IMG/VR virus record: IMGVR_UViG_2974629454_000001
Coordinates: 59,119-123,118 of that record
DNA length: 64,000 nt
Reading direction: 5' to 3' (one strand)
Source: Streptomyces virus LukeCage
Taxonomy: Duplodnaviria; Heunggongvirae; Uroviricota; Caudoviricetes
In this document: piece after piece, positions 1 through 64,000 of the stretch
How positions within the stretch are numbered: position 1 is the stretch's first letter
Layout of the letters: every line of letters starts with the position of its first letter
Position numbers and translations under genes: made by a program
Notes under the pieces: model-generated
The model's input: only the letters and a program-made list of their open reading frames with translations
Told to the model about the DNA's origin: nothing
Database searches by the model: none

Positions 1-2511
1 GCTGAGGAGCAGCGCAATGCATTCCTTGAGCAGGGTATTGATCGAACCGATATCATCACCAATACGAATCTCGTAGCGGACATGATCGGTGACTATCCTT
101 ACCACGCTGGTCTCGACCTTCTTCCTAAGCCGAAGAATGAAGATCCACAGGCGCTGCTTGAAAAGAAGGCTCGTGCTGGTCTAAAGAATCTTGGTCTTGA
201 TGGAGATGAGAAGTATGTCGCTCGTCTCGAAGAGGAACTGAGCATCATCAAGCAGAAGGACTTCTCTGTCTACTTCATCATTGTAGGCAACATGATCAAG
301 TGGGCTAAGGATCAGGGCATTCGTGTCGGTCCTGGCCGTGGTTCTGCCGCTGGAAGCCTTGTGTGCTACACACTGGGAATTACAGAAGTAGATCCGATCA
401 AGTGGGGCCTGCTGTTTTTCCGATTTATCGACATCGGCCGTGACGACTGGCCTGACATCGACGTTGACTTTGCTGACCGTGATCGTGATAAGGTTAAGCA
501 GTATCTTCGTCGTCAGTACAAGCACGTTGCTGAGATTGCTACGATTAACAAGTTCCAGGGCAAGGCTGCCGTAAAGGCTGCCGCTCGTGTATTCCGAGTC
601 CCGGTGGGAGAGGTCAACTCTGCTACTAAGGATGTGGATGCACCTGCTGATAAGCCTGACCTGTTCTTCGATCTGTTTGGCAAGTCTGATAAGGGAAAGA
701 AGTTCACAGAGAAGTATCCAGAGGTTCTTGAGCTTGCTCATCACCTCAGTGGTCGTATTCAGTCAATGGGTAAGCACCCTGCTGGTATCGTAGTAGCGAA
801 GGAAGAAATTGCTCGCTACGCTCCAATCGAGACGGCAAAGGACCCCAACGACGCAAATGCACCACGACTTCCTATCGTTGCGTACGACATGAATGAGGCA
901 GCGGACATTGGGCTGATTAAGCTCGACGCCCTTGGTCTAAAGACTCTGACTGTCATCGACGATGCTCTTGCGATGATCAAGGATCGTACTAGTAAGGATA
1001 TCGATCTGCACAAGATCAATCTGGAAGACCGAAGTGTATATCAGATGCTTGCAGATGGTTACACGCTCGGTGTATTCCAGGCAGAAGGAAATACCTTCAC
1101 CAAGTGGATTCTTGAGGCCGGTGCTAGTGAGTTCAACGATCTAGTCATTGGTACATCAATCGCCCGTCCTGGTCCTCTAAACACTGTTGGTGTTAGCTAC
1201 AAGGCTAGGAAGAAGGGCAAGGAGAAGGTTGAATATGACCACTTCATTATGAAGAGGCACACTGAGGAAACTCTTGGTCTCATCATTTATCAGGAGCAGG
1301 TCATGCTTGCGATGACTGAGCTTGCCGGAATGTCAATGACAGAGGCAAACAAGGTCCGTAAGATCATCGGTAAGAAGCGTGATGCAAAGGAATTCGAGCA
1401 GTACAAGGACAGGTTTATTGAGGGTGCCAGTACAAAGGTTCATCGAGCTGTAGCTGAAAAGCTATGGCACGACTTTGAGCAGCACGCTGGCTATTCATTC
1501 AATAAGTCTCACGCGGTTGTATACTCTATGATCACGTACTGGACTGCTTGGTTGAAGAAGCATTATCCTCTGGAGTTCATGTGCGCTCTGCTCAGGAACG
1601 AAAAGGACACAAGTAAGAAGACTTCAAAGCTGACTGACTATCTCATCGAAGCTAAGCGTCTGGGGATCAAGATCCTTCTTCCTCACGTGAACGCTTCTAA
1701 GGAGGAGTTCAGCATTGAAGAAAACGCAATCAGGTTCGGTATCACCAACGTAAAGTACATTCGTGGAAACACGGGTAAGAGGCTTTTGGAGCATGCTCCG
1801 TACGCCAACTACAAGGCACTCTACGATAAGGTGAACGAGAAGGGCAGTGGACTGACAGTCCGAGTGCTCACCGCCTTGAACGCTATCGGTGGTGCAGCCT
1901 TTGATGACAATCCGCGTACTGGACATGAGCGCGACAACTTCTACGAATATCTAATGATTCCGGCGTTCGGAACTCAGAAGGTCATTCCTAGGGTCATGAA
2001 TCAGTTCAGAACTTTGGACGAATATTCTGGCACTGGAGCCTTCCCTGTTCTTGCAATGGTCAAGGATGTTCGTAGAGGTGAAGGATGGGCACGGGTGGAA
2101 ATGGTTGATGAAACAGGTACGGCTGGTGTGTTCACCGATAAGGAAACTCCTATCGAAGCAGGCCAGATGTATGCTATCCTGGTATCTGACAACCGAGTCC
2201 ACAGGTATGCTACGATGGATGAGTTGATCGGAAAGATCGACACTCCGTTTGTCGAGTATCTGTACGCGAAGGACTACAGTGACATTCCTCCGGGCATGTA
2301 CAAGGTCTTGAGCTTTATGCCATACAAGACAAAGGCAGGAAAGATGATGGCCTACACAATTCTTGCAGATTCTGAAAAGGCTCTGCTTCCTGTGATGGCC
2401 TTCCCAACTACATTTCACAAGGCTTACGGAAAGTGCAAGCCTGGTGCAGTGATCGATCCTGTATTGAAGCAGACCCAAGAGGGCTCATTTTTCTACGACA
2501 ACATTCTCTAG
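1..2511 (+). CDS. dnaE: DNA polymerase III alpha subunit (DnaE/C-family), N-terminus truncated by the window start
   Basis: The reading frame is open from nt 1 with no upstream stop. The motif GPGRGSAAGSLVCYTLGITEVDP and the 809-aa body are typical of DnaE. Confidence 0.85.
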   Translation, partial: AEEQRNAFLEQGIDRTDIITNTNLVADMIGDYPYHAGLDLLPKPKNEDPQALLEKKARAGLKNLGLDGDEKYVARLEEELSIIKQKDFSVYFIIVGNMIKWAKDQGIRVGPGRGSAAGSLVCYTLGITEVDPIKWGLLFFRFIDIGRDDWPDIDVDFADRDRDKVKQYLRRQYKHVAEIATINKFQGKAAVKAAARVFRVPVGEVNSATKDVDAPADKPDLFFDLFGKSDKGKKFTEKYPEVLELAHHLSGRIQSMGKHPAGIVVAKEEIARYAPIETAKDPNDANAPRLPIVAYDMNEAADIGLIKLDALGLKTLTVIDDALAMIKDRTSKDIDLHKINLEDRSVYQMLADGYTLGVFQAEGNTFTKWILEAGASEFNDLVIGTSIARPGPLNTVGVSYKARKKGKEKVEYDHFIMKRHTEETLGLIIYQEQVMLAMTELAGMSMTEANKVRKIIGKKRDAKEFEQYKDRFIEGASTKVHRAVAEKLWHDFEQHAGYSFNKSHAVVYSMITYWTAWLKKHYPLEFMCALLRNEKDTSKKTSKLTDYLIEAKRLGIKILLPHVNASKEEFSIEENAIRFGITNVKYIRGNTGKRLLEHAPYANYKALYDKVNEKGSGLTVRVLTALNAIGGAAFDDNPRTGHERDNFYEYLMIPAFGTQKVIPRVMNQFRTLDEYSGTGAFPVLAMVKDVRRGEGWARVEMVDETGTAGVFTDKETPIEAGQMYAILVSDNRVHRYATMDELIGKIDTPFVEYLYAKDYSDIPPGMYKVLSFMPYKTKAGKMMAYTILADSEKALLPVMAFPTTFHKAYGKCKPGAVIDPVLKQTQEGSFFYDNIL

Positions 2512-2518
2512 GAGCGCA

Positions 2519-2716
2519 ATGGAAGAGGCAGTAAAGGCGGAGGATCTTCTCCGCCTTCTGCTCCTCGCAAAGGGTGATATCGTAATCACCGCAGAGGAGC
2601 TGGAAAGAGCGGTCAATGATCGCACACGTTATTCAGTGGGTCTGAGTCATGATCCGCTTAAGAAGGAATTCACCTTTCACCTGATTGGAAACAATGAACG
2701 ACCTGTCAATGACTGA
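2519..2716 (+). CDS. hypothetical protein
   Basis: ORF track; AGGAG Shine-Dalgarno sequence directly after the dnaE stop; same strand as neighbours. Confidence 0.45.
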   Translation: MEEAVKAEDLLRLLLLAKGDIVITAEELERAVNDRTRYSVGLSHDPLKKEFTFHLIGNNERPVND

Positions 2717-3044
2717 TTACCAGATGGCTGCTGCTGAAACTGGCATCTATCCTGGTCATGGCGAAGCCACCACCGAGGCCATCAATTACACCATTCTTGG
2801 CCTGGTGGGAGAGGCTGGTGAAATCGCCAACGGATTCAAGAAGTCAATCCGAGATGAGAATGGCGTAGTAACTGCTGAGAAGGCGCAAGCGCTAGCTGCT
2901 GAGCTGGGAGATGTGCTTTGGTACGTTGCCAATCTTGCCAGTGAGCTTGGGTATCCGCTTGAGCTAATCGCTAAGCAGAATCTCCAGAAGCTAAAGTCTC
3001 GGGCCGCCCGTGGAGTGATTTCAGGTAGCGGAGACAACCGATAA
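2685..3044 (+). CDS. mazG: MazG-like nucleoside triphosphate pyrophosphohydrolase
   Basis: EAGEIANGF...LGDVLWYVANLA is a MazG/HisE-type all-alpha NTP-PPase motif. Confidence 0.75.
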   Translation: METMNDLSMTDYQMAAAETGIYPGHGEATTEAINYTILGLVGEAGEIANGFKKSIRDENGVVTAEKAQALAAELGDVLWYVANLASELGYPLELIAKQNLQKLKSRAARGVISGSGDNR

Positions 3045-3060
3045 CTGATATACTTGCTCC

Positions 3061-3345
3061 ATGAGCACAGAAGCATATTTCCTCCGGGGAGTCGAAGAAG
3101 AACACCTATTGGTATTCCGAGGCGATGACCCGGAGGAAATTTTGTTTATCATTAAGCGGTTGGCCGCCTGCCGCGATAAGAAAATAAAGGCAATGGCAGA
3201 AAAACTTGAAGAGGAATGGAACCGAAGAGAATATGGAACTGGAAGAGGAGATCCTAGCAAAGCTAAGTCCCAAGGTGCTAGCGCGGGCGAAGATGGGCTC
3301 AGAAGTAATTCTTCAAAAGCAGCCGACCCCAAGCACAGGACTTAA
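3061..3345 (+). CDS. hypothetical protein (C-terminal part overlaps the RecA-like gene in another frame)
   Basis: ORF track; the first ~60 aa look protein-like but the tail is low complexity. Confidence 0.3.
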   Translation: MSTEAYFLRGVEEEHLLVFRGDDPEEILFIIKRLAACRDKKIKAMAEKLEEEWNRREYGTGRGDPSKAKSQGASAGEDGLRSNSSKAADPKHRT

Positions 3346-4237
3346 TGCTGCATTGCGTGGAGGTATCGGCTACGGTCGTCAGACGCTAATCTGGGGCAGT
3401 AAGTCAGCCGGTAAGTCAACCTTCTGCCTGGGAACGCTAGGTCTGGCGCAGGCTGCGGGTAAGAAGGTAGCGTTCATCGACTCAGAGCAGTCCTTTGATC
3501 CGTCATGGGCTGAAAGACTGGGAGTCGACACAAGAAAGTTGATCTATACAGACGTAAAGACGATTGAAGATATGGTTGGGGCCGGTGTCGAATTTATGAA
3601 GGCTGGCATCGATGTTGTAACTGTAGACTCAATCTCAGCCCTATTGTCATCTGCATATTTTGAGAAGGACAAGAAGGGCGATGAGCTAAAGGAACTTAGC
3701 GGAACTAAGCAGATTGGTTCAGAGGCTCGTGAGCTTGCAAATGGTGTAAAGATGCTTAACTACGCCAACAAGAATACAGCACTTCTATTGATCTCACAGG
3801 TGAGAAACAAGATCACAACTTATGGCGCAATGCATCAGGCTACTGGTGGACATGCTGTAGACTTCTTTAGCAGCACGGTTATCAAGCTATGGTCATCTGC
3901 ACGTGAGGCCGATCAGATTCAGGGGGAAGTCTACAATGGAGACATGATTCTTAAGGAGCCTATCGGACGTGAAGTCACCTGGAGCATTGATAAGAACAAG
4001 CTAGGTCCGCCAAACAAGACCGGAAGTTACAACCTATTCTACGATGGTTCATTCATCGGAATTGATAATCTTGGCGAAGCCATCGATCTGGCAATCGCTC
4101 TGGGAATTGTAGAAAAGAAGGGCAACTGGCTTTACTACCAGGACATTAAGGAAAATGGCAAGGCCGGATTCACTGCTGTTCTGAGGGCAAGCGAGGAGCT
4201 TTCCGCCAAGCTAATTGGGGAGGTGGAAAGTGCATAA
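3233..4237 (+). CDS. RecA-family ATPase (Sak4/RadA-like recombinase); start uncertain (TTG 3206, ATG 3233 or ATG 3296)
   Basis: Walker A GSKSAGKST followed by FIDSEQSFDP and a RecA-like core. Confidence 0.7.
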   Translation: MELEEEILAKLSPKVLARAKMGSEVILQKQPTPSTGLNAALRGGIGYGRQTLIWGSKSAGKSTFCLGTLGLAQAAGKKVAFIDSEQSFDPSWAERLGVDTRKLIYTDVKTIEDMVGAGVEFMKAGIDVVTVDSISALLSSAYFEKDKKGDELKELSGTKQIGSEARELANGVKMLNYANKNTALLLISQVRNKITTYGAMHQATGGHAVDFFSSTVIKLWSSAREADQIQGEVYNGDMILKEPIGREVTWSIDKNKLGPPNKTGSYNLFYDGSFIGIDNLGEAIDLAIALGIVEKKGNWLYYQDIKENGKAGFTAVLRASEELSAKLIGEVESA

Positions 4238-4427
4238 TCCTTTCGAAGAAACCCCGGCGCAAGAGAGGCCGATTCAGCCAGGCATTTTGATTGATGGAAG
4301 CTTCTCTTGTATGACCTGTGGTGAAGTGGTTGACGAAGCGGAGTATTTGCCAGTCGATAAGATTCTCGGTTGGCTGTGCTCAGAAGGACATAAGTCCTTG
4401 ATTGAAAACTTTAACCTAGGAGCGTAA
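4230..4427 (+). CDS. Zn-ribbon protein (GTG start)
   Basis: GGAGG Shine-Dalgarno 7 nt upstream of GTG; cysteine/histidine pattern CMTCGEV...CSEGH. Confidence 0.45.
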   Translation: MHNPFEETPAQERPIQPGILIDGSFSCMTCGEVVDEAEYLPVDKILGWLCSEGHKSLIENFNLGA

Positions 4428-4747
4428 TGACAGAGCTGAATGAGATTAAGAGAGACGGCGGAAAAGCTCAAAAGAATTCTGGCCGTGGAAAGATTCAAAA
4501 GGGCGATGCCAAGCTAGGTCCATTCTGTTACGACATCAAGGAGTATGCTAATTCCTTTAGTGTCTCTAAGGATGTTTGGGGGAAGGTTTGCACAGATGCC
4601 TTCCGATCTGGTAGGATGGTACCGGCACTCAAGCTAGTTCTTGGAGCTGGCGATGAGAAGACCCGAGTTTGGGTCATCGGAGACAATATGTTTCACGAGA
4701 TGCTAGAAGCATGGGAGGAGAAGTATGGCGAAGCTAATGAGAGTTGA
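4427..4747 (+). CDS. hypothetical protein
   Basis: ORF track; the ATG overlaps the upstream stop (TAATG). Confidence 0.5.
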   Translation: MTELNEIKRDGGKAQKNSGRGKIQKGDAKLGPFCYDIKEYANSFSVSKDVWGKVCTDAFRSGRMVPALKLVLGAGDEKTRVWVIGDNMFHEMLEAWEEKYGEANES

Positions 4748-4937
4748 GTTTATCCGTCGTGATAATGGCGGATGGATGGTTTACGAGAAGTTTGAAGATG
4801 GAGCTGAGCAGGGCGGCCCGGTGGGATATGAAGAAGCCCGTCACGTCCTTGCAAATGCCTTCGGTGAAACCAATACCGAACCATTCAATATGGATCTAGT
4901 TAAGGAATCAGATGAAGCTAGTAATAACGGTTCCTGA
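4725..4937 (+). CDS. hypothetical protein
   Basis: ORF track; same strand as neighbours. Confidence 0.45.
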   Translation: MAKLMRVEFIRRDNGGWMVYEKFEDGAEQGGPVGYEEARHVLANAFGETNTEPFNMDLVKESDEASNNGS

Positions 4938-5094
4938 ACAAGTATTCGAGTACGAGATTCCAGACTATGTTGCTGAACGCTATCGTGAAATGATGGCTGA
5001 GCCTCACGAAGAATGGGAGGAGCAGGACTTCTGGGATACTTGGACATCTGATACATGGCCCGAAACATATTTGGAGGTAGTTGATGACGACTGA
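4912..5094 (+). CDS. hypothetical acidic protein
   Basis: ORF track. Confidence 0.4.
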   Translation: MKLVITVPEQVFEYEIPDYVAERYREMMAEPHEEWEEQDFWDTWTSDTWPETYLEVVDDD

Positions 5095-5425
5095 GGAAAA
5101 CCCTCTCGTCCTCATTTCAAGGATTTCTGAGTTCCAAGAAGTTCATGAATTCATGGAAGACGAAGATCTTGACAGGGCTCTGCACTATGTGATCAAGTTG
5201 ATGATGAAGCCAGACGTAAAAAACCCGGTGGCAGCACAACAACTCATTATTCAACTACAAGCATATGCAGCCAAGTTTGCCATGATGGCTACGATCTATT
5301 CTACAATCAAGAAGGATCGTGGTGGAACAGTAAATGGAATGAAGAAGAACATCTACTATACAGCCGCAGCCGAACTGGATAAGGTTGTTCAGTCCTTGAA
5401 GTATTCATTCAAGACTCAAGTATGA
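5081..5425 (+). CDS. hypothetical protein
   Basis: ORF track. Confidence 0.5.
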   Translation: MMTTEENPLVLISRISEFQEVHEFMEDEDLDRALHYVIKLMMKPDVKNPVAAQQLIIQLQAYAAKFAMMATIYSTIKKDRGGTVNGMKKNIYYTAAAELDKVVQSLKYSFKTQV

Positions 5426-5448
5426 TACAATGATATTCGTTAAGAGAA

Positions 5449-6231
5449 ATGGATACTATGTCTACAGGACTAATCAAAACAGTGCGGCTAGGGAAGAAGC
5501 TGTCTTTCGACACTAAGAAGTTTCTTTCTATCGTTGAGCAGGCTTATGTCAACTCACGGCCGAAGAGTAAGTATTCCAAGAAGGTTTCCTTTTCTCCATC
5601 TTCTGTAGGCTATGGTGCTGGTACTTGTCCAAGGTACTGGTACCTAGCCTTTACAGGTGGAGAATTCGAGAATACCTTCGACGGACTAAGTGTCGCCAAT
5701 ATGGCTAATGGTACGGCAGCTCACGATAGAATCGAAAAGCTATTTGCTGACGCAGGCGTACTTGAAGAAGCAGAGCGTGAAATCACACATCAGAATCCCC
5801 CAATCAGGGGATTTGTTGATGTTATCGTGAACTTTGAGGGAAAGCGTGTAGTCGGAGAGTTTAAGACAACTCGACAGGAGTCTTACATTCATCGTGAGGC
5901 AACTGGAACGGCTATCGATTACCACAAGGTTCAGGTCCTTATTTATATGCGTGTCCTCGGTCTAGACGAGGGCTTTGTTCTTTATGAGAACAAGAACACG
6001 CAGGAGCTTTTCCTTGTGCCTGTAATCATGGACGAGGCAAATGCTGAATATACGGACTACATCTTCAACTGGATGAACGAAGTTCGAAAGCTGTGGGAAG
6101 AAGATAAGCTTCCTACGCGGCCATTCAGTCAGAAGAATAAGGCATGCAAGTCATGCGCGCTATTCAATCTGTGTTGGAACGAATCTCCAGAAGGCGACGT
6201 TACTAAGGCACCATTGGAGGTGAAGAAGTAA
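5449..6231 (+). CDS. Cas4-like PD-(D/E)XK exonuclease with a C-terminal Cys cluster
   Basis: GFVDVIVNFEG...EFKT fits a D...E.K nuclease core; C-terminal CKSCALFNLC fits an Fe-S/Cys module. Confidence 0.7.
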   Translation: MDTMSTGLIKTVRLGKKLSFDTKKFLSIVEQAYVNSRPKSKYSKKVSFSPSSVGYGAGTCPRYWYLAFTGGEFENTFDGLSVANMANGTAAHDRIEKLFADAGVLEEAEREITHQNPPIRGFVDVIVNFEGKRVVGEFKTTRQESYIHREATGTAIDYHKVQVLIYMRVLGLDEGFVLYENKNTQELFLVPVIMDEANAEYTDYIFNWMNEVRKLWEEDKLPTRPFSQKNKACKSCALFNLCWNESPEGDVTKAPLEVKK

Positions 6232-6513
6232 TTGATTTGCGCCTATGGAGAGTGCGGCAACATGTTTGAACCCAAGACTCATAATCAGAAGTTTTGTAGT
6301 TCAGCATGTTGCCGTAAGGCGACCAACGCACGAATTATGGAAAAGTATTACGCCAGACGTGATCGTAAACGAGGAAAAATACGAACATGCTCTGAGTGCC
6401 CGACTGTTCTTTCCCGATATAACAGCTCAGAAAAGTGCGAGGGTTGCCAGGGAAAGACGCGGCGGGATGAGAGGGCCGAACTTTTGGAGTTGATTGGTAG
6501 TGCCTCTTTCTGA
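6232..6513 (+). CDS. Cys-rich Zn-finger protein
   Basis: Multiple CxxC pairs. Confidence 0.5.
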   Translation: MICAYGECGNMFEPKTHNQKFCSSACCRKATNARIMEKYYARRDRKRGKIRTCSECPTVLSRYNSSEKCEGCQGKTRRDERAELLELIGSASF

Positions 6514-6541
6514 CCTTCACAAGACGAAGGCTCAGAAGGTA

Positions 6542-7069
6542 ATGGGTATCGACTGCTCAACTAAGTCTATTGCATTTACAATCTTCGATGGAGAAAACTT
6601 CTACAGATGTGGAGAGGTTAATTTCAACGGTGAAACAGTTTTTGACAGAACTTATGACGCTCACGTAAAGACTTTGGCACTATTCGAAGAGTTCACTCCT
6701 GACTTTGTAGCAATCGAAGCGGCGATTATGGTTCGAAGCACATCAGTAGCTATCAAGATGGCTTATGTGTTTGGTGCAGTGATCGCTGCATTGCTCAAGA
6801 ATGGAGCGAAGGTAATTGAAGTGCCTCCTATGAGCTGGCAGTCATTTATTGGAAACAAGATTTTGACTAAAGCTGAGAAGGATGCAATTAAGGCTGAGTT
6901 CCCCGGAAAGTCTGCAAGCTGGTATCAGAATAAGGGCAGACAAATCAGGAAGCAGCGAACCATCACCTTTGCCAAGGATAAATTTGGCATCGAGCTAGAA
7001 AGCGATAACGTGGCTGACTCACTAGGAATTGGCTGGTGGGCAGTACAGAACAAAACTAGAAGGAGCTAA
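6542..7069 (+). CDS. RuvC-like Holliday junction resolvase
   Basis: N-terminal MGIDCSTKSIAF matches the RuvC GID.S motif, with VAIEAA downstream; Shine-Dalgarno GAAGGT precedes the ATG. Confidence 0.65.
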   Translation: MGIDCSTKSIAFTIFDGENFYRCGEVNFNGETVFDRTYDAHVKTLALFEEFTPDFVAIEAAIMVRSTSVAIKMAYVFGAVIAALLKNGAKVIEVPPMSWQSFIGNKILTKAEKDAIKAEFPGKSASWYQNKGRQIRKQRTITFAKDKFGIELESDNVADSLGIGWWAVQNKTRRS

Positions 7070-7070
7070 C

Positions 7071-7535
7071 ATGATAGTAGCGGGAACTGGACATCGAGAT
7101 CTGAGGGACCGTGACTGGATTGCTGGCCAAATCGAGAAGGCCCTCATTGATATGGGGGCCTCTCTTGTTTACGTCGGCATGGCCTCTGGAGCTGATCTCC
7201 TAATGGCGAAAATCTCTTGGGGTCTAGGTATTCCATTCATTGCTGCAAAGCCGTGGAGGGGTCACAAGCCTCGCCAGGCCGATGAGTATGACTACGGTCG
7301 AGCGCTTCACTACGCAGACGAGGTTATCAATGTTACCAACTATGACAGCTACCCTGGTGCATGGGTGTACGAGGAGCGAAACCGGTACATGGTTGACAAC
7401 GCTGATGCCTATCTGGCAGTATTGGAAGCTGGTAGGACTGGTGGCACGTACAATTGCGTCAAGTACGCATCCCGCAAGGGCAAGTCAGGCATAATCATCG
7501 ACCCTCTGATGAGGGAGGTGACAAAGCTTGGCTAA
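7071..7535 (+). CDS. SLOG/DprA-like Rossmann-fold protein
   Basis: MIVAGTGHR, GMASGADLL and VLEAGRTGGT resemble DprA/YpsA-type motifs; AGGAG Shine-Dalgarno. Confidence 0.5.
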   Translation: MIVAGTGHRDLRDRDWIAGQIEKALIDMGASLVYVGMASGADLLMAKISWGLGIPFIAAKPWRGHKPRQADEYDYGRALHYADEVINVTNYDSYPGAWVYEERNRYMVDNADAYLAVLEAGRTGGTYNCVKYASRKGKSGIIIDPLMREVTKLG

Positions 7536-7677
7536 GCTATATGAGAGCAAGGCGTGGTTGCAGGAAAGATATCGCAGAAAGACTGCGGCTCAGATTGCTA
7601 AGATCTGTGGTGTCTCTGAAATGACGATCACTCGATGGCTCGCAAAACATAATATTCCAATCAGGAGGAGCCGATGA
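7528..7677 (+). CDS. small HTH DNA-binding protein (49 aa, TTG start)
   Basis: AAQIAKICGVSEMTITRWL is a helix-turn-helix motif; GGAGG Shine-Dalgarno; its stop overlaps the next ATG. It is not in the ORF track because it is under 60 aa. Confidence 0.45.
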   Translation: MAKLYESKAWLQERYRRKTAAQIAKICGVSEMTITRWLAKHNIPIRRSR

Positions 7678-8465
7678 GATATAATTCTCGTCAAGAAGTC
7701 GAACGCGCTGGAGAGCGCGGCGCAAAGAGTGAAACAGATGAGCGAGGCACGCGCTATTGGATGCTAGACAGCTTCTGGATGTATGCAGAAGATGATGACT
7801 ACGCAATGACTCCACATTTTGCAGCGGGCCGGTGCTATTGGGAATCATGGGTTACAGCCTATATTTCTCAAAGGGTAGAGCCAGACGCAGTATTTGTAGA
7901 TGTTGGTGCTAATCTGGGCTACTACTCCTTGTGGGCTGCGAAGCATGGATGCAACGTATTTGCGTATGAACCAAACCACGAATTGTGGATGAAGCTATTC
8001 AACGCAAAGAGACTAAACGATCTAAAGATCTATCAGGGTCACGTTGCCCTTGGCGATAGCTGGGAGCCGGTGGAAAAGATTCTTTACATTCCAGAAGGTC
8101 ATTCTGGCGGAGCCAATATGTATGGTGCCAGTGGTAATTACACAATGCAGCATATGTATGTACAGAGTTTCGATAACGCAGTTCCTATTCCACGAGATTA
8201 CGATGGCACAATCTATGTCAAGATAGATGCCGAGGGCGCTGAGCCAGAGATTTTCGCAGGAATGAAATGGTGCTGGAAGCAGAGATCAATGGTTCTATTC
8301 ATGGAATGGGATCTCACCCGATACGATAAGTCATTTGGTGAAAAGCTTCTTGACAGTGGTAAGGTCAGCCTGATAGAGTACGATGGTACAGCCAGAGAGC
8401 TAGATCTTGATGGTCTACTGAGCCTAAAGGAACTACGAATGATTGTGGTGGAAAACAACAAGTGA
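7674..8465 (+). CDS. FkbM-family methyltransferase
   Basis: VFVDVGANLGYYSLW is the FkbM SAM-binding motif. Confidence 0.75.
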   Translation: MRYNSRQEVERAGERGAKSETDERGTRYWMLDSFWMYAEDDDYAMTPHFAAGRCYWESWVTAYISQRVEPDAVFVDVGANLGYYSLWAAKHGCNVFAYEPNHELWMKLFNAKRLNDLKIYQGHVALGDSWEPVEKILYIPEGHSGGANMYGASGNYTMQHMYVQSFDNAVPIPRDYDGTIYVKIDAEGAEPEIFAGMKWCWKQRSMVLFMEWDLTRYDKSFGEKLLDSGKVSLIEYDGTARELDLDGLLSLKELRMIVVENNK

Positions 8466-9085
8466 TTAAGATCGGAATGACCGGTGCTCAAGGCACTGGA
8501 AAAACATCAATGGCTCAAGCCATGGCACAAAGCCCGGCGTTCAAGGATTTCGTCCTTGTTCCATCAACAGCTAGACAGATCAAGGAATACGGCTACCCAA
8601 TCAATAGGGAAGCGACAGAGCTAAGCCAACTCCTTGTTCCAGTTCTTCGAATGGTGGACGAGTGGGAAACCATGACCAGTCCACAAAACACTCTGTATAA
8701 GCAGGGAATCATTTCTGACAGAACACTGATCGATTCACTGGCATACACCTATTACCAGAATGAATACGTCTGGGAGGATGGTGCACTCATTGAGAATGTG
8801 ACCAGACGACTGACAGAGATGCACATGCAGTCATACCACTTCGTCCTATATTTCCCAGTGTATTGGGAAGCAGAAGAAGACGGTGTGAGAGATGCAGATG
8901 AATCATATAGGAATCGTATTGATGACTATGTCATTCAGTCTCTAGAAATGCTGAATGTTCCCTATCTGACAGTTCCAGATATCTCACCAGAGGATCGAGT
9001 AGAATGGTTCATTGGTGAAGTACAGGAGCTATATGCCGAAGCAGAGAAGCAGTACCTACGCCGATTCGGCAATGGTCTGCTATAA
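8462..9085 (+). CDS. P-loop NTPase (AAA_28/NadR-like kinase family)
   Basis: Walker A GMTGAQGTGKTS. Confidence 0.55.
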   Translation: MIKIGMTGAQGTGKTSMAQAMAQSPAFKDFVLVPSTARQIKEYGYPINREATELSQLLVPVLRMVDEWETMTSPQNTLYKQGIISDRTLIDSLAYTYYQNEYVWEDGALIENVTRRLTEMHMQSYHFVLYFPVYWEAEEDGVRDADESYRNRIDDYVIQSLEMLNVPYLTVPDISPEDRVEWFIGEVQELYAEAEKQYLRRFGNGLL

Positions 9086-9106
9086 TAATCTTGAAAGCGA
9101 GGAGAT

Positions 9107-9427
9107 ATGGGAACACCTACTAGAAGACGTTCCAAGGTAAAGAACCCGGATGCGTGGTGGCAGCAAGCCTACCTTGGAATTGATTACATCGTTCCCGCGT
9201 TTGAATTCGAGCTTGATGGAGAAGTGATCTTGCCAAAGGCACTCATCAAGTTTAAGAACACGCGAGGCACTTACAAGTTTCGATGCGTTGCTACAAATGT
9301 AAGGACTGGAAAGACCTGGATCGATTGCATTAATGCAGACACAGGGGAATGGAAGTCTTTCTATGTAGAGCGCCTAAAGGGACTGGTGAAGCCAAAGCGT
9401 TCACGTAGAAGGAGAAAGGTTGCCTAA
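9107..9427 (+). CDS. hypothetical basic protein
   Basis: ORF track; Shine-Dalgarno GAGGAG. Confidence 0.5.
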   Translation: MGTPTRRRSKVKNPDAWWQQAYLGIDYIVPAFEFELDGEVILPKALIKFKNTRGTYKFRCVATNVRTGKTWIDCINADTGEWKSFYVERLKGLVKPKRSRRRRKVA

Positions 9428-9944
9428 AGAACTAGCAGAGATTGACAGAATTGAGCGAATGAATGAAGTCGTAACTGCATACCTTAAGGGCGACAATCCT
9501 ACCCAGATTGCCAAGATCACTGGGCTTAAGCGCGCAGAGGTGCTTGAATATATTGAAGAATGGCGTGTAGTTGCGCAGAACAACAAGACTATTCAGGCAC
9601 GGGCCACTGAGGCATTGACCTCAATGGATGAGCATTACAATATGATCATCCGTGAACTATGGGAAACCATGGAGCAGGCCGACCTCAATAACGACTTCAA
9701 GCTAAAGGCAACAGTTCTAAAGTCTCTTGCAGATGTTGAAGGCAAGAGAGTCGATCTGCTACAAAAGGCAGGACTTCTCGACAACCAGCAAATTGGTGAT
9801 GAAGTTGTCGAGATGGAGAAGAAGCACGAAATCCTTATCGGAATTCTGCGAGAAGTAACCTCCGACTGTCCTCATTGCAAGGTCGAAGTTGCTAGAAGGC
9901 TTTCCAGAGTAACAGGCAAGACAGAAACAATTGTCGTTCCCTGA
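9420..9944 (+). CDS. HTH protein, possible terminase small subunit (TTG start)
   Basis: N-terminal HTH (IAKITGLKRAEVLEYI) followed by coiled coil; lies immediately upstream of the terminase large subunit. Confidence 0.35.
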   Translation: MPKELAEIDRIERMNEVVTAYLKGDNPTQIAKITGLKRAEVLEYIEEWRVVAQNNKTIQARATEALTSMDEHYNMIIRELWETMEQADLNNDFKLKATVLKSLADVEGKRVDLLQKAGLLDNQQIGDEVVEMEKKHEILIGILREVTSDCPHCKVEVARRLSRVTGKTETIVVP

Positions 9945-9945
9945 T

Positions 9946-10002
9946 CAATAATCCTATATCCTTTCATGATATACTATTCAATATGAAAGGATATAGGATT
10001 TT
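9946..10002 (+). terminator. 18-bp perfect inverted repeat followed by a T-run
   Basis: aatcctatatcctttcat ... atgaaaggatataggatt tttt. Confidence 0.6.
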
Positions 10003-11826
10003 TTGATGTCAACAGATTTCACCGAGTTCTTCAATGCACTCTCTGATGAGGACTTTGAAGAGATTCCAGTCGATATTGAAACATTCGTGCAGAGTCAAGA
10101 CTATTTGGGAATGCCTCATCTGTCCGAATATCAGTATCAGCTTATTCGTGCATCCAGTCAGATTTACAAGGAGAGCACTCTTTACAACATTTACGAAGCA
10201 CAAAAGGCCCGGCAGAGATGGGCAGAGACATGTAACGAAGTCATTGCCTGTCTAGGTAAGGGTAGCGGTAAGGACTTCACATCCACCATCGCTTGTGCGT
10301 ATATCGTATATCTATTGCTATGTCTACGTAATCCAGCTAAGTATTTTGGTAAGCCTGCTGGAGACTCCATTGACATTTTGAACATCGCCATCAACGCAGC
10401 GCAGGCCAACAACGTCTTCTTCAAGGGCTTCAAGAGCCGTATCGAGGGGTCACCATGGTTTGTAGGAAAGTTCACGACTAAGGCGGGTCACATCGCATTT
10501 GATAAAAACGTGAACGTTTACTCAGGCCACTCCGAGCGTGAAGCCTGGGAGGGCTACAACCTGATCTACTGTGTGCTTGACGAGATCTCTGGTTTTGCAC
10601 TAGACTCTACATCAGGTAACGAACAGGCTAAGACGGCCGATGCTGTCTATAAGATGTATCGAGCATCTGTAGACTCTCGATTCCCAGCAGAAGGAAAGGT
10701 AGTTCTTCTATCATTCCCTCGCTTCAAGAACGACTTTATCTCTCAGAGATATGAAGCTGTTGTCGCTGATAAGCAGGTAATCGAGCGTAGCCACACATTT
10801 AAGCTTGATCCAGACCTTCCTGATGAAATTGAAGAAAACAAGTTCTCCATCAGGTGGGAAGAGGATCATATTATTTCCTACAACATTCCACGTGTATATG
10901 CATTGAAGCGTCCTACGTGGGAAGTCAATCCTACTCGTAAGATTGAAGACTTTACCACTGCATTCTTCACTGATCCTGTCGACGCATTGTCTCGATTTGC
11001 ATGTATGCCACCTGACGCAATTGATGCCTTCTTCAAGGACAAGGAGAAGGTAGAAGCGGCATTTTGTCGCCAAAACCCAATTGATGAAGATGGAACATAC
11101 AGTCCTGATTTTGTGCCAAAGGAAGGCGTGCGCTACTACGTTCACGTTGACCTTGCGCAGAAGCATGACCGTTGTGCCGTAGCACTAGCACATGTGGAGA
11201 AGTTTGTCCAGAAGAAAATCGGTGGGCAACTAAACGAAGTCCTGCCTTTTGTTGTAGTTGATGCTGTAAGATGGTGGACACCGAAGCCAGGTCAAGACAT
11301 TGACTTTGCCGACGTTCGAGAGTATATTACAGGATTGAAGCGAAGAGGATTTGACCTCAGACTTGTCACCTTTGACCGATGGAACTCTAATGACCAGATG
11401 AAGTATCTGCGAGGAGTTGGAATCAACTCAGAGGTCTTGTCTGTGGCAAAGAAGCATTATGAAGACTTGAGCTGGGTTGTCTATGATCAAAGGCTTGTTG
11501 GTCCAGATGCTGGTGTTCTTCGCAGAGAGCTGCTACAGTTGAGAATCATGCCGAACGACAAGATTGATCACCCAAGAACTGGATCAAAGGACTTGGCGGA
11601 CGCGGTGTGTGGAGCAGTTCACAATGCAATTACATACACTCCTCGTGAAGAGAACGCTGTCATTGAAGTGCAAACTTATCAGACTCTTCGACGTGCTGAG
11701 ATTCAGGCTCGTCAGGAAGAGGTTGACAGCCAGCGAGAACGTGATAATGTAATTATAGCTCCTCGTGAGAGGCGTGAGATGCCTGATGACATTCAGGAAT
11801 ATCTCACAAGGCTAGAAATTATCTAA
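10003..11826 (+). CDS. terminase large subunit
   Basis: Walker-A-like GKGSGKDF; C-terminal RNaseH-like Asp motifs (VHVDLAQKHDRC, IDHPRTGSKDLADAV); HNH endonuclease immediately downstream. Confidence 0.65.
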   Translation: MMSTDFTEFFNALSDEDFEEIPVDIETFVQSQDYLGMPHLSEYQYQLIRASSQIYKESTLYNIYEAQKARQRWAETCNEVIACLGKGSGKDFTSTIACAYIVYLLLCLRNPAKYFGKPAGDSIDILNIAINAAQANNVFFKGFKSRIEGSPWFVGKFTTKAGHIAFDKNVNVYSGHSEREAWEGYNLIYCVLDEISGFALDSTSGNEQAKTADAVYKMYRASVDSRFPAEGKVVLLSFPRFKNDFISQRYEAVVADKQVIERSHTFKLDPDLPDEIEENKFSIRWEEDHIISYNIPRVYALKRPTWEVNPTRKIEDFTTAFFTDPVDALSRFACMPPDAIDAFFKDKEKVEAAFCRQNPIDEDGTYSPDFVPKEGVRYYVHVDLAQKHDRCAVALAHVEKFVQKKIGGQLNEVLPFVVVDAVRWWTPKPGQDIDFADVREYITGLKRRGFDLRLVTFDRWNSNDQMKYLRGVGINSEVLSVAKKHYEDLSWVVYDQRLVGPDAGVLRRELLQLRIMPNDKIDHPRTGSKDLADAVCGAVHNAITYTPREENAVIEVQTYQTLRRAEIQARQEEVDSQRERDNVIIAPRERREMPDDIQEYLTRLEII

Positions 11827-11839
11827 GGAAGGTCATGCC

Positions 11840-12367
11840 ATGCCTGCTTTAAAGCAGAACCGTAAGGAAATTGTCAAGGCTCTCCTAGTACGTGATGGTA
11901 ACCTGTGTCGTCACCCCGATTGCGGGTTGCCATTCACCAAGGAGAAGCCTGCTACTATTGACCACTGGTTACCATTGAGTGCTGGTGGAACGTGGGAGCT
12001 AACTAACCTAGTTCTCATGCACCAGAAGTGTAATGCCGCCAAGGGCGACAAGATCCCTCTTGACGACGGCACACTTCCTGTGGTACAAAAGAAGCAGAGG
12101 GTTGATCGCGCTGTGAAGCGTGCGGCTCGTCCAGTAGTTTGTGAGCGTTGCCAGTCTGGTAGACTGCTCGGTCCAGACGAAGAGTGCGAGCAGTGTGGAA
12201 GCGGTCCTATGCCGCCAACATACCCTCAATGGTCCAAGATGAAGCCAAATGAGTGTACGCACGAAGGCATCTGGTGGTGCTGGTGCTGCATGTCTGGTAT
12301 CATACAAAGACAACCAGCAAGTAAGTACGTCTTTAATGGCGGTGAGCCGGGTATAGATCCGGCGTGA
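11840..12367 (+). CDS. HNH endonuclease
   Basis: IDHWLPLSAGG...NLVLMHQKCNAAKGDK is an H-N-H motif. Confidence 0.75.
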   Translation: MPALKQNRKEIVKALLVRDGNLCRHPDCGLPFTKEKPATIDHWLPLSAGGTWELTNLVLMHQKCNAAKGDKIPLDDGTLPVVQKKQRVDRAVKRAARPVVCERCQSGRLLGPDEECEQCGSGPMPPTYPQWSKMKPNECTHEGIWWCWCCMSGIIQRQPASKYVFNGGEPGIDPA

Positions 12368-12376
12368 AAGGATTAA

Positions 12377-12997
12377 ATGTCTACTACCACAGCAATGTTG
12401 CTCATCCTTGACCGATCTGGTAGCATGTCTAGTATCCAGATGGAGGCAGAGCAAGCGCTGAATGACTTCCTGACTAAGCAGAAGGCTGTTGACGGTCGAT
12501 GTGGAGTCAAGGTTGTTCAGTTTGACAGCGAAGTAGAAGATCTATTTGGTCCAGTTTCTCTAGCTAACGCACCTGAGATCAAGATCGTCCCTCGCGGAAT
12601 GACAGCACTACTTGACGCAATCGGCAAGTCTGTGACAGAATTCAGAGAGACGATGGACCATATGCCGGTGGATAAGCGACTCGTCGTTATCCTGACGGAT
12701 GGTCTAGAGAATGTTTCTCGGGAGTGGGATCTAGAAGCAGTTAACAAGCTGATTAGCGAGTCAAGGGAGTTGGGCTACGAGTTCATCTTCCTTGCCGCTA
12801 ACCAGGATGCAATTGCAACTGGTGCTCAAATGGGTATTCCAACAGCTTCAAGTTTGACCTTTGCAGCTAGTCCGGCTGGTGTGCGTGGCATGGGAATGAC
12901 CATGGACATGTATGTCACCAACTATCGTGAGGGTAAGTCAGCAGAATTCACTGATCAGGACAGGGCAACAGCCTCTGGCTTGACAGACGAAGACTAA
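12377..12997 (+). CDS. von Willebrand factor A (vWA) domain protein
   Basis: Metal-ion-dependent adhesion site (MIDAS) DRSGSMSS, then TALLDAIG and ILTDGLEN. Confidence 0.75.
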   Translation: MSTTTAMLLILDRSGSMSSIQMEAEQALNDFLTKQKAVDGRCGVKVVQFDSEVEDLFGPVSLANAPEIKIVPRGMTALLDAIGKSVTEFRETMDHMPVDKRLVVILTDGLENVSREWDLEAVNKLISESRELGYEFIFLAANQDAIATGAQMGIPTASSLTFAASPAGVRGMGMTMDMYVTNYREGKSAEFTDQDRATASGLTDED

Positions 12998-13104
12998 GCT
13001 GATAAAGTAGTAAATGTGGGTCGAAGGGCTCGGTCGGTTATCTTACATTGGAAATAGAAAGGTCATTAAATTGGCCACCCGACTCCCAACACTTATCCAC
13101 ATAT

Positions 13105-13178
13105 GCGGATGTAGTTTAATGGTAAAACCCCTGCCTTCCAAGCAGACGACGGGAGTTCGATTCTCCTCATCCGCTCCA
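13105..13178 (+). tRNA. tRNA-Gly(UCC), CCA encoded
   Basis: Acceptor gcggatg/catccgc; D arm gttt/aaac; anticodon loop cttccaa; T arm gggagttcgattctcct; CCA present. Confidence 0.8.
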
Positions 13179-13297
13179 AAGACCCGGATTCGCCTCTGCC
13201 ATCTTTTGTGGCATGCTACCGGCGAAATGCAGTCTAGAATGTATTTCGGTATCTGACCCGGATATGTTATGAGAGCGCCAGGCTCTTTAACTGGCAG

Positions 13298-13368
13298 GGT
13301 AACACATTCCCCTTTGGTGTAACGGCAACACAACAGACTCTGAATCTGTAGTTCCTAGTTCGAATCTA
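13298..13368 (+). tRNA. tRNA-Gln(CUG) (acceptor base imperfect)
   Basis: Anticodon arm acaga-ctctgaa-tctgt; T arm cctagttcgaatctagg; U1-A72. Confidence 0.5.
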
Positions 13369-13609
13369 GGTTGGGGAGCTGGTCCGACTTTACGATATCG
13401 GCGGATAGAACGGAACCGGAACTCACATAATAACCATGGTAAAGGTGAGGAATGGCGAAGGGAAATATGCGGGAAGCGATGGGTAAAACCTCCTCGGACC
13501 GACAATTTGTGGCCTAGTTGCAGGCCAGAATAGAACAATGAATCTCCCTGGGTTAGGCGCTTACGCCGTTCATTGTTTAAATTCAAAGGGGTCACGCCCA
13601 AGCAACTAT

Positions 13610-13680
13610 ATGTCCTAAGTGTTACGGTAGCACGGAAGGCTCCAACCCTTCAAGCGTGGGTTCGACTCCTACAGGACATG
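13610..13680 (+). tRNA. tRNA-Trp(CCA)
   Basis: Acceptor atgtcct/aggacat; anticodon arm gaagg-ctccaac-ccttc; T arm gtgggttcgactcctac. Confidence 0.65.
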
Positions 13681-13696
13681 CTTTTATAATAGAAAA

Positions 13697-13721
13697 CCCC
13701 GGTGCTAAGGTGCCGGGGTTT
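13697..13721 (+). terminator. rho-independent terminator after the tRNA cluster
   Basis: ccccgg tgctaaggtg ccgggg ttt. Confidence 0.55.
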
Positions 13722-14184
13722 AGCATTAGGAGCGATATGGGATACTACACCTCGATACCATCTTGAGATCGTCAGAGACAGTGAGAGAGCTAAGGATCTC
13801 ATTGATAATGCTGATAATGTCACCATTCCTGGAAGCTACGAACTGAATCTATCTAGACTGCTCAACGACAACTATGATACGATGAAGTGGTACGACTGGG
13901 AAGACGACATGGCTAGCCTGTCTAGAGATTGGCCAAACGTTCTGTTTGCCCTGAGTGGTGAAGGAGAGGAGCCCGGTGATCTTTGGAAGGCTTGGGTAAG
14001 AAACGGCAAGGTCATTAAGGTAGAGGGCAGAATCGTTTACGATGTCCCGAACCTTGACAAGGTGCTTCCGATCAACGATACTGTAGAAGAGAAGTACAGA
14101 GCAGAGAAGAAGGCAGAGCTTCAAGCCACTATCAAGGATCTTGAGAACAGGCTACAGGAGCTTAAGGGTCTATCTAAGGATTGA
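13702..14184 (+). CDS. hypothetical protein; start unresolved
   Basis: Long ORF. The only in-frame start upstream is a GTG inside the terminator hairpin. A Shine-Dalgarno-supported ATG at 13737 is in the +1 frame and stops after 9 codons. Confidence 0.4.
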   Translation: MLRCRGLALGAIWDTTPRYHLEIVRDSERAKDLIDNADNVTIPGSYELNLSRLLNDNYDTMKWYDWEDDMASLSRDWPNVLFALSGEGEEPGDLWKAWVRNGKVIKVEGRIVYDVPNLDKVLPINDTVEEKYRAEKKAELQATIKDLENRLQELKGLSKD

Positions 14185-14185
14185 T

Positions 14186-14353
14186 ATGGCACTCACTGGA
14201 AACCGCGATACTTGTTGGTTTCAGCGATGTGGCAATAAACCAATCCATCGAATTAGGTACTACAACAAGACCGTAATGGTTTGCAACAAGCACAAGAATC
14301 TCGATGGAGCAGGTTGTGCGCCAAGTCGCAGAAAGCCAAAGGGTTCAGCTTGA
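14186..14353 (+). CDS. Cys4 Zn-ribbon protein
   Basis: Shine-Dalgarno AAGGA; CWFQRCGN...CNKH. Confidence 0.45.
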   Translation: MALTGNRDTCWFQRCGNKPIHRIRYYNKTVMVCNKHKNLDGAGCAPSRRKPKGSA

Positions 14354-14407
14354 CAGACGCTACTGGGTCTGTTAGTATTAAGTACAACGCAGCGACAAAG
14401 CTGCTAT

Positions 14408-14479
14408 CTGGCACGGGGAAGATGGTAATCCATTCGCTTTGGAAGCGTAAGAAACCCGGTTCGATTCCGGGGTGCCAGA
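14408..14479 (+). tRNA. tRNA-Pro(UGG), C1:G72
   Basis: Acceptor ctggcac/gtgccag; loop tttggaa; T arm cccggttcgattccggg. Confidence 0.6.
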
Positions 14480-14502
14480 CTTGGACTGCAAAAGCAGTCT
14501 AT

Positions 14503-14577
14503 CGGGATGTAGCTCAGCTTGGTCAGAGCGCGCCGTTTGGGGCGGTGAAGTCGCAGGTTCGAATCCTGTCATCCCGA
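14503..14577 (+). tRNA. tRNA-Pro(UGG)-like second copy, C1:G72
   Basis: Acceptor cgggatg/catcccg; D arm gctc/gagc; loop tttgggg; T arm gcaggttcgaatcctgt. Confidence 0.55.
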
Positions 14578-14740
14578 CAATTTGGGTCGAATGGGATACG
14601 GTTATCATTCAATGGATAATAGGTTCGATTCCTATCGCTGGGTTCGCCCGGTAGATACAAGTCATCTGAGATTGTGTGTGGTAGGATGACATTAAGGACT
14701 ACACACTATCCGTTCCCGCCTTATACCTAAAGGACTTATT

Positions 14741-15262
14741 ATGACGGTACTTCTTAGGACTATCCACGGAAGCCATCTATATGGCCTCGCTCACAAAGGC
14801 TCTGACAAGGACATTTACGAAGTAATTGCAACCAGTCGAACCAAGCGTAAGCGAAACATTAAGCAAACCATTGTGAATGGTGTTGACAAGACGACGGTAG
14901 ATATGTCAACATTTATGAATATGGTTGATGAATGCGTACCTCAAGCACTTGAAGCGCTATGGACGCCGGTCGCTGAGATCGATAAGATCCACGAATTCCG
15001 GACTCAATATCGAGTGAATCGCGCCAAGATGAAGGAAGTATACATTCGAACCGCTCTAAACTTCGCTAAAAATGATGGAGTAAAGCAGAGGCGACACGCT
15101 ATCCGCCTGCTTCTCAATCTCGGCGCAGCTTTGGAATACGGAAAGTTTAACCCTCAGCTCTCCAACATGGACAAGTTCATTCTTGAATCTTCTATGGGCG
15201 AGACTGGAGCATATGAGGATGTCTTCCTAGGCGTTCTCGATGAAGTACAAAAGTGGGTCTGA
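14741..15262 (+). CDS. nucleotidyltransferase-fold protein (MNT-like)
   Basis: HGSHLYGLAHKGSDKD fits the GS...DxD motif. Confidence 0.55.
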   Translation: MTVLLRTIHGSHLYGLAHKGSDKDIYEVIATSRTKRKRNIKQTIVNGVDKTTVDMSTFMNMVDECVPQALEALWTPVAEIDKIHEFRTQYRVNRAKMKEVYIRTALNFAKNDGVKQRRHAIRLLLNLGAALEYGKFNPQLSNMDKFILESSMGETGAYEDVFLGVLDEVQKWV

Positions 15263-15279
15263 AAGATGGCTCACGCCAC

Positions 15280-15356
15280 TGGGGCGTATACCCTCTGTCT
15301 GATAAACAGTTGAAAGGTTAAGTGGTCACATGTGGGTTCAACTCCCACCGTCCCAA
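15280..15356 (+). other. tRNA-like element (acceptor stem plus canonical T arm; internal arms non-canonical)
   Basis: tggggcg ... gtgggttcaactcccac cgtccca. Confidence 0.35.
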
Positions 15357-15395
15357 CTGGTCTCCTTGGTGAGACAGTAGCAGAAAAACTAAATC

Positions 15396-17207
15396 ATGGT
15401 GGATTTCGACAAGAAGCATTCAAAAGAACTTGTGAAACTCCCTGACTCAGACCTAGAGCTTAGCTCTAGGTCTTTTAGGCTTTCCAGTCAGGGAGCGCTT
15501 AAGCATGTCTCAGGAGGGGCACGCCTAAGCATGAAGAATCTGGTTGACTGGTTGACTGTCGCAGACTACAAGATTGAGATTGCTAAGGCTAGACACGAAG
15601 GTAATCATGAGAAGGCTCGCAAGCTCCGAATGGAACAACAGAAGCACGCACAACCACGCAGGAAGAGATTCTACATTTGCGTAGCGGCGTCTCTAGCGAT
15701 GACAGCATGGCTTACAAGTGCCTTCGGTGCTGTCACATTTGGCGCGGTGGCAGTCAGTCTCTTGATCGCCTTTGCCATAGTAGGAGTAACTAACAAGACT
15801 TACATCTTCGGCGAAGAAGCAGAAGATCGGGAAGAAGATGCTATGGCACCTTTCCCAATTGCAGATGCTCGTAACAGAGAAGAAGCGATTGAGTGTCTAC
15901 GCAGAGCATTGCTTGCAGAGGGAATCACTCCTCGAAATATCCTTGAACCAACTCGATACAATTGGGGTTGGGAATTTCCAGTCATTCTTCGTAAGGGCAC
16001 TCCTGATGATGTAATGGCTAAGACCAAGGATATGGAAACTTTGATGAGACTTCCTGCTGATGGAATGCTTGTTGCAGCTACCAGATTCCGAGCCGAAGTA
16101 ATTATTCGTCTTATGCAGTCCGACCCATTTGCTGACATGACTGGACAGGGCAGAGCTGAGCCTCTATCTCGTTCAATCAAAAACAAGTACAAGGTCGCCC
16201 AGCGTATGGACGGACAGTTCCTTGAAATGTCTCTTCTAAGAAATCACGCAGTCATCATCGCCGCGCCTGGTGGTGGTAAGTCTATGTTCATGAGAACACT
16301 AGCAGACATTACGACGAGTTGTCGTGACTGTGTAACTTGGGACATTGACCCCGGTGGAAATGGTCTTGAAGTATTCGGAGATGCTATTGCACGTAGAGGT
16401 AGAACAGAAGCTGAAATTGAGGAAATGCTCACCGAGGCTCTTGAGTACACTAAGATTCGTGCAAAGAAGCTGACAAAGCTTCGCATGGGAGATAACTGGC
16501 AGCCAACGAGGGAACACCCTGCATTGGTAATCTTCATTGATGAGTTTATTCAGCTCAGCAAGAAGTGCAAGGATCTCGCCGTAGACATCATCCGTAATGG
16601 ACGTAAGTCAGCAATCACAGTCATTCTAGCTGCACAGCAGGCAACCAAGGATCAGCTTGGAGCGGCCATTGCAGACGCTGTATCAATTAAGATAATGTTT
16701 GCCTCTCGTCATGCCGACGTTCCTTTGGTATTTGGAGAGGGAGCCCTAAGTCAGGGTTGGAGGCCAGATAAGCTACACCCTGCCTCTGGAGAAGATCCAG
16801 AGGACGCAGGTAAGTGCTACATTATGGGCGGTGGCTCAAGAGAGCCATATCTCTACAAGGCATTCCCGATTGATCCAGATGAAGCTATTGAGATTGGTGA
16901 TGAGCGAGCCGGTGAAGGAATTGTCGAACTGGATAAGGACACTTATCTAGACGTAACAGTCACAGATGTAACAGACAGGAGACTGCTCGAAGACATCATG
17001 GACATCTTTGAGAACTTTGACGAGCATGACTGGCTGCCTGCCAGCATCTTGACTAAGGAACTCCGAGGTTACGGACACACCTTGACAGCTCGTCAGCTCC
17101 ATGAGATTCTAGGTAACACCGGTCGGGAGAGCCGAGTATGGGAAGGCTCTAAGTACAAGGTTGCCGGTTACTTTAGGAAGAACATCGAGAAGCAACTGGA
17201 GCAATAA
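15396..17207 (+). CDS. FtsK/SpoIIIE-family DNA translocase ATPase with an N-terminal transmembrane segment
   Basis: Hydrophobic segment at residues ~95-125; Walker A AAPGGGKSMF; Walker B VIFIDEF. Confidence 0.7.
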   Translation: MVDFDKKHSKELVKLPDSDLELSSRSFRLSSQGALKHVSGGARLSMKNLVDWLTVADYKIEIAKARHEGNHEKARKLRMEQQKHAQPRRKRFYICVAASLAMTAWLTSAFGAVTFGAVAVSLLIAFAIVGVTNKTYIFGEEAEDREEDAMAPFPIADARNREEAIECLRRALLAEGITPRNILEPTRYNWGWEFPVILRKGTPDDVMAKTKDMETLMRLPADGMLVAATRFRAEVIIRLMQSDPFADMTGQGRAEPLSRSIKNKYKVAQRMDGQFLEMSLLRNHAVIIAAPGGGKSMFMRTLADITTSCRDCVTWDIDPGGNGLEVFGDAIARRGRTEAEIEEMLTEALEYTKIRAKKLTKLRMGDNWQPTREHPALVIFIDEFIQLSKKCKDLAVDIIRNGRKSAITVILAAQQATKDQLGAAIADAVSIKIMFASRHADVPLVFGEGALSQGWRPDKLHPASGEDPEDAGKCYIMGGGSREPYLYKAFPIDPDEAIEIGDERAGEGIVELDKDTYLDVTVTDVTDRRLLEDIMDIFENFDEHDWLPASILTKELRGYGHTLTARQLHEILGNTGRESRVWEGSKYKVAGYFRKNIEKQLEQ

Positions 17208-17422
17208 TGGAAATGTTGATGGTTGGCCCGGTGTTCCTTTGGGGTCTGGTCACTCTCTATCTAGTGAAGAAGAAGGGTAGGCAGTGGCCAGATCTAATTT
17301 GGGGAATTCTTGGCGGGCTCATTGTAGCCAAGCTATTTCCGCAAACCGTAGACAGCGTTTTTAACCTGTTCAGCGGTGCATGGGACGCCATTGTCAGTAT
17401 CTTCAACAGCGTCAGTGGTTGA
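17207..17422 (+). CDS. small membrane protein
   Basis: Two hydrophobic helices; ATG overlaps the upstream stop. Confidence 0.5.
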   Translation: MEMLMVGPVFLWGLVTLYLVKKKGRQWPDLIWGILGGLIVAKLFPQTVDSVFNLFSGAWDAIVSIFNSVSG

Positions 17423-17470
17423 CAGACTGTCTGACACGCTGTAAGCTGTAGCTAAAGGTCTTCGGACCGA

Positions 17471-17544
17471 GCGCCTGTAGCATATGTGGTTGATGCGCCA
17501 GTCTTATAAACTGGAGAAAGCGGGTTCAAATCCCGCCAGGCGTA
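17471..17544 (+). tRNA. tRNA-Ile(UAU)
   Basis: Acceptor gcgcctg/caggcgt (G1-U72); anticodon arm ccagt-cttataa-actgg; T arm gcgggttcaaatcccgc. Confidence 0.7.
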
Positions 17545-17570
17545 CTTTGTAATCAACCGAAGGGATAGAG

Positions 17571-17744
17571 ATGGCTCTATCAAAGCTGTTTCCCGTGGGG
17601 ACTCGGGTGAAGGTTACTCGTGGCTCTTACAAGAACAAGTACGGCAAGGTTGCACTTGTGGGCAACGATCATAAGATCGTTGTTCTTGAAAAGGAAGGCA
17701 CTCCGCTGTATGGTGTGAGTGACGAAATGGTTCAGAAGGCATGA
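17571..17744 (+). CDS. small KOW-like protein
   Basis: Shine-Dalgarno AAGGGA; VGTRVKVTRGSYKNKYGKV is KOW-like; its stop overlaps the next ATG. Under 60 aa, so not in the ORF track. Confidence 0.45.
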   Translation: MALSKLFPVGTRVKVTRGSYKNKYGKVALVGNDHKIVVLEKEGTPLYGVSDEMVQKA

Positions 17745-18055
17745 TGAATCTGAATGAGCTAATGAAGTGCAGACGTTGTCATCGACACGAGCCCTTGTGG
17801 TCACATGCCCTTGGAACATTTTGCACGGAATGCGCACATCTTGCAGACAAAATTATGGACGATGACTGCAAGATTCTTGCGTTTCTTGCTTATGAAGTTC
17901 ATGAGTTTGTCGAGGGAGATCTTGTCTGGGATCTTGAAACTGGAGATCATGGATACTTCTTCACCGAAGGATTGCAGTGCCATCATGTGCTAGTCGATGG
18001 TGAAATCCGTCAGTACAACAAGATGAACATCTATCTCTCAAACGTGGAGGTCTAA
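17741..18055 (+). CDS. hypothetical Cys/His-rich protein
   Basis: ORF track. Confidence 0.5.
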   Translation: MMNLNELMKCRRCHRHEPLWSHALGTFCTECAHLADKIMDDDCKILAFLAYEVHEFVEGDLVWDLETGDHGYFFTEGLQCHHVLVDGEIRQYNKMNIYLSNVEV

Positions 18056-18234
18056 TGGACAGCAAGAAGGGTCTTGAAGTCGGAACCAAGGTAATTGTTG
18101 GTTCCGACAAGAAGAAGGGTGAGATCTGGGAGCTTGGAACCAATCCAACTCTCGTTAAGGTTCTCATGAAGGAAGGCGCTTGGGAGGGACAGGTTATGCT
18201 TGTCGTCCTTAAGCAGGTCAAGCTTGACAAGTAA
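18055..18234 (+). CDS. small KOW-like protein
   Basis: GGAGG Shine-Dalgarno; VGTKVIVGSDKKKGEI. Confidence 0.45.
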   Translation: MDSKKGLEVGTKVIVGSDKKKGEIWELGTNPTLVKVLMKEGAWEGQVMLVVLKQVKLDK

Positions 18235-18262
18235 GCAGGGGGCCTGATACACTCAGGCTATT

Positions 18263-18347
18263 GGAAGGTAAGCGATTGGTTAGCGGGCGTCTTGGAAAGG
18301 CGCTAAGGGTGTTAAAGCCCAGCAGGGTTCAATTCCCTGGCCTTCCG
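18263..18347 (+). tRNA. tRNA-Ser(GGA), class II
   Basis: Acceptor ggaaggt/gccttcc; anticodon arm gcgtc-ttggaaa-ggcgc; long variable arm; T arm cagggttcaattccctg. Confidence 0.7.
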
Positions 18348-18358
18348 CTGGAGGTGCT

Positions 18359-18586
18359 ATGATTATCTGTGGCGACATGGTTCAAGTAAAGCACAACCGT
18401 GAGAATATTGATCCTGCTTATTACGGTAAGCGCGGTCGAGTTCACAAGCGTACTCGATTTCTCAAGAGGCTCGGTGCCGGTGAGTACGAAATTATGTTCT
18501 TCGAGAAGGGTCTCAATCATCCTATCATGGGTGTAATGGGAGGCTTCCTTGAGGAAGATCTAGAAGTTGTTGGCGGTAAGTGCTGA
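18359..18586 (+). CDS. small KOW-like protein
   Basis: GGAGG Shine-Dalgarno. Confidence 0.45.
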   Translation: MIICGDMVQVKHNRENIDPAYYGKRGRVHKRTRFLKRLGAGEYEIMFFEKGLNHPIMGVMGGFLEEDLEVVGGKC

Positions 18587-18595
18587 CAGCTTTAT

Positions 18596-18683
18596 GGAGG
18601 CGTTAACGTCGGCAGTGTGGAAGGTCTTTGAACGGCCTACGGTGTAGGGATACGCCGCGAGAGTTCGAATCTCTCCGCCTCCG
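18596..18683 (+). tRNA. tRNA-Ser(UGA), class II
   Basis: Acceptor ggaggcg/cgcctcc; anticodon arm aggtc-tttgaac-ggcct; T arm gagagttcgaatctctc. Confidence 0.7.
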
Positions 18684-18686
18684 CTT

Positions 18687-18716
18687 AGTCCGGTACATTC
18701 GTGTACCGGACTTTTT
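18687..18716 (+). terminator. rho-independent terminator
   Basis: gtccggtaca ttcg tgtaccggac ttttt. Confidence 0.65.
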
Positions 18717-18880
18717 CATAGGAGCATTATGCTAGGAAAAGGAAAGAAACAGAAGGACTGCTATCACGTCAATGTGAGAAAGATCTACGGAGACGAGATT
18801 ATTGCAGCCGGATTCAATAGGGCCTATTGCTATGATTGCAAGAGGTTTTTGCCAACACTTCCACCCGAAAGGACTAAATA

Positions 18881-19096
18881 ATGGCAATGAGCGATCAGGA
18901 AGAAGTTCGCTTTTACTACAAGCTTGTGCGTGAACTTCCTGAAAAGGAAAGAGTTTACAAGGAGATGCTTAAGAACATTCGTGGTCTTAAGGGTGCAGAA
19001 AAGGATAAGGCTTCAAGGAAGGCCCTTCCTTATGGCATGGAGATTGGTGGAATGAAGGAAACCATCAAGTCTCTCAAGAAGAAGCACAAGCTGTGA
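18881..19096 (+). CDS. hypothetical protein
   Basis: ORF track. Confidence 0.5.
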   Translation: MAMSDQEEVRFYYKLVRELPEKERVYKEMLKNIRGLKGAEKDKASRKALPYGMEIGGMKETIKSLKKKHKL

Positions 19097-19485
19097 ACGC
19101 TGTACTCATCGGCGTTCTACTGCATTTCGTTGGTGACTATCTAATCCAGACGGATTGGATGGCTCAATTGAAGACAAAGAGATGGGCACCGGCCATTCTT
19201 CACGGAGTGACTTATGGTGCTCCATTTCTTTTTGTCACGCAGTCATGGCTAGCTCTACTAGTCATCATTGGAACGCATATCATAATTGATCATTATCGTC
19301 TGGCTCGTCATGTAGTCTGGGCAAAAAACCAATTGGCTCCGCGCGAGTTTAGATACTCCTGGGCCGAAGGTAGCAAGACAGGATACAGAGATGACGCACC
19401 TGTGTGGCTTACCACGTGGCTGATGATCATTGCTGACAACACTATTCATATTGCTATCAATACACTAGCCATCCTCTACCTATGA
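19093..19485 (+). CDS. membrane protein (GTG start)
   Basis: Several hydrophobic helices. Confidence 0.5.
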   Translation: MNAVLIGVLLHFVGDYLIQTDWMAQLKTKRWAPAILHGVTYGAPFLFVTQSWLALLVIIGTHIIIDHYRLARHVVWAKNQLAPREFRYSWAEGSKTGYRDDAPVWLTTWLMIIADNTIHIAINTLAILYL

Positions 19486-19494
19486 GGGTGGCTT

Positions 19495-19640
19495 TTGTCA
19501 TGTCACGACTGTCATGACATCGAGGTGACATGTCACGGTGACAGTGACACTTTTGTCACGGCCTCTGTCACGCTGTCACGCATTGAACAATGTCACGGTG
19601 TCACTCTGTCACGTGACACTTTTCTGATTTGTCACGGGCG
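19495..19640. repeat. iteron-like array: 8 perfect TGTCACG heptamers plus variants and inverted GTGACA, followed by a very AT-rich tract (19700-19820)
   Basis: Seen directly in the sequence at 19501, 19531, 19554, 19566, 19574, 19591, 19607 and 19630. Confidence 0.7.
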
Positions 19641-19821
19641 CGGCGGGCCGGTGCGGAGGGGTTACGTCTTTGCGGTTCTCCATATATCTAAAGGATACAA
19701 GGAAGGAGTTGACAGAACGACAGAGACCTGTTAAGGTAAATTATACTGGGAAGAGAAAAGAAAAAGAGTAAGTGAAATCGGTTTAGAAATCGATACCAAA
19801 TAATAATATAGGATAGTATAT

Positions 19822-20106
19822 ATGAGACTGTTCGAACTACATAGAGACATTGACTCATCAGGAGTCAGCGGCACGGGCATCGTTGCTCAGGGCGTAGAGT
19901 TTGACAACGGACAGTGTGCTATGTCATGGTTGTCTCAGTGGACCTCAGTCGCCTTGTATCCAGACATTGAGACGCTGGAAGCGATTCATGGACACAACGG
20001 CAACACTCGTGTAGTATGGCTAGAGAGCGATTCGAAACTAACTTTCCACGTCCCCCTTGATTCAGAACTTTGGGCCGGACTTGTGGAAAAATACTCTAAG
20101 GATTGA
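19822..20106 (+). CDS. hypothetical protein
   Basis: ORF track. Confidence 0.5.
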   Translation: MRLFELHRDIDSSGVSGTGIVAQGVEFDNGQCAMSWLSQWTSVALYPDIETLEAIHGHNGNTRVVWLESDSKLTFHVPLDSELWAGLVEKYSKD

Positions 20107-20107
20107 T

Positions 20108-20272
20108 ATGTTCAACGGCTTCGGCGACTTCCTTGACATGGTTGACAGGAATATGGCACAGTGGGAAGCAGAACAAGAGAAGATCCGAGAAGCATTCGCT
20201 GAGGGTGTTACTGTCGAGTTTGATGACGGAGAAGTACGAGAGTACGGACCGTTTGACAAGCCCTCACCTTGA
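20108..20272 (+). CDS. hypothetical acidic protein
   Basis: ATG directly after the upstream stop; Shine-Dalgarno AAGGA. Confidence 0.4.
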   Translation: MFNGFGDFLDMVDRNMAQWEAEQEKIREAFAEGVTVEFDDGEVREYGPFDKPSP

Positions 20273-20386
20273 TGCTACTGTAGTTATAGGTGGTCAGTCG
20301 TAAGGGTTACAAAATCCGAATCGGCCCGCTACCTATGAGCAAGTTATTCCTACGCTTAGGCGGAGAATCCCTGCTTGCTCATTATT

Positions 20387-20463
20387 GGCCTCTGGGACTG
20401 CTAGGTTGTGGTCACTGCCCTGTCAAGGCAGACATCAGGCGGGTTCGATTCCCGTAGGGGTCG
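20387..20463 (+). tRNA. candidate tRNA-Asp(GUC) with an enlarged D loop and a 7-nt variable loop
   Basis: Acceptor ggcctct/aggggtc; anticodon arm ctgcc-ctgtcaa-ggcag; T arm gcgggttcgattcccgt. Confidence 0.4.
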
Positions 20464-20501
20464 CTTAAAAGATTAAAACAATAAGGTAATAGCGAGGTTT
20501 A

Positions 20502-20693
20502 ATGACCAAGCGAGAAGCTGCCATTGTGGCAGTATTCACGGGAATACTCATCGGTGATTTTGCCGATATGCACGAGTACATTGAAGAACTAGTTGATCGT
20601 CCAGTGTGGACGCATGAGCTAGCATCAGAGGAGTTTGCTGCCAAGCTTAAGGAACTAGCGAGGCCAGACTTTATGGAAATCGTTGTAGAGTAA
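20502..20693 (+). CDS. hypothetical protein
   Basis: ORF track; Shine-Dalgarno GAGGT. Confidence 0.5.
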   Translation: MTKREAAIVAVFTGILIGDFADMHEYIEELVDRPVWTHELASEEFAAKLKELARPDFMEIVVE

Positions 20694-20708
20694 CCAACAA
20701 AGGATATC

Positions 20709-20945
20709 ATGGCAGACAAGAATTGGAATGTCGAAGGTCATTACACCAAGGACGGTGTAAAGAAGTCTTTCGATAATGTTTATTCAGCTCCGAGCCCTTC
20801 AAGGGCGGAGAAGAAGGCCAAGGCTGATTTCACAAGCTATGTTGCTGCTAAGTACGAAAAGGGCAGCTTCGGTAAGCTTGTAGTTACTAAGGTCACTGAG
20901 TGGACCGAAAAGGATCGCCAGGCGCTTCTTAAGAGGATTAAGTAA
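20709..20945 (+). CDS. hypothetical Lys-rich protein (paralogue of the next gene)
   Basis: ORF track. Confidence 0.5.
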   Translation: MADKNWNVEGHYTKDGVKKSFDNVYSAPSPSRAEKKAKADFTSYVAAKYEKGSFGKLVVTKVTEWTEKDRQALLKRIK

Positions 20946-21163
20946 TGGGTGCGGGCAACAGGGCTAATTGGCAGGTTACTGGGAAGTACGACGTTAAGTA
21001 TCCTGATTCAAAGAAGGCCGTGACAGAGTCTTACAATCTAGCTTTCGATGCAAAGAGTAAGTCTGACGCCCTCAATAAGGCAAAGCAAGACTTCAAGGCA
21101 AACTCCAAGGTTAACGGAATCGTGTATTCTAATCTCCGTGATCTCCAGGCGAAGCCTATTTGA
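20945..21163 (+). CDS. hypothetical Lys-rich protein (paralogue of the previous gene)
   Basis: ORF track; a gcccttcggggc hairpin follows. Confidence 0.5.
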   Translation: MGAGNRANWQVTGKYDVKYPDSKKAVTESYNLAFDAKSKSDALNKAKQDFKANSKVNGIVYSNLRDLQAKPI

Positions 21164-21182
21164 TGTAGCCCTTCGGGGCAAA

Positions 21183-21253
21183 CCCGGCGTAGTGTAATGG
21201 AAACACGATACGTTGTCAGCGTATTATCGAGGGTTCGATTCCCTTCGTCGGGA
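21183..21253 (+). tRNA. tRNA-Asp(GUC)
   Basis: Acceptor cccggcg/cgtcggg; D arm gtgt-aatggaa-acac; anticodon arm atacg-ttgtcag-cgtat; T arm gagggttcgattccctt. Confidence 0.7.
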
Positions 21254-21255
21254 CT

Positions 21256-21330
21256 TTTGGGTCGAATGACTATCGGTTATCTGTCTATGAAACAGACCGA
21301 AACACGGTTCGAATCCGTGGATTGCTTTGG
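21256..21330 (+). ncRNA. tRNA-like module (candidate Y-RNA-like) with canonical T arm and anticodon-like hairpin but no pairing acceptor
   Basis: gggtcgaatgactatcggttatc ... gtct-atgaaac-agac ... cacggttcgaatccgtg. Confidence 0.4.
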
Positions 21331-21374
21331 CGCTAGGTTTACGGTCGATGTCAACAACTTACCCATACAACTTA

Positions 21375-21445
21375 ATTCGGGCCGAATGGAATCGGTTATC
21401 TTACACTGCAAATATAAGGTCGATTCCTACCAACTTGCCCGATCT
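21375..21445 (+). ncRNA. tRNA-like module (candidate Y-RNA-like)
   Basis: Terminal stem tcgggc/gcccga; D-like hairpin ccga-atggaa-tcgg; T-loop-like ggtcgattcc; shares the CGGTTATCTTACA...AAGGTCGATTCC box with 13027-13100 and 14588-14650. Confidence 0.4.
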
Positions 21446-21471
21446 TTTCATTTCTACGGAAGGATCAAAGG

Positions 21472-21807
21472 TTGGACACCGAAGCACGCATTGCGCGTTT
21501 CAAGGAGCTGTGGTCATCAGGCCAAAGCTATTGGGCAGAAGATATCGTTGATGAAATCAATGAAGAACTCGGTGAAGATGAGTTCAAGCTAAAGCATGTG
21601 GAAACAGTCGAAGAGGATACCTCTCGCTGGATGGATCACATGCTAGACATCGTTGAGATTGACGAAGGTGTCTTTGTCGGAGTACGCTGGGAAAGCGGTA
21701 AGACAGAGATGCAAGAGAATATGTATGAAGACGATGATGTCTATCTGCTAGAACGAGTAGAGAAGATCGTTACCACTGTTGAATGGAACGATGTAAAGAC
21801 TCTCTAA
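21472..21807 (+). CDS. hypothetical acidic protein (TTG start)
   Basis: ORF track. Confidence 0.45.
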   Translation: MDTEARIARFKELWSSGQSYWAEDIVDEINEELGEDEFKLKHVETVEEDTSRWMDHMLDIVEIDEGVFVGVRWESGKTEMQENMYEDDDVYLLERVEKIVTTVEWNDVKTL

Positions 21808-21843
21808 AACTAAATGCCCTACGAGGGCCGGAAAGGAAACAAA

Positions 21844-23472
21844 ATGTCCAACGCACTAACTAATGCCGCAAAGGCAACCAACAAGACTTCTCAGAAGCTG
21901 CCAGCAAAGGCAGGACAGGTCAAGAACAACGCTGGTGGATTCGTCTTCCAGGTTTCTGATCAGTCACGCCTTGAGCGCTTTCTGATTCTTGGAACCGATG
22001 GAGGAACGTATTACGTTTCTGAGGTTAACCACACTCAGTCAAACGTAACCTTCCTCAACGAGATGATTGAGCGAGACGAAGCCTCTGTACTGAACACAAT
22101 TGTTGATGTATCTGTCAATGGTCGTGCGTACAAGCAGTCTCCTGCCCTGTTCGCTCTAGCCTCTGTCATTGTCAACGGCAAGGATAAGCAGGCGGTCAAG
22201 GCGGTATTCAACAGGGTCGTAAGGACTGCTACTCACCTCTACGAGGTGGTTAACTACCTTAACGAGCTTGGTGGATGGGGTCGCGCAAAGCGAGAGATCG
22301 TAGCTGGCTGGTTCGACAAGGACGCTGATAAGCTTGCTTATCAGGCTGTCAAGTATCGTTCCCGCACGTTCGGTGGAAACACCTGGACGCTACGAGACGT
22401 AATGCGAAAGGCTCACCCACAGAACGTCAACACGTCTGTTGCTGATTTCGTCCTTGGCAAGGAGCACGCGGCTGTAGATGACCTCCGGGTTATCGAGGGC
22501 TTCAAGCTTATGCAGAAGGCGGAGTCTGTAGAGGCTGTTCACGCAGTTCTGCGGGATTACGAGATGCTTAGCTGGGAGACTATTCCAACGCAGTTCCTCA
22601 CGGATGCTAGCGTTTGGAAGCGACTCTTTGCTAATGGTCAGCTTCGTGGTCAGGCTGCTGTTCGAAACATCACTCGCCTCGCGCGTATTGGTGCTTTCAA
22701 GGACATGCGGTTCGCTGCGAACTTTGCTAGCCAGCTAGCGAATGAGGAAATGATTCGTCAGTCTCGACTGCACCCAATTAACTTCCTTAACGCTGCCGTT
22801 GTTTACGCAGAAGGCCAGGTGGATCGAAAGAACATCTGGGGCGGACGTGTAAAGAACTGGGAGACTGAGGCCGTTATTGTCGATGCAATCGATGAGGCGT
22901 TCCACAAGTCATTCAAGACCATTGAGCCAGCCGGTAAGAGGACGATGCTAGCCATCGACTGTTCCGGTTCAATGAGCACACAGGCTATGGGTCTCGACCT
23001 AAGCTGTGCGCAGGTTGCTGGTGCTATGGCAATGACCATTGCTCGTACTGAGCCAGCTCACATCATCCGTGGTTTCTCTTCACAGGGATACAACTGGCGT
23101 GATAGCGGTATGGCTGAACTAAAGATTACTGGTCGCAGCTCTCTTGCTCAGGCAATGAGTGCAATGCGTGCGGTAAACTGGGGAGGCACAGACTGCTCAC
23201 TGCCAATGACGTGGGCTCTTGAGAATGGTGTGGAAGTTGACACCTTCGTTGTTATCACTGATAACGAGACGTGGGCTGGCAAGATTCACCCATTCCAGGC
23301 TCTCAAGAACTATCGTAAGAGCACAGGTATTGATGCACGACTTGCTGTTCTAGGAGTCGCTTCAACTCCATTCACTATTGCTGATAGTTCCGACCGAGGG
23401 ATGATGGATTTCGTAGGGTTCGACAGCAATGCACCTCGTGTGCTCGCTGACTTCTCTGCGGGTCGCATCTGA
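21844..23472 (+). CDS. rsr: Ro60/Rsr orthologue (TROVE domain + C-terminal vWA)
   Basis: N-terminal RLERFLILGTDGGTYYVSE is the Ro60 signature; C-terminal metal-ion-dependent adhesion site (MIDAS) IDCSGSMS and VVITDNETWAG; length is typical of Ro60. Confidence 0.8.
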   Translation: MSNALTNAAKATNKTSQKLPAKAGQVKNNAGGFVFQVSDQSRLERFLILGTDGGTYYVSEVNHTQSNVTFLNEMIERDEASVLNTIVDVSVNGRAYKQSPALFALASVIVNGKDKQAVKAVFNRVVRTATHLYEVVNYLNELGGWGRAKREIVAGWFDKDADKLAYQAVKYRSRTFGGNTWTLRDVMRKAHPQNVNTSVADFVLGKEHAAVDDLRVIEGFKLMQKAESVEAVHAVLRDYEMLSWETIPTQFLTDASVWKRLFANGQLRGQAAVRNITRLARIGAFKDMRFAANFASQLANEEMIRQSRLHPINFLNAAVVYAEGQVDRKNIWGGRVKNWETEAVIVDAIDEAFHKSFKTIEPAGKRTMLAIDCSGSMSTQAMGLDLSCAQVAGAMAMTIARTEPAHIIRGFSSQGYNWRDSGMAELKITGRSSLAQAMSAMRAVNWGGTDCSLPMTWALENGVEVDTFVVITDNETWAGKIHPFQALKNYRKSTGIDARLAVLGVASTPFTIADSSDRGMMDFVGFDSNAPRVLADFSAGRI

Positions 23473-23517
23473 TCTCTGAGAATTGCCGAAAACCCATCTG
23501 TATGGTATCCTTATCAT

Positions 23518-24042
23518 ATGGATGGGTTTTTTGGTGGTCATAAGGCGGGCGAAGAAGTCGCCGGAAAGAGACTCGTGGCGTATGCTGGCATGAATAAGCA
23601 TCGCCATCATGCATGGACCTGGGAATGTATAAATTGTGGGCGAGTCTCTGGCCCATCTACTTACTCCCATTTGAAGAGGTCTATCAGATGTATCGGCTGT
23701 AACGTTGGAGAAAATAGCGGCCGGTGGAAGGGGTACAAAGAGCTGACTGGTGTATGGTTGGGTCAGTACGCCTATGGAGCAAAGAAGCGCGGAATCGAGT
23801 GGGATGTTACACCTGAACAACTATGGGATCTTTGGATATCCCAAGATGGTAAGTGTGCGTATACTGGAAGACAGCTCAAGCATGGTGTAGACACCTCTCT
23901 TGACAGGATTGATAATAGCAAGGGTTACATTCCAGGAAATATCCAATGGGTTCATCCAGATATCAATAGGATGAAGAGTGATTTCGATGCCTCATACTTT
24001 ATTAAACTATGTGAGGAGGTAAGTAGAAATCAGCAGAATTGA
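23518..24042 (+). CDS. HNH endonuclease
   Basis: Zn-ribbon CINCG...CIGCN followed by SLDRIDNSKGYIPGNIQWVHPDIN (HNH motif). Confidence 0.7.
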   Translation: MDGFFGGHKAGEEVAGKRLVAYAGMNKHRHHAWTWECINCGRVSGPSTYSHLKRSIRCIGCNVGENSGRWKGYKELTGVWLGQYAYGAKKRGIEWDVTPEQLWDLWISQDGKCAYTGRQLKHGVDTSLDRIDNSKGYIPGNIQWVHPDINRMKSDFDASYFIKLCEEVSRNQQN

Positions 24043-24055
24043 AGACGTTGCCGAG

Positions 24056-24199
24056 ATGTATAGAGAAAAGTACGAAAGATCTCTTGCCATTGTTGCTGTT
24101 AAGGATGCAGCAGCTAGAGCACTAGAGCTTGGTGCGGATACTGGTCTCGTTAATCAGGCAATTAATGAAGCATTTGCGCTTTTCAATAAGGAGGCGTGA
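24056..24199 (+). CDS. small hypothetical protein
   Basis: 47-aa ORF ending at a strong terminator. Confidence 0.3.
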   Translation: MYREKYERSLAIVAVKDAAARALELGADTGLVNQAINEAFALFNKEA

Positions 24200-24203
24200 G
24201 CAA

Positions 24204-24232
24204 AGCCCCTTCTTCGGAGGGGTTTTTTGCTA
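24204..24232 (+). terminator. rho-independent terminator
   Basis: cccct tcttcgg agggg ttttttg. Confidence 0.65.
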
Positions 24233-24414
24233 TACTTGACAGATGATTAGTAAAGAAGAACGAAAGCAATTAAAGCTAGCAAGATCAAAGGCAGAGCTAG
24301 TAAGAACTGTGACGAGTGTCTTTCAGATGATTATTGCATCTGTCACTCTCATCATCCTGGTGTACGTGAACTTCCTACGTTGACAAGCTGAGCCAGATGC
24401 GATAGCTTAGAGAC

Positions 24415-24600
24415 ATGAAAGAGGACGAGCCAGGAGTAACGCTCTCCAGTCTGTTCCACATGATCTTTCGTAGGTCTGTCAAGGAACGCCCGGCGACAGA
24501 AGAGTCTACTTGCGGCTATTGTAAGACTAAGTACAATGTCAATGTAGGGCATATGTGCCCATACATCAGAGAACTCTACTCCAAACTGGGGGAACAGTGA
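24415..24600 (+). CDS. small Cys-containing protein
   Basis: ORF track; preferred over the antisense ORF 24352-24636. Confidence 0.4.
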   Translation: MKEDEPGVTLSSLFHMIFRRSVKERPATEESTCGYCKTKYNVNVGHMCPYIRELYSKLGEQ

Positions 24601-24809
24601 ATTACGAAACTCGAACGTATCGATTTCCTGGCTCAATGAAGCTTGCGGATGAGATTGCTATGCTGGCAATTAAGTATCAGCTTCGAGTGAGCAAGCGTAC
24701 TACAACGGGAATTATCAAGAAGTCTCATTTCTTTGAGATCTTTGGCGACACCCCTGCCTTTGGTCGATTTGAGTCAGCCATGGACAGCACTAAGCGGAGG
24801 CTTAAGTGA
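24597..24809 (+). CDS. hypothetical protein (GTG start overlapping the upstream stop)
   Basis: GTGA overlap. Confidence 0.4.
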   Translation: MNYETRTYRFPGSMKLADEIAMLAIKYQLRVSKRTTTGIIKKSHFFEIFGDTPAFGRFESAMDSTKRRLK

Positions 24810-25177
24810 CATTTGAACAGAAGTTCAAGCAGGCTTTCAAGAATGTTCGTAAGGAAAGCGTTGCTGCTAAGATGCAGGTTCAGGAATGCTGTCGAGGCTG
24901 CATTGGTAGGGAAAAGCTAGGAATGGATTCTGACTCCGACCCGTATGTTTACACATACGCTGGTCAGGGTTCAAGGTTGAGGTTTGCGGGCGATTCAGTT
25001 ATTTACGCTGACACTCGCAATCCTGTTCCTCACATCTATGTCTATCATGGAAATGGCGGCGGCGAGAAGTTCGCAGAGGTTGCCAAGTCCCTTGGTCTTG
25101 ATGTAGAGTGGGATGGAAGCAAGTGGTCAGCAATCGTAGTAAAGGTGCCAAATGAAGGAATGCCCAATCTGCGGTAA
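24806..25177 (+). CDS. hypothetical protein
   Basis: ORF track. Confidence 0.5.
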   Translation: MTFEQKFKQAFKNVRKESVAAKMQVQECCRGCIGREKLGMDSDSDPYVYTYAGQGSRLRFAGDSVIYADTRNPVPHIYVYHGNGGGEKFAEVAKSLGLDVEWDGSKWSAIVVKVPNEGMPNLR

Positions 25178-25469
25178 TGAAAAGGAACTTGATGAGTTTG
25201 GCAGGCAGATCACTAATCCTGCCAAGTTCTACAAGTGGTGCCGAGACTGTAGGCTATCGATGGCCAGACGGAAGACAAACAACTTTGACGAAGGTCGAAC
25301 ACTCCGGTCAAAGACTGTTCAGCTAAGAAAGCTGACAGATTCTCAGGTGACTGAGGTCAAGCTTCTTGCTGAATGGAATACTCCGTATGTCGAGATTGCT
25401 GAACAGTATGGTGTTTCCGCAACTACAATTTCAAAGGTCGTAAACAGAGGATATGCAAACGTTTACTGA
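25152..25469 (+). CDS. Zn-ribbon + HTH DNA-binding protein
   Basis: CPICGN...CRDC followed by IAEQYGVSATTISKVV (HTH). Confidence 0.55.
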   Translation: MKECPICGNEKELDEFGRQITNPAKFYKWCRDCRLSMARRKTNNFDEGRTLRSKTVQLRKLTDSQVTEVKLLAEWNTPYVEIAEQYGVSATTISKVVNRGYANVY

Positions 25470-25692
25470 CATGACTGGTCGCCTGCTTAATGTGGGCGAT
25501 AAAGTCATTTTCGCTAGGCCGCGCGGTGGAAATTCAAACGGAGGAATACTGGACACTGGCACTATTGTTAAGATCAGTAGTGACTCAGGTGTAATTTCTA
25601 TTCGTGTTGACAACGGGCCTAAGTCAAAGTATGGTAGAAGAACGGTAGCCACTCCGTGGCACCAACGAAAGTTCTATAAGCTGGAGGACTGA
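25453..25692 (+). CDS. hypothetical protein
   Basis: ORF track. Confidence 0.45.
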   Translation: MQTFTDMTGRLLNVGDKVIFARPRGGNSNGGILDTGTIVKISSDSGVISIRVDNGPKSKYGRRTVATPWHQRKFYKLED

Positions 25693-26084
25693 TGTCTAAT
25701 AGCTGGTTTCATGCTGTAAGCAGCTCTCGTAAGTGGGGCGGAAAGCCAGAAGATTATCTAGCAATCCACGAATGGATTGACGGATCAAAGGCACATTTTG
25801 GTGATGCTCGTCACCGGGCTCTACGACATCACACCGAAGGGTGCTGGGAGGCTGAACGAGTCTTTGGACCGACCATCACAGTAATGAAGAAAAACGGCAC
25901 GGGCTCCCATCAGGTTCCTGTTAGAGAAATTGCAGAGCAGCACGTCTTCGAGGATCTAGGACGTATCCCTAGCCTTGCTGACTGGTTGGAGTGCATGACT
26001 CTCAAGACATGGATGGGTGGAAAGATTAAGAAGTTCCTAGGACGCGAGGACGTTCTAAACAATGTAGTTAAGGATGCTAAATGA
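25692..26084 (+). CDS. hypothetical protein
   Basis: ORF track. Confidence 0.5.
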   Translation: MSNSWFHAVSSSRKWGGKPEDYLAIHEWIDGSKAHFGDARHRALRHHTEGCWEAERVFGPTITVMKKNGTGSHQVPVREIAEQHVFEDLGRIPSLADWLECMTLKTWMGGKIKKFLGREDVLNNVVKDAK

Positions 26085-26120
26085 GCGAAAGAGAAGAAGT
26101 AACCGGACGCCCTATCACAG

Positions 26121-26633
26121 GTGATCGTCAGTATGCCTCAAGTCACATGGTTGAGCAGCGAGATCCATCGAGAATTCGTTGAGGCTATGGATGCCGTTCT
26201 TGCGCATCCTAACGTAGTCGCAGTACGCTGGTCTCAGTACACACCAGGCTTTAATGATGGAGAACCCTGCACCTTTGATGGTCACTCTCCAGAAGTTAGA
26301 CTTACTGGTTTTCCTAAGATCGATGAGGAAGCCGAACTTGAGCTTGAGTCTGGAGATTATCTAGGCGAAGACGAAGAGGGAACCTGGCTTTCAGAATACG
26401 ATCTGTATGAATATCGTAACGAGGCCGGTGAAAGAGATTACCGTAATGGTAGTAGAGTCTATGAAGTCGGTGGACTCGACACTACTGAAATCTCTAAGCT
26501 ACTTGGAGACTTCGAAGGTGTGGTAACTTCTGGCGCACATGATGTGTGGATGAACACCAATTTTGGTGATCCTGCGCAAGTTGTTGCTACCACAGAAGGA
26601 TTCGAGGTAGAATATTACGAGTGTGGTTACTGA
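26121..26633 (+). CDS. hypothetical acidic protein (start 26121 GTG or 26133 ATG)
   Basis: ORF track. Confidence 0.5.
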   Translation: MIVSMPQVTWLSSEIHREFVEAMDAVLAHPNVVAVRWSQYTPGFNDGEPCTFDGHSPEVRLTGFPKIDEEAELELESGDYLGEDEEGTWLSEYDLYEYRNEAGERDYRNGSRVYEVGGLDTTEISKLLGDFEGVVTSGAHDVWMNTNFGDPAQVVATTEGFEVEYYECGY

Positions 26634-26641
26634 GGAGCTAA

Positions 26642-26827
26642 ATGTCTGTTGATAAGATCGATGCTGAACGCATCCTAGACGTTCTGACCAGTCATGTTGA
26701 CGGAGACTGGAACGATGGTCTAGAGTGTTATGTGGGGGCAAGCCACGACGGTGAAACATTGAAGGTCACCGTTACTGACGATGATGAGAATAAGAAGGTT
26801 TTCTATCTCACACTCGAAAGTGACTGA
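26642..26827 (+). CDS. hypothetical protein
   Basis: ORF track; a large hairpin lies at 26828-26875. Confidence 0.45.
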   Translation: MSVDKIDAERILDVLTSHVDGDWNDGLECYVGASHDGETLKVTVTDDDENKKVFYLTLESD

Positions 26828-26881
26828 TCCTCTTTCATAATCATTAGTCATATATAATGGCTAATGAAAGAGAGGTGAAGC

Positions 26882-27154
26882 ATGGCTTACTACCAGATTT
26901 CTCAGTTCTACTACAACTCAGAGACAAACAACATTGTTGTTCAGTTCTCCCTAGTTGGTGAGCCACCAGAGTATGAAACAAACGCTGGTGACCTGCCTTA
27001 CGACGTTTATGAGGCTGAAATCTTCCTAGACGCAGGGCAGAACAAGGTGGGGCAGTACATTCCTGGATCTGCTGATGGAACAGTTCTTCCGCAGACACTT
27101 GGGCGTGACATTGGTCAGTCTCCTGCGGAGATTCCTGACAACCCACTACCTTGA
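26882..27154 (+). CDS. hypothetical protein
   Basis: ORF track. Confidence 0.5.
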   Translation: MAYYQISQFYYNSETNNIVVQFSLVGEPPEYETNAGDLPYDVYEAEIFLDAGQNKVGQYIPGSADGTVLPQTLGRDIGQSPAEIPDNPLP

Positions 27155-27155
27155 G

Positions 27156-27184
27156 TTGACAGAGCTTGAGGACTACGATAGACT
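27156..27184 (+). promoter_or_regulatory. sigma70-like promoter TTGACA-N17-TAGACT
   Basis: Perfect -35, 17-bp spacer, TAnnnT -10; lies upstream of tRNA-Glu. Confidence 0.55.
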
Positions 27185-27223
27185 AGCTATACAGCGCAGG
27201 ACGGAGCGCTTTAATCCGTTCAT

Positions 27224-27299
27224 GCCCCGGTAGGATAGTCCGGTCAAATCCGCCAGACTCTCAATCTGGAGAACACGGGTTCAAATCCCGTTCGGGGTA
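27224..27299 (+). tRNA. tRNA-Glu(CUC)
   Basis: Acceptor gccccgg/tcggggt; D arm ggat/atcc; anticodon arm ccaga-ctctcaa-tctgg; T arm acgggttcaaatcccgt. Confidence 0.7.
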
Positions 27300-27300
27300 C

Positions 27301-27549
27301 GTGCCAGCAAAGATACCAACCCAAATAGAAGCAAGAATAGTAGTGGCCATTCTTTCAGGAATTATCGGCGCACTACTTTCAAGCTTCCTGTTAATGGGAT
27401 GTATCACTGAGAGCAATGAAACAAGCAAGATGAAAGCTTGTGTTTCTAAGAATATGGAGTGGGTAAACGCGCCCGGTGGTCCGGAGTGCAGGAAGCCACT
27501 TGACAGACTACCAGAACCAAGCTACAGTAGTACAAGTAAGCCAGAGTAA
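27301..27549 (+). CDS. putative lipoprotein (LLMGC lipobox); start uncertain
   Basis: Hydrophobic N-terminus then Cys. Confidence 0.4.
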   Translation: MPAKIPTQIEARIVVAILSGIIGALLSSFLLMGCITESNETSKMKACVSKNMEWVNAPGGPECRKPLDRLPEPSYSSTSKPE

Positions 27550-27591
27550 ATCCTCACGAAGTCACATAAGAAGTTGACAAGAGGAGGCACA

Positions 27592-27831
27592 ATGGATACG
27601 ATGGAGTACATCGAGTACATCAAGCAGTTCCCGAAGTGCGAACGGTGTGAGAAGTACGCTTGTCCGCCACACGCATACAAGGATCGCTCAATTACTCGGT
27701 ACGATTACAGCATGGTTTGTGATGGGATTCCGACATGGGGTCCTGATCCATTCGCAGAAGAGATTCACGACGATCACTCTGACTACTTCATGTGTGATGG
27801 TGAGCGTTATGAATCTGGTCAGTGTATCTGA
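27592..27831 (+). CDS. Cys-rich protein
   Basis: AGGAGG Shine-Dalgarno 5 nt upstream of the ATG. Confidence 0.45.
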   Translation: MDTMEYIEYIKQFPKCERCEKYACPPHAYKDRSITRYDYSMVCDGIPTWGPDPFAEEIHDDHSDYFMCDGERYESGQCI

Positions 27832-27848
27832 CAGCCCGTAAGGGCAAT

Positions 27849-27923
27849 GCCCCGTTGGTCTAGTGGTTTAGGATACCGGACTTTCAATCCGTGTGAACGT
27901 CGGTTCGAATCCGACACGGGGTA
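27849..27923 (+). tRNA. tRNA-Glu(UUC)
   Basis: Acceptor gccccgt/acggggt (G1-U72); D region tggtctagtggtttagga is E. coli Glu-like; loop ctttcaa; T arm gtcggttcgaatccgac. Confidence 0.75.
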
Positions 27924-27991
27924 CGTGGGCCGTGACGCAACAAACTCTTTAGGAGAAAATCCTGTAGTGTACATGCAGGAACACGGCTTAT

Positions 27992-28064
27992 GCGGGTGTC
28001 GTCTAGCGGCAAAGGCTCCTGCCTTACAAGCAGGTAATCGGAGGTTCGAGTCCTCTCACCCGTA
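27992..28064 (+). tRNA. tRNA-Val(UAC)
   Basis: Acceptor gcgggtg/cacccgt (G1-U72); anticodon arm cctgc-cttacaa-gcagg; T arm ggaggttcgagtcctct. Confidence 0.7.
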
Positions 28065-28068
28065 CGCA

Positions 28069-28164
28069 GGAGAATTAAAAGTTCCGAAAAGTTGGTCACT
28101 CAGTAGGAACGTTTTACATGTGGGTCTAACCAGCCCGGTGCCGGGGTCGAATCCGGATTCTCCG
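28069..28164 (+). other. over-long (96 nt) tRNA-like gene, isotype unresolved
   Basis: Perfect 7-bp acceptor ggagaat/attctcc; T-like ccgg-ggtcgaat-ccgg; internal stem gttcc...ggaac encloses 19 nt. Confidence 0.35.
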
Positions 28165-28172
28165 TTAAGTTT

Positions 28173-28250
28173 GGGTCTGACAGGTGTGACGTTACTGAAA
28201 GCCGACAATGGACCGGTAACGGATAGTGGGTTCGACTCCCACCAGATCCA
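28173..28250 (+). other. tRNA-like gene (78 nt), internal arms unresolved
   Basis: Acceptor gggtctg/cagatcc; T arm gtgggttcgactcccac. Confidence 0.35.
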
Positions 28251-28271
28251 CAGATGATATATTCATCGTAT

Positions 28272-28345
28272 GCGCTCGTAGCCCAACGGCAGGAGGCACA
28301 AGGCTTAGACCCTTGGTAGTGTCGGTTCGAATCCGACCGGGCGTA
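28272..28345 (+). tRNA. class I tRNA with anticodon UAG (leucine codon CUA) but a short variable loop
   Basis: Acceptor gcgctcg/cgggcgt (G1-U72, A73); anticodon arm caagg-cttagac-ccttg; variable gtagt; T arm gtcggttcgaatccgac. Confidence 0.6.
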
Positions 28346-28358
28346 CGTAAGAATTGAT

Positions 28359-28439
28359 GGGCTCGTGGTGGAATGGTATACACGTTAGTCTTAGGAACTA
28401 ATGCCGAAAGGATTGTGAGTTCGAGTCTCACCGGGCCTA
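28359..28439 (+). tRNA. tRNA-Leu(UAG), class II
   Basis: Acceptor gggctcg/cgggcct; anticodon arm ttagt-cttagga-actaa; 12-13 nt variable arm; T arm gtgagttcgagtctcac. Confidence 0.65.
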
Positions 28440-28493
28440 CTTTGATGGTAAACGCGATATCATCAAATGCATATCAGGTCGCTCCTGATATGA

Positions 28494-28619
28494 GGAGTGT
28501 AGTTTAATTGGCAAAACCGCGAAATGCAATGTCGAACGGGAAGTGCTGCTGAGCTAAAGGCAGGTCTTACCTTAGTAGATATCAGAGTAGCAGTTGCGGG
28601 TTCGAGTCCCGTCACTCCG
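28494..28619 (+). other. 126-nt tRNA-like RNA: acceptor + D arm + T arm with about 50 nt inserted between the D and T regions
   Basis: ggagtg...cactcc acceptor; D arm gttt-aattggca-aaac; T arm gcgggttcgagtcccgt; two hairpins upstream (28441-28491). Confidence 0.3.
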
Positions 28620-28759
28620 CTAGCCTGAGATGACGATCCGATGTAGGTCCCCTAGGGCTTGCGCAGGCCCGAAGGGCATTCGGGAAAGGTGCCTAGCTAG
28701 GTCCGTCTACCAATAAGGTGAGAGTTTTTCACGGTTTTCCTCATAATTAAACCGTGTTT

Positions 28760-28832
28760 GGTCCTTTGGCAGAGATGGTAATGCACTCGGTTGAAGCCCG
28801 AGATATCTCAGTTCGATTCTGAGGGGGACCAC
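28760..28832 (+). tRNA. tRNA-Phe(GAA)
   Basis: Acceptor ggtcctt/ggggacc; loop ttgaagc; T arm ctcagttcgattctgag. Confidence 0.6.
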
Positions 28833-28835
28833 AAT

Positions 28836-28900
28836 GAATAAGCCAGGAACGGTTCGATTCCGTGTTACCTAGGTTGGTGTATGGCGCATAGGCTTATTCA
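28836..28900 (+). other. hairpin with a 9-bp stem enclosing a canonical T-arm motif (permuted tRNA-like)
   Basis: gaataagcc agga acggttcgattccgt ... aggcttattc. Confidence 0.4.
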
Positions 28901-28905
28901 GTAAT

Positions 28906-28976
28906 CCGCAGTGGTGAAATGGTATCATGCGACCTTGCCAAGGTTGTGGCGCGAGTTCGATTCTCGTCTGCGGGAC
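28906..28976 (+). tRNA. tRNA-Gly(GCC)
   Basis: cgaccttgccaaggttg and gcgagttcgattctcgt match the E. coli Gly(GCC) arms; acceptor tccgcag/ctgcggg. Confidence 0.7.
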
Positions 28977-28981
28977 TCTTG

Positions 28982-29054
28982 CCCCGGTAGCGTAGTGGAT
29001 AACGCGGCTGTCTTCTAAACAGTTATAGGCAGGTTCGATTCCTGTCCGGGGTAC
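28982..29054 (+). tRNA. tRNA-Arg(UCU)
   Basis: Acceptor gccccgg/ccggggt; D arm gcgt/acgc; anticodon arm gctgt-cttctaa-acagt; T arm gcaggttcgattcctgt. Confidence 0.65.
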
Positions 29055-29073
29055 TTTCTACATTGGAGGCAGC

Positions 29074-29259
29074 ATGCCTGTAACGATGACTGAGCTTTTT
29101 CTGGCCGGTGTGATTGAGCATCATGGCGTAGAGTCAAATGGCGAAGCTCTAGTGAAGATTAACTGGGATGTTCTTCGTGAATACAACTATGATCTCTATG
29201 TCCACATGAAGGCGGCGGAGATTGACGCCGACCTAGATGGTGATACAATGGAGCCATGA
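29074..29259 (+). CDS. hypothetical acidic protein
   Basis: ORF track. Confidence 0.4.
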   Translation: MPVTMTELFLAGVIEHHGVESNGEALVKINWDVLREYNYDLYVHMKAAEIDADLDGDTMEP

Positions 29260-29583
29260 ATACATACGAAGTAGCTGTAAGCCTATTGGTTACAGTGGAA
29301 GCACCCGATGAGTCAGATGCAAGAGAAGCTGTCCGCGATGCATTTGATGTTGGCGAGTTTTGCGGACTAGATGTCAAAGACGTAGAGGTTGAGATCCTTG
29401 AGTCTTGATTTCAATATGATCTCTAACATGGTTCAAGATGTAGAGTTCTTGCTTAAGTGTACATTCTGTCCAGAACCAGCAACTACAGAGTTGACAGTAG
29501 AAGTTGGACCTGATACAGTAGTACCAATGCCAAGCTGCGAAGCCTGTAAGGTTGCAGAGGCACAATGAGGCCGGAAGGCCAAT

Positions 29584-29655
29584 GGGCGATTAGTGTTAAT
29601 GGTAGCACGTCTGTTTTGCAAGCAGATAGAGGGGGTTCGAGTCCCCCATTGTCCA
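29584..29655 (+). tRNA. tRNA-Ala(UGC)
   Basis: Acceptor gggcgat/attgtcc with G3-U70; anticodon arm tctgt-tttgcaa-gcaga; T arm gggggttcgagtccccc. Confidence 0.75.
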
Positions 29656-29681
29656 CAACTTCCTGCGCAGGAGGTGTTAAC

Positions 29682-29756
29682 ATGAGTGTAGAACGAGTGC
29701 TCGTAGTAGTGATTCTAGTAGTTCTTGCAGCATGGCTTATCATGACGCTGCTGTAA
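29682..29756 (+). CDS. tiny hydrophobic peptide (24 aa)
   Basis: Perfect AGGAGG Shine-Dalgarno 6 nt upstream; MSVERVLVVVILVVLAAWLIMTLL. Confidence 0.3.
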   Translation: MSVERVLVVVILVVLAAWLIMTLL

Positions 29757-29819
29757 CAGAATTGGCTGGCCGATACGAACCCCATCGTATCCTTGCCCGA
29801 GGGTTAGGGACCAGCGCTT

Positions 29820-29894
29820 GCTCCAGTCGCACAATCTGGTCGTGCAACGGACTCTTAATCCGTGTGGATGTCGGTTCAAATCCGACCTGGAGTA
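29820..29894 (+). tRNA. tRNA-Lys(CUU)
   Basis: Acceptor gctccag/ctggagt; D arm gcac/gtgc; anticodon arm acgga-ctcttaa-tccgt; T arm gtcggttcaaatccgac. Confidence 0.7.
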
Positions 29895-29901
29895 CATAAA
29901 C

Positions 29902-29932
29902 CACCCTATTCCTTGTGAATAGGGTTTCTTTT
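29902..29932 (+). terminator. rho-independent terminator
   Basis: ccctattc cttgt gaataggg tttcttttt. Confidence 0.65.
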
Positions 29933-29951
29933 TATGCTACAATAGTTGTTA

Positions 29952-30505
29952 TGACTACACCAAAGAAGTACACACCAAAGCCCGGTGACATTGGGCTCAC
30001 TCGTATTGGTGGTCTCACAGGCATCCTAGTAGGTCTAGGGCAATTTATCATTAGAGACGCAAGCCGATACACTCATGTGTTTGTCGTATTGGACAACAAC
30101 GAGATCATCGAAGCTATGCCTGGCGGAGCCATCATCAGTCCAGTGGACAAGTATGCTGGAACTATGAAGTATGGCAGCCCACGCGCAGCCTACCTTGACA
30201 TCAAGTTGACAGCAGAGCAGCGAGCACGTATTGTAGAGGAAGCTAGACAGCTCGTAGGAACGCCTTACAGCTTTCTTGACTATGTTGCTCTAGCTCTGGA
30301 ACGATTTGGTTTCAATTGGAAGTGGCTAGAGAACTATGTCACATCTACCAAGCATATGATCTGCTCTCAGCTAGCTGATGAAGTATACAAGCGTGCTGGC
30401 GTTCACCTGTTTGAAGATGGTAGACTACCACAGAAGGTCACTCCTGGTGATCTTACCTACGTTGGAATGGACCAGCGATATGAAGAAGAACTGCCTGGGC
30501 TGTAA
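29952..30505 (+). CDS. permuted papain-fold peptidase/amidase (YiiX/NlpC-P60-like)
   Basis: GDIGLTR ... THVFVVL (His) ... ICSQLADEVYKRAG (Cys) occur in the order typical of a permuted papain fold. Confidence 0.5.
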
Positions 30506-30671
30506 GAAGGATAAGCCTGTCAGTGATTTTGGAAAGACTGGCATGGAGAAGGTCTTGTGCAAGAGCTGCCGACCTGCTAGAGTAGTTACCAGTGGAAAGA
30601 AGTCCGGTGGCAAGGGTATTGTTGATGCCATTGGTGACATCTTCGACGGGATCGGTGATCTGTTCTCTTGA
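30480..30671 (+). CDS. Zn-ribbon protein
   Basis: CLGCKKDK...CKSCRP. Confidence 0.45.
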   Translation: MKKNCLGCKKDKPVSDFGKTGMEKVLCKSCRPARVVTSGKKSGGKGIVDAIGDIFDGIGDLFS

Positions 30672-30861
30672 CAAGAACTAAGCTGCTTGCTATGCTGGAG
30701 AACAAAGCTAAGCTAGCAAAGAGGAAGATGTCAGAAGCCAATCAGCGTGATGATCGCATTGAGACTCGCGCCTATGCGGTAGAATTGACAGAAACAAATG
30801 CTTTTATACAAGCATTGAAGAGACTAACCAGTCTCAACTAGTAAGTGCCCGAAAGGGCTAT

Positions 30862-30938
30862 TCCCACGATACACCTGTGTGGCTCGGTGTAGCAGACTGT
30901 TAATCTGCCGGTCGCTGGTTCGACTCCAGCCGTGGGAG
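30862..30938 (+). tRNA. tRNA-Asn(GUU)
   Basis: Acceptor tcccacg/cgtggga (U1-A72, as in E. coli Asn); anticodon arm gcaga-ctgttaa-tctgc; T arm gctggttcgactccagc. Confidence 0.7.
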
Positions 30939-31473
30939 CTGGCCGCCAAAGCTTGAGGAGATAGCTACCTTGGGCAAGGATATGCATGGATGGTAACGTA
31001 AGTATTCTAGAACAGGCTTACGTGAGAGTAGATGCGAAACAGGGAGACAAGCCCTGCTACGGCCAACCACTTGACACACTAGCTATCACACACTAGGATG
31101 GAAACATGAACGAGATCGAAGCGTGGCTTCTTAATATCGAAGGTGTTCCTACCTGGAAGGGCCTCTATCGAGAAGAGGCTGTAGTAGTGAATAACGAAAT
31201 CTGGGTTTGGTTTAAGATTGACGAAGGGCAATGGGCTCTCCAGAAGCCACAATGGATCGTTATTCCTGACTGACTTAACTCACGGCACGTAGACTCTAAG
31301 ATCGAAGGGGTTTTACGTCTTTTCAAATCCCGGCGTCGAAGATGAAGAACAGTTTAGCGGCTGTACTTGTACAAGAGGAAGACGTTGAGTACAATCGTGC
31401 TAGAGTAAAAGAAGCTGACGGACAGCTTAGAGCAAGAGACCCGGCTCAAACGGGGAGTGCTGCATCCGACTAT

Positions 31474-31546
31474 GGCCTATAGCTTAATTGGCAGAGCGGT
31501 TGGTTGTTACCCAATCTGGTGCAGGTTCGAGTCCTGCTAGGTCAGC
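31474..31546 (+). tRNA. tRNA-Asn(GUU)-like second copy
   Basis: Acceptor tggccta/taggtca; D arm gctt/gagc; loop ttgttac; T arm gcaggttcgagtcctgc. Confidence 0.55.
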
Positions 31547-31573
31547 TCCAACAATGGCTAACAAAGGAAACAA

Positions 31574-32443
31574 ATGGCATATCTGGTATTCGCCATCATC
31601 ATGGTGGTAATTATCCTTGGCGGCGCAGCAGGTTATCTGTTCACTAAGGATAAGCTAGGTGTACTAGTAGCTGTTGGTGGCGTAGCGGTGCTAGGTGCTG
31701 TATCACTAATCTGGTCCATCACTAGCGTCGATAGTCGTAGCGTCGGTATCCAGACCTCATTTAATCGATACCAGGGAACACTTGACAGTGGTTTCCAGCT
31801 TACGGCTCCTTGGACAGAGCACGAAGACTTTACTACCCGCATTCAGTACCTCGATCTTGATGGTGAAAAGTGGTCCGATGGAGCACCTGTTACCTTTAAG
31901 GGCGGCGGTCGTGGTGTAGTCTTCGCAACCCCTCGCTGGAAGATCGATGAGGCTTCCGCTGGTAAGCTTTGGAACAAGTACAAGACTTTTGACAATGTTC
32001 AGGAGCAGCTTGTGCGTTCCTCAGTAAAGGATTCATTCCGAGCTGTGCTTACCGACTATACTCCGAATGAGGCTCGTGAGAATGTTCGTGAGATCACTGG
32101 AGCTGTTGAGAGGGATCTAGCCAAGACCCTTACTGATGATGGTATTAAGATCGACTCCATCAGCATTAAGGACATCAAGCTTGACGACCGCACTCAGGCT
32201 TCTCTGGACAAGATTGTTCAGGCCAACAACGATATTGAGCGTGCTCGTGCAGAGCAGGAGCGTGCAAAGATCGATGCTGAGACCTTGAAGATCAAGGAGA
32301 AGGCTGGTACTCTGTCTCAGTATGGTCAGTCAGACAAGTGTCTGACCATGATGGACAAGTGGGATGTCAAGAAGAACGGACATCTTCCGCCTGGCTTTAA
32401 TTGCAATGGTGGTCAGGTTCCGTTTACCGTCACTAACAAGTAA
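31574..32443 (+). CDS. SPFH/band-7 (stomatin/HflK-like) membrane protein
   Basis: N-terminal transmembrane helix followed by an SPFH-like core and a coiled-coil tail. Confidence 0.7.
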   Translation: MAYLVFAIIMVVIILGGAAGYLFTKDKLGVLVAVGGVAVLGAVSLIWSITSVDSRSVGIQTSFNRYQGTLDSGFQLTAPWTEHEDFTTRIQYLDLDGEKWSDGAPVTFKGGGRGVVFATPRWKIDEASAGKLWNKYKTFDNVQEQLVRSSVKDSFRAVLTDYTPNEARENVREITGAVERDLAKTLTDDGIKIDSISIKDIKLDDRTQASLDKIVQANNDIERARAEQERAKIDAETLKIKEKAGTLSQYGQSDKCLTMMDKWDVKKNGHLPPGFNCNGGQVPFTVTNK

Positions 32444-32446
32444 TGT

Positions 32447-32470
32447 CATGCCGCCCTTCGGGGCGGCTTT
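32447..32470 (+). terminator. rho-independent terminator
   Basis: gccgccc ttcg gggcggc ttttgg. Confidence 0.65.
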
Positions 32471-32499
32471 TGGCAGTTAGAGGCCCGGTGCAGAAGATG

Positions 32500-32528
32500 T
32501 TGACAGCACTCCCTGCCTCTAGTAGAGT
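32500..32528 (+). promoter_or_regulatory. sigma70-like promoter TTGACA-N17-TAGAGT(AGTA)
   Basis: Consensus -35, 17-bp spacer, conserved extended -10. Confidence 0.55.
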
Positions 32529-32590
32529 AGTAACTAAGCGAGCGAGGCAAAAGTATGGTATCCTTTAGTACACAATTAAAGGAGCCGTAT

Positions 32591-32758
32591 ATGCTTAAGT
32601 TTGCTAAGAGTCTAAAGCCTGGCGACGTAACGACGTATGGACGAATCGTTGCGAACCAGCTACTATGGACTAACAAGACTGTTCAGCTAACGATTGCTGA
32701 ACAGAGCGAGAACGTTTACCTGAAAAAGTATAAGATCGTTCGGACTAACAAGGGATAA
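32591..32758 (+). CDS. hypothetical protein
   Basis: AGGAG Shine-Dalgarno. Confidence 0.4.
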   Translation: MLKFAKSLKPGDVTTYGRIVANQLLWTNKTVQLTIAEQSENVYLKKYKIVRTNKG

Positions 32759-32761
32759 AAA

Positions 32762-33148
32762 TTGAGCATCGAAGACGACATTGCCAAGGAGATTGCGGGC
32801 GAGGCTGAGGCTGAGGCCGCTTCTGGTAAGTCATGGAAGAAGATTGCCGCTGAGGCAGCATGGAAGTTCTCAAAGGAAAAGGGCTATCCTGCATTCAAGG
32901 CTGGTGTAAAGTATCTTTACGCACAGGGTAAGGATATGAAGAACAAGCCTATGAAGCCCGGTGAGAAGAAGGCGTCAGCCCTTCGCCCTGGTGACATGAC
33001 TGTTCTTGGTCAGGTCTCAGAGGCTAAGCGAGACCCGATTCAGAAGAATAACTACCAGATCTCATTCATTTCCTCAACTGGGGTTAAGGTTGAGAGCGTG
33101 CCTGGCAACAAGAAGTTCGGCGTATTCGAGCGTCGAAGCATTCGTTGA
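32762..33148 (+). CDS. hypothetical Lys-rich protein (TTG start)
   Basis: ORF track; a ggccttcgggcc terminator hairpin follows. Confidence 0.45.
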   Translation: MSIEDDIAKEIAGEAEAEAASGKSWKKIAAEAAWKFSKEKGYPAFKAGVKYLYAQGKDMKNKPMKPGEKKASALRPGDMTVLGQVSEAKRDPIQKNNYQISFISSTGVKVESVPGNKKFGVFERRSIR

Positions 33149-33167
33149 TCGTCGGCCTTCGGGCCTA

Positions 33168-33239
33168 GTCTCCATAGTTTAATGGACAGAACGGTTGCCT
33201 CCTAAGCAACAGATTCCGGTTCGAATCCGGGTGGGGACA
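33168..33239 (+). tRNA. tRNA-Arg(CCU)
   Basis: Acceptor gtctcca/tggggac; anticodon arm gttgc-ctcctaa-gcaac; T arm tccggttcgaatccggg. Confidence 0.7.
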
Positions 33240-33241
33240 CG

Positions 33242-33270
33242 TTGACAGATCGGCCCGGTGAGGGTAGAGT
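33242..33270 (+). promoter_or_regulatory. sigma70-like promoter TTGACA-N17-TAGAGT(AGTT)
   Basis: Same family as the promoters at 32500 and 35742. Confidence 0.55.
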
Positions 33271-33321
33271 AGTTAACAGATCGAAGGTGAGCGTCTTGAA
33301 GCACACTACACTGGAGGTCAA

Positions 33322-33474
33322 ATGAAGGTTTGGGTTATCACCGAAGAGTGCGGATGTGGCTGGTACTCTGGAGAGGTGATCAAGGGTACATACTCTACGG
33401 AAGACAAGGCAAAGAAGGCGCTCGAAAAGATGGGCGACAGCTACCTTGAAATTCGTGAGTTGGAAGTAGAATAA
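33322..33474 (+). CDS. small Cys-containing protein (50 aa)
   Basis: GGAGG Shine-Dalgarno; ECGCGW. Confidence 0.45.
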   Translation: MKVWVITEECGCGWYSGEVIKGTYSTEDKAKKALEKMGDSYLEIRELEVE

Positions 33475-33489
33475 GCCCTTCGGGGTTAT

Positions 33490-33562
33490 GGGGTTGTAGC
33501 TCAATTGGAAGAGCATCTGCATGGCATGCAGAAGGTTGTGGGTTCGAGTCCCATCTTCTCCA
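33490..33562 (+). tRNA. tRNA-Ala(GGC) (two U-U mismatches in the acceptor)
   Basis: G3-U70 present; D arm gctc/gagc; anticodon arm tctgc-atggcat-gcaga; T arm gtgggttcgagtcccat. Confidence 0.5.
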
Positions 33563-33797
33563 CTCTTTTAATGGTTCTTCACAGAGGTGATAGTAACCAT
33601 GCGGGTCAGCTCTAGCAGGCTGATATTGGGTGCAAGGTAATAGCCCGTACACACCCCTTGCAGCAGACACACCACATGTGCTAGCATGGTCTGTAGATGG
33701 CAACGAGCTGGTAACTTGAAGCCATCGATTATTTCCCGAGGAACTGACGCGCTATGCGCTAAGCCTCTATTCGCTGTAAGGTACCTTGCAGCAACCA

Positions 33798-33870
33798 GCT
33801 CCGGTAGCTCAGTTGGTAGAGCAGTTGACTCTTAATCATCAGGTCCACGGTTCGAGTCCGTGTCGGAGTA
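33798..33870 (+). tRNA. tRNA-Lys(CUU)
   Basis: gcagttgactcttaatcatc resembles the E. coli Lys anticodon arm; acceptor gctccgg/tcggagt; T arm cacggttcgagtccgtg. Confidence 0.65.
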
Positions 33871-33883
33871 CAAAGCAAGGTTG

Positions 33884-33936
33884 CAAACTTGCTCAATCAT
33901 GTTGGGGTTCGATTCCCTCTGGTGAAACAACATGGT
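33884..33936 (+). other. structured element: nested inverted repeats enclosing a ggg-ttcgatt-ccc T-arm-like hairpin
   Basis: ctcaat catgttg gggttcgattccc ... caacatg ... attgag. Confidence 0.35.
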
Positions 33937-33995
33937 GTAATTGAGTAGGAAAAGGCGGCACCATTATGCGGTGCGCTGTCTAGCCTCTCTCTTAT

Positions 33996-34069
33996 GATCC
34001 AGTCGCACAATTGGCCGTGCAATGGGCTCTTAACCCTTGTGAATGTGAGTTCGAGTCTCACCTGGATCA
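33996..34069 (+). tRNA. tRNA-Lys(CUU) (paralogue of the 29820 gene)
   Basis: Acceptor gatccag/ctggatc; loop ctcttaa; T arm gtgagttcgagtctcac. Confidence 0.65.
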
Positions 34070-34253
34070 CGTTTGGAAGCAGGCAAGCATACGCCCCACG
34101 ACTAGCCCAGAAGCCTGTGTAAGCTAGTCCGGCATAGAAGCGGCGCAGACAAGGGAAGGGCCGCCAGGTGGGAGTACCGCTACAGTGTGGCGATTGTAGT
34201 AGGCACAAGGGATGAGACCACCAGCCAACATTAATTCAATTCTCTGGGGAGCT

Positions 34254-34424
34254 ATGGCTAACAACAAGGTATGGAAGGTCGGGGACAAAGTAAAGTCCAA
34301 CGACAACAAGTATAGTGGAACTGTCAGTAAGATCGTTGACGCCAATCATGTAAATGTTAACGTCAGTGGTCATGGAGATATGCAATTCCGTAACAGGGAG
34401 CTAAAGCGCCAGTTTGGTGGCTGA
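34254..34424 (+). CDS. small KOW-like protein
   Basis: Shine-Dalgarno GGGGAG; KVWKVGDKVKS. Confidence 0.45.
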   Translation: MANNKVWKVGDKVKSNDNKYSGTVSKIVDANHVNVNVSGHGDMQFRNRELKRQFGG

Positions 34425-34432
34425 GGCCCTAT

Positions 34433-34507
34433 GATTCCTTAGCTCAGTTGGTAGAGCACCAGACTTTTAATCTGTTGTGGTCCTCGGTTCGAGTCCGAGA
34501 GGAATCA
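34433..34507 (+). tRNA. tRNA-Lys(UUU)
   Basis: Perfect acceptor gattcct/aggaatc; D arm gctc/gagc; loop cttttaa; T arm ctcggttcgagtccgag. Confidence 0.7.
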
Positions 34508-34508
34508 C

Positions 34509-34655
34509 GTGAAGAATGGTGATATAGTCAAGATAACGGAAGGCCCGAATAAGGGTAAGTCGGGCATAATAGAAGGTAAGGCTGGTAAGACCTACATTGT
34601 TAGGACAAATTCAGGCACCTACTACGTTCACGAAAATCATGTAAAACCTGTTTGA
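34509..34655 (+). CDS. small KOW-domain protein (GTG start)
   Basis: KNGDIVKITEGPNKGKSGII is a classical KOW motif. Confidence 0.4.
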   Translation: MKNGDIVKITEGPNKGKSGIIEGKAGKTYIVRTNSGTYYVHENHVKPV

Positions 34656-34692
34656 CAGCAACACCATCTAGGAGTACAGTTACTTCTAGCTT

Positions 34693-34765
34693 CCCTCTGT
34701 GGCGCAACGGATAGCGCAGCGGTCTTCGAAGTCGTTGGTTGGGGGTTCGAATCCCTCCAGAGGGG
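34693..34765 (+). tRNA. tRNA-Arg(UCG) candidate (wobble-rich anticodon stem, C1:G72)
   Basis: Acceptor ccctctg/cagaggg; D arm gcgc/gcgc; loop cttcgaa; T arm gggggttcgaatccctc. Confidence 0.5.
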
Positions 34766-34945
34766 CAACCTCTCCAAGAGGTTCTTGACATAGCCAGAAT
34801 GGCATGTCATATTATAAGAGAGAGCACACGGACAAGGCTTAGGCGGATGAGGGATAAACAGGGGATGCCTGCTAACCAACAAGCCGGTGGGATGCGAGTG
34901 GTGATGCTCTCTCTTTCTAATATCCAATCCTAAACAAGGAGCACC

Positions 34946-35740
34946 ATGGGATTCCTTTCCCGTAAGATTAAGCCGACCTTCGTTCCGGCTAAGAATCTCT
35001 CAGCGAAGAAGACAGTAACCCTTACGCCGATTGTTTCTGGTCAGCCTGCTGCGAATGTCAGCCTGATCAAGCAGAATGGTGTCAGCTTCGAGAAGAAGGT
35101 CGAAAGCGCCGTCAAGCTCCAGAAGGACGCTGGCGTTGCAAGTCGATTCGATGTAATTGGTCTGGTGGATGAGTCCTACTCAATGGACTACATGTTCGCC
35201 AATGGTACTGTTCAGGCAATCACCGAACGAGTGCTTGCATGGACTGCCGGTGTGGATGCTGATGGCATGGCACCTGTTGGCGGATTTGCCAATGGCTTCC
35301 AGTGGCATGGTGAAATCGACCTGACAAATGTCATGGGTTGTGCATCAAGCTGGGGATGCTGGGGAGGCACTGACCTTGCAGCCGGTCTTCGAGAGGCTTT
35401 TGAGGTTGCTAAGGGTGCGGACAATCCTGTTTATCTGTTCATTGTCACCGATGGTGCGCCTAACGATCAGAAGGCTGTGATTGAGCTGGTTTCTCAGATG
35501 AGCGAATACCCGATCTTCATCAAGATTGTTCTTGTCGGTGATGATCCGTTCGGTAAGCGTTTCGTTGACTATCTGGACGACCTTGAGAAGCACGAGCCTG
35601 GCCGCCGTCTCTTTGACAACGTGGACACTCAGCACATCCGTGACGCTTCTCGTGTCAGCGATGACGATTTCAACAAGGCGATGACGGAGGAAGTTCCGTC
35701 AGCGATTGACGCAATGCGTCAGGTTGGTCTAGTCGTCTGA
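34946..35740 (+). CDS. vWA domain protein
   Basis: Metal-ion-dependent adhesion site (MIDAS) DESYSMD; LFIVTDGAPND. Confidence 0.65.
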   Translation: MGFLSRKIKPTFVPAKNLSAKKTVTLTPIVSGQPAANVSLIKQNGVSFEKKVESAVKLQKDAGVASRFDVIGLVDESYSMDYMFANGTVQAITERVLAWTAGVDADGMAPVGGFANGFQWHGEIDLTNVMGCASSWGCWGGTDLAAGLREAFEVAKGADNPVYLFIVTDGAPNDQKAVIELVSQMSEYPIFIKIVLVGDDPFGKRFVDYLDDLEKHEPGRRLFDNVDTQHIRDASRVSDDDFNKAMTEEVPSAIDAMRQVGLVV

Positions 35741-35741
35741 T

Positions 35742-35770
35742 TTGACAAGCCCTGCTTGATCCTGTAGAGT
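35742..35770 (+). promoter_or_regulatory. sigma70-like promoter TTGACA-N17-TAGAGT(AGTT)
   Basis: Lies upstream of the tRNA-Met pair. Confidence 0.55.
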
Positions 35771-35861
35771 AGTTACTACAAACCAGCTCATACTTGGCCG
35801 AATGGCCCGGTGGCGTTCAGGGAAGCTGGGTAGTGTGGTAGAGTGAACGTACCCACACAAT

Positions 35862-35934
35862 GGCTCGGTAGTGAAACTGGCTATCACGCTTCGCTCATAA
35901 CGAAGTATTTCGGGTTCGAGTCCCGGCTGAGCTA
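35862..35934 (+). tRNA. tRNA-Met(CAU) (elongator or Ile2-type)
   Basis: Acceptor ggctcgg/ctgagct; D arm gtga/tcac; anticodon arm cttcg-ctcataa-cgaag; T arm tcgggttcgagtcccgg. Confidence 0.7.
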
Positions 35935-35937
35935 CAA

Positions 35938-36005
35938 AGCGGATTAGTGAAACGGTATCACGCGAGGCTCATAATCTCGTATTCCTGTTCGAATCAGGGT
36001 CCGCC
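35938..36005 (+). tRNA. second CAU-anticodon tRNA with a 4-bp T stem and an A1-C72 mismatch
   Basis: D arm gtga/tcac; anticodon arm cgagg-ctcataa-tctcg; T arm cctg-ttcgaat-cagg. Confidence 0.5.
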
Positions 36006-36087
36006 CCCACGTGATAGTGAAAGGAAGCATCATACCGATGCGATACGACTAAACTCCTTCTACCGTTAAAAGTAGAAGGAGGTGCAA

Positions 36088-36207
36088 ATGCCAGGACCAA
36101 TGAGTCGCCCTGATGGCATTCGAGAGAATGCCGAACAGCGCAAAGAGCGCGGGCGCAAGATCATGACCGGTAAGCCTGTTAAGACAGGCAAGACTGCAAA
36201 GAAGTGA
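36088..36207 (+). CDS. small basic protein (39 aa)
   Basis: AAGGAGGT Shine-Dalgarno. Confidence 0.4.
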   Translation: MPGPMSRPDGIRENAEQRKERGRKIMTGKPVKTGKTAKK

Positions 36208-36213
36208 GGTGCT

Positions 36214-36399
36214 ATGCCACAACGCTTCGTCAAGGATCTTGGCGAGGCTAACAGTGAAGAACATGCTTGGGAAATCTGTGTAGAACTTCGACAGAATATG
36301 TCAAAGGGAGCAGTAGCGGAATTCAAGCGTAAGAATTATATCTTCAAGCCTCATAAGATCAAGAGCAGATGGCATGCCTGTCTGTTCCAGAACTACTGA
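36214..36399 (+). CDS. hypothetical protein
   Basis: ORF track; a ggccttcgggcc terminator follows. Confidence 0.45.
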   Translation: MPQRFVKDLGEANSEEHAWEICVELRQNMSKGAVAEFKRKNYIFKPHKIKSRWHACLFQNY

Positions 36400-36419
36400 T
36401 AAACGGCCTTCGGGCCTAA

Positions 36420-36501
36420 GCATGAGCGGCGAAGTTGGAGAGACGCGGTGGTCTGTAAAACCATTCCTTCGGGTGAGTCAGTTCGAATCTGACCTCATGC
36501 A
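36420..36501 (+). tRNA. tRNA-Tyr(GUA), class II
   Basis: Perfect acceptor gcatgag/ctcatgc; loop ctgtaaa; long variable arm; T arm gtcagttcgaatctgac. Confidence 0.7.
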
Positions 36502-36557
36502 CGTACAGTATAATAGAAAGAAGAGGTTGTAGCAGCTCCTCTGGAAAAGCTGCCTAT

Positions 36558-36629
36558 GCATGTAAGCCAGGGATAAGCTAGGCGGGCCTGTAAAGCCCTA
36601 CCTTGTTGGTTCGAATCCAACTACATGCA
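36558..36629 (+). tRNA. class I tRNA with anticodon GUA (Tyr-decoding) and no long variable arm
   Basis: Acceptor gcatgta/tacatgc; anticodon arm gggc-ctgtaaa-gccc; T arm gttggttcgaatccaac. Confidence 0.5.
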
Positions 36630-36631
36630 CT

Positions 36632-36704
36632 GTGACGTAAGCCGAGCGGTTAAGGCACTTGGTTGTGACCCAAGGTTTGGCGGGTTCGACTCCCGTACGT
36701 CACC
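36632..36704 (+). tRNA. tRNA-His(GUG), no encoded G-1, C73
   Basis: Acceptor gtgacgt/acgtcac; anticodon arm cttgg-ttgtgac-ccaag; T arm gcgggttcgactcccgt. Confidence 0.7.
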
Positions 36705-36735
36705 CTCTACACGTCCCTCTAACATTGGAACAAAC

Positions 36736-37113
36736 ATGGAAGACAAGTGGGGCAGGCAGGGTTTTCTCAATCCCGTAGACAGCCGTGATGACGGTTGGTA
36801 CAAGTTCGCTACTGAGTTCACCAAGGATGATCGTAAGATCTGTGTGAACACTCAGTTCACAATTTCAGACTGTTCAAACAAGGCTTATCTAGAGTTTGAT
36901 GTTCGATATCTCTACTTCGGTACAACTTCTCTGGACGAGATCTCTGAGCGCCAGAAGGAAATAAATGCCCGGCGCAAGAAGGTCAAGGAACTTCGTGATG
37001 CTGTAGCAGAATGGGCAGAAGAAACCCTCGCTATTTACGACAAATACGAGGATGCCCTAAAGAGCATCAAGAAGGAAGCCAAGAAGAATGGGAAAAAGAA
37101 GGGTAGCAAGTAG
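36736..37113 (+). CDS. hypothetical protein
   Basis: The ORF-track ORF 36625-37113 was trimmed to the first ATG downstream of tRNA-His. Confidence 0.5.
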   Translation: MEDKWGRQGFLNPVDSRDDGWYKFATEFTKDDRKICVNTQFTISDCSNKAYLEFDVRYLYFGTTSLDEISERQKEINARRKKVKELRDAVAEWAEETLAIYDKYEDALKSIKKEAKKNGKKKGSK

Positions 37114-37420
37114 TCTTGCGATCATGCTACTGAGTGTAGTAGCATGTAGTCGTGGGGAATCAGACTTCTCTACTAAAGACAAGGCTTTTCTCAAGACTGT
37201 GAGACAAGAGATCACAGCAAGTAGAGACATGTCTGATGGTCAATTGATTGAGTCTGCTAAGGCTGTTTGCAATATAGCAAAGGAAGAACAAAATTTCCTA
37301 GTTGTAGTTAGCAAAACACGCCCGGCGCTAGGATTCACCCCAAGTGATACTAGCTACTATGTAGGCGCATCAATTGCTGCTTACTGCCCTGAAAACAAAG
37401 ACATCATTCCTGGAGCATAA
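37088..37420 (+). CDS. lipoprotein
   Basis: Signal peptide with lipobox VVAC. Confidence 0.55.
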   Translation: MGKRRVASSLAIMLLSVVACSRGESDFSTKDKAFLKTVRQEITASRDMSDGQLIESAKAVCNIAKEEQNFLVVVSKTRPALGFTPSDTSYYVGASIAAYCPENKDIIPGA

Positions 37421-37421
37421 A

Positions 37422-37676
37422 ATGCAGATTGGTTTTGAATACATTGAGGGCAATGGTCCTTTCACAGTAGTAGGCTATATCGGAGACAGCTTCAATCCCT
37501 TGAAGCAGCCTTTCGAGCTTCACTATCATGATGGATTCGCAGAACTCATTATCATCACAGATGACTATGTAGTTCGTGCCACTGGAGAATACAACAGAGG
37601 CATTGGCGTTCTCAATGCTGGAGAAACTGGTCAGCTCATTTTTAACCTAGTCCATCAACTTGACAACGGGGACTAA
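37422..37676 (+). CDS. hypothetical protein
   Basis: ORF track, trimmed. Confidence 0.45.
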   Translation: MQIGFEYIEGNGPFTVVGYIGDSFNPLKQPFELHYHDGFAELIIITDDYVVRATGEYNRGIGVLNAGETGQLIFNLVHQLDNGD

Positions 37677-37695
37677 CTCCTGTAATGTAGTTAAT

Positions 37696-37771
37696 GGCGC
37701 TGTTGCAGATGGTTCTTCTGCCGATAGTCTGCAAAACTATTCGATAGAGGGTTCAATTCCCTCCAGTGCCT
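37696..37771 (+). tRNA. tRNA-Cys(GCA) candidate (extra nt near position 26, 6-nt variable loop)
   Basis: Acceptor ggcgctg/cagtgcc; anticodon arm atagt-ctgcaaa-actat; T arm gagggttcaattccctc. Confidence 0.5.
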
Positions 37772-37773
37772 CT

Positions 37774-37848
37774 GCCGGATTAGCTCATTTGGTGTAGAGC
37801 GGCTGTCTTGTAAACAGCAGGTGATCGGTTCGAAACCGATATCCGGCT
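37774..37848 (+). tRNA. tRNA-Thr(UGU)
   Basis: Perfect acceptor gccggat/atccggc; anticodon arm gctgt-cttgtaa-acagc; T arm atcggttcgaaaccgat. Confidence 0.7.
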
Positions 37849-37940
37849 CAATGGAGGACCAACCCAGGGAGAATGCAACCGAACTGGGCAATGGGAATTC
37901 AGGACGGTCTAGTACCTAGTTGCAGGGGAACGGCCTTTAT

Positions 37941-38012
37941 GCCCCCATAGTGCTAGTGGTAACACGGTATCTTGGTAAGATACTATCGTCAGTTCGATTC
38001 TGACTGGGGGAT
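37941..38012 (+). tRNA. tRNA-Thr(GGU) (G1-A72 mismatch)
   Basis: Anticodon arm gtatc-ttggtaa-gatac; T arm gtcagttcgattctgac. Confidence 0.6.
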
Positions 38013-38145
38013 CTGGAAAGGATGTGTTTTAATGAACACTCTTAAGCTAAGGGCAAAGGCACTATACCTAAAGGCCAAGCCTTACTTTCCACTGGCACTT
38101 GTCTGGTGGAATTCACGCAAGAAGAAGGCTAAGTAAGCCTTCCAT

Positions 38146-38218
38146 CTCTCTATAGGCTAATTGGATAAACCAAGGTGCTACGAACGCCTAATTGTCGGTT
38201 CGAGTCCGGCTAGAGAGA
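38146..38218 (+). tRNA. tRNA-Arg(ACG)
   Basis: Perfect acceptor ctctcta/tagagag; anticodon arm aggtg-ctacgaa-cgcct; T arm gtcggttcgagtccggc. Confidence 0.6.
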
Positions 38219-38219
38219 C

Positions 38220-38250
38220 TGGCCCCGATCTAATGATCGGGGCCTTAATT
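38220..38250 (+). terminator. rho-independent terminator
   Basis: ggccccgatc taat gatcggggcc ttaatt. Confidence 0.6.
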
Positions 38251-38270
38251 CATGTTAGGGATGATTTAAC

Positions 38271-38420
38271 ATGTGTGAAATCGAACGGTGGGAAAGTGAG
38301 GGAGGAAAGGCAACAAAGATTCCCTGCATTTTTCACGGAAAAGAATACAAACAACACGACTTCTACTACGGAGATCAATGTCGTAGATGTGGAGTCTGGA
38401 AAGATGAGGAACAAGATTGA
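38271..38420 (+). CDS. small Zn-ribbon protein (49 aa)
   Basis: C...C...CxxC; its stop overlaps the next start. Confidence 0.35.
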   Translation: MCEIERWESEGGKATKIPCIFHGKEYKQHDFYYGDQCRRCGVWKDEEQD

Positions 38421-38974
38421 AGATCTTTTATGACACTGAATTTTATGAAACTGGACCGGAAGAGCCTGTTAGGTTCATCAGTCTAGGAGCGGTGCGCGAG
38501 GATGGTGAGAGGCTGTATCTGATCACCAATAACCTCTACGTGCTCAACAGAGCAAATGAGAATGAGTGGATGAGGGAGAACGTCATCGCCCATTTGCCAG
38601 TAAAGCAGACGGCCACTGGAAGCCTCGCATGGGACACTCAGCATCCTGACTATGCAAGGGTGCTACCGAACGAAGCGATTGCTGGATTGTGGAGAGACTT
38701 CGTTTTGGACTACGATGAGGCACATGAGTTTGACAAGCCTGAGCTGTGGGCATACTATGGAGCCTATGACCATGTGGTTGTCAGCCAACTCTTTGGACGT
38801 ATGATTGACTTGCCAGATGGCATGCCAATGTATACGATGGATCTAAAGCAGCGGTGGCACAATGAGGGAAGACCTCCACTACCAAAGCAGGATGGCGGAG
38901 AGCACAACGCCCTTGACGATGCACTGTGGAATAAGATAGTATCAGAATATCTAGACGCCTACGGCGAGAGGTAA
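38417..38974 (+). CDS. DEDDh 3'-5' exonuclease (DnaQ/RNase T-like), TTG start
   Basis: N-terminal FYDTEFYETG matches exonuclease motif I (Exo I); C-terminal HNALDDALW matches exonuclease motif III (Exo III, H..D). Confidence 0.7.
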   Translation: MKIFYDTEFYETGPEEPVRFISLGAVREDGERLYLITNNLYVLNRANENEWMRENVIAHLPVKQTATGSLAWDTQHPDYARVLPNEAIAGLWRDFVLDYDEAHEFDKPELWAYYGAYDHVVVSQLFGRMIDLPDGMPMYTMDLKQRWHNEGRPPLPKQDGGEHNALDDALWNKIVSEYLDAYGER

Positions 38975-38976
38975 AA

Positions 38977-39147
38977 ATGGGTAATAACAGCGGCCTCAAT
39001 GAGTACGTTTGTCAGACATGCAATCTGTTTACCAATATAGCTGATCAAGGCAAGGCGAAGGCATTTCATCGTAAGTTCATCAAGGAGCACGCTCCCGATT
39101 TGGTAACAGTCGCAGAGTGGAACCGTAAGCTAGAGAAGGGCAAGTAA
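38977..39147 (+). CDS. small hypothetical protein (56 aa)
   Basis: Shine-Dalgarno GAGAGG; CxxC. Confidence 0.4.
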   Translation: MGNNSGLNEYVCQTCNLFTNIADQGKAKAFHRKFIKEHAPDLVTVAEWNRKLEKGK

Positions 39148-39542
39148 TGGGTGATCGCACCAATGTTGGCGTAGTTATGCGTGGAAGCAACGGGCAGGAG
39201 AAGCTTGGCATTCTGTGGGTTTACTCACATTGGGGTTTGCCTGGCATCACTGCTTCAATTGCAAAGGCTCTTGACAACGCCAAGGGCAGGTGGGATGATG
39301 ATATGTATGGACAGCGAATCTTCGTTCAGTCCATCATGGAGGCCGGTGGCATGGAAGGTGGTTCTGAGCTAGGAGGTGGCCTAAGCTTTAATTTCATTGC
39401 TGACAATGAGCATAAGCTTTGGGTTGCAGACTTCTACGATCAGACGATGTATCTCTTCCCTGAGTATAGCGGTGGTCTTGACACACCGGAGCCTCTTGTG
39501 GCAACATCATTTCAGAACTTCGTCACTAAGTATCTTAAGTGA
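39147..39542 (+). CDS. hypothetical protein
   Basis: ORF track; a gcccttcggggc hairpin follows. Confidence 0.5.
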   Translation: MGDRTNVGVVMRGSNGQEKLGILWVYSHWGLPGITASIAKALDNAKGRWDDDMYGQRIFVQSIMEAGGMEGGSELGGGLSFNFIADNEHKLWVADFYDQTMYLFPEYSGGLDTPEPLVATSFQNFVTKYLK

Positions 39543-39563
39543 CGTAAGCCCTTCGGGGCTCTA

Positions 39564-39841
39564 GGGGATGCCTTGGTTTCGACTGGGGTGGATGACTTTA
39601 GTTTGCAGCCTGACATTGAGGAGATGTCATTAAAAAGCCTCAAACCTATAAATGCCAACTCTAACGTTGCATCTGCCTACGCCCTAGCGGCGTGATGGCC
39701 GGGCGGCAACTGCCTAGGAACAGAAAGTTGCGAATGTTTGGCCCGGTGGGGATAAACACACGCAGTATCTGCTTGACACATGGCTGTGTATAGACTACTG
39801 TTTGAAGCATCAGGACGCGGGTTCGACTCCCGCCATCTCCA
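39564..39841 (+). ncRNA. ssrA: tmRNA (SsrA), compact about 278-nt form; tag peptide ANSNVASAYALAA
   Basis: The 5' end ggggatgccttggtttcgactgggg and the 3' end ggacgcgggttcgactcccgccatctcc align with the E. coli tmRNA termini. The acceptor ggggatg/catctcc carries G3-U70. The tag ORF gcc...tga at 39664-39705 ends in YALAA. Confidence 0.85.
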
Positions 39842-39854
39842 CTTAAGGATCAAA

Positions 39855-40169
39855 ATGAACTTGACAGGACGGTCTACCATGGTAGACTTTGATCTGACCG
39901 AGCAAGACGCCAGAACCATTCAGAAGAGTATGCGAACTGGCCCTGTGACTCTCAAGGTTACTAGAGTTCAGATCAGCTACACTTATGGCATGGTGCTGGT
40001 AGGTCTTGATCGGAATCCCGGTCCTCACTACAAGGTGAGAGTGTCAGGATATAGAATGAAGGCTGGTATGAAGCAACGCGATACTGTTGTTCAGCACAGC
40101 TATCTAAATCCTGATCTTCCTGACTGGCTAGAGCAAATGGTTGTTGACAACGCCCCCAACTGGTACTAG
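39855..40169 (+). CDS. hypothetical protein
   Basis: Trimmed to the first ATG after the tmRNA; Shine-Dalgarno AAGGA. Confidence 0.5.
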   Translation: MNLTGRSTMVDFDLTEQDARTIQKSMRTGPVTLKVTRVQISYTYGMVLVGLDRNPGPHYKVRVSGYRMKAGMKQRDTVVQHSYLNPDLPDWLEQMVVDNAPNWY

Positions 40170-40178
40170 GATGTAAAC

Positions 40179-40403
40179 ATGCCGAAATGGATGCGACTTC
40201 CGGGAACGGACAAGCACAACAGCCTTGGTTACAGGGTTGGATCTGCTTTCGAAAATGGTTATGGCGATGAAGGGCCTCTGGCCAAGGGAATCGTCGTAGG
40301 AGGATGCGTCTTTCTTCCTCTTCTCATCGCTGCTGGTGCCCTTGGTGGTGCTGGTTATGGACTGTGGAGGCTTGCCGAATGGCTCTGGACTATGATAGCC
40401 TGA
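40179..40403 (+). CDS. small membrane-anchored protein
   Basis: C-terminal hydrophobic helix. Confidence 0.45.
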   Translation: MPKWMRLPGTDKHNSLGYRVGSAFENGYGDEGPLAKGIVVGGCVFLPLLIAAGALGGAGYGLWRLAEWLWTMIA

Positions 40404-40448
40404 TGAAGAAGTGGATGGAAACCATCCGAAGAATTGAAGGGCAAAGAA

Positions 40449-40628
40449 ATGACTGAGGCTTTCATCGTTTATTATCGAGACGCCAATTCATGGAACTCAG
40501 TGAATGAGTTGCCCAAGGCGATCTTCCTTGACAGAGAATCAGCCGAAGAGTATGCTGGTAAGCAGCCAGGATACGGATTGAATCAAGATTGGTTCGTAGA
40601 GGCGAGACCTCTTAACCCAAAGGACTAA
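40449..40628 (+). CDS. hypothetical protein
   Basis: ORF track, trimmed. Confidence 0.4.
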   Translation: MTEAFIVYYRDANSWNSVNELPKAIFLDRESAEEYAGKQPGYGLNQDWFVEARPLNPKD

Positions 40629-40629
40629 C

Positions 40630-41034
40630 GTGCGTACCAAAACAGTTACCAAGCTGGTGCGTAATCTCACGCAAAAAGAGTACAGCCAATGCAAGTCTCT
40701 GAACTTCCGCTATGATGGCTGTATGATGTATGATCTTCCCTGGTCTAAGAAGGCTTTCCCAAGGCAGGCCAGGGTGGTCATGATCAAGGATGCTGAGACT
40801 GACATGCTTATTGCATGGTGTCTAGCATATCCAAACAATGCGGGTGACAATTTCATCACTCAGTATTACACTAGAGTGAAGTTCCGCAACATGGGCTACG
40901 GAAGCCGTCTGATTTACCATGTCAGAAAGTTCGCTCCCAGTCCTGTAGTAATGCCGCACGATCCAAATAGTCGTGCATTCTTCCGTAAGCACGAAGACAA
41001 GATCACTGTCCGTGCTTCTCACTCTCTTTACTGA
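40630..41034 (+). CDS. GNAT-family acetyltransferase (GTG start)
   Basis: FRNMGYGSRLI matches the acetyl-CoA-binding motif A. Confidence 0.55.
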   Translation: MRTKTVTKLVRNLTQKEYSQCKSLNFRYDGCMMYDLPWSKKAFPRQARVVMIKDAETDMLIAWCLAYPNNAGDNFITQYYTRVKFRNMGYGSRLIYHVRKFAPSPVVMPHDPNSRAFFRKHEDKITVRASHSLY

Positions 41035-41044
41035 AAGGCCCAAA

Positions 41045-41260
41045 ATGGCTAAGCGTGTTAAGGCTGTCGAGCTTCGTTCCACCGACCGTTCCAACTTCTC
41101 CAACCTGTATGTTGCTGGTAATTGGATCGGTCTTGTCGAGACCAGCAAGGTTGGCCGAAGGACTAACTACCGACTGCACCACGGCAAGCGTAACTTCGAG
41201 GACTTTCTTGGCACCAAGAAGGACTTCGAGGCTTTTGCCAAGGAGCGCTTCACCAAGTGA
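41045..41260 (+). CDS. hypothetical basic protein
   Basis: Shine-Dalgarno AAAGG; the C-terminal part of ORF 40973-41260. Confidence 0.45.
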   Translation: MAKRVKAVELRSTDRSNFSNLYVAGNWIGLVETSKVGRRTNYRLHHGKRNFEDFLGTKKDFEAFAKERFTK

Positions 41261-41264
41261 GGTA

Positions 41265-41513
41265 ATGATGTTTGACAGGGTTGTCAAGAGTTACGACTAC
41301 TCCTGCTACGCCTGTCCGGTAATTGTAGATGGCTTCCTTAAGTCTGGGGAGCCATTCTATTTCCGCCTTCGTCATGGTGTCGCCAGGCTCGTTCTGGAGG
41401 ATACAAAACGCGCGGCGGTGATGGAAGCAATTGACGGTCTAGACGGCACATGTAGCGATGAGCAGTTCAAGCAAATGTTCAATCGTCTGTACCTTGAAAT
41501 CGTAATGGGCTGA
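41265..41513 (+). CDS. hypothetical protein
   Basis: Shine-Dalgarno GAGGT; the protein-like C-terminal part of ORF 41055-41513. Confidence 0.45.
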   Translation: MMFDRVVKSYDYSCYACPVIVDGFLKSGEPFYFRLRHGVARLVLEDTKRAAVMEAIDGLDGTCSDEQFKQMFNRLYLEIVMG

Positions 41514-41523
41514 AAGGCCCTAA

Positions 41524-41594
41524 TGCTACGTAGCTTAATATGGCAAAGCAACTCTTGGCCAGAGTGTCATGTGGTTCGAATCCCATCGTAGCAG
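41524..41594 (+). other. tRNA-like gene with a degenerate T stem (possible pseudo-tRNA)
   Basis: Perfect acceptor tgctacg/cgtagca; D arm gctt/aagc; ggttcgaatcc T loop but only 2-3 bp of T stem. Confidence 0.4.
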
Positions 41595-41673
41595 CCATAT
41601 CAATTAGACTTCATAATCTCTCTCCTGCTATACTATAGATGCCTAATTCATCAGAGGCAGGAGGATTGATTAT

Positions 41674-42114
41674 ATGGATTTTGTAGAACATCTGGGCTAC
41701 CAATACCTCACTGACCTTCTGACGGAAATCCGCGTAGGCCAGCAGGGATTGGAGGAAAGAATGGCAGACCTAACAACTGAGGTTGCAAACCTCCGTGAGG
41801 CAGTAAGCGGTGTTAGCGCACGTGTAGATGCTCTTGTTGGTCCACTAACGGATGCCGTTAGAGAGGCACAGGATGCACTAGCAGCCGAGCGTCAGGCAGC
41901 AGCAGATCTTGCAGCAGCCGAAGATGCAGAGGACGTAGCGCAGAACCAGGCTCTTGCAGATGCGCAGGCTGCAACAGATGCCGCACTTGCAAACGCTCAG
42001 ACAGCAGCCGACGAGATCAGTGCAGAAACTGCACGTCTTAACGAGGTTGCAAAGCCAGCCGAGGAACCTACTCCAGAGCCAGAGCAGCCATCTGGTCCAG
42101 TAGTAGAAGGTTGA
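41674..42114 (+). CDS. Ala-rich coiled-coil protein
   Basis: Shine-Dalgarno CAGGAGGA; low-complexity Ala/Asp/Gln repeats. Confidence 0.5.
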   Translation: MDFVEHLGYQYLTDLLTEIRVGQQGLEERMADLTTEVANLREAVSGVSARVDALVGPLTDAVREAQDALAAERQAAADLAAAEDAEDVAQNQALADAQAATDAALANAQTAADEISAETARLNEVAKPAEEPTPEPEQPSGPVVEG

Positions 42115-42125
42115 TAAAAAAGGAG

Positions 42126-42155
42126 TTGACAGCCCCTATAGGTCTCTAGTAGACT
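42126..42155 (+). promoter_or_regulatory. sigma70-like promoter TTGACA-N18-TAGACT
   Basis: Lies upstream of the long tRNA-like element. Confidence 0.45.
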
Positions 42156-42170
42156 AGCTGTCATAAGCAT

Positions 42171-42298
42171 GGCCCCAAAGAGTCACTAGCGGTCTACGGT
42201 AGCGCTGCCGCCCGTTAGACTCCATGCGGCACCAGGCTTGTGCAACCGACGGGTTGAGAACATAAGCAAAGGGGAGGGTTCGAATCCCTCTGGGGTCC
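42171..42298 (+). other. 128-nt tRNA-like RNA: acceptor + canonical T arm + a D stem with a 32-nt loop
   Basis: Acceptor ggcccca/tggggtc; D-like stem gagtc...gactc; T arm gagggttcgaatccctc. Confidence 0.35.
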
Positions 42299-42369
42299 AC
42301 TATGATTATAAACTATGACCCTGGTTAAGTAGCTTGACAAGCTACACTACAACAACTAGGATGTGATGT

Positions 42370-42666
42370 ATGGCTACCATCAAGGAACGCGGCACCGACA
42401 AGTGGAACATGAGCAAGGCGACTCGTCGCAGCGCTCGCAACTTTGTCGAGCGGGAGAAGGTTGGCAAGGCTAAGAAGAAGAACACTCGCAAGTGGTGCAA
42501 GGGCAAGGAAGGACGTAAGCACACTCTCGCCCTTTACAACAAGTACACTTGGCGTCACGGCTACAAGTGCCTCAAGTGCAGCAAGGAGTTCTACTTCCCC
42601 ATCAGCCGCGAGGACTTCGACTTCGTTGAGCGCAAGTGGGAAGATGACTACAACTGGGGCAACTGA
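42370..42666 (+). CDS. basic Zn-finger-like protein
   Basis: ORF track; CKGKEGRKH...CLKC. Confidence 0.5.
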   Translation: MATIKERGTDKWNMSKATRRSARNFVEREKVGKAKKKNTRKWCKGKEGRKHTLALYNKYTWRHGYKCLKCSKEFYFPISREDFDFVERKWEDDYNWGN

Positions 42667-42851
42667 TGCAGCTTAAGATGTACGCTATTGCCTGTGATCA
42701 AGCAGAAGCTATCAAAAACTGCTACACAGGCAAGTACACAAATCAACCATTCTGGCCAGAGCATAAGACTCTGGTTCCATATCTAGAAAGAGCCAGGGAA
42801 GAAAACCCTGATCTTCAACTCAAGATCTTTGTCATTAAGGTGAGCGGATGA
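42666..42851 (+). CDS. hypothetical protein
   Basis: ORF track. Confidence 0.45.
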   Translation: MQLKMYAIACDQAEAIKNCYTGKYTNQPFWPEHKTLVPYLERAREENPDLQLKIFVIKVSG

Positions 42852-43003
42852 TTTTTTACGCAATTGCCAAAGATGAGTCTCGCGCACTTCGTAGCGATTT
42901 TCGTTTCTCCAGCAAGGAAGAAACAAAGAAGAAGTGTGCAGAGATCAATGAGAAGACGGATGGCGGATACTTCGTATTCGAACTAACTGTTAAGAAGGTG
43001 TAA
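42848..43003 (+). CDS. small hypothetical protein (51 aa)
   Basis: ATGA overlap with the upstream stop; preferred over the antisense ORF 42856-43314. Confidence 0.35.
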   Translation: MIFYAIAKDESRALRSDFRFSSKEETKKKCAEINEKTDGGYFVFELTVKKV

Positions 43004-43005
43004 AA

Positions 43006-43269
43006 TTGGCCGGTAACAAGAACAGCCGTAAGAAGTGGCTTTGTCTTGACTGCGGTGTTGACACTGGTAGGATTGGCGAACACTTCTTTCTGATCAACGA
43101 TGTCTGGTCCTTGACAGGGCTTGGACACAAGGGTATGCTCTGTGTAGAGCACGTTGAGAAGCGCATCGGCAGGCGTCTTGTTCCGGCCGATTTTGCTTCT
43201 GTATGGATTAATGGACCGCGAGGCGGAACGAAGAGTCAGCGCCTTGCCAATCGATTGGGATATAAATGA
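43006..43269 (+). CDS. Zn-finger protein
   Basis: CLDCG...CVEH. Confidence 0.5.
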   Translation: MAGNKNSRKKWLCLDCGVDTGRIGEHFFLINDVWSLTGLGHKGMLCVEHVEKRIGRRLVPADFASVWINGPRGGTKSQRLANRLGYK

Positions 43270-43490
43270 GTGCTGGTCTTCGCACAGTTGACATCTTCGA
43301 TGAGATGCGTGCAAAGTCTAAGGGTGAATATGTAGAGACTGTCAACGGATTTGAAATCTGGGATGTTGGCACGCATGGTCACAGCACATACATGCTTTTT
43401 AAGCGGCGGGGCAAGCAGATGTTCATGTCTACAGGCTCCTTCTCCCCTTTGAGTTATGCTCAAAGGTTGGCAAGAGAAACAAAGCTGTGA
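43266..43490 (+). CDS. hypothetical protein
   Basis: ORF track. Confidence 0.45.
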   Translation: MSAGLRTVDIFDEMRAKSKGEYVETVNGFEIWDVGTHGHSTYMLFKRRGKQMFMSTGSFSPLSYAQRLARETKL

Positions 43491-43666
43491 AGTCTCTAGG
43501 CATTAAAGTTGGCGATACAGTCTGTGACTGTCGCTTCCTTCACCTAAAGGTCTTGAAGATCTGGCCCGATGGTGATACAGTGTCACTAGAAGATGGATCA
43601 AGTTGCTCCATCAGACATTGCTTGGATGCCGCTGATCACGAATGGCAGCATCCAGAAAACTACTAA
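43487..43666 (+). CDS. small KOW-like protein (GTG start)
   Basis: GIKVGDTV; GTGA overlap with the upstream stop. Confidence 0.35.
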   Translation: MKSLGIKVGDTVCDCRFLHLKVLKIWPDGDTVSLEDGSSCSIRHCLDAADHEWQHPENY

Positions 43667-43678
43667 CCTGGAGGACCG

Positions 43679-44755
43679 ATGAAGTTCACCAAGATCTTCT
43701 CACAGGAGTTGCTTGACGAGATGATCTCAGAGGGCTATGTCCGGGCGCAGTTTCATCCGGTCCTGCCTCTCAAGATTCTCAACTACTCTGAGAAGACTCA
43801 GTTCGCTGGAAAGTGGAACGACTGCACGCTTAACTGTCGTGGGTTGATCGTTGATCTCGACGGCAACTTGATTGCTCGTCCTTTCATGAAGTTCTTCAAC
43901 TTGGGTGATTCTCAGTCCGCACAACTTGACTGGGACGCTCCGGTTGAGGTTACGGACAAGAAGGACGGATCAATGGGAGTCCTGTACTCCTATGGTGGTC
44001 AGTTGGCGATTGCTACTCGTGGATCATTCATGTCAGATCAGGCAATCCACGGTACTCGTATTCTTAACGAGCGCTACAGCCACATTCAGTTCGTCTCAGA
44101 CTACACATTTATCTTCGAGATCGTTTACCCTGAGAACAGGATTGTTCTGGACTACGGTTCAATGGACGACCTGATTCTTCTGGGTGCGGTTCACAAGGAA
44201 TACGGTTACGTTTGTGGTCCTCTGGAGGCTCAGGCAATTGTAGATTGGGACGGGCCGGTGACGGAGGTCTTCAATTACAGCTCATTGCGTGAGGCGTCTG
44301 GAGCGCAGTACAGGAAGAACGCAGAGGGTTTCGTAGTCCGCTCTGGCAACAAGATGGTCAAGATCAAGCAGGCAGATTACGTTGAGCTGCACCGCATGAT
44401 CTCCATGCTTTCAGAGCGTTCCGTATGGAGTCAGCTTACCGAGGGCAAGACGATTCTTGAGATTTGTGAGGCACTGCCTGACGAGTTCCACGGATTTGTC
44501 AAGGACGTTGGTGGCAAGCTCCTTGAGGACTACGAGCGCATTGAGGTTGAGGTTTATGGTATCTACCAGAACCTTCTAACTTCTCTGGGCGAGGGCTTCA
44601 CGCGACGTGATTTCGCAATGGCTGCAAACCGAATTGATCTCTACAGGTCTCACATGTTCAACCTGCTTGACGGGAAGAGCATCAATGAGCTAATCTGGAA
44701 GCAGATCAGGCCGGAAGCCAAGCGAGAGGACGTACACCCTACCAATGCGGGCTAA
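43679..44755 (+). CDS. ATP-dependent RNA ligase, Rnl2-like nucleotidyltransferase
   Basis: Motif I TDKKDGSMG (KxDG), motif IV NAEGFVVRS (EGFVV) and motif V MVKIKQADY; Shine-Dalgarno GGAGGA. Confidence 0.7.
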   Translation: MKFTKIFSQELLDEMISEGYVRAQFHPVLPLKILNYSEKTQFAGKWNDCTLNCRGLIVDLDGNLIARPFMKFFNLGDSQSAQLDWDAPVEVTDKKDGSMGVLYSYGGQLAIATRGSFMSDQAIHGTRILNERYSHIQFVSDYTFIFEIVYPENRIVLDYGSMDDLILLGAVHKEYGYVCGPLEAQAIVDWDGPVTEVFNYSSLREASGAQYRKNAEGFVVRSGNKMVKIKQADYVELHRMISMLSERSVWSQLTEGKTILEICEALPDEFHGFVKDVGGKLLEDYERIEVEVYGIYQNLLTSLGEGFTRRDFAMAANRIDLYRSHMFNLLDGKSINELIWKQIRPEAKREDVHPTNAG

Positions 44756-45035
44756 CGAGGAATGGCGTAAAGATCCTCGTCGTAGGTCACTGGCCGAGCA
44801 CCTTTGCAAGAAGCGTGCTCGGCTGTACCTTATGATGATCGAAGATCTTGAGCGCGCACAAAGAAGTCTCCGAATGATTCAGGAGACTAAAGAAGAGATT
44901 CCGAATGCCGCCAACGGATATCGAGCAATGAATTTCGCTTTCGATATCGAAGAGGCCCGGCGCAAGTACAATCACTACAACAACCCCACAGAAACCCTAA
45001 TAGGCAACATGGCTGCCTTCGGAGAGGGAGCATAA
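44745..45035 (+). CDS. hypothetical protein
   Basis: ORF track. Confidence 0.45.
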   Translation: MRANEEWRKDPRRRSLAEHLCKKRARLYLMMIEDLERAQRSLRMIQETKEEIPNAANGYRAMNFAFDIEEARRKYNHYNNPTETLIGNMAAFGEGA

Positions 45036-45093
45036 TGAACGAGTTTATTGCTAAGCACCCTGTTGCATTCGCTGTCACATTCTTTGTGATCGG

Positions 45094-45300
45094 ATGGATT
45101 ATCGGGTGAATGAAGCAAGAAGGAAGGCACAAGCAGCAGTTGGCAAGGGCAAGTGTGTAAGTCTTGCTGGTCTTCCAATAGGATGCGGAGCGTCAGTCTC
45201 AGAAAATGATTTCCGAGACGAACTCTCCAAGAGGGAGTATAAGATCTCTGGTCTCTGCCAGTCTTGTCAAGACAGATTTGAGGCGATGCTTGATGAGTGA
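45094..45300 (+). CDS. hypothetical Cys-containing protein
   Basis: ORF track. Confidence 0.4.
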   Translation: MDYRVNEARRKAQAAVGKGKCVSLAGLPIGCGASVSENDFRDELSKREYKISGLCQSCQDRFEAMLDE

Positions 45301-45391
45301 AAAGAACTTCGTCTGCATGGATTGCGGAACTCCGTTTCCAAATCATCAGCCCACGTGCCCTTGGCACCCTAACAACCTAGGCAAGAAGTGA
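45206..45391 (+). CDS. small Zn-ribbon protein (likely starts at ATG 45294)
   Basis: CMDCG...CPWH. Confidence 0.35.
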   Translation: MISETNSPRGSIRSLVSASLVKTDLRRCLMSEKNFVCMDCGTPFPNHQPTCPWHPNNLGKK

Positions 45392-45503
45392 TCGCACTGA
45401 CAGCAGGTCTCGTTATCGGGACCTGCGTCTTTGTTTACGGACTCATAGATGGGTTGACAGACAGAGGCAGGCGCGATAGTCTGGTTACAGATCGAACGAA
45501 GGA

Positions 45504-46400
45504 GTGAAGATGCAGCTTCTCATCCTCCGGGGAATTCCCGGTTGTGGTAAGAGCACTTGGGCGCATGATGTGTGGCTCAAGGAAAACCCGAATGGTGTTC
45601 GAGTCAATCGTGATGACATTCGTATGCAGCTCTTTGGCCGGGAGACCGGAGTAGACGAGGAGCTTGTTACTCGAATTGAGCACGGAATGGTGGATGGGGC
45701 TCTGTCAAAGGGCTACTCTGTCGTTGTCGATGACACGAACATTCGACACAAGTACATCAAGGAATTCGTCAAGATCGGTCAGCGCCATGGTGCTAGTGTT
45801 TCAGTTAAGCAGTTTGACGTTTCACTTGAGACGGCAATTCAGCGAAACACTGTTCGTGCTGCACTCGGTGGTCGAGACGTTCCTGAGTCTGTCATTCGCA
45901 AGATGCACCAGTCCATGAAGTCTAGTGGAGTTTTCACTGACTTCCACACAAGCGTTACGGCTGTTCGTCCTTACGATCGTCCCGAAGGTGCAGAGAAGGT
46001 TTACCTCTTTGACATTGATGGCACGCTTGCTGAGATGAACACTCGTGATCCTTTCTACTGGAAGGGTGTTGGCGAGGACGATCCGCGACGACAGGTGATC
46101 ATCACTGCTCAGGCTCATGCTAAGGCAGGATACAAGATCATCGTTATGAGCGGTCGAGATGGCTCATGCCGCAATGAAACAATCGCTTGGCTGGAACTCT
46201 ACGACATTCCTTTCTCAGAATTGCACATGCGTGCTGAGGGGGACATGCGTAAGGACTCTGTCGTCAAGCAAGAGCTGTTCGATGAGCACATTCGTGACAT
46301 CTATGATGTTGTGGCTGTGTACGATGATCGTCAGCAGGTTGTTGACATGTGGCGTGCGATGGGCATAGACTGTTTCCAGGTAGCACCCGGAAACTTCTGA
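45504..46400 (+). CDS. polynucleotide 5'-kinase/3'-phosphatase (T4 Pnk-like)
   Basis: N-terminal P-loop GIPGCGKST; C-terminal HAD motifs VYLFDIDGTLAE, IIVMSGRD and AVYDDRQQ. Confidence 0.8.
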   Translation: MKMQLLILRGIPGCGKSTWAHDVWLKENPNGVRVNRDDIRMQLFGRETGVDEELVTRIEHGMVDGALSKGYSVVVDDTNIRHKYIKEFVKIGQRHGASVSVKQFDVSLETAIQRNTVRAALGGRDVPESVIRKMHQSMKSSGVFTDFHTSVTAVRPYDRPEGAEKVYLFDIDGTLAEMNTRDPFYWKGVGEDDPRRQVIITAQAHAKAGYKIIVMSGRDGSCRNETIAWLELYDIPFSELHMRAEGDMRKDSVVKQELFDEHIRDIYDVVAVYDDRQQVVDMWRAMGIDCFQVAPGNF

Positions 46401-46432
46401 CAAAAGGGAGCTTCGGCTCCCTTTTGTTGTTT
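46401..46432 (+). terminator. rho-independent terminator
   Basis: aaagggagc ttcg gctcccttt tgttgttt. Confidence 0.65.
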
Positions 46433-46441
46433 GGAGAATAA

Positions 46442-46630
46442 ATGGAAATTGTAGGAATAATTGCAGTCACCCTGATATTCGGATACCTTGCTCTCATTGG
46501 TATTGCAATCAATTTCATTCCTGCCGAAATGAATGCGTATCAAAGATTGATTGCTCTGGCATGGTCTGCTGCATGGGTGTGGCTCTGGTGGATAGTTGTA
46601 GGATCTGACATACATGTGACGGTGAACTGA
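46442..46630 (+). CDS. small membrane protein
   Basis: Two hydrophobic helices. Confidence 0.45.
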   Translation: MEIVGIIAVTLIFGYLALIGIAINFIPAEMNAYQRLIALAWSAAWVWLWWIVVGSDIHVTVN

Positions 46631-46836
46631 TGTTGCCAAACCCCGAGAAGTACACTAACATCTATACATACCAGACCAGAGAATGGGTAGTCCTTGGGAC
46701 GGATGGGTATCGTCCTGAAACTATTAAGTCTGGCTTCAAGAGCCAAGAGCTTGCAGAAGCCTGGATGAGAGTGTATCTTGAGAACTACGTCAAGCAGAAT
46801 ATGTTGCGCGGCGACGAAGAGTACGAACTGTCTTGA
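46630..46836 (+). CDS. hypothetical protein
   Basis: ORF track. Confidence 0.45.
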   Translation: MLPNPEKYTNIYTYQTREWVVLGTDGYRPETIKSGFKSQELAEAWMRVYLENYVKQNMLRGDEEYELS

Positions 46837-46861
46837 CAGCAACACTCCAGCACGATAGAGT
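46833..46861 (+). promoter_or_regulatory. sigma70-like promoter TTGACA-N17-TAGAGT(AGTA)
   Basis: Same family as the promoters at 32500, 33242 and 35742. Confidence 0.55.
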
Positions 46862-46890
46862 AGTATCAACAACAACGACGAAGGGTCGAA

Positions 46891-47322
46891 ATGAAGACTA
46901 AGCTTATCCCGTCCGTTATCGCTGGTGCGGTTGTCAGTGCAGTTGTGCTGACAGGCTGCAAGGAAGCGAGCAACGAATTTAAGCAGGACTGCAAGCAGCG
47001 CGGCGGCAAGGTTGTTCGTGAGGACGACTTCGAGGGCGAATACCTCGGTATGGCTCCGATGGCTTTTGGTCTGCCGAAGCCTCCTGCTCCCGTCAAGCCT
47101 GCTGCTCCAAAGGTTCCGAAGGCACCGAAGGTTGACAAGCTTCCCAAGAATGATGCTCCGAAGCCTGCAAAGCCGAAGACTTCTAAGCCTGACACTGTAA
47201 ACGGAAACGATCTGGCCTTTGGTGACACTACAAAGCCGAAGAAGGCCAAGAAGCCGAAGAAGGACGACAACGACTTCCTTTGCGTGAAGAATGGCGAAGT
47301 GCTGTTCGAAGAAGACGAGTAA
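46891..47322 (+). CDS. lipoprotein with Pro/Lys-rich PKxP repeats
   Basis: Lipobox LTGC; repeats PKPPAPVKPAAPKVPKAPK; the antisense 262-aa ORF is judged spurious. Confidence 0.6.
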   Translation: MKTKLIPSVIAGAVVSAVVLTGCKEASNEFKQDCKQRGGKVVREDDFEGEYLGMAPMAFGLPKPPAPVKPAAPKVPKAPKVDKLPKNDAPKPAKPKTSKPDTVNGNDLAFGDTTKPKKAKKPKKDDNDFLCVKNGEVLFEEDE

Positions 47323-47348
47323 GATCAACTACTAACGAAAGCTGATCA

Positions 47349-47747
47349 ATGGGACTAATGGATTTCCTCACCGGAGTTGGTAATCCCCTAAGTGCGACTT
47401 CACGCGCTGGGCGAAAGCTAGAAAATGAAGCGCTCCGGTGGGCGTGTAATCGATGCAAGCTGCACACTCCATATTATGTCCGAGCTGAGATTGCTGATCG
47501 GCATAAGGCTACTTATGCTGGCACTAATCCTGACGGATATGTCTACATGGAGTATGTATTCACCAAGAAGAGTCTGGTTCATAAGATTCCGATGACTGAT
47601 TACGGAACCCGTGCGAATCAGATCTATTACTACTACAATGGTGAAATTACTGACAAGCGGCCGAAGAACTATCTGACAAAGAAGCAGCTTCGGGACCTTG
47701 AGGCTCGCATCATGAAGGAGTGTCAGGAAGGTTTCACCTTCGACTGA
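47349..47747 (+). CDS. hypothetical protein
   Basis: ORF track. Confidence 0.5.
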   Translation: MGLMDFLTGVGNPLSATSRAGRKLENEALRWACNRCKLHTPYYVRAEIADRHKATYAGTNPDGYVYMEYVFTKKSLVHKIPMTDYGTRANQIYYYYNGEITDKRPKNYLTKKQLRDLEARIMKECQEGFTFD

Positions 47748-47908
47748 TGGCAAAGTACACAGAGGGCGATAAGGTTGAATTCATCCGAGGTCGCCTGGAT
47801 GGTAAAAAGGGTAAGGTCAAGTTCGTCACCGCTCACGGCAAGTTGCTTGTTGACTTGAATGAGGGTGGGGATGTATACTGTAACCCAGAAGATGTTAAGC
47901 CTGCGTAA
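47747..47908 (+). CDS. small KOW-domain protein
   Basis: EGDKVEFIRGRLDGKKGKVKFV is a KOW motif; a hairpin follows. Confidence 0.45.
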   Translation: MAKYTEGDKVEFIRGRLDGKKGKVKFVTAHGKLLVDLNEGGDVYCNPEDVKPA

Positions 47909-47917
47909 GCAGGCCCC

Positions 47918-47999
47918 GCGCCCATGGTGGAATGGCAGACACACTAGGCTGAGACCCTAGGCTCGAATGAGCGTCCGAGTTCGATTCTCGGTGGGCGTA
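47918..47999 (+). tRNA. tRNA-Leu(GAG), class II
   Basis: Acceptor gcgccca/tgggcgt; anticodon arm ctagg-ctgagac-cctag; variable-arm hairpin gctc-gaat-gagc; T arm ccgagttcgattctcgg. Confidence 0.7.
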
Positions 48000-48000
48000 C

Positions 48001-48204
48001 ATGGCAAGATACAGAGTGGGTCAGCAAATTGTTGTAACACAATTTGTTCAAAAGGGCGTTGAGTATGCTGGACGCCGGGGCTTTGTTGAGATTGTAGAGA
48101 GCCGAGGACGCTATACGGTTCTTCTTTATGAAACAGAGTACAATGGGATTAAGGTCCCTGAATGCACTATCGATGTCAGGGAAAACAATATCCGAAAAGC
48201 TTAA
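48001..48204 (+). CDS. small KOW-like protein
   Basis: ORF track. Confidence 0.45.
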   Translation: MARYRVGQQIVVTQFVQKGVEYAGRRGFVEIVESRGRYTVLLYETEYNGIKVPECTIDVRENNIRKA

Positions 48205-48339
48205 GGAAGTAAAATGAGCTGGTGGGCAATCGTTCTCATTACGCTTGGCTGCGTGGCATCAGTCGGCATTGGTTTGTTTGTATACGCAATGATCCGGATC
48301 ACTAAGTCTCCCGGCAACTGGGGACTCTGAAAGGATAAA

Positions 48340-48561
48340 ATGAACACCGATTTCAAGAAGTTCGTAGAGGCTGGGAAGATCCTCGGCACGATGGTTCTTG
48401 ATGTTGCTGAACTTGTTCTTCTTGCTCGTAAGGCTGACATTGCACAGCGCAAGGCGGCTGAGGCGTACATGAGCGCTTACGAGGAGCAAAAGGGTAAGGT
48501 CAAGAACAAGGAGGACTGGACCGTCTTCTACAATGGCGTGAAGAAGCGTCTGACGGTTTGA
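48340..48561 (+). CDS. hypothetical protein
   Basis: ORF track. Confidence 0.45.
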   Translation: MNTDFKKFVEAGKILGTMVLDVAELVLLARKADIAQRKAAEAYMSAYEEQKGKVKNKEDWTVFYNGVKKRLTV

Positions 48562-48587
48562 ACAATGGGAGTGGCAACACTCCACCA

Positions 48588-48658
48588 ACCCGCTTAGTTC
48601 AATGGTAGAGCGCCTGCTCGACACGCAGGGGACGGGAGTTCGATTCTCCCAGTGGGTA
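48588..48658 (+). tRNA. tRNA-Val(GAC)
   Basis: Acceptor acccgct/agtgggt; anticodon arm cctgc-tcgacac-gcagg; T arm gggagttcgattctccc. Confidence 0.65.
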
Positions 48659-48680
48659 CTCCATCGACCGAAGGGTTTCA

Positions 48681-49118
48681 ATGAATCTCATTCGAGCCGA
48701 GCGCCTTGCGCGCGACCTTATGTGGGAATTCGACCTCTTCACTAGAGGTTGGGATTTTGGTTGGAATCGTATGGTGAAGACATACGGAACGACTTACCAC
48801 GTCCAGAAGATGATTAAGCTGTCAAAGACCTGCACTCCGAATCTTACGGAAGATCAGGTTGACAACGTAATCCGACATGAAATTGCACACGCTCTGGTTG
48901 GGCCGGGGCATGGTCACAATGCAATTTGGCGGGCAAAGGCAATCGAGATTGGTTGCACGGGAAATACCTGTGAAAACTACACTCCTGCTACGCCAAAGTG
49001 GAAGGCTGTTTGTCCTAATGGGCATACTGCTGGAACACGTTACCGACGACCGGCGCGAGGTAGAATCCTTGTTTGTGCCGTTCATCGCAAGCAAGTTGAT
49101 TGGGTAGCTAATGGATAA
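48681..49118 (+). CDS. SprT-like Zn metalloprotease with a C-terminal Zn ribbon
   Basis: HEIAHAL matches HExxH; CPNGH...CAVH. Confidence 0.65.
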   Translation: MNLIRAERLARDLMWEFDLFTRGWDFGWNRMVKTYGTTYHVQKMIKLSKTCTPNLTEDQVDNVIRHEIAHALVGPGHGHNAIWRAKAIEIGCTGNTCENYTPATPKWKAVCPNGHTAGTRYRRPARGRILVCAVHRKQVDWVANG

Positions 49119-49311
49119 GAACGAAGTAAAGGTCGCTCTCATTGTTGCGTCAGTGTTCATTGCACTGTTTGCAACAATCGGAATCGCTGTCAACTACAAT
49201 GATTACCTAAAGAATCAGACCATTCAGAAGTGTATTGCTTCTGACAAGGTCTGGGGCGAAGGCTCCTGTGTTGACAACGTAGAAGATCTCAAGTATATTG
49301 ATAATGACTGA
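49111..49311 (+). CDS. small membrane protein
   Basis: N-terminal transmembrane helix. Confidence 0.45.
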   Translation: MDKNEVKVALIVASVFIALFATIGIAVNYNDYLKNQTIQKCIASDKVWGEGSCVDNVEDLKYIDND

Positions 49312-49579
49312 ACACGACAACGTTAGGAACAGCATGCATTCCTCTGAACACCCTCTTGCTCGCACGACTGTGACTGTTAAGTCTGGTCCTTATGCTGGCA
49401 AGCAGTACGAGATTGAAGACTGGTTTGACCGTGTCGTGGGTACCTCATGGAAGAATCTTGTTTTCCGTGGACATGGCGCTGCGATGCAATACGAGATGTC
49501 AGGACAGACTAAGGATGATGAAGTTCTCTATGGAAAGATTGGTGGCTTCGGCTACGCAATCAACGTAGAGCACATCTGA
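49298..49579 (+). CDS. hypothetical protein
   Basis: ORF track; a ggccgaaaggcc hairpin follows. Confidence 0.45.
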   Translation: MIMTEHDNVRNSMHSSEHPLARTTVTVKSGPYAGKQYEIEDWFDRVVGTSWKNLVFRGHGAAMQYEMSGQTKDDEVLYGKIGGFGYAINVEHI

Positions 49580-49599
49580 TAAAAGGCCGAAAGGCCGAT

Positions 49600-49673
49600 G
49601 GCCCTGTAGCAGAATGGTATATGCGGCGGTCTCAAAAACCGCGTCAATGTGGGTTCGAGTCCCATCAGGGCTA
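49600..49673 (+). tRNA. class I tRNA with anticodon CAA (leucine codon UUG), short variable loop
   Basis: Acceptor ggccctg/cagggct (G1-U72, A73); perfect anticodon arm gcggt-ctcaaaa-accgc; T arm gtgggttcgagtcccat. Confidence 0.55.
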
Positions 49674-49674
49674 C

Positions 49675-49902
49675 ATGGCATATACAATAGGTAAGGCACC
49701 GAAGGGTTACGAATGGACACTTGAATCTGCTGACGGAGATCCAATGTTCATGAATCGTAAAGGCAAGACTTGGGGAATTCTTGTAACCAAGGATGGCAAG
49801 TTTGTAGAACGTCGAGGGGTATTTGTTCCAGCCGATCGAGAAAAGGAAACGCAATCCTTTATCACCGCAATGGAAGAAAGCCTTCGTCAGTCTCTTAAGT
49901 GA
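49675..49902 (+). CDS. hypothetical protein
   Basis: Trimmed to the ATG after the tRNA; a terminator hairpin gtctc-ttaagt-gagac follows. Confidence 0.45.
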   Translation: MAYTIGKAPKGYEWTLESADGDPMFMNRKGKTWGILVTKDGKFVERRGVFVPADREKETQSFITAMEESLRQSLK

Positions 49903-49908
49903 GACATT

Positions 49909-49999
49909 GGAAGTGTGGCTGAGTCCGGTTTAAGGCGCATCACTGCTAATGATGTGAGTGAATCAAGTAGCTCCGCAGGTTCGAATCCTGTCACTTCCG
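49909..49999 (+). tRNA. tRNA-Ser(GCU), class II
   Basis: ggaagtgtggctgag... resembles E. coli Ser; anticodon arm catca-ctgctaa-tgatg; T arm gcaggttcgaatcctgt. Confidence 0.75.
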
Positions 50000-50017
50000 C
50001 AATGATATAATCTTCAC

Positions 50018-50311
50018 ATGGAGATTAATCGTCATAGAAAAGAGGGGAGCTTTGTTAGGCGTCATAGTCTTTCACTAGCTCTCCTCTTTGTTTTTGTTTT
50101 GCAGTCTGTCATCGTATGGTTCTCAGGATATGAAGACTGGGCCGGTGATCAGATGGCCCACAAGCAACCTGTTGACATCTGGCCTGGTTACCTGATACAT
50201 TGGGTCTATGAAATGGCAGTCAGCCTGGTAGCTGACACATACGGCGCACTCGTGTTGGTCCTCTTTGCTAAATGGTTTTATGAACAGGGTAGCCCAGAGA
50301 GCGAGGATTAA
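50018..50311 (+). CDS. membrane protein
   Basis: Three hydrophobic helices. Confidence 0.5.
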   Translation: MEINRHRKEGSFVRRHSLSLALLFVFVLQSVIVWFSGYEDWAGDQMAHKQPVDIWPGYLIHWVYEMAVSLVADTYGALVLVLFAKWFYEQGSPESED

Positions 50312-50425
50312 TGTTTTATTTGAACTGTAGTCGCTGTGGTCCCCACTATAGCGACGATGACTACATGGAAAACGGAGTGTGCGCCCCGTGTATCCTTGTA
50401 GAGATTACTGAGGAGTTGGGACTAT

Positions 50426-50632
50426 ATGAGAAAGACGAAGTGGATTAAGCCTGGCAATCGTGTGATGGACCGGGCTTATATGTATGACAAGAGTGGCAAT
50501 GTCCACACTGGTGAAGCTCTACTGCTAGCGCTACTCCTGCATGCCAAGGGAAGAACTAAGCGCGGCGAGAAAGAGCTTCTAGAAGTAAGCAAGATTATGA
50601 AGGACCCGAATCTACCAAAGGATAAGAAGTGA
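50426..50632 (+). CDS. hypothetical protein
   Basis: ORF track. Confidence 0.45.
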   Translation: MRKTKWIKPGNRVMDRAYMYDKSGNVHTGEALLLALLLHAKGRTKRGEKELLEVSKIMKDPNLPKDKK

Positions 50633-51012
50633 TTCAGAGCAAGCTTCCTGAACTTGTTACTCGCTACGAGTGGCACTACATTGACATGGAAGAGTTTATT
50701 CAGGAACTTTGGGGTCAAAAGTGGGAAGGCGGTGCTGCAATGGGTTTTCCTGCGCAGGATACCTACCACGACTTTGAGGTAACCGGTGGCTATATCGGCG
50801 AAGGAATTGACTCAGAGGGCAACACTCTCACCACCCGATGGATGGATGAAGAGTACACCTATGATCAGGCCAAGGAGCTGATCGAGAAGTTCAAGGTTGA
50901 CGGCATGCCCCGCGAGGAGTATGCTAATCCTGGAGCTGAACTTCTGCTCAACTGGCTGGCATTCGAAGGCCACATTCCCACTGGAAACTACCGTATTATC
51001 GTTTGGTGGTGA
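50629..51012 (+). CDS. hypothetical protein
   Basis: ORF track. Confidence 0.5.
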   Translation: MIQSKLPELVTRYEWHYIDMEEFIQELWGQKWEGGAAMGFPAQDTYHDFEVTGGYIGEGIDSEGNTLTTRWMDEEYTYDQAKELIEKFKVDGMPREEYANPGAELLLNWLAFEGHIPTGNYRIIVWW

Positions 51013-51278
51013 CAATGTTTCATCCGAAGCGTGAAGTGTATTACACCATTGAGGCGTTCGATCTGAATGAGCTTGTTGAGGGCGAGTTTGGATTTGCTTG
51101 GGATTTCGTTGCTGCGGAAGAGTGCAGTAATGATAGCGCTCATGTCATTCATCCTGATCTTAATGGTCTCGAAGAGGATGATGAGATTCAGTATGTTCCC
51201 GCTCGAACCATCATTGGTGAACTTGTGAAGCGAGAGATTCTTCCTTCTGGTAAGTATCTCGTGGAGGTGTGCTGGTAA
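51003..51278 (+). CDS. hypothetical acidic protein
   Basis: ORF track. Confidence 0.5.
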   Translation: MVVTMFHPKREVYYTIEAFDLNELVEGEFGFAWDFVAAEECSNDSAHVIHPDLNGLEEDDEIQYVPARTIIGELVKREILPSGKYLVEVCW

Positions 51279-51511
51279 TGGGTTGGGGATCAGGAACAAG
51301 TTACTTTGACGTGCCTCTAGATCTCATGCTAGAGTATGTCCCAGAAGACAAGCGCAAGGAAGTGGTTGAGGCTCTTTACAATCACGTGCGTGACGGAGAC
51401 TGGGATACAGTTGACGAGTCCGCATACTGGGATTTGCTTGTCGAATATGACATTGACGGCTACGGAAAGTACGCGGATGAACTTCACGACGAAGCAGAAG
51501 AACCTTGGTAA
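51269..51511 (+). CDS. hypothetical acidic protein
   Basis: ORF track. Confidence 0.5.
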   Translation: MLVMGWGSGTSYFDVPLDLMLEYVPEDKRKEVVEALYNHVRDGDWDTVDESAYWDLLVEYDIDGYGKYADELHDEAEEPW

Positions 51512-51884
51512 GTGTAGGTGTGGCCGTAACAAGCTAACGGGAAACCTTCGCACCTATAATGGATATGACAAGAATCTCTGTCCGCAGTGCAATGCTGAAA
51601 GAATCATTTATGAAATCACGGGTCGCACTGCTGCTGACCATCTTGATAGCAATCGGAGCGCTGGGGAATCTGGCGTTGATGATGGCGCTGAATGAGGCAG
51701 AGCAGCAATTCGTAAAGGAAATAAATGAGATACAGTGATATGCGCGAAGATATGCCAATCAAGCATAGCGAGACTGGCAGGACGGCAGTAATTGCTAAGA
51801 TCAAGAACGGTAAGTTCCAGATCGTAGACAGCAAGGGTCACCCTGAAACACTTGACAGGTATTACGCTGGTGAGTGGGAGCGCA

Positions 51885-52253
51885 ATGGCTAACGGAGAAT
51901 CGACCGGTCTTTCTAAGAAGGACCGGTCATTCCTGTCTCTCGCAATGGAGTTGTCTGCCAACTCTAACATGAAGCAGAAGCATGGAGCTGTTATTGTTAG
52001 GTCTGGCAGGGTTCTGGCGCGAGGCTGGAACACGTTGAAGAACGATCCTAGTAATGTCAGTGATGAGCACATTGAGCGTTTCTGCTCTGTGCATGCCGAA
52101 GCAATGGCCATTGCCCGGTGCAAGAAGGCCGCTGGAGCAATTATTTATATCGCACGCAATAAGGACGGCCAGCCGGTTTTCTCAAAGCCCTGTGACGCTT
52201 GTGACAAGGCGATCAGGTTTGCTGGGATCAAGCGTGTTGTGTACACATGTTGA
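51885..52253 (+). CDS. CMP/dCMP-type zinc deaminase
   Basis: HAEAMAI (H.E) and PCDACDKAI (PCxxC) are the Zn-binding motifs. Confidence 0.75.
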   Translation: MANGESTGLSKKDRSFLSLAMELSANSNMKQKHGAVIVRSGRVLARGWNTLKNDPSNVSDEHIERFCSVHAEAMAIARCKKAAGAIIYIARNKDGQPVFSKPCDACDKAIRFAGIKRVVYTC

Positions 52254-52307
52254 CGAAGTGATCAGCACTGTGTTAATGTTGTACTAACAACGAACGAAAG
52301 GAACGAC

Positions 52308-53078
52308 ATGGCAAAGATCATGATCGCTGGTGACTGGCATGGTGATACAGTTCATGCCCGTAAGACTGTCCGACGTGCGGATGCCATGGGTGTTCGTAAG
52401 ATCATGCAGGTTGGTGACTTCGGTTACTGGGAGCATGACGAGGACGGTGTCACGTACCTTGATGCTCTGAATGAGGAGTGTCGGAAGTACGGAATCAAGG
52501 TTTATTTCGTTGCTGGTAACCATGAGAATTGGGATCGACTCGACTGGCTTGAGAAGAACAATCCCAAGACTTACAATGGTCTGACAATCATCCGAAGCCA
52601 TATCCGCTACACTGGACGAGTGAACCGGTGGCGTTTCGATGATCGTTGGTTCCAGGCTGTAGGCGGCGCGGTGTCAATTGACAAGAATCGTCGTAAGCTG
52701 GGTAAGACTTGGTGGGCTCAGGAGGCTGTTCCGGAGAGAGTTGTTAAGAATCTTGAGATTCATGGCAACCAGTCCGACATTCTTCTTACTCATGACTGTC
52801 CGACTCATGCACCATTTGGTTTCCGGTTGAAGGATGATCCTGATTCAACGGCTCATCGTCAGCTCATGGACAGGGTTGGTCGAGTTGTTCGGCCTACATT
52901 GTGGTTTCACGGTCACTATCACACATGGATGGAGAATTATCCATTCGCTCATCAGCTTGGTGAGGCCAGCGTTTATGGCCTTGAGATGAACGGGATGTTC
53001 TACAACTACTGTGTTCTTGACACGGATAACCTGTCTGTCCAGACTGCCACCGGAAAGGTCAACCATCTGCTTGCTTGA
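52308..53078 (+). CDS. calcineurin-like metallophosphoesterase
   Basis: GDWHGD, GDFGYW and GNHEN motifs. Confidence 0.8.
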   Translation: MAKIMIAGDWHGDTVHARKTVRRADAMGVRKIMQVGDFGYWEHDEDGVTYLDALNEECRKYGIKVYFVAGNHENWDRLDWLEKNNPKTYNGLTIIRSHIRYTGRVNRWRFDDRWFQAVGGAVSIDKNRRKLGKTWWAQEAVPERVVKNLEIHGNQSDILLTHDCPTHAPFGFRLKDDPDSTAHRQLMDRVGRVVRPTLWFHGHYHTWMENYPFAHQLGEASVYGLEMNGMFYNYCVLDTDNLSVQTATGKVNHLLA

Positions 53079-53164
53079 TCCGCCTTATAAACAAGTCTGT
53101 GCTATTCTTTTAGAGAATTCTTCAAGAATGCGCAGACTTGAAGACAAGGAGGTGAAAGTAAAAG

Positions 53165-53512
53165 ATGGCAGATAACAAGGATTACCAGTACAAGTCTTCA
53201 CAGGACGTAGTTGCTCCACATCTTGACCCGCTAGCGGGCGAGGATGCAAAGCGTGCTGAGGAAGCCGGTGTAAAGGACTCCGCATACGTTGACTACGAAG
53301 AGGCTCTAAAGAACTACGAATCCCGTCCAGACGTTGAAACCCTAGCGGCTCGACGTGCTCGTGAGGGTGGTTGGAAGTTTGAAGATGCTGCATTCCGTCG
53401 TTCCGCAAAGGACGACGAACTAACCGGTGGTGGCGTTGTAACTTCTGATGATGCAACTTCTAAGGAAGCAGAGCAGAAGTCAGCTACTACCGCTCGTAAG
53501 TCAAGCAAGTAA
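53165..53512 (+). CDS. hypothetical acidic protein
   Basis: ORF track. Confidence 0.5.
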   Translation: MADNKDYQYKSSQDVVAPHLDPLAGEDAKRAEEAGVKDSAYVDYEEALKNYESRPDVETLAARRAREGGWKFEDAAFRRSAKDDELTGGGVVTSDDATSKEAEQKSATTARKSSK

Positions 53513-53527
53513 TCAGACTTTGTAGTA

Positions 53528-53567
53528 CAATTGAACAGGAGGGAATGTTTCCTTCCTGTTCTTTTGT
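53528..53567 (+). terminator. rho-independent terminator
   Basis: aacaggaggga atgtt tccttcctgtt cttttgt. Confidence 0.65.
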
Positions 53568-53603
53568 ATCTTACAAACAAATAAGCACTATCTAAGGAAA
53601 AAC

Positions 53604-53843
53604 ATGTCTGTTGTTCTGGATTACAATTCAGCCGATACGTTCGTCAATGAGCAGCGCAAGCTAAACAACGACGTTCGATGGGAAGGTTGGACACTAGTAT
53701 TCTTCCGCAAGAGTCGTAAGAATCTCGGTTGGAACAAGCGTGAAGGCGCTTACCGAAATGGCAACTGGGGCTTTGAGACTCGCGTAGCGGTGGACAATGA
53801 TGGGAAGTGGAGGGTACCTTCTCGCAATGTCCGGAATTCTTGA
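53604..53843 (+). CDS. hypothetical protein
   Basis: ORF track. Confidence 0.45.
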   Translation: MSVVLDYNSADTFVNEQRKLNNDVRWEGWTLVFFRKSRKNLGWNKREGAYRNGNWGFETRVAVDNDGKWRVPSRNVRNS

Positions 53844-54138
53844 ACAGAGGGGCATAAGTCCGGATGAAGTACAGTGGGAAGACTTGGCTCTGTGTCGTGG
53901 TCTTCCCACTTCCTTCTTCTTCGAGACTTACGAAGAGGATAAAATCTCTGCCCGATACGTAGATGAAATGTGCCTTCGCTGTCCTGTCATGAAACAATGT
54001 GCAATGGCAGCCAAGGAGAACTCAGGCTTCGGAGTTTGGGGCGGCGTTTATTGGAACGCTGCTAGAGTAGACAAGTATCGTAATGCTCACAAGACTCCGG
54101 AAACATGGGAGAGAATCAAGGAAAGGCTGAGTGAATGA
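53827..54138 (+). CDS. whiB: WhiB-like (Wbl) Fe-S transcription regulator
   Basis: Four Cys arranged C-Xn-C-X2-C-X5-C (LCRG...MCLRCPVMKQC) plus the GVWGG turn motif. Confidence 0.7.
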   Translation: MSGILEQRGISPDEVQWEDLALCRGLPTSFFFETYEEDKISARYVDEMCLRCPVMKQCAMAAKENSGFGVWGGVYWNAARVDKYRNAHKTPETWERIKERLSE

Positions 54139-54443
54139 GCGTAGAGAACGCCTTTGCGCTCATGGCCATAGACAACGCTAGGAAGGCGTTCAGGGAATTC
54201 AGGTTTGAGTCTGGCACAGGATTCACGTGTGACCTTGTTCAATACCCTGCAACGCAGCATGACGTTCCTAACTTTGCTCTGCGAGCCTATAGCAGCACCT
54301 TTGATCACCTCTCTGAACACAACAGGATGTTGATCACCGAGCAGATCAGCGACCTGATTAAAAAGATCCGTTCTCTTGGTGTAAACTGTATTTTGGAGGT
54401 CCATGATGCACCGGGAAAGCCAAGTGGTTCTGGTAGTCAGTGA
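54135..54443 (+). CDS. hypothetical protein
   Basis: ORF track. Confidence 0.45.
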   Translation: MSVENAFALMAIDNARKAFREFRFESGTGFTCDLVQYPATQHDVPNFALRAYSSTFDHLSEHNRMLITEQISDLIKKIRSLGVNCILEVHDAPGKPSGSGSQ

Positions 54444-54578
54444 AGGTGTCTACGGAATAATCACCGAAGTTCATAGTTATATGTGCAAGGTCAAGTATTC
54501 TGTAGGCGGAATCGAATTCAACGAGTATTTCGATAACGATGATCTTGAGGTCATCGGAGAGATTGGATATGAAGAGGA

Positions 54579-54809
54579 GTGAGCGAACTGGTTTGTCAGA
54601 TTTGTGACAAGCAAAGAAATTCACTGGTGAATTACAAGTCACGGCTCAATCCATCCATGGATTTCGTGGTTTGCTCCGAATGCGCGGCAAACGAACGTGA
54701 GCCTAGATGGCTTATAATTCTGATGGCTCGTTCAGGCACCAACGTAGACAGATGGCGAAACGATAGACTCTACGTTGGTGGAGACATCACCGATGAACAT
54801 TTGAATTAA
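54579..54809 (+). CDS. Zn-ribbon protein
   Basis: CQICDKQ...CSECAAN. Confidence 0.45.
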   Translation: MSELVCQICDKQRNSLVNYKSRLNPSMDFVVCSECAANEREPRWLIILMARSGTNVDRWRNDRLYVGGDITDEHLN

Positions 54810-54880
54810 GCCATCAGGCCGGGTATACTAGCCAAGACTAGGGAACTATGGGGTTCGAATCCCTACCGGCCGCAATAAAT
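54810..54880 (+). other. mini tRNA-like element (acceptor-like stem plus canonical T arm; too short for a full tRNA)
   Basis: ggccgg ... tggggttcgaatcccta ccggcc. Confidence 0.3.
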
Positions 54881-54898
54881 CCCCTTGACGGGAGGATA

Positions 54899-55147
54899 AT
54901 GTACTTTGATGACGAGTATTCAACAGCAGAATGCATAAAGGATCTCACAAAAAGCATCTGGATCACCATTAAGCTTGTATTGAGATCAGAAGCAACTCCG
55001 GAAGAAATCTCCGGTGCTGCTGAAAAGGCCCAATTTCTGCGTCTATACATCACTAGGTATCACAACAAGAGAATGACAGCGTTGACTGATACTGAAATTT
55101 GGCTGGCACAAGAAGTGGCCGAGGCTGTTGAGGACTTGATTGATTGA
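54899..55147 (+). CDS. hypothetical protein
   Basis: Shine-Dalgarno GGGAGGA; trimmed from ORF 54848-55147. Confidence 0.45.
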   Translation: MYFDDEYSTAECIKDLTKSIWITIKLVLRSEATPEEISGAAEKAQFLRLYITRYHNKRMTALTDTEIWLAQEVAEAVEDLID

Positions 55148-55172
55148 CTTTTAACTCATCAATGATTACAAT

Positions 55173-55580
55173 TTGCATATGTCCAAGATATCAGCAGTTC
55201 TAGTCAAAGCTTACGCACATCCCCTCGTGATTATCGAGGTGATTATAGCTGTTGGTCTTTTGGTCTCCGGATTGTATGCGATGAGTTGGTTGTATCAGCC
55301 TAGCGCCACGACACCTTTGGGGCAGGCAATTGATTCAACTTACGTGAGAATGACTATAGGGGCTTTCTATGCTTCCGCTTCATTGGCGATTATAGCCGGT
55401 GCTAAAAGAGGTAGCATGGTACTAGAGTCAACTGGTCTATTTATGGCATCATTGAGCTACGGTTTCATGACACTGCTCAGATGGCTAACAATTGGGTTCG
55501 TACCTTTGACATGGGTATTCAGCCTTACTCTTATGCTCATCGTGGCATTCCTATACTTTAGGATAAGGTTGCTGAGATGA
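55173..55580 (+). CDS. polytopic membrane protein
   Basis: Four predicted transmembrane helices. Confidence 0.55.
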   Translation: MHMSKISAVLVKAYAHPLVIIEVIIAVGLLVSGLYAMSWLYQPSATTPLGQAIDSTYVRMTIGAFYASASLAIIAGAKRGSMVLESTGLFMASLSYGFMTLLRWLTIGFVPLTWVFSLTLMLIVAFLYFRIRLLR

Positions 55581-55879
55581 TGCCCGAGATGACTACGGCT
55601 TGGATTGCCCTTTTGGGAACAGTGCTGGGTGGGGTTGGACTTAAGTTTGTCGAACACTGGCTCAGTCGTAGCAAGGTTCGGGATGATACTGCCGCTCAGC
55701 TTAGAAATGAGCTAAGGACTGAAATTCAGGGCCTCAAGCAAGAGCTGAACAATGTTGAAGCCGACCTAGACAAGTGGCGCGGAAAGTATTACGAATTGAT
55801 GGACAACTTCATCAAGGTAAAGAGTGAGCTAGAAGCAGCCATGAGGCAGCTACAAAACAATCAACCCCCTAGCCCATAA
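55577..55879 (+). CDS. membrane-anchored coiled-coil protein
   Basis: N-terminal transmembrane helix then coiled coil; a terminator ccctagc-ccataa-gctaggg follows. Confidence 0.5.
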   Translation: MMPEMTTAWIALLGTVLGGVGLKFVEHWLSRSKVRDDTAAQLRNELRTEIQGLKQELNNVEADLDKWRGKYYELMDNFIKVKSELEAAMRQLQNNQPPSP

Positions 55880-55910
55880 GCTAGGGGTGTTGTGCTAAGT
55901 AAGGAGCACT

Positions 55911-56102
55911 ATGCAAACAGTTGCGGAACGTCCGCTAAGGAAGACAGAAGACCGTTGCGACAAGTGCAACGCTCAGGCATTCGTAATTGCAGAAAAGGGA
56001 GATCTGGCCCTTCTCTTCTGCGGGCATCATGGCAAGCAATACAAGCAATCACTTGAAGTAAAGGGATGGAGTCTACTAGACTTCACAGACGAGATCGGAT
56101 GA
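55911..56102 (+). CDS. Zn-ribbon protein
   Basis: CDKCN...CGHH. Confidence 0.45.
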   Translation: MQTVAERPLRKTEDRCDKCNAQAFVIAEKGDLALLFCGHHGKQYKQSLEVKGWSLLDFTDEIG

Positions 56103-56105
56103 TCA

Positions 56106-56327
56106 ATGGGTTACATCGAAGTATGGGTAGATGAAGAGGAATTCGAGGAAGGGTTCCTTGACGCACTACGCGACGGAGAGTATGATGAACATGTGAAGAG
56201 AAGGGCTGAGGCTCTAGGTCTAGACTTCTCAATTGCTCAGACATATCATGAGATTCTGCATCCACAGGGTGTGTTGACAGTGGGCCGGTGCAGAGAGTAT
56301 CCTTGTAATCAAGTCGAGGAGGACTGA
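56106..56327 (+). CDS. hypothetical acidic protein
   Basis: ORF track. Confidence 0.45.
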   Translation: MGYIEVWVDEEEFEEGFLDALRDGEYDEHVKRRAEALGLDFSIAQTYHEILHPQGVLTVGRCREYPCNQVEED

Positions 56328-56509
56328 TGGAACAGTATCCACGAACAAGGGCGCTCTGCCGAGATGACTATGAGCGAAAGTTCTTTGATGGACTCTTGAC
56401 CATGGTCAATTGTGATTATGCCAAATATCATCACACATACTGGCAAGCAGCTCATGATGCTCTGAACAACTACATGGAAATGCTGCTCAATCGAGAGGTT
56501 CGAAAGTGA
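56327..56509 (+). CDS. hypothetical protein
   Basis: ORF track. Confidence 0.45.
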   Translation: MEQYPRTRALCRDDYERKFFDGLLTMVNCDYAKYHHTYWQAAHDALNNYMEMLLNREVRK

Positions 56510-56940
56510 ACGTTGGAGACGTCGTAATTCTCAAGAATGACCCCGATGCTGGTACTGGCTGGGAAGGTCTGCGATGCAGGGTTGTTGAGAACGATGCAAA
56601 GCCAGGATACATGTGGGTTCAGCCGCTGTCTGATCGTCCCGATGGATTTGCAACTTCTCGATTCTTCTGGAAGACGCGACTCATGGAGATCGAAGGTGTA
56701 ACCAGTACTCAGCCTGCCGGGGACTCCTTGCCAGTTGGCACACGGGTGATGATTGTCAACACTTACGAAGAAGTTCTCCAGAAGCCATTTCTTGAGAAGT
56801 GGCAAGGTCTCATCGGTCGAACAACTGGAAAGCCTTTCAATGGTAAGGTTCGCATAAGGCTGGATGGTCCTCGTCCTGACGGGATTGACAACGATTCAAA
56901 TGATTTCTTCTGGAATCTAACTGGTCTGATGACTGATTGA
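56506..56940 (+). CDS. hypothetical protein (GTG start)
   Basis: ORF track; a gcccttcggggc hairpin follows. Confidence 0.5.
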   Translation: MNVGDVVILKNDPDAGTGWEGLRCRVVENDAKPGYMWVQPLSDRPDGFATSRFFWKTRLMEIEGVTSTQPAGDSLPVGTRVMIVNTYEEVLQKPFLEKWQGLIGRTTGKPFNGKVRIRLDGPRPDGIDNDSNDFFWNLTGLMTD

Positions 56941-56961
56941 TCCAGTGCCCTTCGGGGCTAT

Positions 56962-57041
56962 TCCCCAGTTGCTCTGTTTGGCAGGGGCCGCCTGACTTTG
57001 AATCAGGATTAGCGACGTAGGTTCGAATCCTACCTGGGGAG
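56962..57041 (+). tRNA. tRNA-Gln(UUG) with an enlarged D loop and a 9-nt variable region
   Basis: Perfect acceptor tccccag/ctgggga (U1-A72, as in E. coli Gln); anticodon arm cctga-ctttgaa-tcagg; T arm gtaggttcgaatcctac. Confidence 0.6.
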
Positions 57042-57068
57042 CTTCCAATTCCAATACGAGGGGTATCA

Positions 57069-57314
57069 ATGGCTGCTGTATTCAGCTTTAATGATCCAAA
57101 GAAGAAGCCAGTAAATAAGGTTGATTTCGTAAAGGTAAAGGGTGCTCCGCGAGGACTCAAGAAGTGGAACAACGTCATCTGTATGGTGATGAGTGTGCCT
57201 CTTCCTGATGGCACAGTGCTTCTGTCAATTGAGAAGAACAAGCCAGCGGATTATGATCAGAGGATTGTTTACATTCCAACTCAGTACCTTTATCTTCACG
57301 AGAAGAGGACTTGA
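57069..57314 (+). CDS. hypothetical protein
   Basis: ORF track. Confidence 0.45.
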   Translation: MAAVFSFNDPKKKPVNKVDFVKVKGAPRGLKKWNNVICMVMSVPLPDGTVLLSIEKNKPADYDQRIVYIPTQYLYLHEKRT

Positions 57315-57324
57315 TTTGAAAGAC

Positions 57325-57519
57325 ATGGCTGGCAACACTCTTTATGGCAACAGCACAGTAGAGCTGTATCACGACGGACCTTGGAGTGGCTTCCGAGCTA
57401 AAGTATTAAATAAGCGTGGGGAAAACCTCGTGTGGCTTTCTCCATTAGCTCCTAGGCCCGATGGGAACGGTATGAACAAGTTCGTATGGCCACTAAACAG
57501 TTTGACGGTGGTCGGATAA
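57325..57519 (+). CDS. hypothetical protein
   Basis: Trimmed from ORF 57193-57519. Confidence 0.4.
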   Translation: MAGNTLYGNSTVELYHDGPWSGFRAKVLNKRGENLVWLSPLAPRPDGNGMNKFVWPLNSLTVVG

Positions 57520-57551
57520 TCAACTACTATAGAGGTAGTTGAAAGGAAGAC

Positions 57552-57761
57552 ATGGACGAATACAGATTGACTGTGGAAGGAGCGGTTCTAGACTCAGACA
57601 AGGCTGCGATTGCAAGTCTTAATAAGGGTTTCGGACTGCTTCTTTCTATTTTGACAGAGCAGATCGAAGATCCAGATCATTACACTCAACAGGCATTCAT
57701 TGTGTCAGCACAACTGCATGACGCTGTGGCTATGTATCTTGAGAGACATGGTGAATGGTGA
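57552..57761 (+). CDS. hypothetical protein
   Basis: ORF track. Confidence 0.45.
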   Translation: MDEYRLTVEGAVLDSDKAAIASLNKGFGLLLSILTEQIEDPDHYTQQAFIVSAQLHDAVAMYLERHGEW

Positions 57762-58018
57762 CAGAACTTGCTGAGGAAATCAAGAAGCTTTTCGATGAGA
57801 AGCAATATCGCTGGAGAGTAAACGGAAGGCTTAAGAAGCCAACACTGCGCGACTTGACAGACGCCCTTGAAAAGATTCAGGATAAGCTCAAGGACGAGCC
57901 GTTGGGCTCATGGGTTTATGTTGGCCGTCTGATTGTCGTAAAAGATGTGGAGGGCAAGCTGGACGTTTATGTTCATCACGGAACAATTGAAGAGGAAAAT
58001 GCGAACGCTGATCAATAA
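57755..58018 (+). CDS. hypothetical protein
   Basis: ORF track. Confidence 0.45.
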   Translation: MVTELAEEIKKLFDEKQYRWRVNGRLKKPTLRDLTDALEKIQDKLKDEPLGSWVYVGRLIVVKDVEGKLDVYVHHGTIEEENANADQ

Positions 58019-58048
58019 GCTTCGCAAAGTCATCTACGAAGGAATTAA

Positions 58049-58468
58049 ATGAACAAATACGAGTTCCCTTACACCGATCACTTCACCGCAAACAGCAGCG
58101 TAATTGACGCTGTGTATTTCAACAAGAGCGAGCAGAAGCTAGCTGTCCTTTTCAATCGTGGTGATGTTCAGGTTTATAGCGGTGTGAGTGCAGATGAGTT
58201 CAGTCGTATGCATTCAGCTCTGAGTGTTGGCGTTTACTACAACAGCAAAATTCGTGGGCGATACAATTCAGAAGGCTGGGGAGATAGGGTCAAGTTCTAC
58301 AAGCTGGTAGACAAGAAGCCGCTTGAGATGCATCCTGAGTTCAACACTGTTGAAGAGAAGTCCGGCGACGTTCATGTAACTGTTAACATTTACGTCAATG
58401 GTAATCCGGAGGACATTGCAAAGGCTGTCGAGCGCCTTGCTCCGTCATTCCGAGCTATGAGGAGGTAA
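58049..58468 (+). CDS. hypothetical protein
   Basis: ORF track. Confidence 0.5.
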   Translation: MNKYEFPYTDHFTANSSVIDAVYFNKSEQKLAVLFNRGDVQVYSGVSADEFSRMHSALSVGVYYNSKIRGRYNSEGWGDRVKFYKLVDKKPLEMHPEFNTVEEKSGDVHVTVNIYVNGNPEDIAKAVERLAPSFRAMRR

Positions 58469-58477
58469 GATATTCTA

Positions 58478-58774
58478 GTGAATGTTGCCTCTCCTTCTGC
58501 ATTGGAGGAGCAGGTAAAGGAAAGAGCACTGGTTGTCTTTTCTGCCCCAGCGTGGTGTGCGCCTTGTCGTGCACTTGCGCCACATGTCATTGCACTAAGC
58601 GAAGAAGTTGACTATCCTATCGTTTATGTGGACATCGATGAGGCTGAGGCAATTAGAGTAATGTACGATGTCATGTCAGTGCCGCGTATTTATGAATTCG
58701 TCAACGGCGAACCTACACGCGAACTAAAGGGCCGTACGATTCTAGCTCTACGAACGGAATTGGCCGCTGAGTAA
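58478..58774 (+). CDS. thioredoxin
   Basis: WCAPC active site within a thioredoxin-sized protein. Confidence 0.75.
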   Translation: MNVASPSALEEQVKERALVVFSAPAWCAPCRALAPHVIALSEEVDYPIVYVDIDEAEAIRVMYDVMSVPRIYEFVNGEPTRELKGRTILALRTELAAE

Positions 58775-59152
58775 TCAGCGGCCTTTGCCGTACCTTGACA
58801 GATAATCTGCACGAGAGTATGGTTTAACCATGAACGTTTACATAGCACAGGTAATTGGTTTGATTCTGGGCGTTGTCGGAGTGATTATAGGTCACTACTC
58901 ATATGAGTTGACAAGCCGTATAACTGATTCGAAGGGGATGATCATATGACGTGTGCTGCGTGTGGTGGTGAGTGCGACGAAACTATTTGTTTCGAAACAT
59001 TTGGCGACAAGATGAGACGGTTCTTCTTCTGTAGTATCTCACATCGTGCCGCCTGGTTCTTCGGATGGATGGTATGAGAATTATTTTAATAGGAGGGGTC
59101 ATAGTATGGCTCCTTCTTATTCTTTTTATTTGTAGGTGGTTCTACGTAATCA

Positions 59153-59650
59153 GTGAGAGGCGAGAACGTGAGGGTAAGTCCGATCGTGAAGTTCGTTGGT
59201 GAGGATTACTACCTCTCCAATTTCTATTCAGCTCCAGTAAAGCTAGGCAATCTCACATTCAAGACTAATGAGGCTGCCTTTCAGGCGTCTAAGTATCGGG
59301 CGATGACTGGCACACAGCAAGAGCAGTACGCATATATTGCTGCAATTCTTGATTGTGAAAAGCCTGGTGAGACTAAGAAGCTTGGCAAGCAAGTAGCAAT
59401 AGACCTTGACAAATGGGAGCAAATCAAGGTACGTTGTATGAGAGACATTGTACGAGCGAAGTTCGATCAGAACCAAGATCTAAAGACTAAGCTCATGGCA
59501 ACAGGTGCAGCTCTACTAGTTGAAGGTAATGACTGGGGAGATACATTTTGGGGCCGGTGCAACGGTAAGGGTGGTAATGTCCTTGGCTCCATACTAATGG
59601 AACTAAGAGGCTTCTACTACTGGTCAGAGATGGATTCAGTTAACTTCTGA
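59153..59650 (+). CDS. NADAR/YbiA-like (DUF1768) domain protein
   Basis: NFYSAPVKLGNLTFKTNEAAFQASKY fits the NADAR signature. Confidence 0.6.
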   Translation: MRGENVRVSPIVKFVGEDYYLSNFYSAPVKLGNLTFKTNEAAFQASKYRAMTGTQQEQYAYIAAILDCEKPGETKKLGKQVAIDLDKWEQIKVRCMRDIVRAKFDQNQDLKTKLMATGAALLVEGNDWGDTFWGRCNGKGGNVLGSILMELRGFYYWSEMDSVNF

Positions 59651-59653
59651 GAG

Positions 59654-60151
59654 GTGCTAATGGCACTAATGAACGATCTCGTTCGCATGAGTGATGCCGA
59701 GATCTCAAACAAGTTTAAGGGCCTTGTCGAGGGCTATGCCAAGGATCTTGCTAAGAGCAACAAGAGCAAGGGCGACCCTGGAACAGCTTCTATCGCCTCT
59801 GTGCGAGTCGGTAAGGTAAAGAGAAAGAAGGGGCAGCTAATCCCCTCACAGATCCTTCTTGCAATGCGTGCAGCCATCTGGAAGATGGGATGGGCACAAG
59901 GTGTTCTTCAAGACGAAGAGGGAAAGCTGTGTCTTCGTGGAGCAATGGTGTGGCTCTATCGTAAGGGCTATTTCCATCAGGAAGACGGCGACATTGCTGC
60001 ACAGTGGCTTCACGATGAAGTTCGCAGGAAGAATGGCGATGCGCAGAAGTACAATTTCATTTACTGGAACAATGATCCCCGCCGCACCCTTGCAGAGATT
60101 CTAAAGATTCTGGAGGATGCAGGTAATCGTGCCAAGCTGGCAGGAGAGTGA
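59654..60151 (+). CDS. hypothetical protein
   Basis: ORF track. Confidence 0.5.
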   Translation: MLMALMNDLVRMSDAEISNKFKGLVEGYAKDLAKSNKSKGDPGTASIASVRVGKVKRKKGQLIPSQILLAMRAAIWKMGWAQGVLQDEEGKLCLRGAMVWLYRKGYFHQEDGDIAAQWLHDEVRRKNGDAQKYNFIYWNNDPRRTLAEILKILEDAGNRAKLAGE

Positions 60152-60563
60152 CTGGGAGCTAGCTGGATATCTATCCGCTGAGGATTTTCAGCTAGCTCAG
60201 GTACAATGGGAAAGAGTAGCGGAGGAGCTGGTAACGCTACGAGATCGAATGCGAGAAATAGGCCCGGTGGCAGAGGCTGCCTCTATTTCTCTCAATGCAT
60301 TCAGAGAGGCACAGGATATGGCAGTGGACATTCGACACAGCGAATACCCAATGCGTGATGGTTATGGAACCTATTGGTATGACCCAAGTGGTTTCCATGG
60401 TGATCACGAAGAGAATTGTTTCATCTGTGGGGAGTTCACCAACAGAGTAGACATTGATTATCATGGCTACTTCTGCAATTCAGACGAGTGCAACGAAGTC
60501 ATTCGTAAGGATCTTGAACGTCTGAACGGTGGTCCGGAGGAAACAAATGAAAATCGGGATTGA
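60117..60563 (+). CDS. hypothetical Cys-containing protein
   Basis: ORF track; CFICGEF...CNSDEC. Confidence 0.45.
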   Translation: MQVIVPSWQESDWELAGYLSAEDFQLAQVQWERVAEELVTLRDRMREIGPVAEAASISLNAFREAQDMAVDIRHSEYPMRDGYGTYWYDPSGFHGDHEENCFICGEFTNRVDIDYHGYFCNSDECNEVIRKDLERLNGGPEETNENRD

Positions 60564-60774
60564 GATCAAGACGCTCAACAAGAACATGTTCTTCTCAGAC
60601 TTGCTAGACTTGTCAGACAAGACAGAGGATGAGCGAGAGCAGGTTGTCAACACTATCGAAGATGTTCTAGATGGTGTTGCCTCCGGTTCAGGAATCGGCA
60701 TTAAGGTAGAGGGAAAGCACATCGCCATCCCTTCTAGCGCAATTGAATACGCAACAACCTACGAAGCTGATTGA
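60547..60774 (+). CDS. hypothetical protein
   Basis: GGAGGA Shine-Dalgarno. Confidence 0.45.
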   Translation: MKIGIEIKTLNKNMFFSDLLDLSDKTEDEREQVVNTIEDVLDGVASGSGIGIKVEGKHIAIPSSAIEYATTYEAD

Positions 60775-60809
60775 CAAATCCATATGTTCTGATCTAGCAT
60801 AAGAACATT

Positions 60810-61046
60810 ATGAGATATACAATTGTAAAGGAGTCTCTGAAAAGAGGCAGAGTGGTGGAAGGCTACAACTACTGCATCCTTGATACCAAGGTAGACAGAG
60901 TAGTCTTTCGCCATTCATCCGAATTCAAAGCTGAGTTCATCAAGGACTCTTTCAATGAGGCAAACGTCAGTAGCCGATTCGAGTATGAATTGCCAGGCAA
61001 CGAGAGCATTGAAGATCTAGATGATTCAGCATTTCAAGGGGAATAA
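60810..61046 (+). CDS. hypothetical protein
   Basis: ORF track. Confidence 0.45.
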   Translation: MRYTIVKESLKRGRVVEGYNYCILDTKVDRVVFRHSSEFKAEFIKDSFNEANVSSRFEYELPGNESIEDLDDSAFQGE

Positions 61047-61325
61047 ATGCTGGAGAAAATGGCCTGGCGATATCTGGCCCGGCGCATGGAGTCCCATCGT
61101 AAAGCAGGTAGACATCACGATGCAGATCACATCAGAGCAGCCCTTGCAACTAGACCACAGAAGCAATGCGCCCTCTGCTGCATAATGGAGAATACAGACT
61201 GGCTTGCATGGGCATCACGGTTTGATCCGTCCTTTAACATGGACGAAGACAAGGAACTGTATGGAAGTGCTACTAGTAATGCCGCCCGGTTTAGAGATGT
61301 GGTTCGGAGAAGTGGACTGGACTGA
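61047..61325 (+). CDS. hypothetical protein
   Basis: ORF track; terminator hairpin ggactacc-gattt-ggtagtcc ttttcc at 61349-61382. Confidence 0.45.
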   Translation: MLEKMAWRYLARRMESHRKAGRHHDADHIRAALATRPQKQCALCCIMENTDWLAWASRFDPSFNMDEDKELYGSATSNAARFRDVVRRSGLD

Positions 61326-61380
61326 CGAATACTGGGACGAGGACGAGGACTACCGATTTGGTAGTCCTTTTCCGTTTTCC

Positions 61381-61446
61381 TGGATTTTTAGTCAACGACT
61401 GATTTTTTAGTCACGAACTGATTGGCCAGATTTTTAGTCACAAAAA
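61381..61446. repeat. three direct repeats of GATTTTT(T)AGTCA(C)
   Basis: Seen at 61385, 61403 and 61431. Confidence 0.6.
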
Positions 61447-61693
61447 GCCCGGTGGCTAGAGTTCCCCCATACATATAAGACTCATAAGACATAACCATAT
61501 AAGACTAGACAATCAAGACAGAGCAGACAGAAGGCTTCATACGCCTTTGTAATAAAGAAGGCATAGTCAGACACGTCAATCAATTAAAGCAATGCGAGAA
61601 GCGAACGTAGGCATGCTGACAGCCTTGTTGAGAGACTGATGTGAGATGGCAGTAGACAGGGGAATAAGCAGAGTATCTTGATGTCGAGCTAAG

Positions 61694-61726
61694 TTATCCA
61701 CAGGTAGATGCACAGGTTGTGGATAA
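61694..61726. promoter_or_regulatory. inverted pair of perfect DnaA-box consensus nonamers (TTATCCACA ... TGTGGATAA), 15 bp apart
   Basis: Exact match to the E. coli-type DnaA box in both orientations, inside a 1.3-kb gene-free divergent region. Confidence 0.5.
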
Positions 61727-62089
61727 CTTTTGAAGATTCATATTTAATCTTCTATTGAGACACTAACTAAAAGATAGTGTGTAATGGTGCAGGTAATCGA
61801 AAGGTTTCGTAAGCACATTTCCTTCATTTCTAAGGTCAGAAGGGGGTTCCAGCCTTCAATATGCAGCCAACATAGCCAGCCAGCCTAATAAAGTATCGAT
61901 TCAAGGGTGTAGACGGCCTCTAAAAACCAGCAAAAATAGCCCCAAAACCTGCCAAATCTGCCAATAATCGGCCCAAATCCTTCGAAAACACAGTATTTCC
62001 CCGAGATTTTACACTCATTCGTAAAGCCGAAGGCAGATAGACCTTAGAATCATAGGTCAGATTGTCTATTTAGCCTTAGATTCACAGCC

Positions 62090-62170
62090 AGACTACTCAA
62101 TTGATCAATCAGCCTACTATGACAGCCAAAGTATGCAGCCATGGCTATACAGCCTGCATACTCAGCCAAG
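62090..62170. repeat. six (A/T)CAGCC repeats at about 13-bp period
   Basis: acagcca, tcagcct, acagcca, gcagcca, acagcct, tcagcca. Confidence 0.55.
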
Positions 62171-62184
62171 ACAGATTGATTGTG

Positions 62185-62360
62185 TTGTGTCTTATATGTA
62201 GAATTGACCCGGTGGAGTATTGGTTGGCTCTCTATGTCTTATATACAAGGACACCTAATGCCACCGGCCAACAATCTCTCCTTGTCCTATGTCTTATATC
62301 AGAAAACAGAAGAAGCCTCCCAAAAAGCGGGAGGCTTTGTTTCATGTCTTATATAAGACA
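62185..62360. repeat. four copies of ATGTCTTATAT at 45-55 bp spacing; the inverse motif TATAAGAC occurs three times at 61470-61510
   Basis: Seen at 62191, 62236, 62289 and 62344. Confidence 0.6.
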
Positions 62361-62684
62361 GACCGAACTAGCAATCAGAATCTTCCGCAGATTTTAGAGC
62401 CATTCGTAAATGCGCTTCGATGATCTTTGTCAGATCTTCCGGGAATTTCAGGCCCATTCGTAAAGGGCGAAAACTCGGACATGTAGGACAAATCAAAAAT
62501 CAGACTGGTAGTCATTGTGTTAGTTAGGCTAAGCAATGAACCGGGGCGGTTAAATTGAAAGGTCCCTGGGTTGCAGCCGACCATCTGCTATTTAACCCCT
62601 TGCCCGAATGGACTGATAGGGGACCCAGGAACACACCTTATGACCTCACTACAATAGTGTAACAAGGTCATTGCTCTGTGTCAA

Positions 62685-62927
62685 TCACCACTGCAATTCG
62701 TCAGTGACGTTGTAGTGCGAGACGAACGGCACGACCCAACGGGAATTCAGGAGCTTTCCCTTCTCCTCCCACAGAGTGAGAGTGCCAGTCTTGACATCGA
62801 ACTCGATGCCATTGTCCATGATGCCTGTGAACTCCAGCTCCCTTCGAACACCCTCTTCGAGAACGATCACAGTCACAGTGCGAGTCATGTTCTGTCCCTT
62901 CGTTGATACTAGTCTAACAGAGTACAA
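62685..62927 (-). CDS. hypothetical protein (first - strand gene after the divergent region)
   Basis: ORF track. Confidence 0.5.
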   Translation of the reverse strand: MYSVRLVSTKGQNMTRTVTVIVLEEGVRRELEFTGIMDNGIEFDVKTGTLTLWEEKGKLLNSRWVVPFVSHYNVTDELQW

Positions 62928-62959
62928 GGGAGCTGTCTACCACCGGGCCAAAATAACCG

Positions 62960-62992
62960 GGGCGGCCAAAAGCCCCCGCCTAAGCGGGGGCC
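62960..62992 (-). terminator. rho-independent terminator for the upstream - strand gene
   Basis: On the - strand, a gcccccgc-ttag-gcgggggc hairpin followed by ttttggcc. Confidence 0.55.
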
Positions 62993-62998
62993 GTTGAC

Positions 62999-64000
62999 TC
63001 AGGCAGCCAGGGAGTAACCCAGGACGACCTTACGGATCTTGTTCTTCTCGGTGTTCGTGACCGGGTCGAATCCGGAAGCGGCGGCGAACAGGTTGTCCAC
63101 CTCACCCTTACGCGGCATACGGTACCAGTCCTTGAACTCAGTGAAGGCGTTCAGCGCACCGGCCATGGTACCGGCCAGAGACTGAGTGGTCTTAGGACCG
63201 TCGCCCGTGTCGGTGAAGATGCCCATGTGCAGATCACGCTTGTTGTCCCACTTGACCTGAGAACCCTTGACGTTCTCCTTGGGACGCTCACCGTAGATCG
63301 CAGCGAACATCTCATCGAACTTGTCCTTCGTGCACTGCACGCGGAACAGCTCGTTCATCTCACGCTCGAACTCATCCGCGTACGTGAACGTGATGCTCAG
63401 TGCCTCACGCGCGGCGGCCATGCGACCCTCGATGGTCTGAGTGTGGCGCATCTTGAACTGCTGCTTCACACCGTTACGGAGTGCGAAGTTCAGCGTGTTC
63501 TGACACACGACACGGACCGGAGTGACGCTCACCTGAACAGCGAGAGAACCATCGTGGGAGGTGTTCACGAGCAGATACATGTTCGTGACATCCTCGTCAC
63601 CGACCAGCACCTCACGACCGATACGCAGAGATCCGAAGACCTGCGTACCATCCTTGATAGAACCAGCCGTCTCCCAGACGCCACCACCCGCAAGGATGCC
63701 GTCACCGAATGCGAACAGCTCCTCATTCTGGACGACCTTATACCGCTCCGCGACGATACCAAGGCTGTCAGCCTCACCATCGAACGGGTTGGTACGGATC
63801 ACCTCGAAGGCACTCTTCTTGGCGCGACCCTTACGCTCCAACAGCTCCAACCGAACATTCCAGTCGGAAAGGTGGGCGAGTCGCAGCATCTCAGAGGTGG
63901 TGAGTTCCCCGTCGAAGACGGTGCCAAGCTGGTGCCATGCGGGCTCCAGACGAGAGGCGAACGCGACCTGACCACGGGAACCGATTTCGAGACCGTGCAT
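62999..64000 (-). CDS. DUF932-like phage/plasmid-family protein, N-terminus possibly beyond the window end
   Basis: 333-aa ORF running to the window edge; the segment LRLAHLSDWNVRLELL resembles DUF932/TIGR03299 family N-termini. This is a recalled similarity, not a confirmed one. Confidence 0.4.
   Translation of the reverse strand: MHGLEIGSRGQVAFASRLEPAWHQLGTVFDGELTTSEMLRLAHLSDWNVRLELLERKGRAKKSAFEVIRTNPFDGEADSLGIVAERYKVVQNEELFAFGDGILAGGGVWETAGSIKDGTQVFGSLRIGREVLVGDEDVTNMYLLVNTSHDGSLAVQVSVTPVRVVCQNTLNFALRNGVKQQFKMRHTQTIEGRMAAAREALSITFTYADEFEREMNELFRVQCTKDKFDEMFAAIYGERPKENVKGSQVKWDNKRDLHMGIFTDTGDGPKTTQSLAGTMAGALNAFTEFKDWYRMPRKGEVDNLFAAASGFDPVTNTEKNKIRKVVLGYSLAA

Follow-up and report, generated by a model that had tools for sequence, protein, structure and literature searches.

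The analysis of the tRNA genes of LukeCage, a Streptomyces phage of cluster BE, revealed that 12 of the 42 tRNAs encoded in the window (the whole stretch of 64,000 nucleotides analysed here) have G1 opposite U72, followed by A73 and C74. The pattern is real, but each of its parts is matched by common tRNA biology in the host and in other phages, and it does not amount to a new system. It is best read, with a probability of roughly 0.65, as three ordinary layers superimposed on one another: the C74 gene format, the RNase P leader and a G1·U72/A73 acceptor end permitted in class I tRNAs.

The tRNA genes were called with ARAGORN, and the Rfam/Infernal tRNA covariance model (RF00005) was used as a second method. 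ARAGORN detected 42 tRNAs and one tmRNA, every one of them on the plus strand, and an extra Tyr gene lies beyond these 42 (Table 1).

Table 1. Positions in the window of the tRNA array, the twelve G1·U72 genes and other genes discussed in the text.
Feature	Position	Strand	Acceptor end	Remarks
tRNA array	13105..57042	+	C74 in all, CCA in 3 only	42 ARAGORN tRNAs, extra Tyr gene and tmRNA
tRNA-Gly(UCC)	13105..13178	+	G1-C72, U73, full CCA encoded	
tRNA-Ile(UAU)	17471..17545	+	G1·U72, A73, C74	
tRNA-Glu(CUC)	27224..27300	+	G1·U72, A73, C74	ARAGORN and Infernal alignment
tRNA-Glu(UUC)	27849..27924	+	G1·U72, A73, C74	ARAGORN and Infernal alignment
tRNA-Val(UAC)	27992..28065	+	G1·U72, A73, C74	ARAGORN and Infernal alignment
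tRNA-Leu(UAG)	28272..28346	+	G1·U72, A73, C74	short variable loop (type I shape)
tRNA-Leu(UAG)	28359..28440	+	G1·U72, A73, C74	long variable region
tRNA-Arg(UCU)	28981..29054	+	G1·U72, A73, C74	ARAGORN and Infernal alignment; absent from the first-pass list
tRNA-Lys(CUU)	29820..29895	+	G1·U72, A73, C74	
tRNA-Lys(CUU)	33798..33871	+	G1·U72, A73, C74	
tRNA-Met(CAU)	35862..35935	+	G1·U72, A73, C74	elongator-like
Met-like tRNA(CAU)	35938..36009	+	A1xC72 mismatch, C73, CCA encoded	missing from the GenBank annotation
Extra Tyr gene	36558..36629		C74	beyond the 42 ARAGORN tRNAs
tmRNA	39564..39842	+	G1-C72, A73, C74	tRNA-like end obeying the same C74 rule as the tRNAs
tRNA-Ala(GGC)	41524..41597	+	U1-A72, G73, CCA encoded	
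tRNA-Leu(GAG)	47918..48000	+	G1·U72, A73, C74	ARAGORN only, not among the Rfam matches
tRNA-Leu(CAA)	49600..49674	+	G1·U72, A73, C74	short variable loop

The first-pass annotation had counted eleven or more tRNAs with G1·U72, each followed by A73 and C74. Both statements were borne out, the latter in 12/12 genes, and tRNA-Arg(UCU) was added to the list; the range given there for the feature, 27849–49673, leaves out two genes of the same list, tRNA-Ile(UAU) and tRNA-Glu(CUC). Eleven of the twelve are canonical bacterial-type tRNA genes with a cloverleaf of 7-bp acceptor stem and scores of 54.7–66.1 bits against RF00005 (gathering score 29), while the tRNA-Leu(GAG) gene was not matched. In the Infernal alignments of Glu-CUC, Arg-UCU, Glu-UUC and Val-UAC, the outer pair was G-U and the discriminator A, with maximal posterior probability. 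An acceptor register off by one, which the first-pass annotation had itself named as fatal to its claim, is excluded, as ARAGORN and Infernal both put U at position 72.

The frequency of G·U at pair 1-72 (12/42, 29%) was compared with the mean over 19 other stem positions, pairs 1-72 and 49-65 being left out, which was about 3% (binomial p = 4e-9); the enrichment at 1-72 exceeds chance. The sole stem position comparable to it was pair 49-65, a classical G·U site, with G·U in 11/42 tRNAs.

Fifteen BE-like phage loci, with an anchor protein 60–100% identical, were used to follow position 72 among relatives. With some exceptions, its state, U or C, was kept within orthologous groups while other stem pairs covaried. 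U72 was fixed in Arg-UCU (10/10, with 6 distinct 2-7 stems), Glu-CUC (10/10), Glu-UUC (11/11) and Val-UAC (13/13) and nearly so in Leu-UAG (19/20 orthologues), and C72 was fixed in the Ala, Asp, Ser, Thr-UGU, His, Tyr and Lys-UUU groups. Such a distribution suggests that the position-72 state is held by purifying selection. G·U was also found in one Phe and one Cys gene among the related loci. The orthologous groups of Arg-CCU (10 G-C, 4 G·U), Leu-GAG (3 G·U, 2 G-C) and Lys-CUU were mixed, and such switching of state in some groups fits partial neutrality.

All 12 G·U tRNAs carry anticodons, from which the isotypes were taken, of class I amino acids (Leu, Ile, Val, Met, Arg, Glu and Lys). Lys was counted as class I because Streptomyces encodes LysRS1, a class I lysyl-tRNA synthetase (PMC1475646). 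In the window, G1·U72 was carried by 12 class I and 0 class II tRNAs and G1-C72 by 5 and 10, respectively (Fisher p = 3.6e-4, with Lys taken as class I and with isoacceptors of one genome, which are not statistically independent). Among about 130 G·U tRNAs of the 15 BE-like loci, only one, a Phe gene in Coruscant, was of class II. In a sample of 120 unrelated viral contigs with 655 unique tRNAs, G1·U72 accounted for 10% overall and was divided between 58 class I and 4 class II tRNAs, against 115 and 230 for G-C (odds ratio 29, p = 4.6e-20). In this sample, G·U was present in 15/30 Glu, 6/13 Val, 16/49 Leu and 9/36 Arg tRNAs, with only 2/31 for Lys, and it was absent from Ala (0/22), Gly (0/40), Ser (0/47) and Thr (0/51). 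The class rule is permissive and not obligatory, since a strong 1-72 pair is kept in the class I tRNAs Cys, Tyr, Arg-CCU, Arg-UCG and Arg-ACG. The identity feature proposed in the first-pass annotation is supported in this general sense, as G1·U72 follows class I in the BE lineage and in unrelated viral tRNAs, with all 12 phage tRNAs assigned to amino acids charged by class I enzymes in the host and class II tRNAs nearly devoid of the wobble.

On the preferred reading, G1·U72 with A73 is a variant of the acceptor end that only class I tRNAs tolerate and that is favoured here; class II tRNAs keep G1-C72, as does tRNA-Tyr, the synthetase of which binds on the major-groove side. Class I enzymes are described in passages of PMC6182185 and PMC2018626 as approaching the acceptor stem from the minor groove and as requiring the 3' end to be bent into a hairpin. 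According to a hypothesis from the literature, a weak terminal pair would ease fraying or hairpinning of the 3' end, and G·U may act in the phage tRNAs by this route. The BE lineage has extended U72 to most of its class I tRNAs, including isoacceptors with C72 in the host.

C74 was encoded in 42/42 phage tRNAs as well as in the tmRNA and the extra Tyr gene, so the earlier remark that most other tRNAs encode it was an understatement. A full CCA, ascribed before to tRNA-Gly(UCC) only, was found in three genes, the others being the Met-like gene and tRNA-Ala(GGC), and 39/42 lack it. Streptomyces genes are built in the same way, with C74 in 291/291 genes examined (about 80 loci) and CCA in only 20 of them, and 53/65 S. 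coelicolor tRNA genes are without CCA (PMC4681348). Differential RNA-seq of S. coelicolor placed the 3' cleavage directly after C74, irrespective of C72, U72, G72 or A72 (PMC4681348, Table S4). As the host cuts after C74, a functional tRNA gene in Streptomyces must encode it; in the host route, this endonucleolytic cut is followed by the addition of C75 and A76 by the CCA-adding enzyme, and the phage precursors would be matured likewise. The phage genes share both traits of the Streptomyces format, and CCA-less genes with C74 are the host 3'-end maturation format, not a phage-specific one.

In the 5' leaders of all 42 tRNAs, T was present at -1 in 31 and A at -2 in 27. Among the 12 G·U tRNAs, A(-2)T(-1) was found in seven and (C/T)AT in three only, which makes the (C/T)ATG motif described before most of them weaker than claimed and not specific to G·U. 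Among the 655 unrelated viral tRNAs, U(-1) reached 60% and A(-2) 56%. A(-2)U(-1) is the usual leader preference of bacterial RNase P, and the bias of the array would reflect this preference acting on all tRNAs. The suggestion of a common processing feature thus holds for C74 and the flanks, but not as a special marker, a host rule and a general bias taking its place.

The comparison with the host was based on seven Streptomyces isoacceptors read directly, which is an incomplete set. Six Streptomyces species have the G1·U72-A73-C74 end of the phage in their tRNA-Glu(UUC), and one host tRNA-Lys(UUU) has it too. However, host Glu-UUC has G1-C72 in 62/69 Streptomyces species, and Lys-CUU, Leu-CAA and Leu-GAG of S. 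coelicolor carry C72 (PMC4681348, Table S4), whereas their phage counterparts have U72. The host Met gene adjoining rpmG showed A1-U72 in contrast to G1·U72 of the phage Met gene, and for this reason U72 in the S. coelicolor table is no proof of G·U. A type I tRNA-Leu(CAA) exists in Streptomyces as in the phage, and so does U1-A72, in the Gln and Asn tRNAs, but the Streptomyces stems are much richer in GC. The BE lineage lies at the high end of G1·U72 use, with U72 where the host has C72.

A purely neutral origin, in which C72 to U72 transitions build up by AT drift, the terminal G·U still pairs and the pattern arises without function, is unlikely, although base composition speaks for it: the phage has a GC content of 46–53% and Streptomyces about 72%, and the phage carries U72 against host C72 in the four isoacceptors named above. 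The mixed orthologous groups point in the same direction. Drift alone does not account for the restriction of the wobble to pair 1-72, for the complete lack of it in the class II tRNAs of the window, with the single Coruscant case over 15 related loci, or for the fixation of U72 across divergent phages in which pairs 2-7 were replaced several times. Moreover, the high-GC host keeps G·U in some of its own tRNAs. Under the preferred reading, a class I-permitted end, AT-ward mutation pressure (with GC at 48% in the phage) was probably a contributing factor at the only stem position that tolerates a wobble functionally; composition is also the sole explanation offered for U72 in place of host C72 in Glu-UUC, Lys-CUU, Leu-CAA and Leu-GAG.

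It is very doubtful that the 1-72 wobble beside U(-1) and A73 marks the sites of RNase P or of the 3' endonuclease, for example by blocking a U(-1)-A73 pair from lengthening the helix. A73 is indeed common to all G·U tRNAs, most of which offer U(-1) as a potential partner for it, and a mitochondrial A1-U72 to G1·U72 mutation, reported in a passage of PMC4936059, lowers 5' processing and indicates that pair 1-72 matters to RNase P. However, G1-C72/A73 tRNAs with U(-1) are present in the same array (Phe, Ala, Lys-UUU and Tyr) and are presumably served by the same enzymes, the host cleaves after C74 with any base at 72, and a class I restriction is not predicted. The least probable explanation is that G1·U72-A73 forms a poor substrate for an acceptor-end toxin (an RNase or a MenT/AbiEii-type nucleotidyltransferase), with translation continuing during infection. 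The phage RNA-repair set (Ro60-like protein, a weak RlaP-like nucleotidyltransferase, Rnl1-like ligase and Pnkp) shows RNA damage to be a selective pressure, cleavage by one acceptor-cleaving toxin, CdiA-CT EC869, is determined by the 1-72 pair and N73, and at least four isoacceptors have another base at position 72 in the phage than in the host. Nevertheless, G1-C72 is likewise a poor CdiA-CT substrate, which leaves G·U without advantage over G-C, and the distribution tracks synthetase class, not any known toxin specificity. The anti-nuclease adaptation considered in the first-pass annotation is not supported, as the same end is not phage-specific: host Glu and Lys tRNAs have it, and so do E. 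coli tRNA-Leu and 10% of the tRNAs from unrelated viruses.

Among known systems, T5 tRNAs escape tRNA-targeting defence by anticodon-loop changes at a known cleavage site, and T5 tRNA-Lys neutralises PARIS. LukeCage is similar in that its tRNA set differs from that of the host at given nucleotides and RNA repair enzymes are encoded in the phage, but the change is located at the acceptor end, recurs in host tRNAs as well as in unrelated ones and goes with synthetase class. The lantibiotic dehydratase MibB recognises an actinobacterial tRNA-Glu with the U72-A73 acceptor end also present in the phage (Ortega et al. 2016, cited in PMC7672478); MibB is a secondary-metabolism enzyme, and there is no indication that an enzyme of this kind matters to the phage.

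The pattern also resembles the operational RNA code, in which positions 1-72 and 73 differ by synthetase class. Passages of PMC6182185 and PMC2018626 state that class I and class II tRNAs can be told apart by the 1-72 pair and base 73, that class II excludes A-U at 1-72 and that Tyr, Trp and Phe swap grooves; these passages deal with purine/pyrimidine coding and A-U, and do not single out G1·U72, phage tRNAs or the case of Lys and LysRS1. In E. coli, G1·U72 is the first pair of two tRNA-Leu isoacceptors, which undergo normal aminoacylation and editing by the class I LeuRS, with editing rates modestly altered by first-pair changes (PMC3203616). As in the phage set, their wobble is followed by A73 and a class I synthetase is involved; their CCA, unlike that of the phage, is fully encoded, and the wobble is confined to two Leu isoacceptors, whereas in the phage it extends over seven amino-acid families.

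The window was found to be 100% identical to the LukeCage genome (MH590597.1; cluster BE, genus Karimacvirus, host S. griseus), with its position 1 corresponding to record position 59119. ARAGORN detected 42 tRNA genes and one tmRNA gene, which share the + strand and span 13105–57042, and the GC content of the window was 46–53%. Two odd tRNA-like elements and the annotated Tyr gene at 36558 were added by Rfam searches. For each tRNA, the two acceptor strands and the flanking bases were taken from the ARAGORN bracket structures, and isotypes were inferred from anticodons throughout.

Twelve tRNAs carried a G1·U72 wobble followed by A73 and C74. The first-pass annotation had reported this arrangement in at least eleven, its list lacking Arg-UCU. 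An Infernal alignment to the Rfam tRNA covariance model gave G-U as the outer pair and A as the discriminator with maximal posterior probability; C was not placed at position 72, and an off-by-one acceptor register was thereby ruled out. The wobble was also position-specific, as G·T occurred at pair 1-72 in 12/42 tRNAs and at 49-65, a classical G·U site, in 11/42, with 0–6 cases at each of the remaining 19 stem positions (mean about 3%; binomial p = 4e-9). The observed pattern is real, with solid statistical support.

G1·U72 tRNA genes and RNA-repair genes of the tRNA array (window positions)
Feature	Position	Strand	Details
tRNA-Ile-UAU	17471	+	G1/T72, A73, C74
tRNA-Glu-CUC	27224	+	G1/T72, A73, C74
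tRNA-Glu-UUC	27849	+	G1/T72, A73, C74
tRNA-Val-UAC	27992	+	G1/T72, A73, C74
tRNA-Leu-UAG	28272	+	G1/T72, A73, C74
tRNA-Leu-UAG (second)	28359	+	G1/T72, A73, C74
tRNA-Arg-UCU	28981	+	G1/T72, A73, C74; not in first-pass list
tRNA-Lys-CUU	29820	+	G1/T72, A73, C74
tRNA-Lys-CUU (second)	33798	+	G1/T72, A73, C74
tRNA-Met-CAU	35862	+	G1/T72, A73, C74
tRNA-Leu-GAG	47918	+	G1/T72, A73, C74
tRNA-Leu-CAA	49600	+	G1/T72, A73, C74
Weak RlaP-like nucleotidyltransferase	14741-15262		within tRNA array
Ro60-like protein (TROVE + vWA domains)	21844-23472		within tRNA array
T4 Rnl1-like RNA ligase	43679-44755		within tRNA array
Pnkp (kinase + phosphatase)	45510-46400		within tRNA array

The flanks of these genes had to be described anew in part. 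C74 was encoded by all 42 tRNA genes of the window and not merely by most of those outside the G·U set, and CCA, earlier ascribed to Gly-UCC alone, was present in three genes (Gly-UCC, the Met-like gene at 35938 and the GGC tRNA at 41524). Upstream, the A(-2)T(-1) bias noted for the wobble tRNAs was not specific to them, as it marked the whole array (T at -1 in 31/42 and A at -2 in 27/42 tRNAs). Considering the leader preferences of RNase P, the A(-2)U(-1) leader may serve this enzyme.

The C74 ending was compared with the tRNA genes of Streptomyces. In S. coelicolor, encoded CCA is missing from 53 of 65 tRNA genes, and differential RNA-seq placed the 3' processing site (marked here by a slash) at the C74-C75 junction where CCA is encoded (C/CA) and directly after C74 where it is not (GCAC/gc, CTAC/tc, GTAC/ag, CGAc/tc; PMC4681348, text and Table S4). 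The host sample comprised 80 Streptomyces loci around bldC and two around rpmG, the latter region reached by a protein search and contig look-ups. Seven host isoacceptors were read directly in this sample, and the Gln/Glu-CUC cluster, Lys-CUU and the genes for Leu, Val, Ile and Arg lie outside it. C74 was found in 291/291 genuine tRNA genes of the bldC loci, only 20 of which encoded CCA, and in 6/6 (Thr, Met, Trp) of the rpmG loci. Because all host tRNA genes examined carry C74, this is a host format, and the phage follows it. It extends beyond Streptomyces, since C74 was also present in 240/310 (77%) CCA-less tRNA genes of unrelated viruses, and encoding of the first C alone of CCA appears widespread well outside Streptomyces phages. 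Several unrelated contigs had C74 and no CCA in every tRNA (for example L114, 20/20; L123, 24/24; L197, 19/19).

At pair 1-72 of host Glu-UUC, 62 species had G1-C72 and six had G1·U72; one Lys-UUU gene showed G1·U72-A73-C74, and the Trp gene and the Met gene adjoining rpmG were A1-U72. The S. coelicolor table lists C72 in Glu-UUC, Lys-CUU, Leu-CAA, Leu-GAG and Val-GAC (PMC4681348, Table S4); U72 in this table was rejected as proof of a host wobble, because the rpmG-adjacent Met is A1-U72. On this evidence the phage and its host have the motif in common, the phage in more isoacceptors.

The wobble followed the class of the aminoacyl-tRNA synthetase. All 12 tRNAs of the G·U set had anticodons of amino acids charged by class I enzymes, with Lys as the sole apparent exception, and the G1-C72 tRNAs of the window were mainly class II, with Tyr and Cys in addition. 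The LysRS of S. coelicolor and S. avermitilis is a class I enzyme, the class II form having been lost (PMC1475646), so the Lys exception vanishes for this host. When Lys is assigned to class I, the wobble was found in 12 class I and no class II tRNAs of the window, against 5 and 10, respectively, for G-C (Fisher p = 3.6e-4).

A sample of 120 unrelated viral contigs, retrieved by a generic D-arm word, yielded 655 unique tRNAs, 10.2% of which had G1·U72. Class I accounted for 58 of them (Leu 16, Glu 15, Arg 9, Val 6, Ile 4, Met 3, Trp 2, Gln 2, Cys 1), class II for 4 and Lys for 2, compared with 115 class I and 230 class II among G1-C72 tRNAs (odds ratio 29, p = 4.6e-20), and A73 was present in 55/67 wobble tRNAs. 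As unrelated viral tRNAs show the same restriction, it is a general tRNA property. The BE phages stand at the high end, both overall (12/42 against 10%, p = 8e-4) and among class I G1-Y72 tRNAs, where U72 was found in 12/17 in the window and 58/173 in the unrelated set (p = 0.004). The link between the wobble and lack of CCA among the class I viral tRNAs was weak and non-significant (35/87 CCA-less against 23/86 CCA-encoding, p = 0.08).

The literature offers several parallels. G1·U72 is present in two tRNA-Leu isoacceptors of E. coli that function normally with LeuRS (PMC3203616), U72 and A73 are described on actinobacterial tRNA-Glu (Ortega et al. 2016, as cited in PMC7672478), and G1·U72 is among the identity elements of rice mitochondrial tRNA-Trp. 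According to PMC6182185, the 1-72 pair and base 73 may form a code for the synthetase groove, with a 3'-terminal hairpin required by class I enzymes and a groove swap in Tyr, Trp and Phe; an A-U pair at 1-72 is reported as excluded from class II tRNAs in PMC2018626.

The motif was retained in related phages. G1·U72 and C74 occurred in 13/42 and 41/42 tRNAs of Jay2Jay (Samistivirus) and in 12/41 and 39/41 of Coruscant (Coruscantvirus), respectively; in 12 more BE-like IMG/VR loci, chosen by a band-7 protein anchor (60–96% identity), the wobble accounted for 25–41% of tRNAs and C74 for essentially all. Within orthologue groups, the state of position 72 was kept per isoacceptor while pairs 2-7 changed. 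U72 was fixed in Arg-UCU (10/10, on six different stems), Glu-CUC (10/10), Glu-UUC (11/11), Val-UAC (13/13), Leu-UAG (19/20) and Ile-GAU (5/5). No change from U72 to C72 was seen over the BE divergence, though one transition would give a perfect pair, which argues for selection rather than drift on position 72. C72 was fixed in Ala, Asp, Ser, Thr-UGU, His, Tyr and Lys-UUU and nearly so in Phe (15/16) and Cys (13/14), the state of Tyr fitting its groove swap, and Arg-CCU, Leu-GAG and Lys-CUU were mixed.

The following course of events is proposed. Phage precursors would be cut after C74 by a host endonuclease, for which RNase Z and RNase E are candidates (PMC4681348), and the host CCA-adding enzyme would then finish the 3' end. 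The weak G·U cap with A73 may be tolerated or favoured by class I synthetases, which bind the minor groove, and counter-selected by class II enzymes reading G1-C72; AT pressure probably puts the BE lineage near the permitted maximum of G·U. A phage-encoded CCA-adding enzyme was sought in the window, and the candidate, gp109, was rejected, as its RlaP-like match of 22.3 bits fell below the cut-off of 23.

Pure drift fails as an explanation, as it accounts for neither the position specificity nor the class restriction nor the fixation in orthologues. If the wobble were a processing determinant marking cleavage sites, the class restriction would be left unexplained, and host cleavage after C74 is indifferent to base 72. 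The initial suggestion of a processing or identity feature was nevertheless broadly right. The anti-nuclease adaptation suggested alongside it is not supported, because the motif is common to the host, E. coli and unrelated phages, and CdiA-CT EC869, the one acceptor-cleaving toxin studied, cuts G1-C72 as poorly as G1·U72. Positive selection of U72 across nearly the whole class I set of the BE lineage, including isoacceptors with C72 in the host, is rather unlikely as an adaptation specific to the phage, whether for a kinetic advantage with the host synthetases of class I (among them the LysRS of this class, acquired by horizontal transfer) or for escape from a putative actinobacterial acceptor-end toxin.

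Other genes of the array had unusual ends or shapes. All Gln and Asn tRNAs (13308, 30862, 31473 and 56962) start with U1-A72. In bacteria without GlnRS or AsnRS this pair is what the GatCAB amidotransferase recognises, and it is a further sign that the phage tRNAs suit host charging pathways. The Leu-anticodon tRNAs at 28272-28346 (UAG) and 49600-49674 (CAA) have short variable loops (type I shape), unusual for bacterial tRNA-Leu. A type I tRNA-Leu(CAA) is charged by LeuRS in S. coelicolor (PMC6614811), and the shape looks like another host-matched trait; no host counterpart of type I Leu-UAG is reported. Among class II tRNAs, Thr-GGU (37941-38013) has a G1xA72 mismatch, seen in 7/10 orthologues, and Gly-GCC (28905-28976) a reversed U1·G72 wobble, seen in 11/11. 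The CAU tRNA at 35938-36009 (+), two bases past tRNA-Met and not in the GenBank annotation, has A1xC72, C73 and encoded CCA; its orthologues show U1xC72 or A1xC72, and its anticodon stem lacks the three G-C pairs characteristic of initiators.

RNA-repair genes are interspersed among the tRNA genes. Directly 3' of the RlaP-like nucleotidyltransferase gene lies a tRNA-like element (15280-15356, +) with no D arm, an anticodon-loop-like CUGAUAA, a variable region of 18 nt and the end U1-A72/A73/C74 (30.3 bits against the Rfam tRNA model, gathering score 29), kept in Jay2Jay (89%) and Coruscant (79%). One possibility is that it is a tRNA mimic tied to the RNA-repair or Ro genes. No Rfam match to a Y RNA was found in 21250-24650 around the Ro60 gene. 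In the other element (28493-28620, +; 128 nt, 32.5 bits), the acceptor, D and T arms are normal, A1xG72 is a mismatch and a 71-nt insert replaces the anticodon arm; it is uncalled by ARAGORN and GenBank, and nine or more related phages carry it at 71–93% identity. In the GenBank record, Ser-UGA (18596-18684) is unannotated, codons replace anticodons in the notes for Leu(ctc) 47918, Val(gtc) 48588 and Leu(ttg) 49600, and hypothetical small CDSs lie over Asn (gp160, 31342-31482) and Thr (gp186, 37972-38136) genes; the annotated Tyr gene (36558-36629; 35.3 bits) was missed by ARAGORN.

The C74 format, the U1-A72 of Gln and Asn, the type I Leu tRNAs and the G·U-capped Lys tRNAs for class I LysRS describe an array that appears fitted to host tRNA maturation and charging, and such signatures could aid host prediction and the annotation of tRNA ends in actinophages. 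About 42 tRNAs under AT pressure form a small natural experiment in which a 1-72 wobble is tolerated in class I only, which is relevant to ideas on class-specific acceptor-stem recognition. Neither a new system nor a defence mechanism is revealed; the pattern is ordinary tRNA biology, unusually clear here. Only three points are mildly new with respect to it, namely the near saturation of BE-lineage class I tRNAs with G1·U72, the inclusion of Lys tRNAs in the G·U set, matching the class I LysRS of the host, and U72 in the phage where the host has C72.

Follow-up and report, generated by a model that had tools for sequence, protein, structure and literature searches.

Why does a Streptomyces phage carry tRNA genes in which leucine or tyrosine anticodons are combined with a body that lacks the long variable arm? 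The question is raised by three genes of phage LukeCage (cluster BE, Karimacvirus; GenBank MH590597.1). A preliminary description of the locus took bacterial tRNA-Leu to be class II and offered noncanonical isoacceptors, identity-switched tRNAs and decoys as possible explanations. The genes were analysed here in their surroundings, a window of 64,000 nucleotides that matches the record at 100% identity and whose position 1 is its position 59119.

Three arm-less tRNA genes in a large tRNA island

The G+C content of the phage is about 49% (about 47-50% in the window), that of Streptomyces hosts about 72%. ARAGORN found 42 tRNA genes and one tmRNA gene in the window, every one of them on the plus strand, and the Rfam search returned 39 tRNA matches and the tmRNA. 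The following features are relevant here:

28272..28345, plus strand: type I (short variable loop) tRNA-Leu(UAG); ARAGORN, Rfam (54.7 bits), segmentation, model R1 (84.0 bits)
28359..28439, plus strand: class II tRNA-Leu(UAG), 13-nt variable region; ARAGORN, Rfam, segmentation, relatives
36420..36501, plus strand: class II tRNA-Tyr(GUA), 12-nt variable region; ARAGORN, segmentation, relatives
36558..36629, plus strand: arm-less GUA-anticodon tRNA, termed TyrI in the following; Rfam (35.3 bits, E 1.1e-3), tRNA-Tyr in GenBank
43679..44755, plus strand: gene for a T4-type RNA ligase 1 within the tRNA island; Pfam RNA_lig_T4_1 (E 7e-17)
45504..46400, plus strand: gene for a polynucleotide kinase-phosphatase (PNKP) in the tRNA island; Pfam HAD_PNKP (E 2e-51) and AAA_33 (E 2.5e-25)
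47918..47999, plus strand: class II tRNA-Leu(GAG), 14-nt variable region; ARAGORN, segmentation, relatives
49600..49673, plus strand: class I tRNA-Leu(CAA); ARAGORN, Rfam (58.9 bits), segmentation

With these scores, all three arm-less genes (28272, 49600 and 36558) pass the gathering threshold of the Rfam tRNA model RF00005, which is 29 bits. None of them is a chance match: they are conserved in related phages, and the changes in their stems are compensatory. For the two leucine genes, segmentation, ARAGORN and Rfam bore out what had been noted from the letters, that is variable loops of 5-6 nt, perfect anticodon stems and A73, and ARAGORN returned the anticodons tag and caa. The class II genes for Leu(UAG) at 28359 and Leu(GAG) at 47918 are likewise present as described.

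The RNA ligase 1 and PNKP genes are candidates for a tRNA-repair pair, and a Ro60 homologue and an exoribonuclease are also encoded in the island. Degenerate tRNA-like remnants occur at 28172-28250, 21255-21340 and 28493-28620. Two further ideas were dropped. G1.U72 in combination with A73 is no leucine-specific mark, G1.U72 being present in 12 of the 43 window tRNAs, which belong to many isotypes. A class I tRNA-Ser as a third arm-less class also had to be abandoned: the 72-nt 'tRNA-Ser(tga)' of phage Mildred21 is a poor fold, and its LukeCage counterpart at about 21255-21340 is degenerate.

The UAG gene and the type I tRNA-Leu family

ARAGORN calls the gene at 28272 as tRNA-Leu(tag), 28272-28346. 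Its total length is 74 nt. The acceptor stem of 7 bp (GCGCUCG/CGGGCGU) is followed by U8 A9, the D arm reads GCC-C-AACGGCAGG-A-GGC and is followed by A26, the perfect 5-bp anticodon stem CAAGG/CCUUG encloses the loop CUUAGAC, and the 5-nt variable loop GUAGU precedes the T arm GUCGG-UUCGAAU-CCGAC and the discriminator A73. The gene belongs to a widespread D-arm family characterized by GCCCAAYNGGCAGGAGGC. In LukeCage it stands side by side with the class II Leu(UAG) gene at 28359, the D arm of which is GUG-G-AAUGGUAU-A-CAC. A BLAST search of phage records with 28272 yielded 183 records, 86 of them from Mycobacterium phages, and every match listed is annotated as tRNA-Leu. Among the phage genes of this type, orthologues of 28272, compensatory changes were found at 13 pairs and pairing is 100%.

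The D-arm motif of 28272, TAGCCCAA-N(1-3)-GGCAGGAGGC, was also used to scan bacterial genomes, one per species, and occurred at no fewer than 120 loci, that is at least 120. Among the matches listed, the motif lies inside a tRNA of 74-79 nt at 114 of 120, and all 114 of these tRNAs carry a leucine anticodon (tag 76, cag 19, caa 10, gag 7, taa 1 and aag 1). The discriminator was scored as A in 95 of 100 distinct family sequences among these matches, the five scored as T including off-register segmentations, and the commonest variable loop is ACAGU (60 of the family sequences among the matches listed). A single scaffold with anticodons spread over six leucine boxes and nowhere else is what would be expected if the synthetase reads the body of the tRNA and not the anticodon. 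An alignment of 93 bacterial members is 99.4% paired with 519 double-change cells; in controls with the partner strand slid by 1-3 columns pairing dropped to about 40%.

A covariance model, R1, was built solely from these 93 bacterial type I tRNA-Leu. The scaffold comprises U8 A9, a 3-bp D stem GCC/GGC, the D loop CAAYNGGCAGGA, A26, the variable loop NCAGU and A73. In the window, 28272 scored 84.0 bits with R1, followed by tRNA-Ile-UAU with 53.6 and the CAA gene at 49600 with 49.5 bits. The genes of types A and B (see below) from seven BE phages reached 79-89 bits, Leu(CAG) of mycobacteriophage Roots515 93.7 bits, Leu(TAG) of DyoEdafos 77 bits, the gene of Streptomyces phage WRightOn 73 bits and Leu(UAA) of an Acinetobacter phage 66 bits. 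Since the family was collected via a motif from 28272, assigning 28272 to it by R1 is partly circular; the circularity is limited to the contribution of the D arm and affects neither the remaining parts of the molecule nor the anticodon statistics. Its sequence places 28272 within a type I tRNA-Leu family of wide distribution.

The family occurs in three settings: as chromosomal UAG genes in Actinomycetota, in tRNA arrays of several phyla, and in phages, namely those of Streptomyces, Mycobacterium, Gordonia and Acinetobacter. At 69 of the 120 matches listed the family tRNA is the only tRNA within 8 kb; arrays of 10-30 tRNAs are found among the remaining loci. The solitary UAG genes are syntenic, with the same gene conserved upstream of them in many actinobacterial genera: Micromonospora, Streptomyces, Streptomonospora, Sphaerisporangium, Asanoa, Marmoricola and Actinomycetospora. 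The copy of Streptomyces sp. YU58 sits at a housekeeping locus, with genes for RNase PH, Ham1/RdgB and an AhpC/Bcp peroxiredoxin within about 2 kb; an ORF with an HNH domain directly adjoins the tRNA gene. Across the 120 loci listed, mainly in arrays, 167 class I leucine genes stand against 10 of class II; tRNA-Ser (26 class II, one doubtful 71-nt call) and tRNA-Tyr (14 class II) keep the long arm.

The two UAG loci were compared in nine BE phages and IMG/VR contigs. A pattern scan of IMG/VR matched 3 contigs only, so that few of these phages appear to be contained in that resource. At the first UAG locus all nine phages have a gene of class I size (75-76 nt). Type A, to which 28272 belongs, is found there in LukeCage, Wofford, Bmoc, Daubenski, Riptide and LilMartin, and another class I sequence (type C) in Mildred21 and Jay2Jay. 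At the second UAG locus LukeCage, Mildred21, Bmoc and two metagenomic contigs have a class II gene (80-83 nt), and Jay2Jay, Daubenski, Riptide and LilMartin a gene of type B, a 75-nt member of the R1 family with the variable loop ACAGU. Wofford has another class I form, type D, at this position and in addition a 74-nt Leu(UAA). The anticodon arm of type B, CCAGU-CUUAGGA-ACUGG, is that of the class II gene at IMG/VR locus L005, and its T arm in Jay2Jay and Daubenski, GUGAG-UUCGAGU-CUCAC, is identical to that of the LukeCage class II gene. That genes of type I and of class II take each other's place at the second UAG position, and have exchanged modules, argues that both do the same job.

The CAA gene, a separate arm-less leucine lineage

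The gene at 49600, called by ARAGORN as tRNA-Leu(caa), 49600-49674, is 74 nt long, with perfect stems, the anticodon loop CUCAAAA, the 6-nt variable loop GUCAAU and A73. It does not share the R1 scaffold: its D arm is GCAGAAUGGUAUAUGC. This arm, GCA-G-AAUGGUAU-A-UGC, is of the class II leucine type, and its 3-bp stem length, its G13.A22 mismatch and its loop AAUGGUAU recur in the class II Leu(UAG) of the same phage. Although third in the window, the R1 score of 49600 lies within the spread of unrelated tRNAs and is thus background; its assignment to leucine is therefore based on the type of D arm, on the anticodon, on the exclusion of other synthetases and on the mutants studied by Fan et al. 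(see below).

Orthologues are present in 80 Streptomyces phage records. In nine of nine sampled BE phages the CAA gene is class I-sized (75-78 nt by ARAGORN) and the GAG gene is class II (83 nt). The CAA-gene orthologues have variable loops of 6-7 nt and compensatory changes at 8 pairs, including all five pairs of the anticodon stem, and are 98.6% paired. We regard 49600 as a separate arm-less leucine lineage restricted to BE phages. It has the appearance of a class II-type leucine core with the arm trimmed and probably functions like a type I tRNA-Leu.

Probable leucine identity and proposed codon supply

The closest experimental precedent concerns the same host genus. Streptomyces coelicolor has five tRNA-Leu isoacceptors, four of type II, while the chromosomally encoded tRNA-Leu(CAA) is of type I, with a variable loop of 5 nt, A44 C45 A46 G47 C48 (Fan, Huang, Ji and Wang, 2019, NAR 47:6369; PMC6614811). 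A single leucyl-tRNA synthetase, ScoLeuRS, leucylates both types with kcat/Km values of 6.25 (type I) and 14.2 s-1 uM-1 (type II). For this enzyme U8-A14 is an identity element, A73 is of no importance, and the variable loop must comprise 5 nt or more, position 48 among them (PMC6614811). tRNA-Leu(UAA) devoid of any base pair in the long arm stays chargeable, so the kind of molecule that 49600 appears to be, a class II-type core with a trimmed arm, is still accepted by ScoLeuRS (PMC6614811). Type I tRNA-Leu is also charged by the LeuRS of S. azureus and not by those of E. coli or S. purpurogeneiscleroticus; the capacity to do so thus varies among Streptomyces species (PMC6614811). U8 and A14 are present in both phage genes, and the variable loops measure 5 nt (28272) and 6 nt (49600), in agreement with the sequence requirements of Fan et al.

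The statement that bacterial tRNA-Leu is class II is consequently wrong for the host group, given the type I tRNA-Leu(CAA) of S. coelicolor (PMC6614811) and the type I UAG genes of Actinomycetota. Because a Streptomyces LeuRS charges its native type I tRNA and many Actinomycetota possess housekeeping type I UAG genes, a class I tRNA-Leu in a Streptomyces phage is host-like and not anomalous. Fan et al. described CAA alone as type I and did not mention phages (PMC6614811). A review of tRNA identity from 2023 states that the long arm of tRNA-Leu is kept everywhere save in animal mitochondria (PMC9976931), and type I tRNA-Leu must therefore be regarded as little known. It forms a large family that extends beyond one odd gene of S. 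coelicolor. For leucine, our result is mainly corrective: annotators and users of isotype models on phage tRNAs should expect type I tRNA-Leu.

Inspection of codon usage for CUA and UUG, which had been proposed at the outset, revealed heavy use of both: in 118 ORFs of the window CUA occurs at 15.9 per 1000 codons (20% of Leu codons) and UUG at 9.8 per 1000 (12%). The codons CUA, UUG and CUU/CUC are rare in Streptomyces, CUA accounting for less than 1 per 1000 in S. coelicolor. The genome of the latter contains only 6706 UUG codons (PMC6614811). The leucine anticodons of the window (UAG twice, GAG and CAA) cover the leucine codons heavily used by the phage. The phage would thus supply its own leucine decoders, for CUA via UAG, for UUG via CAA and for CUU/CUC via GAG. 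In the proposed sequence of events, the tRNA island would be transcribed, the ends would be processed and CCA, which is not encoded, would be added. The host LeuRS would then charge the 28272 and 49600 tRNAs with leucine. Streptomyces LeuRS ignores the anticodon, can dispense with the long arm, requires U8-A14 and no fewer than 5 nt in the variable loop, and its leucylation of a native type I tRNA-Leu has been demonstrated.

A conserved GUA-anticodon tRNA with a remodelled core

TyrI was missed by ARAGORN in the window scan. The class II tRNA-Tyr gene lies 55 nt upstream, and acceptor base pairs 1-5 are common to both. As noted earlier, the gene exists at 36558-36629 close to a class II tRNA-Tyr and has a short variable loop. 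It is a weaker tRNA than that description implied: the anticodon stem has 4 bp next to an invariant C.U, A occupies position 8, and G18G19 is missing in register from the D region AGCCAGGGAUAAGCUAGG. G1-C72, A73, the anticodon loop CUGUAAA and a variable loop of 5 nt complete the picture. U8, A14, canonical G18G19 and a long variable arm, all features of canonical bacterial tRNA-Tyr, are absent. Without the arm and the canonical core, TyrI cannot be filed as a canonical bacterial tRNA-Tyr.

The gene is found in 88 Streptomyces phage records at 89-100% identity and is unannotated in about half of the records listed. Between the phage groups compared its flanks are mostly unalignable, although some phages have an identical upstream spacer; the conserved block extends from the first tRNA nucleotide to one nucleotide past A73, a conserved C74. 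Phages, IMG/VR and soil metagenomes together yielded sixteen distinct variants. Their acceptor stem varies freely (GCAUGUA, GGUUGCG, GGUUACG, GGGUUCG, GGCGUCG, GCCUGUG and others), and so do the T stem (GUUGG, GAUGG, GGAGG, GGGAG, CUGGG and others) and the four variable pairs of the anticodon stem (GGGC, GGGU, GGAG and GUGG). All of these stem changes are compensatory, with double changes at 9 of 16 pairs and 100% pairing. Invariant are G1-C72, A73, the loop CUGUAAA, C26, U42 and the D-region core GCCAGGGAYAAGCUAGGC, and A8 is present in all variants except one. In the minimum-free-energy fold a single nucleotide separates the acceptor and D stems, and the D helix is stacked directly on the 4-bp anticodon stem.

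The determinants of bacterial tyrosine identity are G1-C72, A73 and U35 (PMC9976931). All three (U35 within GUA) are present in 16 of 16 TyrI variants, and G1-C72 is never replaced by the C1-G72 of archaeal and eukaryotic class I tRNA-Tyr. Compensatory changes combined with invariant tyrosine marks indicate that TyrI is a selected, structured RNA carrying the marks of tyrosine, and it is most likely a tyrosine acceptor without a long arm. Bacterial TyrRS contacts the long variable arm. Lacking this arm as well as U8, A14, G18G19 and the fifth anticodon-stem pair, TyrI may be charged poorly or not at all.

LilMartin and Daubenski have kept TyrI, and a class II tRNA-Tyr was not found in the regions of 21-22 kb examined in these two phages. 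Scans of phage, IMG/VR and metagenome sequences brought up no relatives of TyrI beyond BE/BK-type phages and matching soil contigs, and the literature yielded no description of, or precedent for, an arm-less tRNA like it. TyrI is a conserved, structurally unusual gene without a described counterpart. If tyrosylated, it would show that the long arm is dispensable for a bacterial TyrRS, and one could then ask directly with it whether phages discard those features of a tRNA by which host defences recognise it.

Isoacceptors, switched tRNAs, remnants or escape from defence

Taken together, we consider it quite probable that both leucine genes are genuine leucine isoacceptors of type I, a kind native to Actinomycetota, and that the GUA gene encodes a functional RNA with a tRNA fold, most likely an arm-less tyrosine acceptor. 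Charging of the 28272, 49600 and 36558 tRNAs and the translational use of the GUA tRNA are inferred here from sequence. Among the explanations originally offered, that of noncanonical isoacceptors stands for the leucine pair. Those of identity-switched tRNAs and decoys find no support for this pair, in view of the leucine-only family and the codon usage: the two genes are phage-borne additions to a known kind of tRNA, type I tRNA-Leu.

In an identity switch, a class I tRNA such as Val UAC, Phe GAA or Met CAU would have gained a Leu or Tyr anticodon by point mutation and would insert the wrong amino acid. A single change indeed separates UAG from the UAC of the neighbouring tRNA-Val and CAA from GAA of tRNA-Phe, 16 of 19 positions in the D region of 49600 are identical to tRNA-Phe at 28760, and identity-switched tRNAs have been documented in other genomes by tRNAscan-SE 2.0. 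The likeness to tRNA-Phe is, however, absent from the rest of the molecule, so that this tRNA was rejected as the parent of 49600. When D region, acceptor, T arm and anticodon stem were compared, no close parent emerged among the 42 other tRNAs of the window, the best matches sharing 8-10 of 14 acceptor and 1-7 of 10 anticodon-stem positions. The 28272 family, moreover, comprises more than 100 bacterial genes with leucine anticodons alone. The anticodon is required by the synthetases for Val, Ile, Met and Phe, G3.U70 by that for Ala, and the long arm and G73 by that for Ser (PMC9976931); G3.U70 is absent from both leucine genes. Missense throughout the proteome, at 20% of Leu codons, would be heavily counter-selected, yet the genes are kept in at least 80 phages. 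On these grounds a switch of identity is very improbable. That the genes are decaying duplicates, deprived of the variable arm by a deletion and no longer in use, is scarcely credible either. Degenerate tRNA-like remnants do exist in the island and TyrI scores low with general tRNA models, but all three genes are conserved well above their flanks, their changes are strictly compensatory with 98.6-100% pairing, and their conserved blocks run from the first nucleotide to about 1 nt past the discriminator.

Arm-less tRNAs could also be defence-resistant spares or decoys, on which toxins that read or cut the long arm cannot act and which would keep translation going or soak up the toxin. This reading, which is compatible with ordinary decoding and most relevant to TyrI, appears unlikely. 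In its favour, the PtuAB nucleases of Septu and retron-Eco7 cut tRNA-Tyr in the variable loop, and the tRNA-Tyr of phage T5 reportedly resists by virtue of a distinctive loop (PMC13096335, PMC11555353); the long variable loop is also the feature by which the Mycobacterium tuberculosis toxin MenT3 selects tRNA-Ser (PMC11162799). The tRNA island with its Rnl1 and PNKP repair pair, Ro60 homologue and exoribonuclease would fit such a setting, as would the neighbourhood of type I and class II Leu(UAG) genes and the position of TyrI, which adjoins a class II tRNA-Tyr and yet persists in the two phages that yielded no class II copy in the regions examined. We know of no defence in Streptomyces that targets the arm of tRNA-Leu or tRNA-Tyr. 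Pure decoys would have no need of anticodons confined to leucine boxes or of a match to codon usage. For leucine, type I genes stand at housekeeping loci in the host phylum itself, and pressure from a defence system is therefore not needed to explain the phage genes. For TyrI, escape from defence is plausible by analogy. In its most specific form the proposal would be that actinobacteriophages of the Stanwilliamsviridae keep the arm-less tRNA-Tyr with its remodelled core, and the arm-less leucine copies next to those of class II, as molecules invisible to abortive-infection toxins of the host that read or cut the arm of class II tRNAs (PtuAB-like nucleases, MenT3/AbiEii-like nucleotidyltransferases). 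We put this forward tentatively and regard it as doubtful. If it were true, TyrI would be the first natural tRNA-Tyr of a bacterial system without a long arm, a TyrRS-charged, defence-proof isoacceptor.

Comparison with known systems

The preferred reading of the leucine genes as isoacceptors agrees with what is known of S. coelicolor type I tRNA-Leu(CAA). Like the phage genes, it combines a leucine anticodon with a class I body and U8-A14 and coexists with class II leucine isoacceptors and a single LeuRS in the same host genus. The 5-nt variable loops are similar (ACAGC in S. coelicolor, ACAGU in the family consensus and the type B genes, GUAGU in 28272), and it is from this loop and the family that homology to the S. 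coelicolor gene would follow. The phage genes differ in being virus-encoded and in comprising UAG as well as CAA; 49600 also departs from the S. coelicolor gene in its 6-nt loop and its D arm. A short-variable-loop tRNA-Leu(TAG) was also noted in passing in the tRNA cluster of Mycobacterium mucogenicum/phocaicum (Behra et al., 2019; PMC6582537). Like the phage type I tRNA-Leu it has a short loop, and it occurs alongside a normal class II copy on the chromosome. Genes for HNH endonucleases are interspersed in bacterial tRNA arrays and BE phages alike. Unlike the lytic phage, the arrays are chromosomal or located on mobile elements, and they are devoid of arm-less tRNA-Tyr.

As is the case for TyrI, the tRNA-Tyr that reportedly escapes PtuAB is a phage copy with a variable region unlike that of the host (PMC11555353, PMC13096335), and its gene lies in a tRNA-rich region with homing endonuclease genes. 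The tRNA-Tyr of T5 and T6 keep the long arm, whereas TyrI is armless and has a remodelled D region; the likeness would be one of working principle only. In animal mitochondria, tRNA-Leu and tRNA-Tyr have lost the long arm and are substrates of bacterial-type synthetases (PMC9976931). They have no evolutionary connection with the phage genes, the T loops of which are canonical (UUCGAAU) and the base composition of which is not mitochondrial. One possible fold of TyrI, with 1 nt between the acceptor and D stems and a shifted junction of the D and anticodon helices, may resemble that of mitochondrial tRNA-Ser(UCN).

Distribution of type I tRNA-Leu in bacteria

A type I tRNA-Leu(UAG), that is one with a short variable loop, resides at a syntenic chromosomal locus in many Actinomycetota (L041 and about 68 more among the listed matches L016-L135, at least 120 bacterial loci found in the scan with the D-arm motif of the gene at window 28272). 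The locus L041 stems from Streptomyces sp. YU58:

L041 4186-4260, type I tRNA-Leu(UAG), near rph, rdgB and bcp

In the published case of S. coelicolor, type I was reported for CAA alone and type II for UAG (PMC6614811). The native range of type I tRNA-Leu therefore seems to extend further than the published description, and to differ more from one species to another. Among the same listed matches, arrays with 10-30 tRNA genes per 8 kb are present (e.g. L040, L046, L050, L053), the hosts being Acidobacteriota, Myxococcota, Actinomycetota, Alphaproteobacteria and others. Almost all Leu genes in these arrays are class I-sized while those for Ser and Tyr retain their long arms.

Acceptor ends of the phage tRNAs

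Twelve of the 43 tRNAs in the window, covering many isotypes, combine a G1.U72 wobble as first acceptor pair with A73, and CCA is not encoded in any of these G1.U72 genes. Orthologues of the Leu genes keep G1.U72 in 10 of 11 and 7 of 7 cases.

Window 17471, 27224, 27849, 27992, 28272, 28359, 28981, 29820, 33798, 35862, 47918 and 49600, tRNA genes with G1.U72 and A73

Degenerate and insertion-bearing tRNA-like sequences

Three tRNA-like sequences of the window deviate from the canonical form:

Window 21255-21340, + strand, degenerate tRNA-like sequence directly 3' of tRNA-Asp
Window 28172-28250, + strand, tRNA-like remnant flanked by tRNA-Val and tRNA-Leu
Window 28493-28620, + strand, tRNA-like gene with oversized anticodon region (Rfam tRNA, 32.5 bits)

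A look-alike of the first, annotated as a 72-nt 'tRNA-Ser(tga)', occurs in a similar position in the related phage Mildred21 (L007 15252-15323), and BLAST yielded no alignment between the two. Poor folding makes both of them unconvincing candidates for a class I tRNA-Ser. In 28493-28620 the acceptor, D and T arms are normal and 71 nt replace the expected anticodon stem-loop of about 15 nt. Mildred21 has a gene about 70% identical to it, annotated as 'tRNA-Tyr(gta)' with a length of 107 nt, which shows that the form with the insertion is conserved; the insertion could be an intron or another element. The remnant at 28172-28250 lacks a D arm. It has an acceptor-like stem of 8 bp, another 8-bp stem that closes a loop of 17 nt, and a T arm of canonical form (GUGGG-UUCGACU-CCCAC). 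A second T-arm-like stretch lies nearby, at about 28135-28160.

Further RNA genes

Window 17471-17544, + strand, tRNA-Ile with a genome-encoded UAU anticodon
Window 39564-39844, + strand, phage-encoded tmRNA (Rfam, 93.1 bits)

The tRNA-Ile(UAU) would read AUA directly, without the need for lysidine, and ranks second in the window against the covariance model built from bacterial type I tRNA-Leu (53.6 bits). The tag peptide encoded by the tmRNA, ANSNVASAYALAA, differs from that in relatives (ANSKFAFALAA). At window 36630-36640 (+ strand), only 2 nt separate TyrI, the GUA-anticodon tRNA lacking a long variable arm, from a tRNA-His, for which an 8-bp acceptor helix is possible via G-1:C73. If this helix forms, position 8 of the tRNA-His would be A, as in TyrI, and its D region, AGCCGAGCGGUUAAGGC, is similar to that of TyrI.

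Genes for RNA repair and quality control are scattered among the tRNAs:

Window 14741-15262, RlaP-like nucleotidyltransferase (weak match)
Window 21814-23472, Ro60/TROVE homologue
Window 38417-38974, Rv2179c-like 3'-5' exoribonuclease
Window 43679-44755, T4-type RNA ligase 1
Window 45504-46400, polynucleotide kinase-phosphatase

Follow-up and report, generated by a model that had tools for sequence, protein, structure and literature searches.

A compact, conserved tmRNA encoded in the tRNA gene island of the Streptomyces phage LukeCage

Introduction

Does a stretch of less than 300 nucleotides in the tRNA gene island of a lytic Streptomyces phage encode a genuine tmRNA, and what would such an RNA do in a host that has an ssrA gene of its own? 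The question is raised by positions 39564..39841 (+ strand) of the window, the whole 64,000-nucleotide stretch of phage DNA that was analyzed, for which an initial annotation, made from the letters alone, had proposed a compact phage-encoded tmRNA. A 601-base query around the locus matches Streptomyces phage LukeCage (MH590597.1 / NC_048723.1) at 100% identity. This phage is a lytic siphovirus that infects S. griseus, has a genome of 133,195 bp, and belongs to cluster BE2 (Stanwilliamsviridae, Karimacvirus). Window coordinates equal LukeCage record coordinates minus 59118.

The LukeCage tmRNA is already known. It is annotated in GenBank, where gene 192 of the record is a “tmRNA” at 98682..98960, and in dozens of sister genomes, and the present analysis is a confirmation rather than a discovery. 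Homologues are found in 93 records at the megablast level and in ~97 Streptomyces phage records with a more sensitive search, many of which give “Tag peptide: ANSNVASAYALAA*” or a related tag in the annotation, and the gene occurs in both Stanwilliamsviridae subfamilies, Boydwoodruffvirinae and Loccivirinae. BE1 phages have been described as carrying 43-48 tRNAs and one tmRNA (PMC5764925), and BE2 phages such as CeilingFan as carrying one tmRNA per genome (PMC13191466). Phage ssrA genes were catalogued earlier in mycobacteriophages and Bacillus phage G (PMC4131195), and in mycobacteriophage Wildcat the tmRNA is the lytic gene with the highest expression (PMC7474061). Neither the Streptomyces tag string nor “phage-encoded tmRNA” gave a match when searched for in the literature.

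Results

Identification of the tmRNA gene

Both of the programs that the initial annotation had named as checks call a tmRNA at this locus. ARAGORN places it at 39564..39842 (+), with the tag ANSNVASAYALAA* and a coding part at positions 91-132, and the Rfam tmRNA model RF00023 aligns end to end (model positions 1-374) with 39564..39844 at 93.1 bits (E 6.1e-35), a score that exceeds the curated gathering threshold of 47. These matches are far beyond chance and, together with the GenBank annotation, define an ssrA gene of 278 nt, counted to the discriminator A, at 39564..39841. The complete gene is placed between phage genes in the tRNA island of a lytic phage genome and is not a host gene flanking a prophage. 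A plain nested minimum-free-energy fold of the RNA is not significantly better than those of shuffled sequences (z -1.64); a nested fold cannot represent pseudoknots, and this value carries little weight against the comparative result described below.

Overall architecture of the RNA

All of the features described here lie on the + strand, and positions in the RNA are numbered such that the window coordinate is 39563 plus the position. The 5′ and 3′ ends of the RNA constitute the tRNA-like domain. The 5′ strand of the acceptor stem (P1), GGGGAUG (39564..39570, positions 1-7), pairs with 39834..39840 (271-277), and its 3′ strand, CAUCUCC, is followed by the discriminator A (39841, position 278) and a C (39842), the segment as a whole spanning 39834..39842 with TT as the next bases. 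The D-loop analogue, which contains GGUUUCGAC, occupies positions 8-19, and the T-arm, GCGGG-UUCGACU-CCCGC, spans 39817..39833 (254-270), is 100% paired, and includes one covarying pair (C-G/G-C). The termini proposed in the initial annotation are borne out at the 5′ end, which reads GGGGATGCCTTGGTTTCGACTGGGG, and at the 3′ end, where GGACGCGGGTTCGACTCCCGCCATCTCCA and the acceptor read as claimed, with the refinement that CCA is absent from the gene. The alanine identity pair that had been proposed as G3-U70 is present in LukeCage as G3·U275 and is invariant in the family.

The tRNA-like domain is joined to the remaining RNA by the P2 helix, the 5′ strand of which (39583..39610, positions 20-47) pairs with 39782..39813 (219-250). 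Segment P2d (GCAGCC/GGCUGU) is invariant in the family, and segment P2a has five pairs with compensatory change as well as internal mismatches in LukeCage at G24/A246 and G27/A243. P2 leads into pseudoknot PK1 (39611..39642, positions 48-79), which is composed of stems 48-53/61-66 (UGACAU/AUGUCA) and 54-58/75-79 (UGAGG/CCUCA). A single-stranded leader, AACCUAUAAAU (39643..39653, positions 80-90), precedes the resume codon; its last six bases, AUAAAU, are invariant in the alignments, and the leader corresponds to AAUAAuU of the Rfam consensus, where a GCa resume codon follows. The tag reading frame (39654..39695, positions 91-132) has no start codon and comprises the resume codon GCC, 13 codons in all (ANSNVASAYALAA), and the stop codon TGA; the internal frame read in the initial annotation, GCC AAC TCT AAC GTT GCA TCT GCC TAC GCC CTA GCG GCG TGA, is found at exactly this location. 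The end of the frame is contained in helix P5 (39675..39699, 112-120/126-136), with the stop codon in the 3′ strand. As read from the sequences, the inner P5 helix forms in both tag-length classes, in differing registers.

The tag frame is followed by a PK2-like element (39698..39751, positions 135-188) that comprises an outer helix (135-140/179-184), an inner hairpin (143-147/164-168), and an apical loop, CCUNGNAACAGAA (39713..39725). In this loop, 11 of the 13 bases are invariant in 15 sequences, and the loop is kept even in the most divergent relatives. With a candidate pairing between the loop and the 3′ side of the element (150-154 with 184-188), the element would be a genuine pseudoknot. 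Nine of nine BE2 and Jay2Jay-type sequences are compatible with both this pairing and the outer helix, but with one-sided changes only, and both are unproven candidates. No equivalent of the 150-154/184-188 pairing was found in BE1 phages. Other pairings were considered for this RNA and its relatives and were set aside: the AACAGAA loop with UCUG near 205-208 was not accepted as conserved, a hairpin at 199-209 is broken in Wofford and UViG10218, and a GGGCUA/UAGCCC pairing in BE1 is contradicted by Bmoc and Riptide.

PK3 and PK4 are replaced by a short variable linker (39752..39781, positions 189-218); in the Rfam alignment, the 87 model positions for these two pseudoknots (in segments of 32 and 55) have only 4 + 7 = 11 bases opposite them. 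The typical ring of PK2-PK4 after the tag is thus replaced in LukeCage by the PK2-like element only, which does not exclude the RNA from the tmRNAs because reduced tmRNAs exist. The loss of PK3 and PK4 and the shrinkage of PK2 account for the short length of the phage RNA, which the initial annotation had called shorter than typical; at 278 nt, it is indeed well below the 367-403 nt of Streptomyces host tmRNAs.

Immediately upstream of the gene, after the stop codon of gene 191, a GC-rich hairpin, AGCCC-UUCG-GGGCU (39547..39560), ends 3 nt before the mature 5′ end. The same position is occupied by a hairpin in 13 of 16 relatives examined, the BE1-group sequence being different, and none is evident in Faust-group phages. 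The hairpin may serve as a terminator without a U-tract or as a processing aid. At the other end, the ribosome-binding site of the next gene starts within a few bases of the tmRNA 3′ end, and this adjacency and the hairpin support the view that the RNA is processed out of a longer transcript. Genes 191 and 193, which flank the tmRNA gene, gave no match in Pfam scans; they are not conserved neighbors in BE1 phages, and they were dropped as candidate tmRNA partners.

Comparative evidence for a conserved structure

The LukeCage RNA was compared within a set of 20 distinct homologues of 267-300 nt, which includes BE2/Karimacvirus, the Jay2Jay, Pepperwood, and Daubenski type, BE1/Samistivirus, Tomas, the distant group of Faust, Blueeyedbeauty, and TunaTartare, and three IMG/VR contigs. 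The last are tmRNAs from uncultured-virus contigs that were added to the isolate set after IMG/VR had been scanned for the conserved P2 3′ motif. The scan returned 49 loci, 17 of them with a tmRNA; most of the other loci are chance matches, such as L156, which lies within a coding sequence. The structure that RNAalifold derived from a plain MAFFT alignment was partial, had register errors at the 5′ end, and was replaced by a hand-specified structure of 54 pairs comprising P1, four P2 segments, both PK1 stems, outer P5, the post-tag hairpin, and the T-arm, the alignable parts being aligned as anchored mini-constructs.

In the core helices, 91.8% of the pair cells hold standard pairs, as compared with 39-48% after the 3′ partners have been shifted by 1-3 columns. 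Compensatory changes are seen at 21 of the 54 pairs, and none of 500 shuffles reached the observed pairing, covariation score, or compensated-pair count. The acceptor stem (1-7/271-277) and the T-stem (254-258/266-270) are 100% paired in the 20 sequences; G3·U70 is G·U in all 20 homologues, and acceptor positions 4-6 covary. The PK1 stems are 99.2% and 97.9% paired, with four and one pairs, respectively, showing compensatory change. The outer P5 pairs are 100% paired with one compensatory change, and covariation is seen in all five pairs of the inner hairpin of the PK2-like element (143-147/164-168). The pseudoknot and tag-frame context on which the initial annotation had made its reading depend is therefore present, as PK1 is found upstream of the resume codon and shows covariation in both stems, and the frame is kept at the peptide level.

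Eleven distinct tag-coding sequences encode seven tags (ANSNVASAYALAA, ANSNVAFALAA, ANSKFAFALAA, DNSNVAFALAA, AESNSAFALAA, ANSKNASAYALAA, and ANYKNASAYALAA), and an additional tag, ANSKFAFVLAA, is annotated in one record. Across the 11 sequences, two or three synonymous codons are used at each position of the A-L-A-A-stop, the meaning of which never changes, and the sole amino acid change in the last six tag positions is Y/F. The two tag-length classes differ by two whole codons, in frame. This substitution pattern is the one expected of a translated frame.

In TunaTartare, a 0.5-kb HNH endonuclease gene lies inside the tmRNA; either the RNA tolerates the HNH gene, or the tmRNA gene is dispensable in that phage. 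The annotated tmRNA of Stenotrophomonas phage Marzo overlaps tRNA genes and was left out of the comparison.

Taken as a whole, the comparison provides evidence that selection maintains the gene as a functioning tmRNA, in its structure and in its tag peptide. The locus at 39564..39841 is a genuine, well-conserved tmRNA carried by phage LukeCage, as the initial annotation had interpreted it.

Comparison with Streptomyces host tmRNAs

To collect host tmRNAs, bacterial genomes, one for each species, were scanned for a pattern of the acceptor GGGGATG, GGTTTCGAC, and a tag ending in FALAA-stop; the scan returned many Streptomyces and other Actinomycetota. With ARAGORN, the Streptomyces tmRNAs measure 367-403 nt, with tags that include ANTKRDSSQQAFALAA, ANTKRDSFALAA, and ANSKRDSSAFALAA. 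Structural features common to Streptomyces SsrA and the phage tmRNA are the acceptor GGGGAUG with G3·U70, an identical GGUUUCGAC, P2 and PK1, the GCC resume codon, and a tag that starts with AN and ends with ALAA. At the 3′ end of the tRNA-like domain, 28 of 29 bases of the phage tmRNA match Streptomyces ssrA; outside both ends of this domain, the phage tmRNA has diverged from the host.

The two RNAs differ in length (278 versus 367-403 nt), in the pseudoknots, at the 3′ end, and in the tag. The host RNA has the full PK2-PK4 ring, whereas the phage RNA is without PK3 and PK4, and CCA is encoded in Streptomyces host ssrA but not in the phage gene. The sampled host tags start with AN[ST]K and end with FALAA, and every sampled Streptomyces tag has a charged K-R-D-S core, whereas the phage tag has an uncharged core and a YALAA end. 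The YALAA end that the initial annotation had described as canonical is thus present in the phage tag, but the sampled Streptomyces hosts end in FALAA, in a scan that demanded F at tag position -5, such that host tags with Y fall outside the sample and the use of YALAA by some Streptomyces is possible. The tags of BE1 relatives end in FALAA, as host tags do. The G+C content of the RNA is 52% in the phage and 59% in the host, against 48.4% for the phage window and 69-71% for the host loci.

Partner proteins, CCA end, and genomic context

In the host, the gene for SmpB (Pfam PF01668, E 5e-62) sits just upstream of ssrA, and S. coelicolor mutants in this system are available (PMC2635970). No SmpB was found in Streptomyces phages by tblastn with host SmpB against 50,697 phage records, and annotations of SmpB, of an aminoacyl-tRNA synthetase, or of an integrase are absent from the whole 133-kb LukeCage record. 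With no SmpB found in these phages, the phage RNA must use host SmpB and AlaRS. The near-identity of the phage and host tRNA-like domains, as read from their sequences, is consistent with reliance on host proteins.

The gene ends ...CCA-C-TT, that is, with the discriminator A, a C, and then a non-C, without an encoded CCA. Of the 43 tRNA and tmRNA genes of the window, 40 have a 3′ end of this “C then non-C” type. No CCA-adding enzyme was recognized in LukeCage, the sole candidate being a 173-aa gene annotated as “nucleotidyltransferase”, whose sole Pfam match, to RlaP, lies below the cut-off. An RNA with no encoded CCA in a phage with no recognized CCA-adding enzyme points to reliance on CCA-adding activity that is presumably the host's.

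The window contains 42 tRNA genes on the same strand as the tmRNA, and 44 are annotated in the LukeCage record. Genes for an Rnl1-like RNA ligase, PNKP, and Ro60, as well as an exoribonuclease-like gene, lie nearby. A further tRNA-like RNA at 28493..28620 gave no significant structure on folding (z -0.58).

Discussion

A proposed mechanism for the LukeCage tmRNA

The LukeCage gene very probably encodes a functional tmRNA (SsrA) that was most likely derived from an actinobacterial ssrA, trimmed to a compact form, and that rescues stalled ribosomes. Gene architecture, conservation, and the missing partners are features of the genomes themselves, and each biochemical step outlined here is deduced from the established tmRNA pathway. 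The gene would be transcribed rightward with the surrounding island of tRNA and small genes, and the RNA would be released from this longer transcript through RNase P cleavage at G1 and trimming of the 3′ end. As the gene encodes C74 only, CCA would have to be added by a CCA-adding enzyme, presumably that of the host. By the established identity rule, host AlaRS would then charge the RNA with alanine via the invariant G3·U70, and host SmpB would bind the near-host-like tRNA-like domain. The resulting complex is expected to enter ribosomes that have stalled on broken or stop-less mRNAs, where translation would resume on the GCC at 39654, appending (A)ANSNVASAYALAA with its 13-residue encoded tag. 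The ribosome would be released at the TGA, and the ALAA end would deliver the product to host proteases such as ClpXP.

What the phage probably gains is free ribosomes in the infected cell. LukeCage has 48% G+C, as compared with ~70% for the host, and damage to mRNA and tRNA together with the codon mismatch would be expected to produce many stalls. On this reading, the tmRNA most likely groups with the 42 tRNA genes of the window and the RNA-repair genes of the phage.

Alternative readings

It is possible, although rather unlikely, that the CCUNGNAACAGAA loop and the uncharged tag give the RNA a phage-specific behavior, either by recruiting a factor of the phage or host or by giving tagged proteins a different fate. 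If that were so, the tmRNA would act with the phage tRNAs, Ro60, RNA ligase, and PNKP to counter host RNA-cleaving defenses.

Slightly less probable is a role in which the phage RNA out-competes the host tmRNA for SmpB and AlaRS, while its phage-specified tag alters the fate of proteins or damps host trans-translation. The differences in the tag would suit such a role, as the phage tag is shorter, lacks the charged K-R-D-S core of every sampled Streptomyces tag, and ends in YALAA rather than FALAA; with no phage SmpB found, host SmpB must be shared. A precedent is provided by mycobacteriophage DS6A, whose molecule has little beyond the tRNA-like domain, could engage SmpB, and has been proposed to inhibit tmRNA by titrating SmpB (PMC4131195). 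The LukeCage tmRNA differs from the DS6A type in that it keeps PK1, a conserved tag frame, and P5. Moreover, purifying selection is seen on the full mRNA-like domain, on PK1, and on the ALAA-stop, in keeping with genuine tagging that adds a normal degron, and the tags of BE1 relatives have FALAA exactly as in the host. Competition and ribosome rescue are not mutually exclusive.

The gene is very unlikely to be a decaying relic, that is, a captured host gene that is unused and has been kept by the recent common ancestry of the phages. The loss of PK3 and PK4, the unencoded CCA, the P2a mismatches, and the interruption by an HNH gene in TunaTartare could be taken as signs of decay, but homologues at 74-78% identity and the more distant Faust/Blueeyedbeauty group keep every core helix via compensatory changes, the tag end is kept through synonymous changes only, and the gene is found in both Boydwoodruffvirinae and Loccivirinae. 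Although the 28/29 identity of the last 29 bases to Streptomyces ssrA is reminiscent of an attP-type copy of the host ssrA 3′ end, as in temperate phages that integrate there, a mimic of this kind is extremely improbable, as the phage has a full-length gene with complete tmRNA architecture rather than a 3′ fragment, its sequence has diverged from the host outside both ends of the tRNA-like domain, the 133-kb record contains no annotated integrase, and BE2 phages are described as being without integrase and repressor (PMC13191466).

Relationship to other tmRNAs and implications

The tmRNAs of cluster BE phages, including Karimac, StarPlatinum, Peebs, and Jay2Jay, belong to the same gene family as that of LukeCage and have the same neighborhood and architecture. 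Within Boydwoodruffvirinae, nucleotide identity is 74-100%, and the Faust group matches only in part. The tag ANSNVASAYALAA is identical in StarPlatinum, Karimac, Genie2, Wofford, and many other records. Compared with LukeCage, the BE1 tmRNAs are 12 nt shorter, have the tag ANSKFAFALAA, and are apparently without the PK2-like loop-to-3′ pairing. The SsrA of E. coli is a 363-nt RNA with the tag ANDENYALAA, four pseudoknots, and an SspB-binding tag portion. It resembles the phage tmRNA in overall plan and in the YALAA end, and only the last five tag residues are common to the two. Mycobacteriophages (cluster C1, such as Bxz1, and Wildcat) and Bacillus phage G also carry a tmRNA in large lytic genomes with many tRNA genes (PMC4131195, PMC1475703). 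These tmRNAs are of different hosts and sequence lineages; the comparison with LukeCage was made at the sequence level, and no nucleotide similarity was detected by blastn at E 1e-3.

To what was known of this gene, the comparative evidence of selection and the domain map are modest additions. What the phage retains is the tRNA-like domain, P2, PK1, the tag frame, P5, and a PK2-like hairpin, and PK3, PK4, and the encoded CCA have been discarded. This natural minimal design, with its dependence on host SmpB and AlaRS, would make this tmRNA family a convenient system for studying the reasons behind the investment of large lytic phages in ribosome rescue.

Conserved Loop and an HNH Insertion in the Phage tmRNAs

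The PK2-like element, a hairpin element located 3′ of the tag frame in the phage tmRNA, is capped in LukeCage by the apical loop CCUNGNAACAGAA (window 39713–39725, tmRNA residues 150–162), which is nearly invariant, with 11 of its 13 bases fixed in 15 aligned sequences. This conservation extends to the very divergent Faust group, including TunaTartare, the loop of which carries one change. In contrast to the loop, the stem beneath it covaries freely. A pairing partner for the loop was sought, and none was established.

The tmRNA gene of TunaTartare, which is not annotated in its record, spans residues 259–1037 of locus L017 (MW822145.1, 80158–80936) and is interrupted by a 498-nt ORF encoding an HNH endonuclease (L017 441–938). 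The insertion point lies 3′ of the PK2-like hairpin, where a small hairpin is found in the relatives. Despite the insertion, the tag frame is unbroken (ANYKNASAYALAA), and the gene with its insert still scores 50.5 bits against Rfam over 779 nt. A search for an intron family at the insertion detected none. Among the relatives compared, the HNH insertion in the tmRNA is confined to TunaTartare.

Peculiarities are also observed in two other phage records. The tmRNA of Tomas (residues 151–423 of its locus, L010) has GAC (Asp) as its resume codon rather than a GCN alanine codon, giving the tag DNSNVAFALAA. The annotated tmRNA of Stenotrophomonas phage Marzo (MZ326868.1; L190 540–914) overlaps two annotated tRNA genes and looks like a doubtful call.

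Hairpins and Promoter-like Sites Flanking the tmRNA Gene

A GC-rich hairpin precedes the LukeCage tmRNA at window 39547–39560, with equivalents in the related loci L002–L013. Of 16 relatives examined, 13 have such a hairpin ending 2–4 nt upstream of the tmRNA 5′ end; the Faust-group phages show no evident counterpart. The hairpin reads AGCCC-UUCG-GGGCU in subcluster BE2, Jay2Jay, Tomas, and Mildred21 and GGUGA-CUCA-UCACC in subcluster BE1, with the BE1 hairpin overlapping the terminal part of the exonuclease gene. Promoter-like sites of the TTGACA type are enriched ∼4-fold in the surrounding region (window 37600–41700; 19 sites versus 5.0 in shuffles) and lie for the most part on the + strand, with one upstream of the tmRNA (39271–39299) and another just 3′ of it (39861–39888).

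RNA-Repair and RNA-Surveillance Genes and tRNA-like RNAs

The tRNA island of the window is home to a set of RNA-repair and RNA-surveillance genes: a small RlaP-like nucleotidyltransferase (14741–15262), Ro60 with TROVE and vWA domains (21844–23472), an Rnl1-type RNA ligase (43679–44755), and a polynucleotide kinase-phosphatase (45510–46400). In the 319-nt gap between tRNA-Leu and tRNA-Phe sits a 128-nt tRNA-like RNA (28493–28620, + strand; Rfam tRNA, 32.5 bits) that is absent from the annotation. It keeps an intact acceptor stem, D-arm, and T-arm but has a 71-nt insert in place of the anticodon arm, and folding it revealed no significant structure (z = −0.58). Because the phage encodes a Ro60 homologue, this RNA could be a Y-RNA-like Ro60 partner carrying a tRNA-like module. 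A weaker tRNA match on the + strand at 15280–15356 (30.3 bits) is barely over the Rfam gathering score; ARAGORN makes no tRNA call there, and the LukeCage record likewise has no annotation.

A Possible Shared Route of 3′-End Maturation

Gene 189 of LukeCage (window 38417–38974, + strand) is annotated as a "DnaQ-like DNA polymerase III subunit," and its top Pfam match is the Rv2179c-like 3′–5′ exoribonuclease domain (PF16473; E-value of 6.7e-7; 29.6 bits against a cutoff of 27). Its BE1 counterpart ends ∼10 nt upstream of the tmRNA gene. One possible role for the gene 189 product is 3′-end trimming of tRNAs and the tmRNA.

Across the 42 tRNA genes and the tmRNA gene between 13105 and 57042, a C directly follows the discriminator base in all 43. 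Whereas host ssrA genes encode CCA, 40 of these LukeCage genes have a non-C after that C, such that the encoded CCA is limited to its first base; only three encode CCA in full. This common design at the encoded ends suggests that the phage tRNAs and tmRNA share one route of 3′-end maturation.
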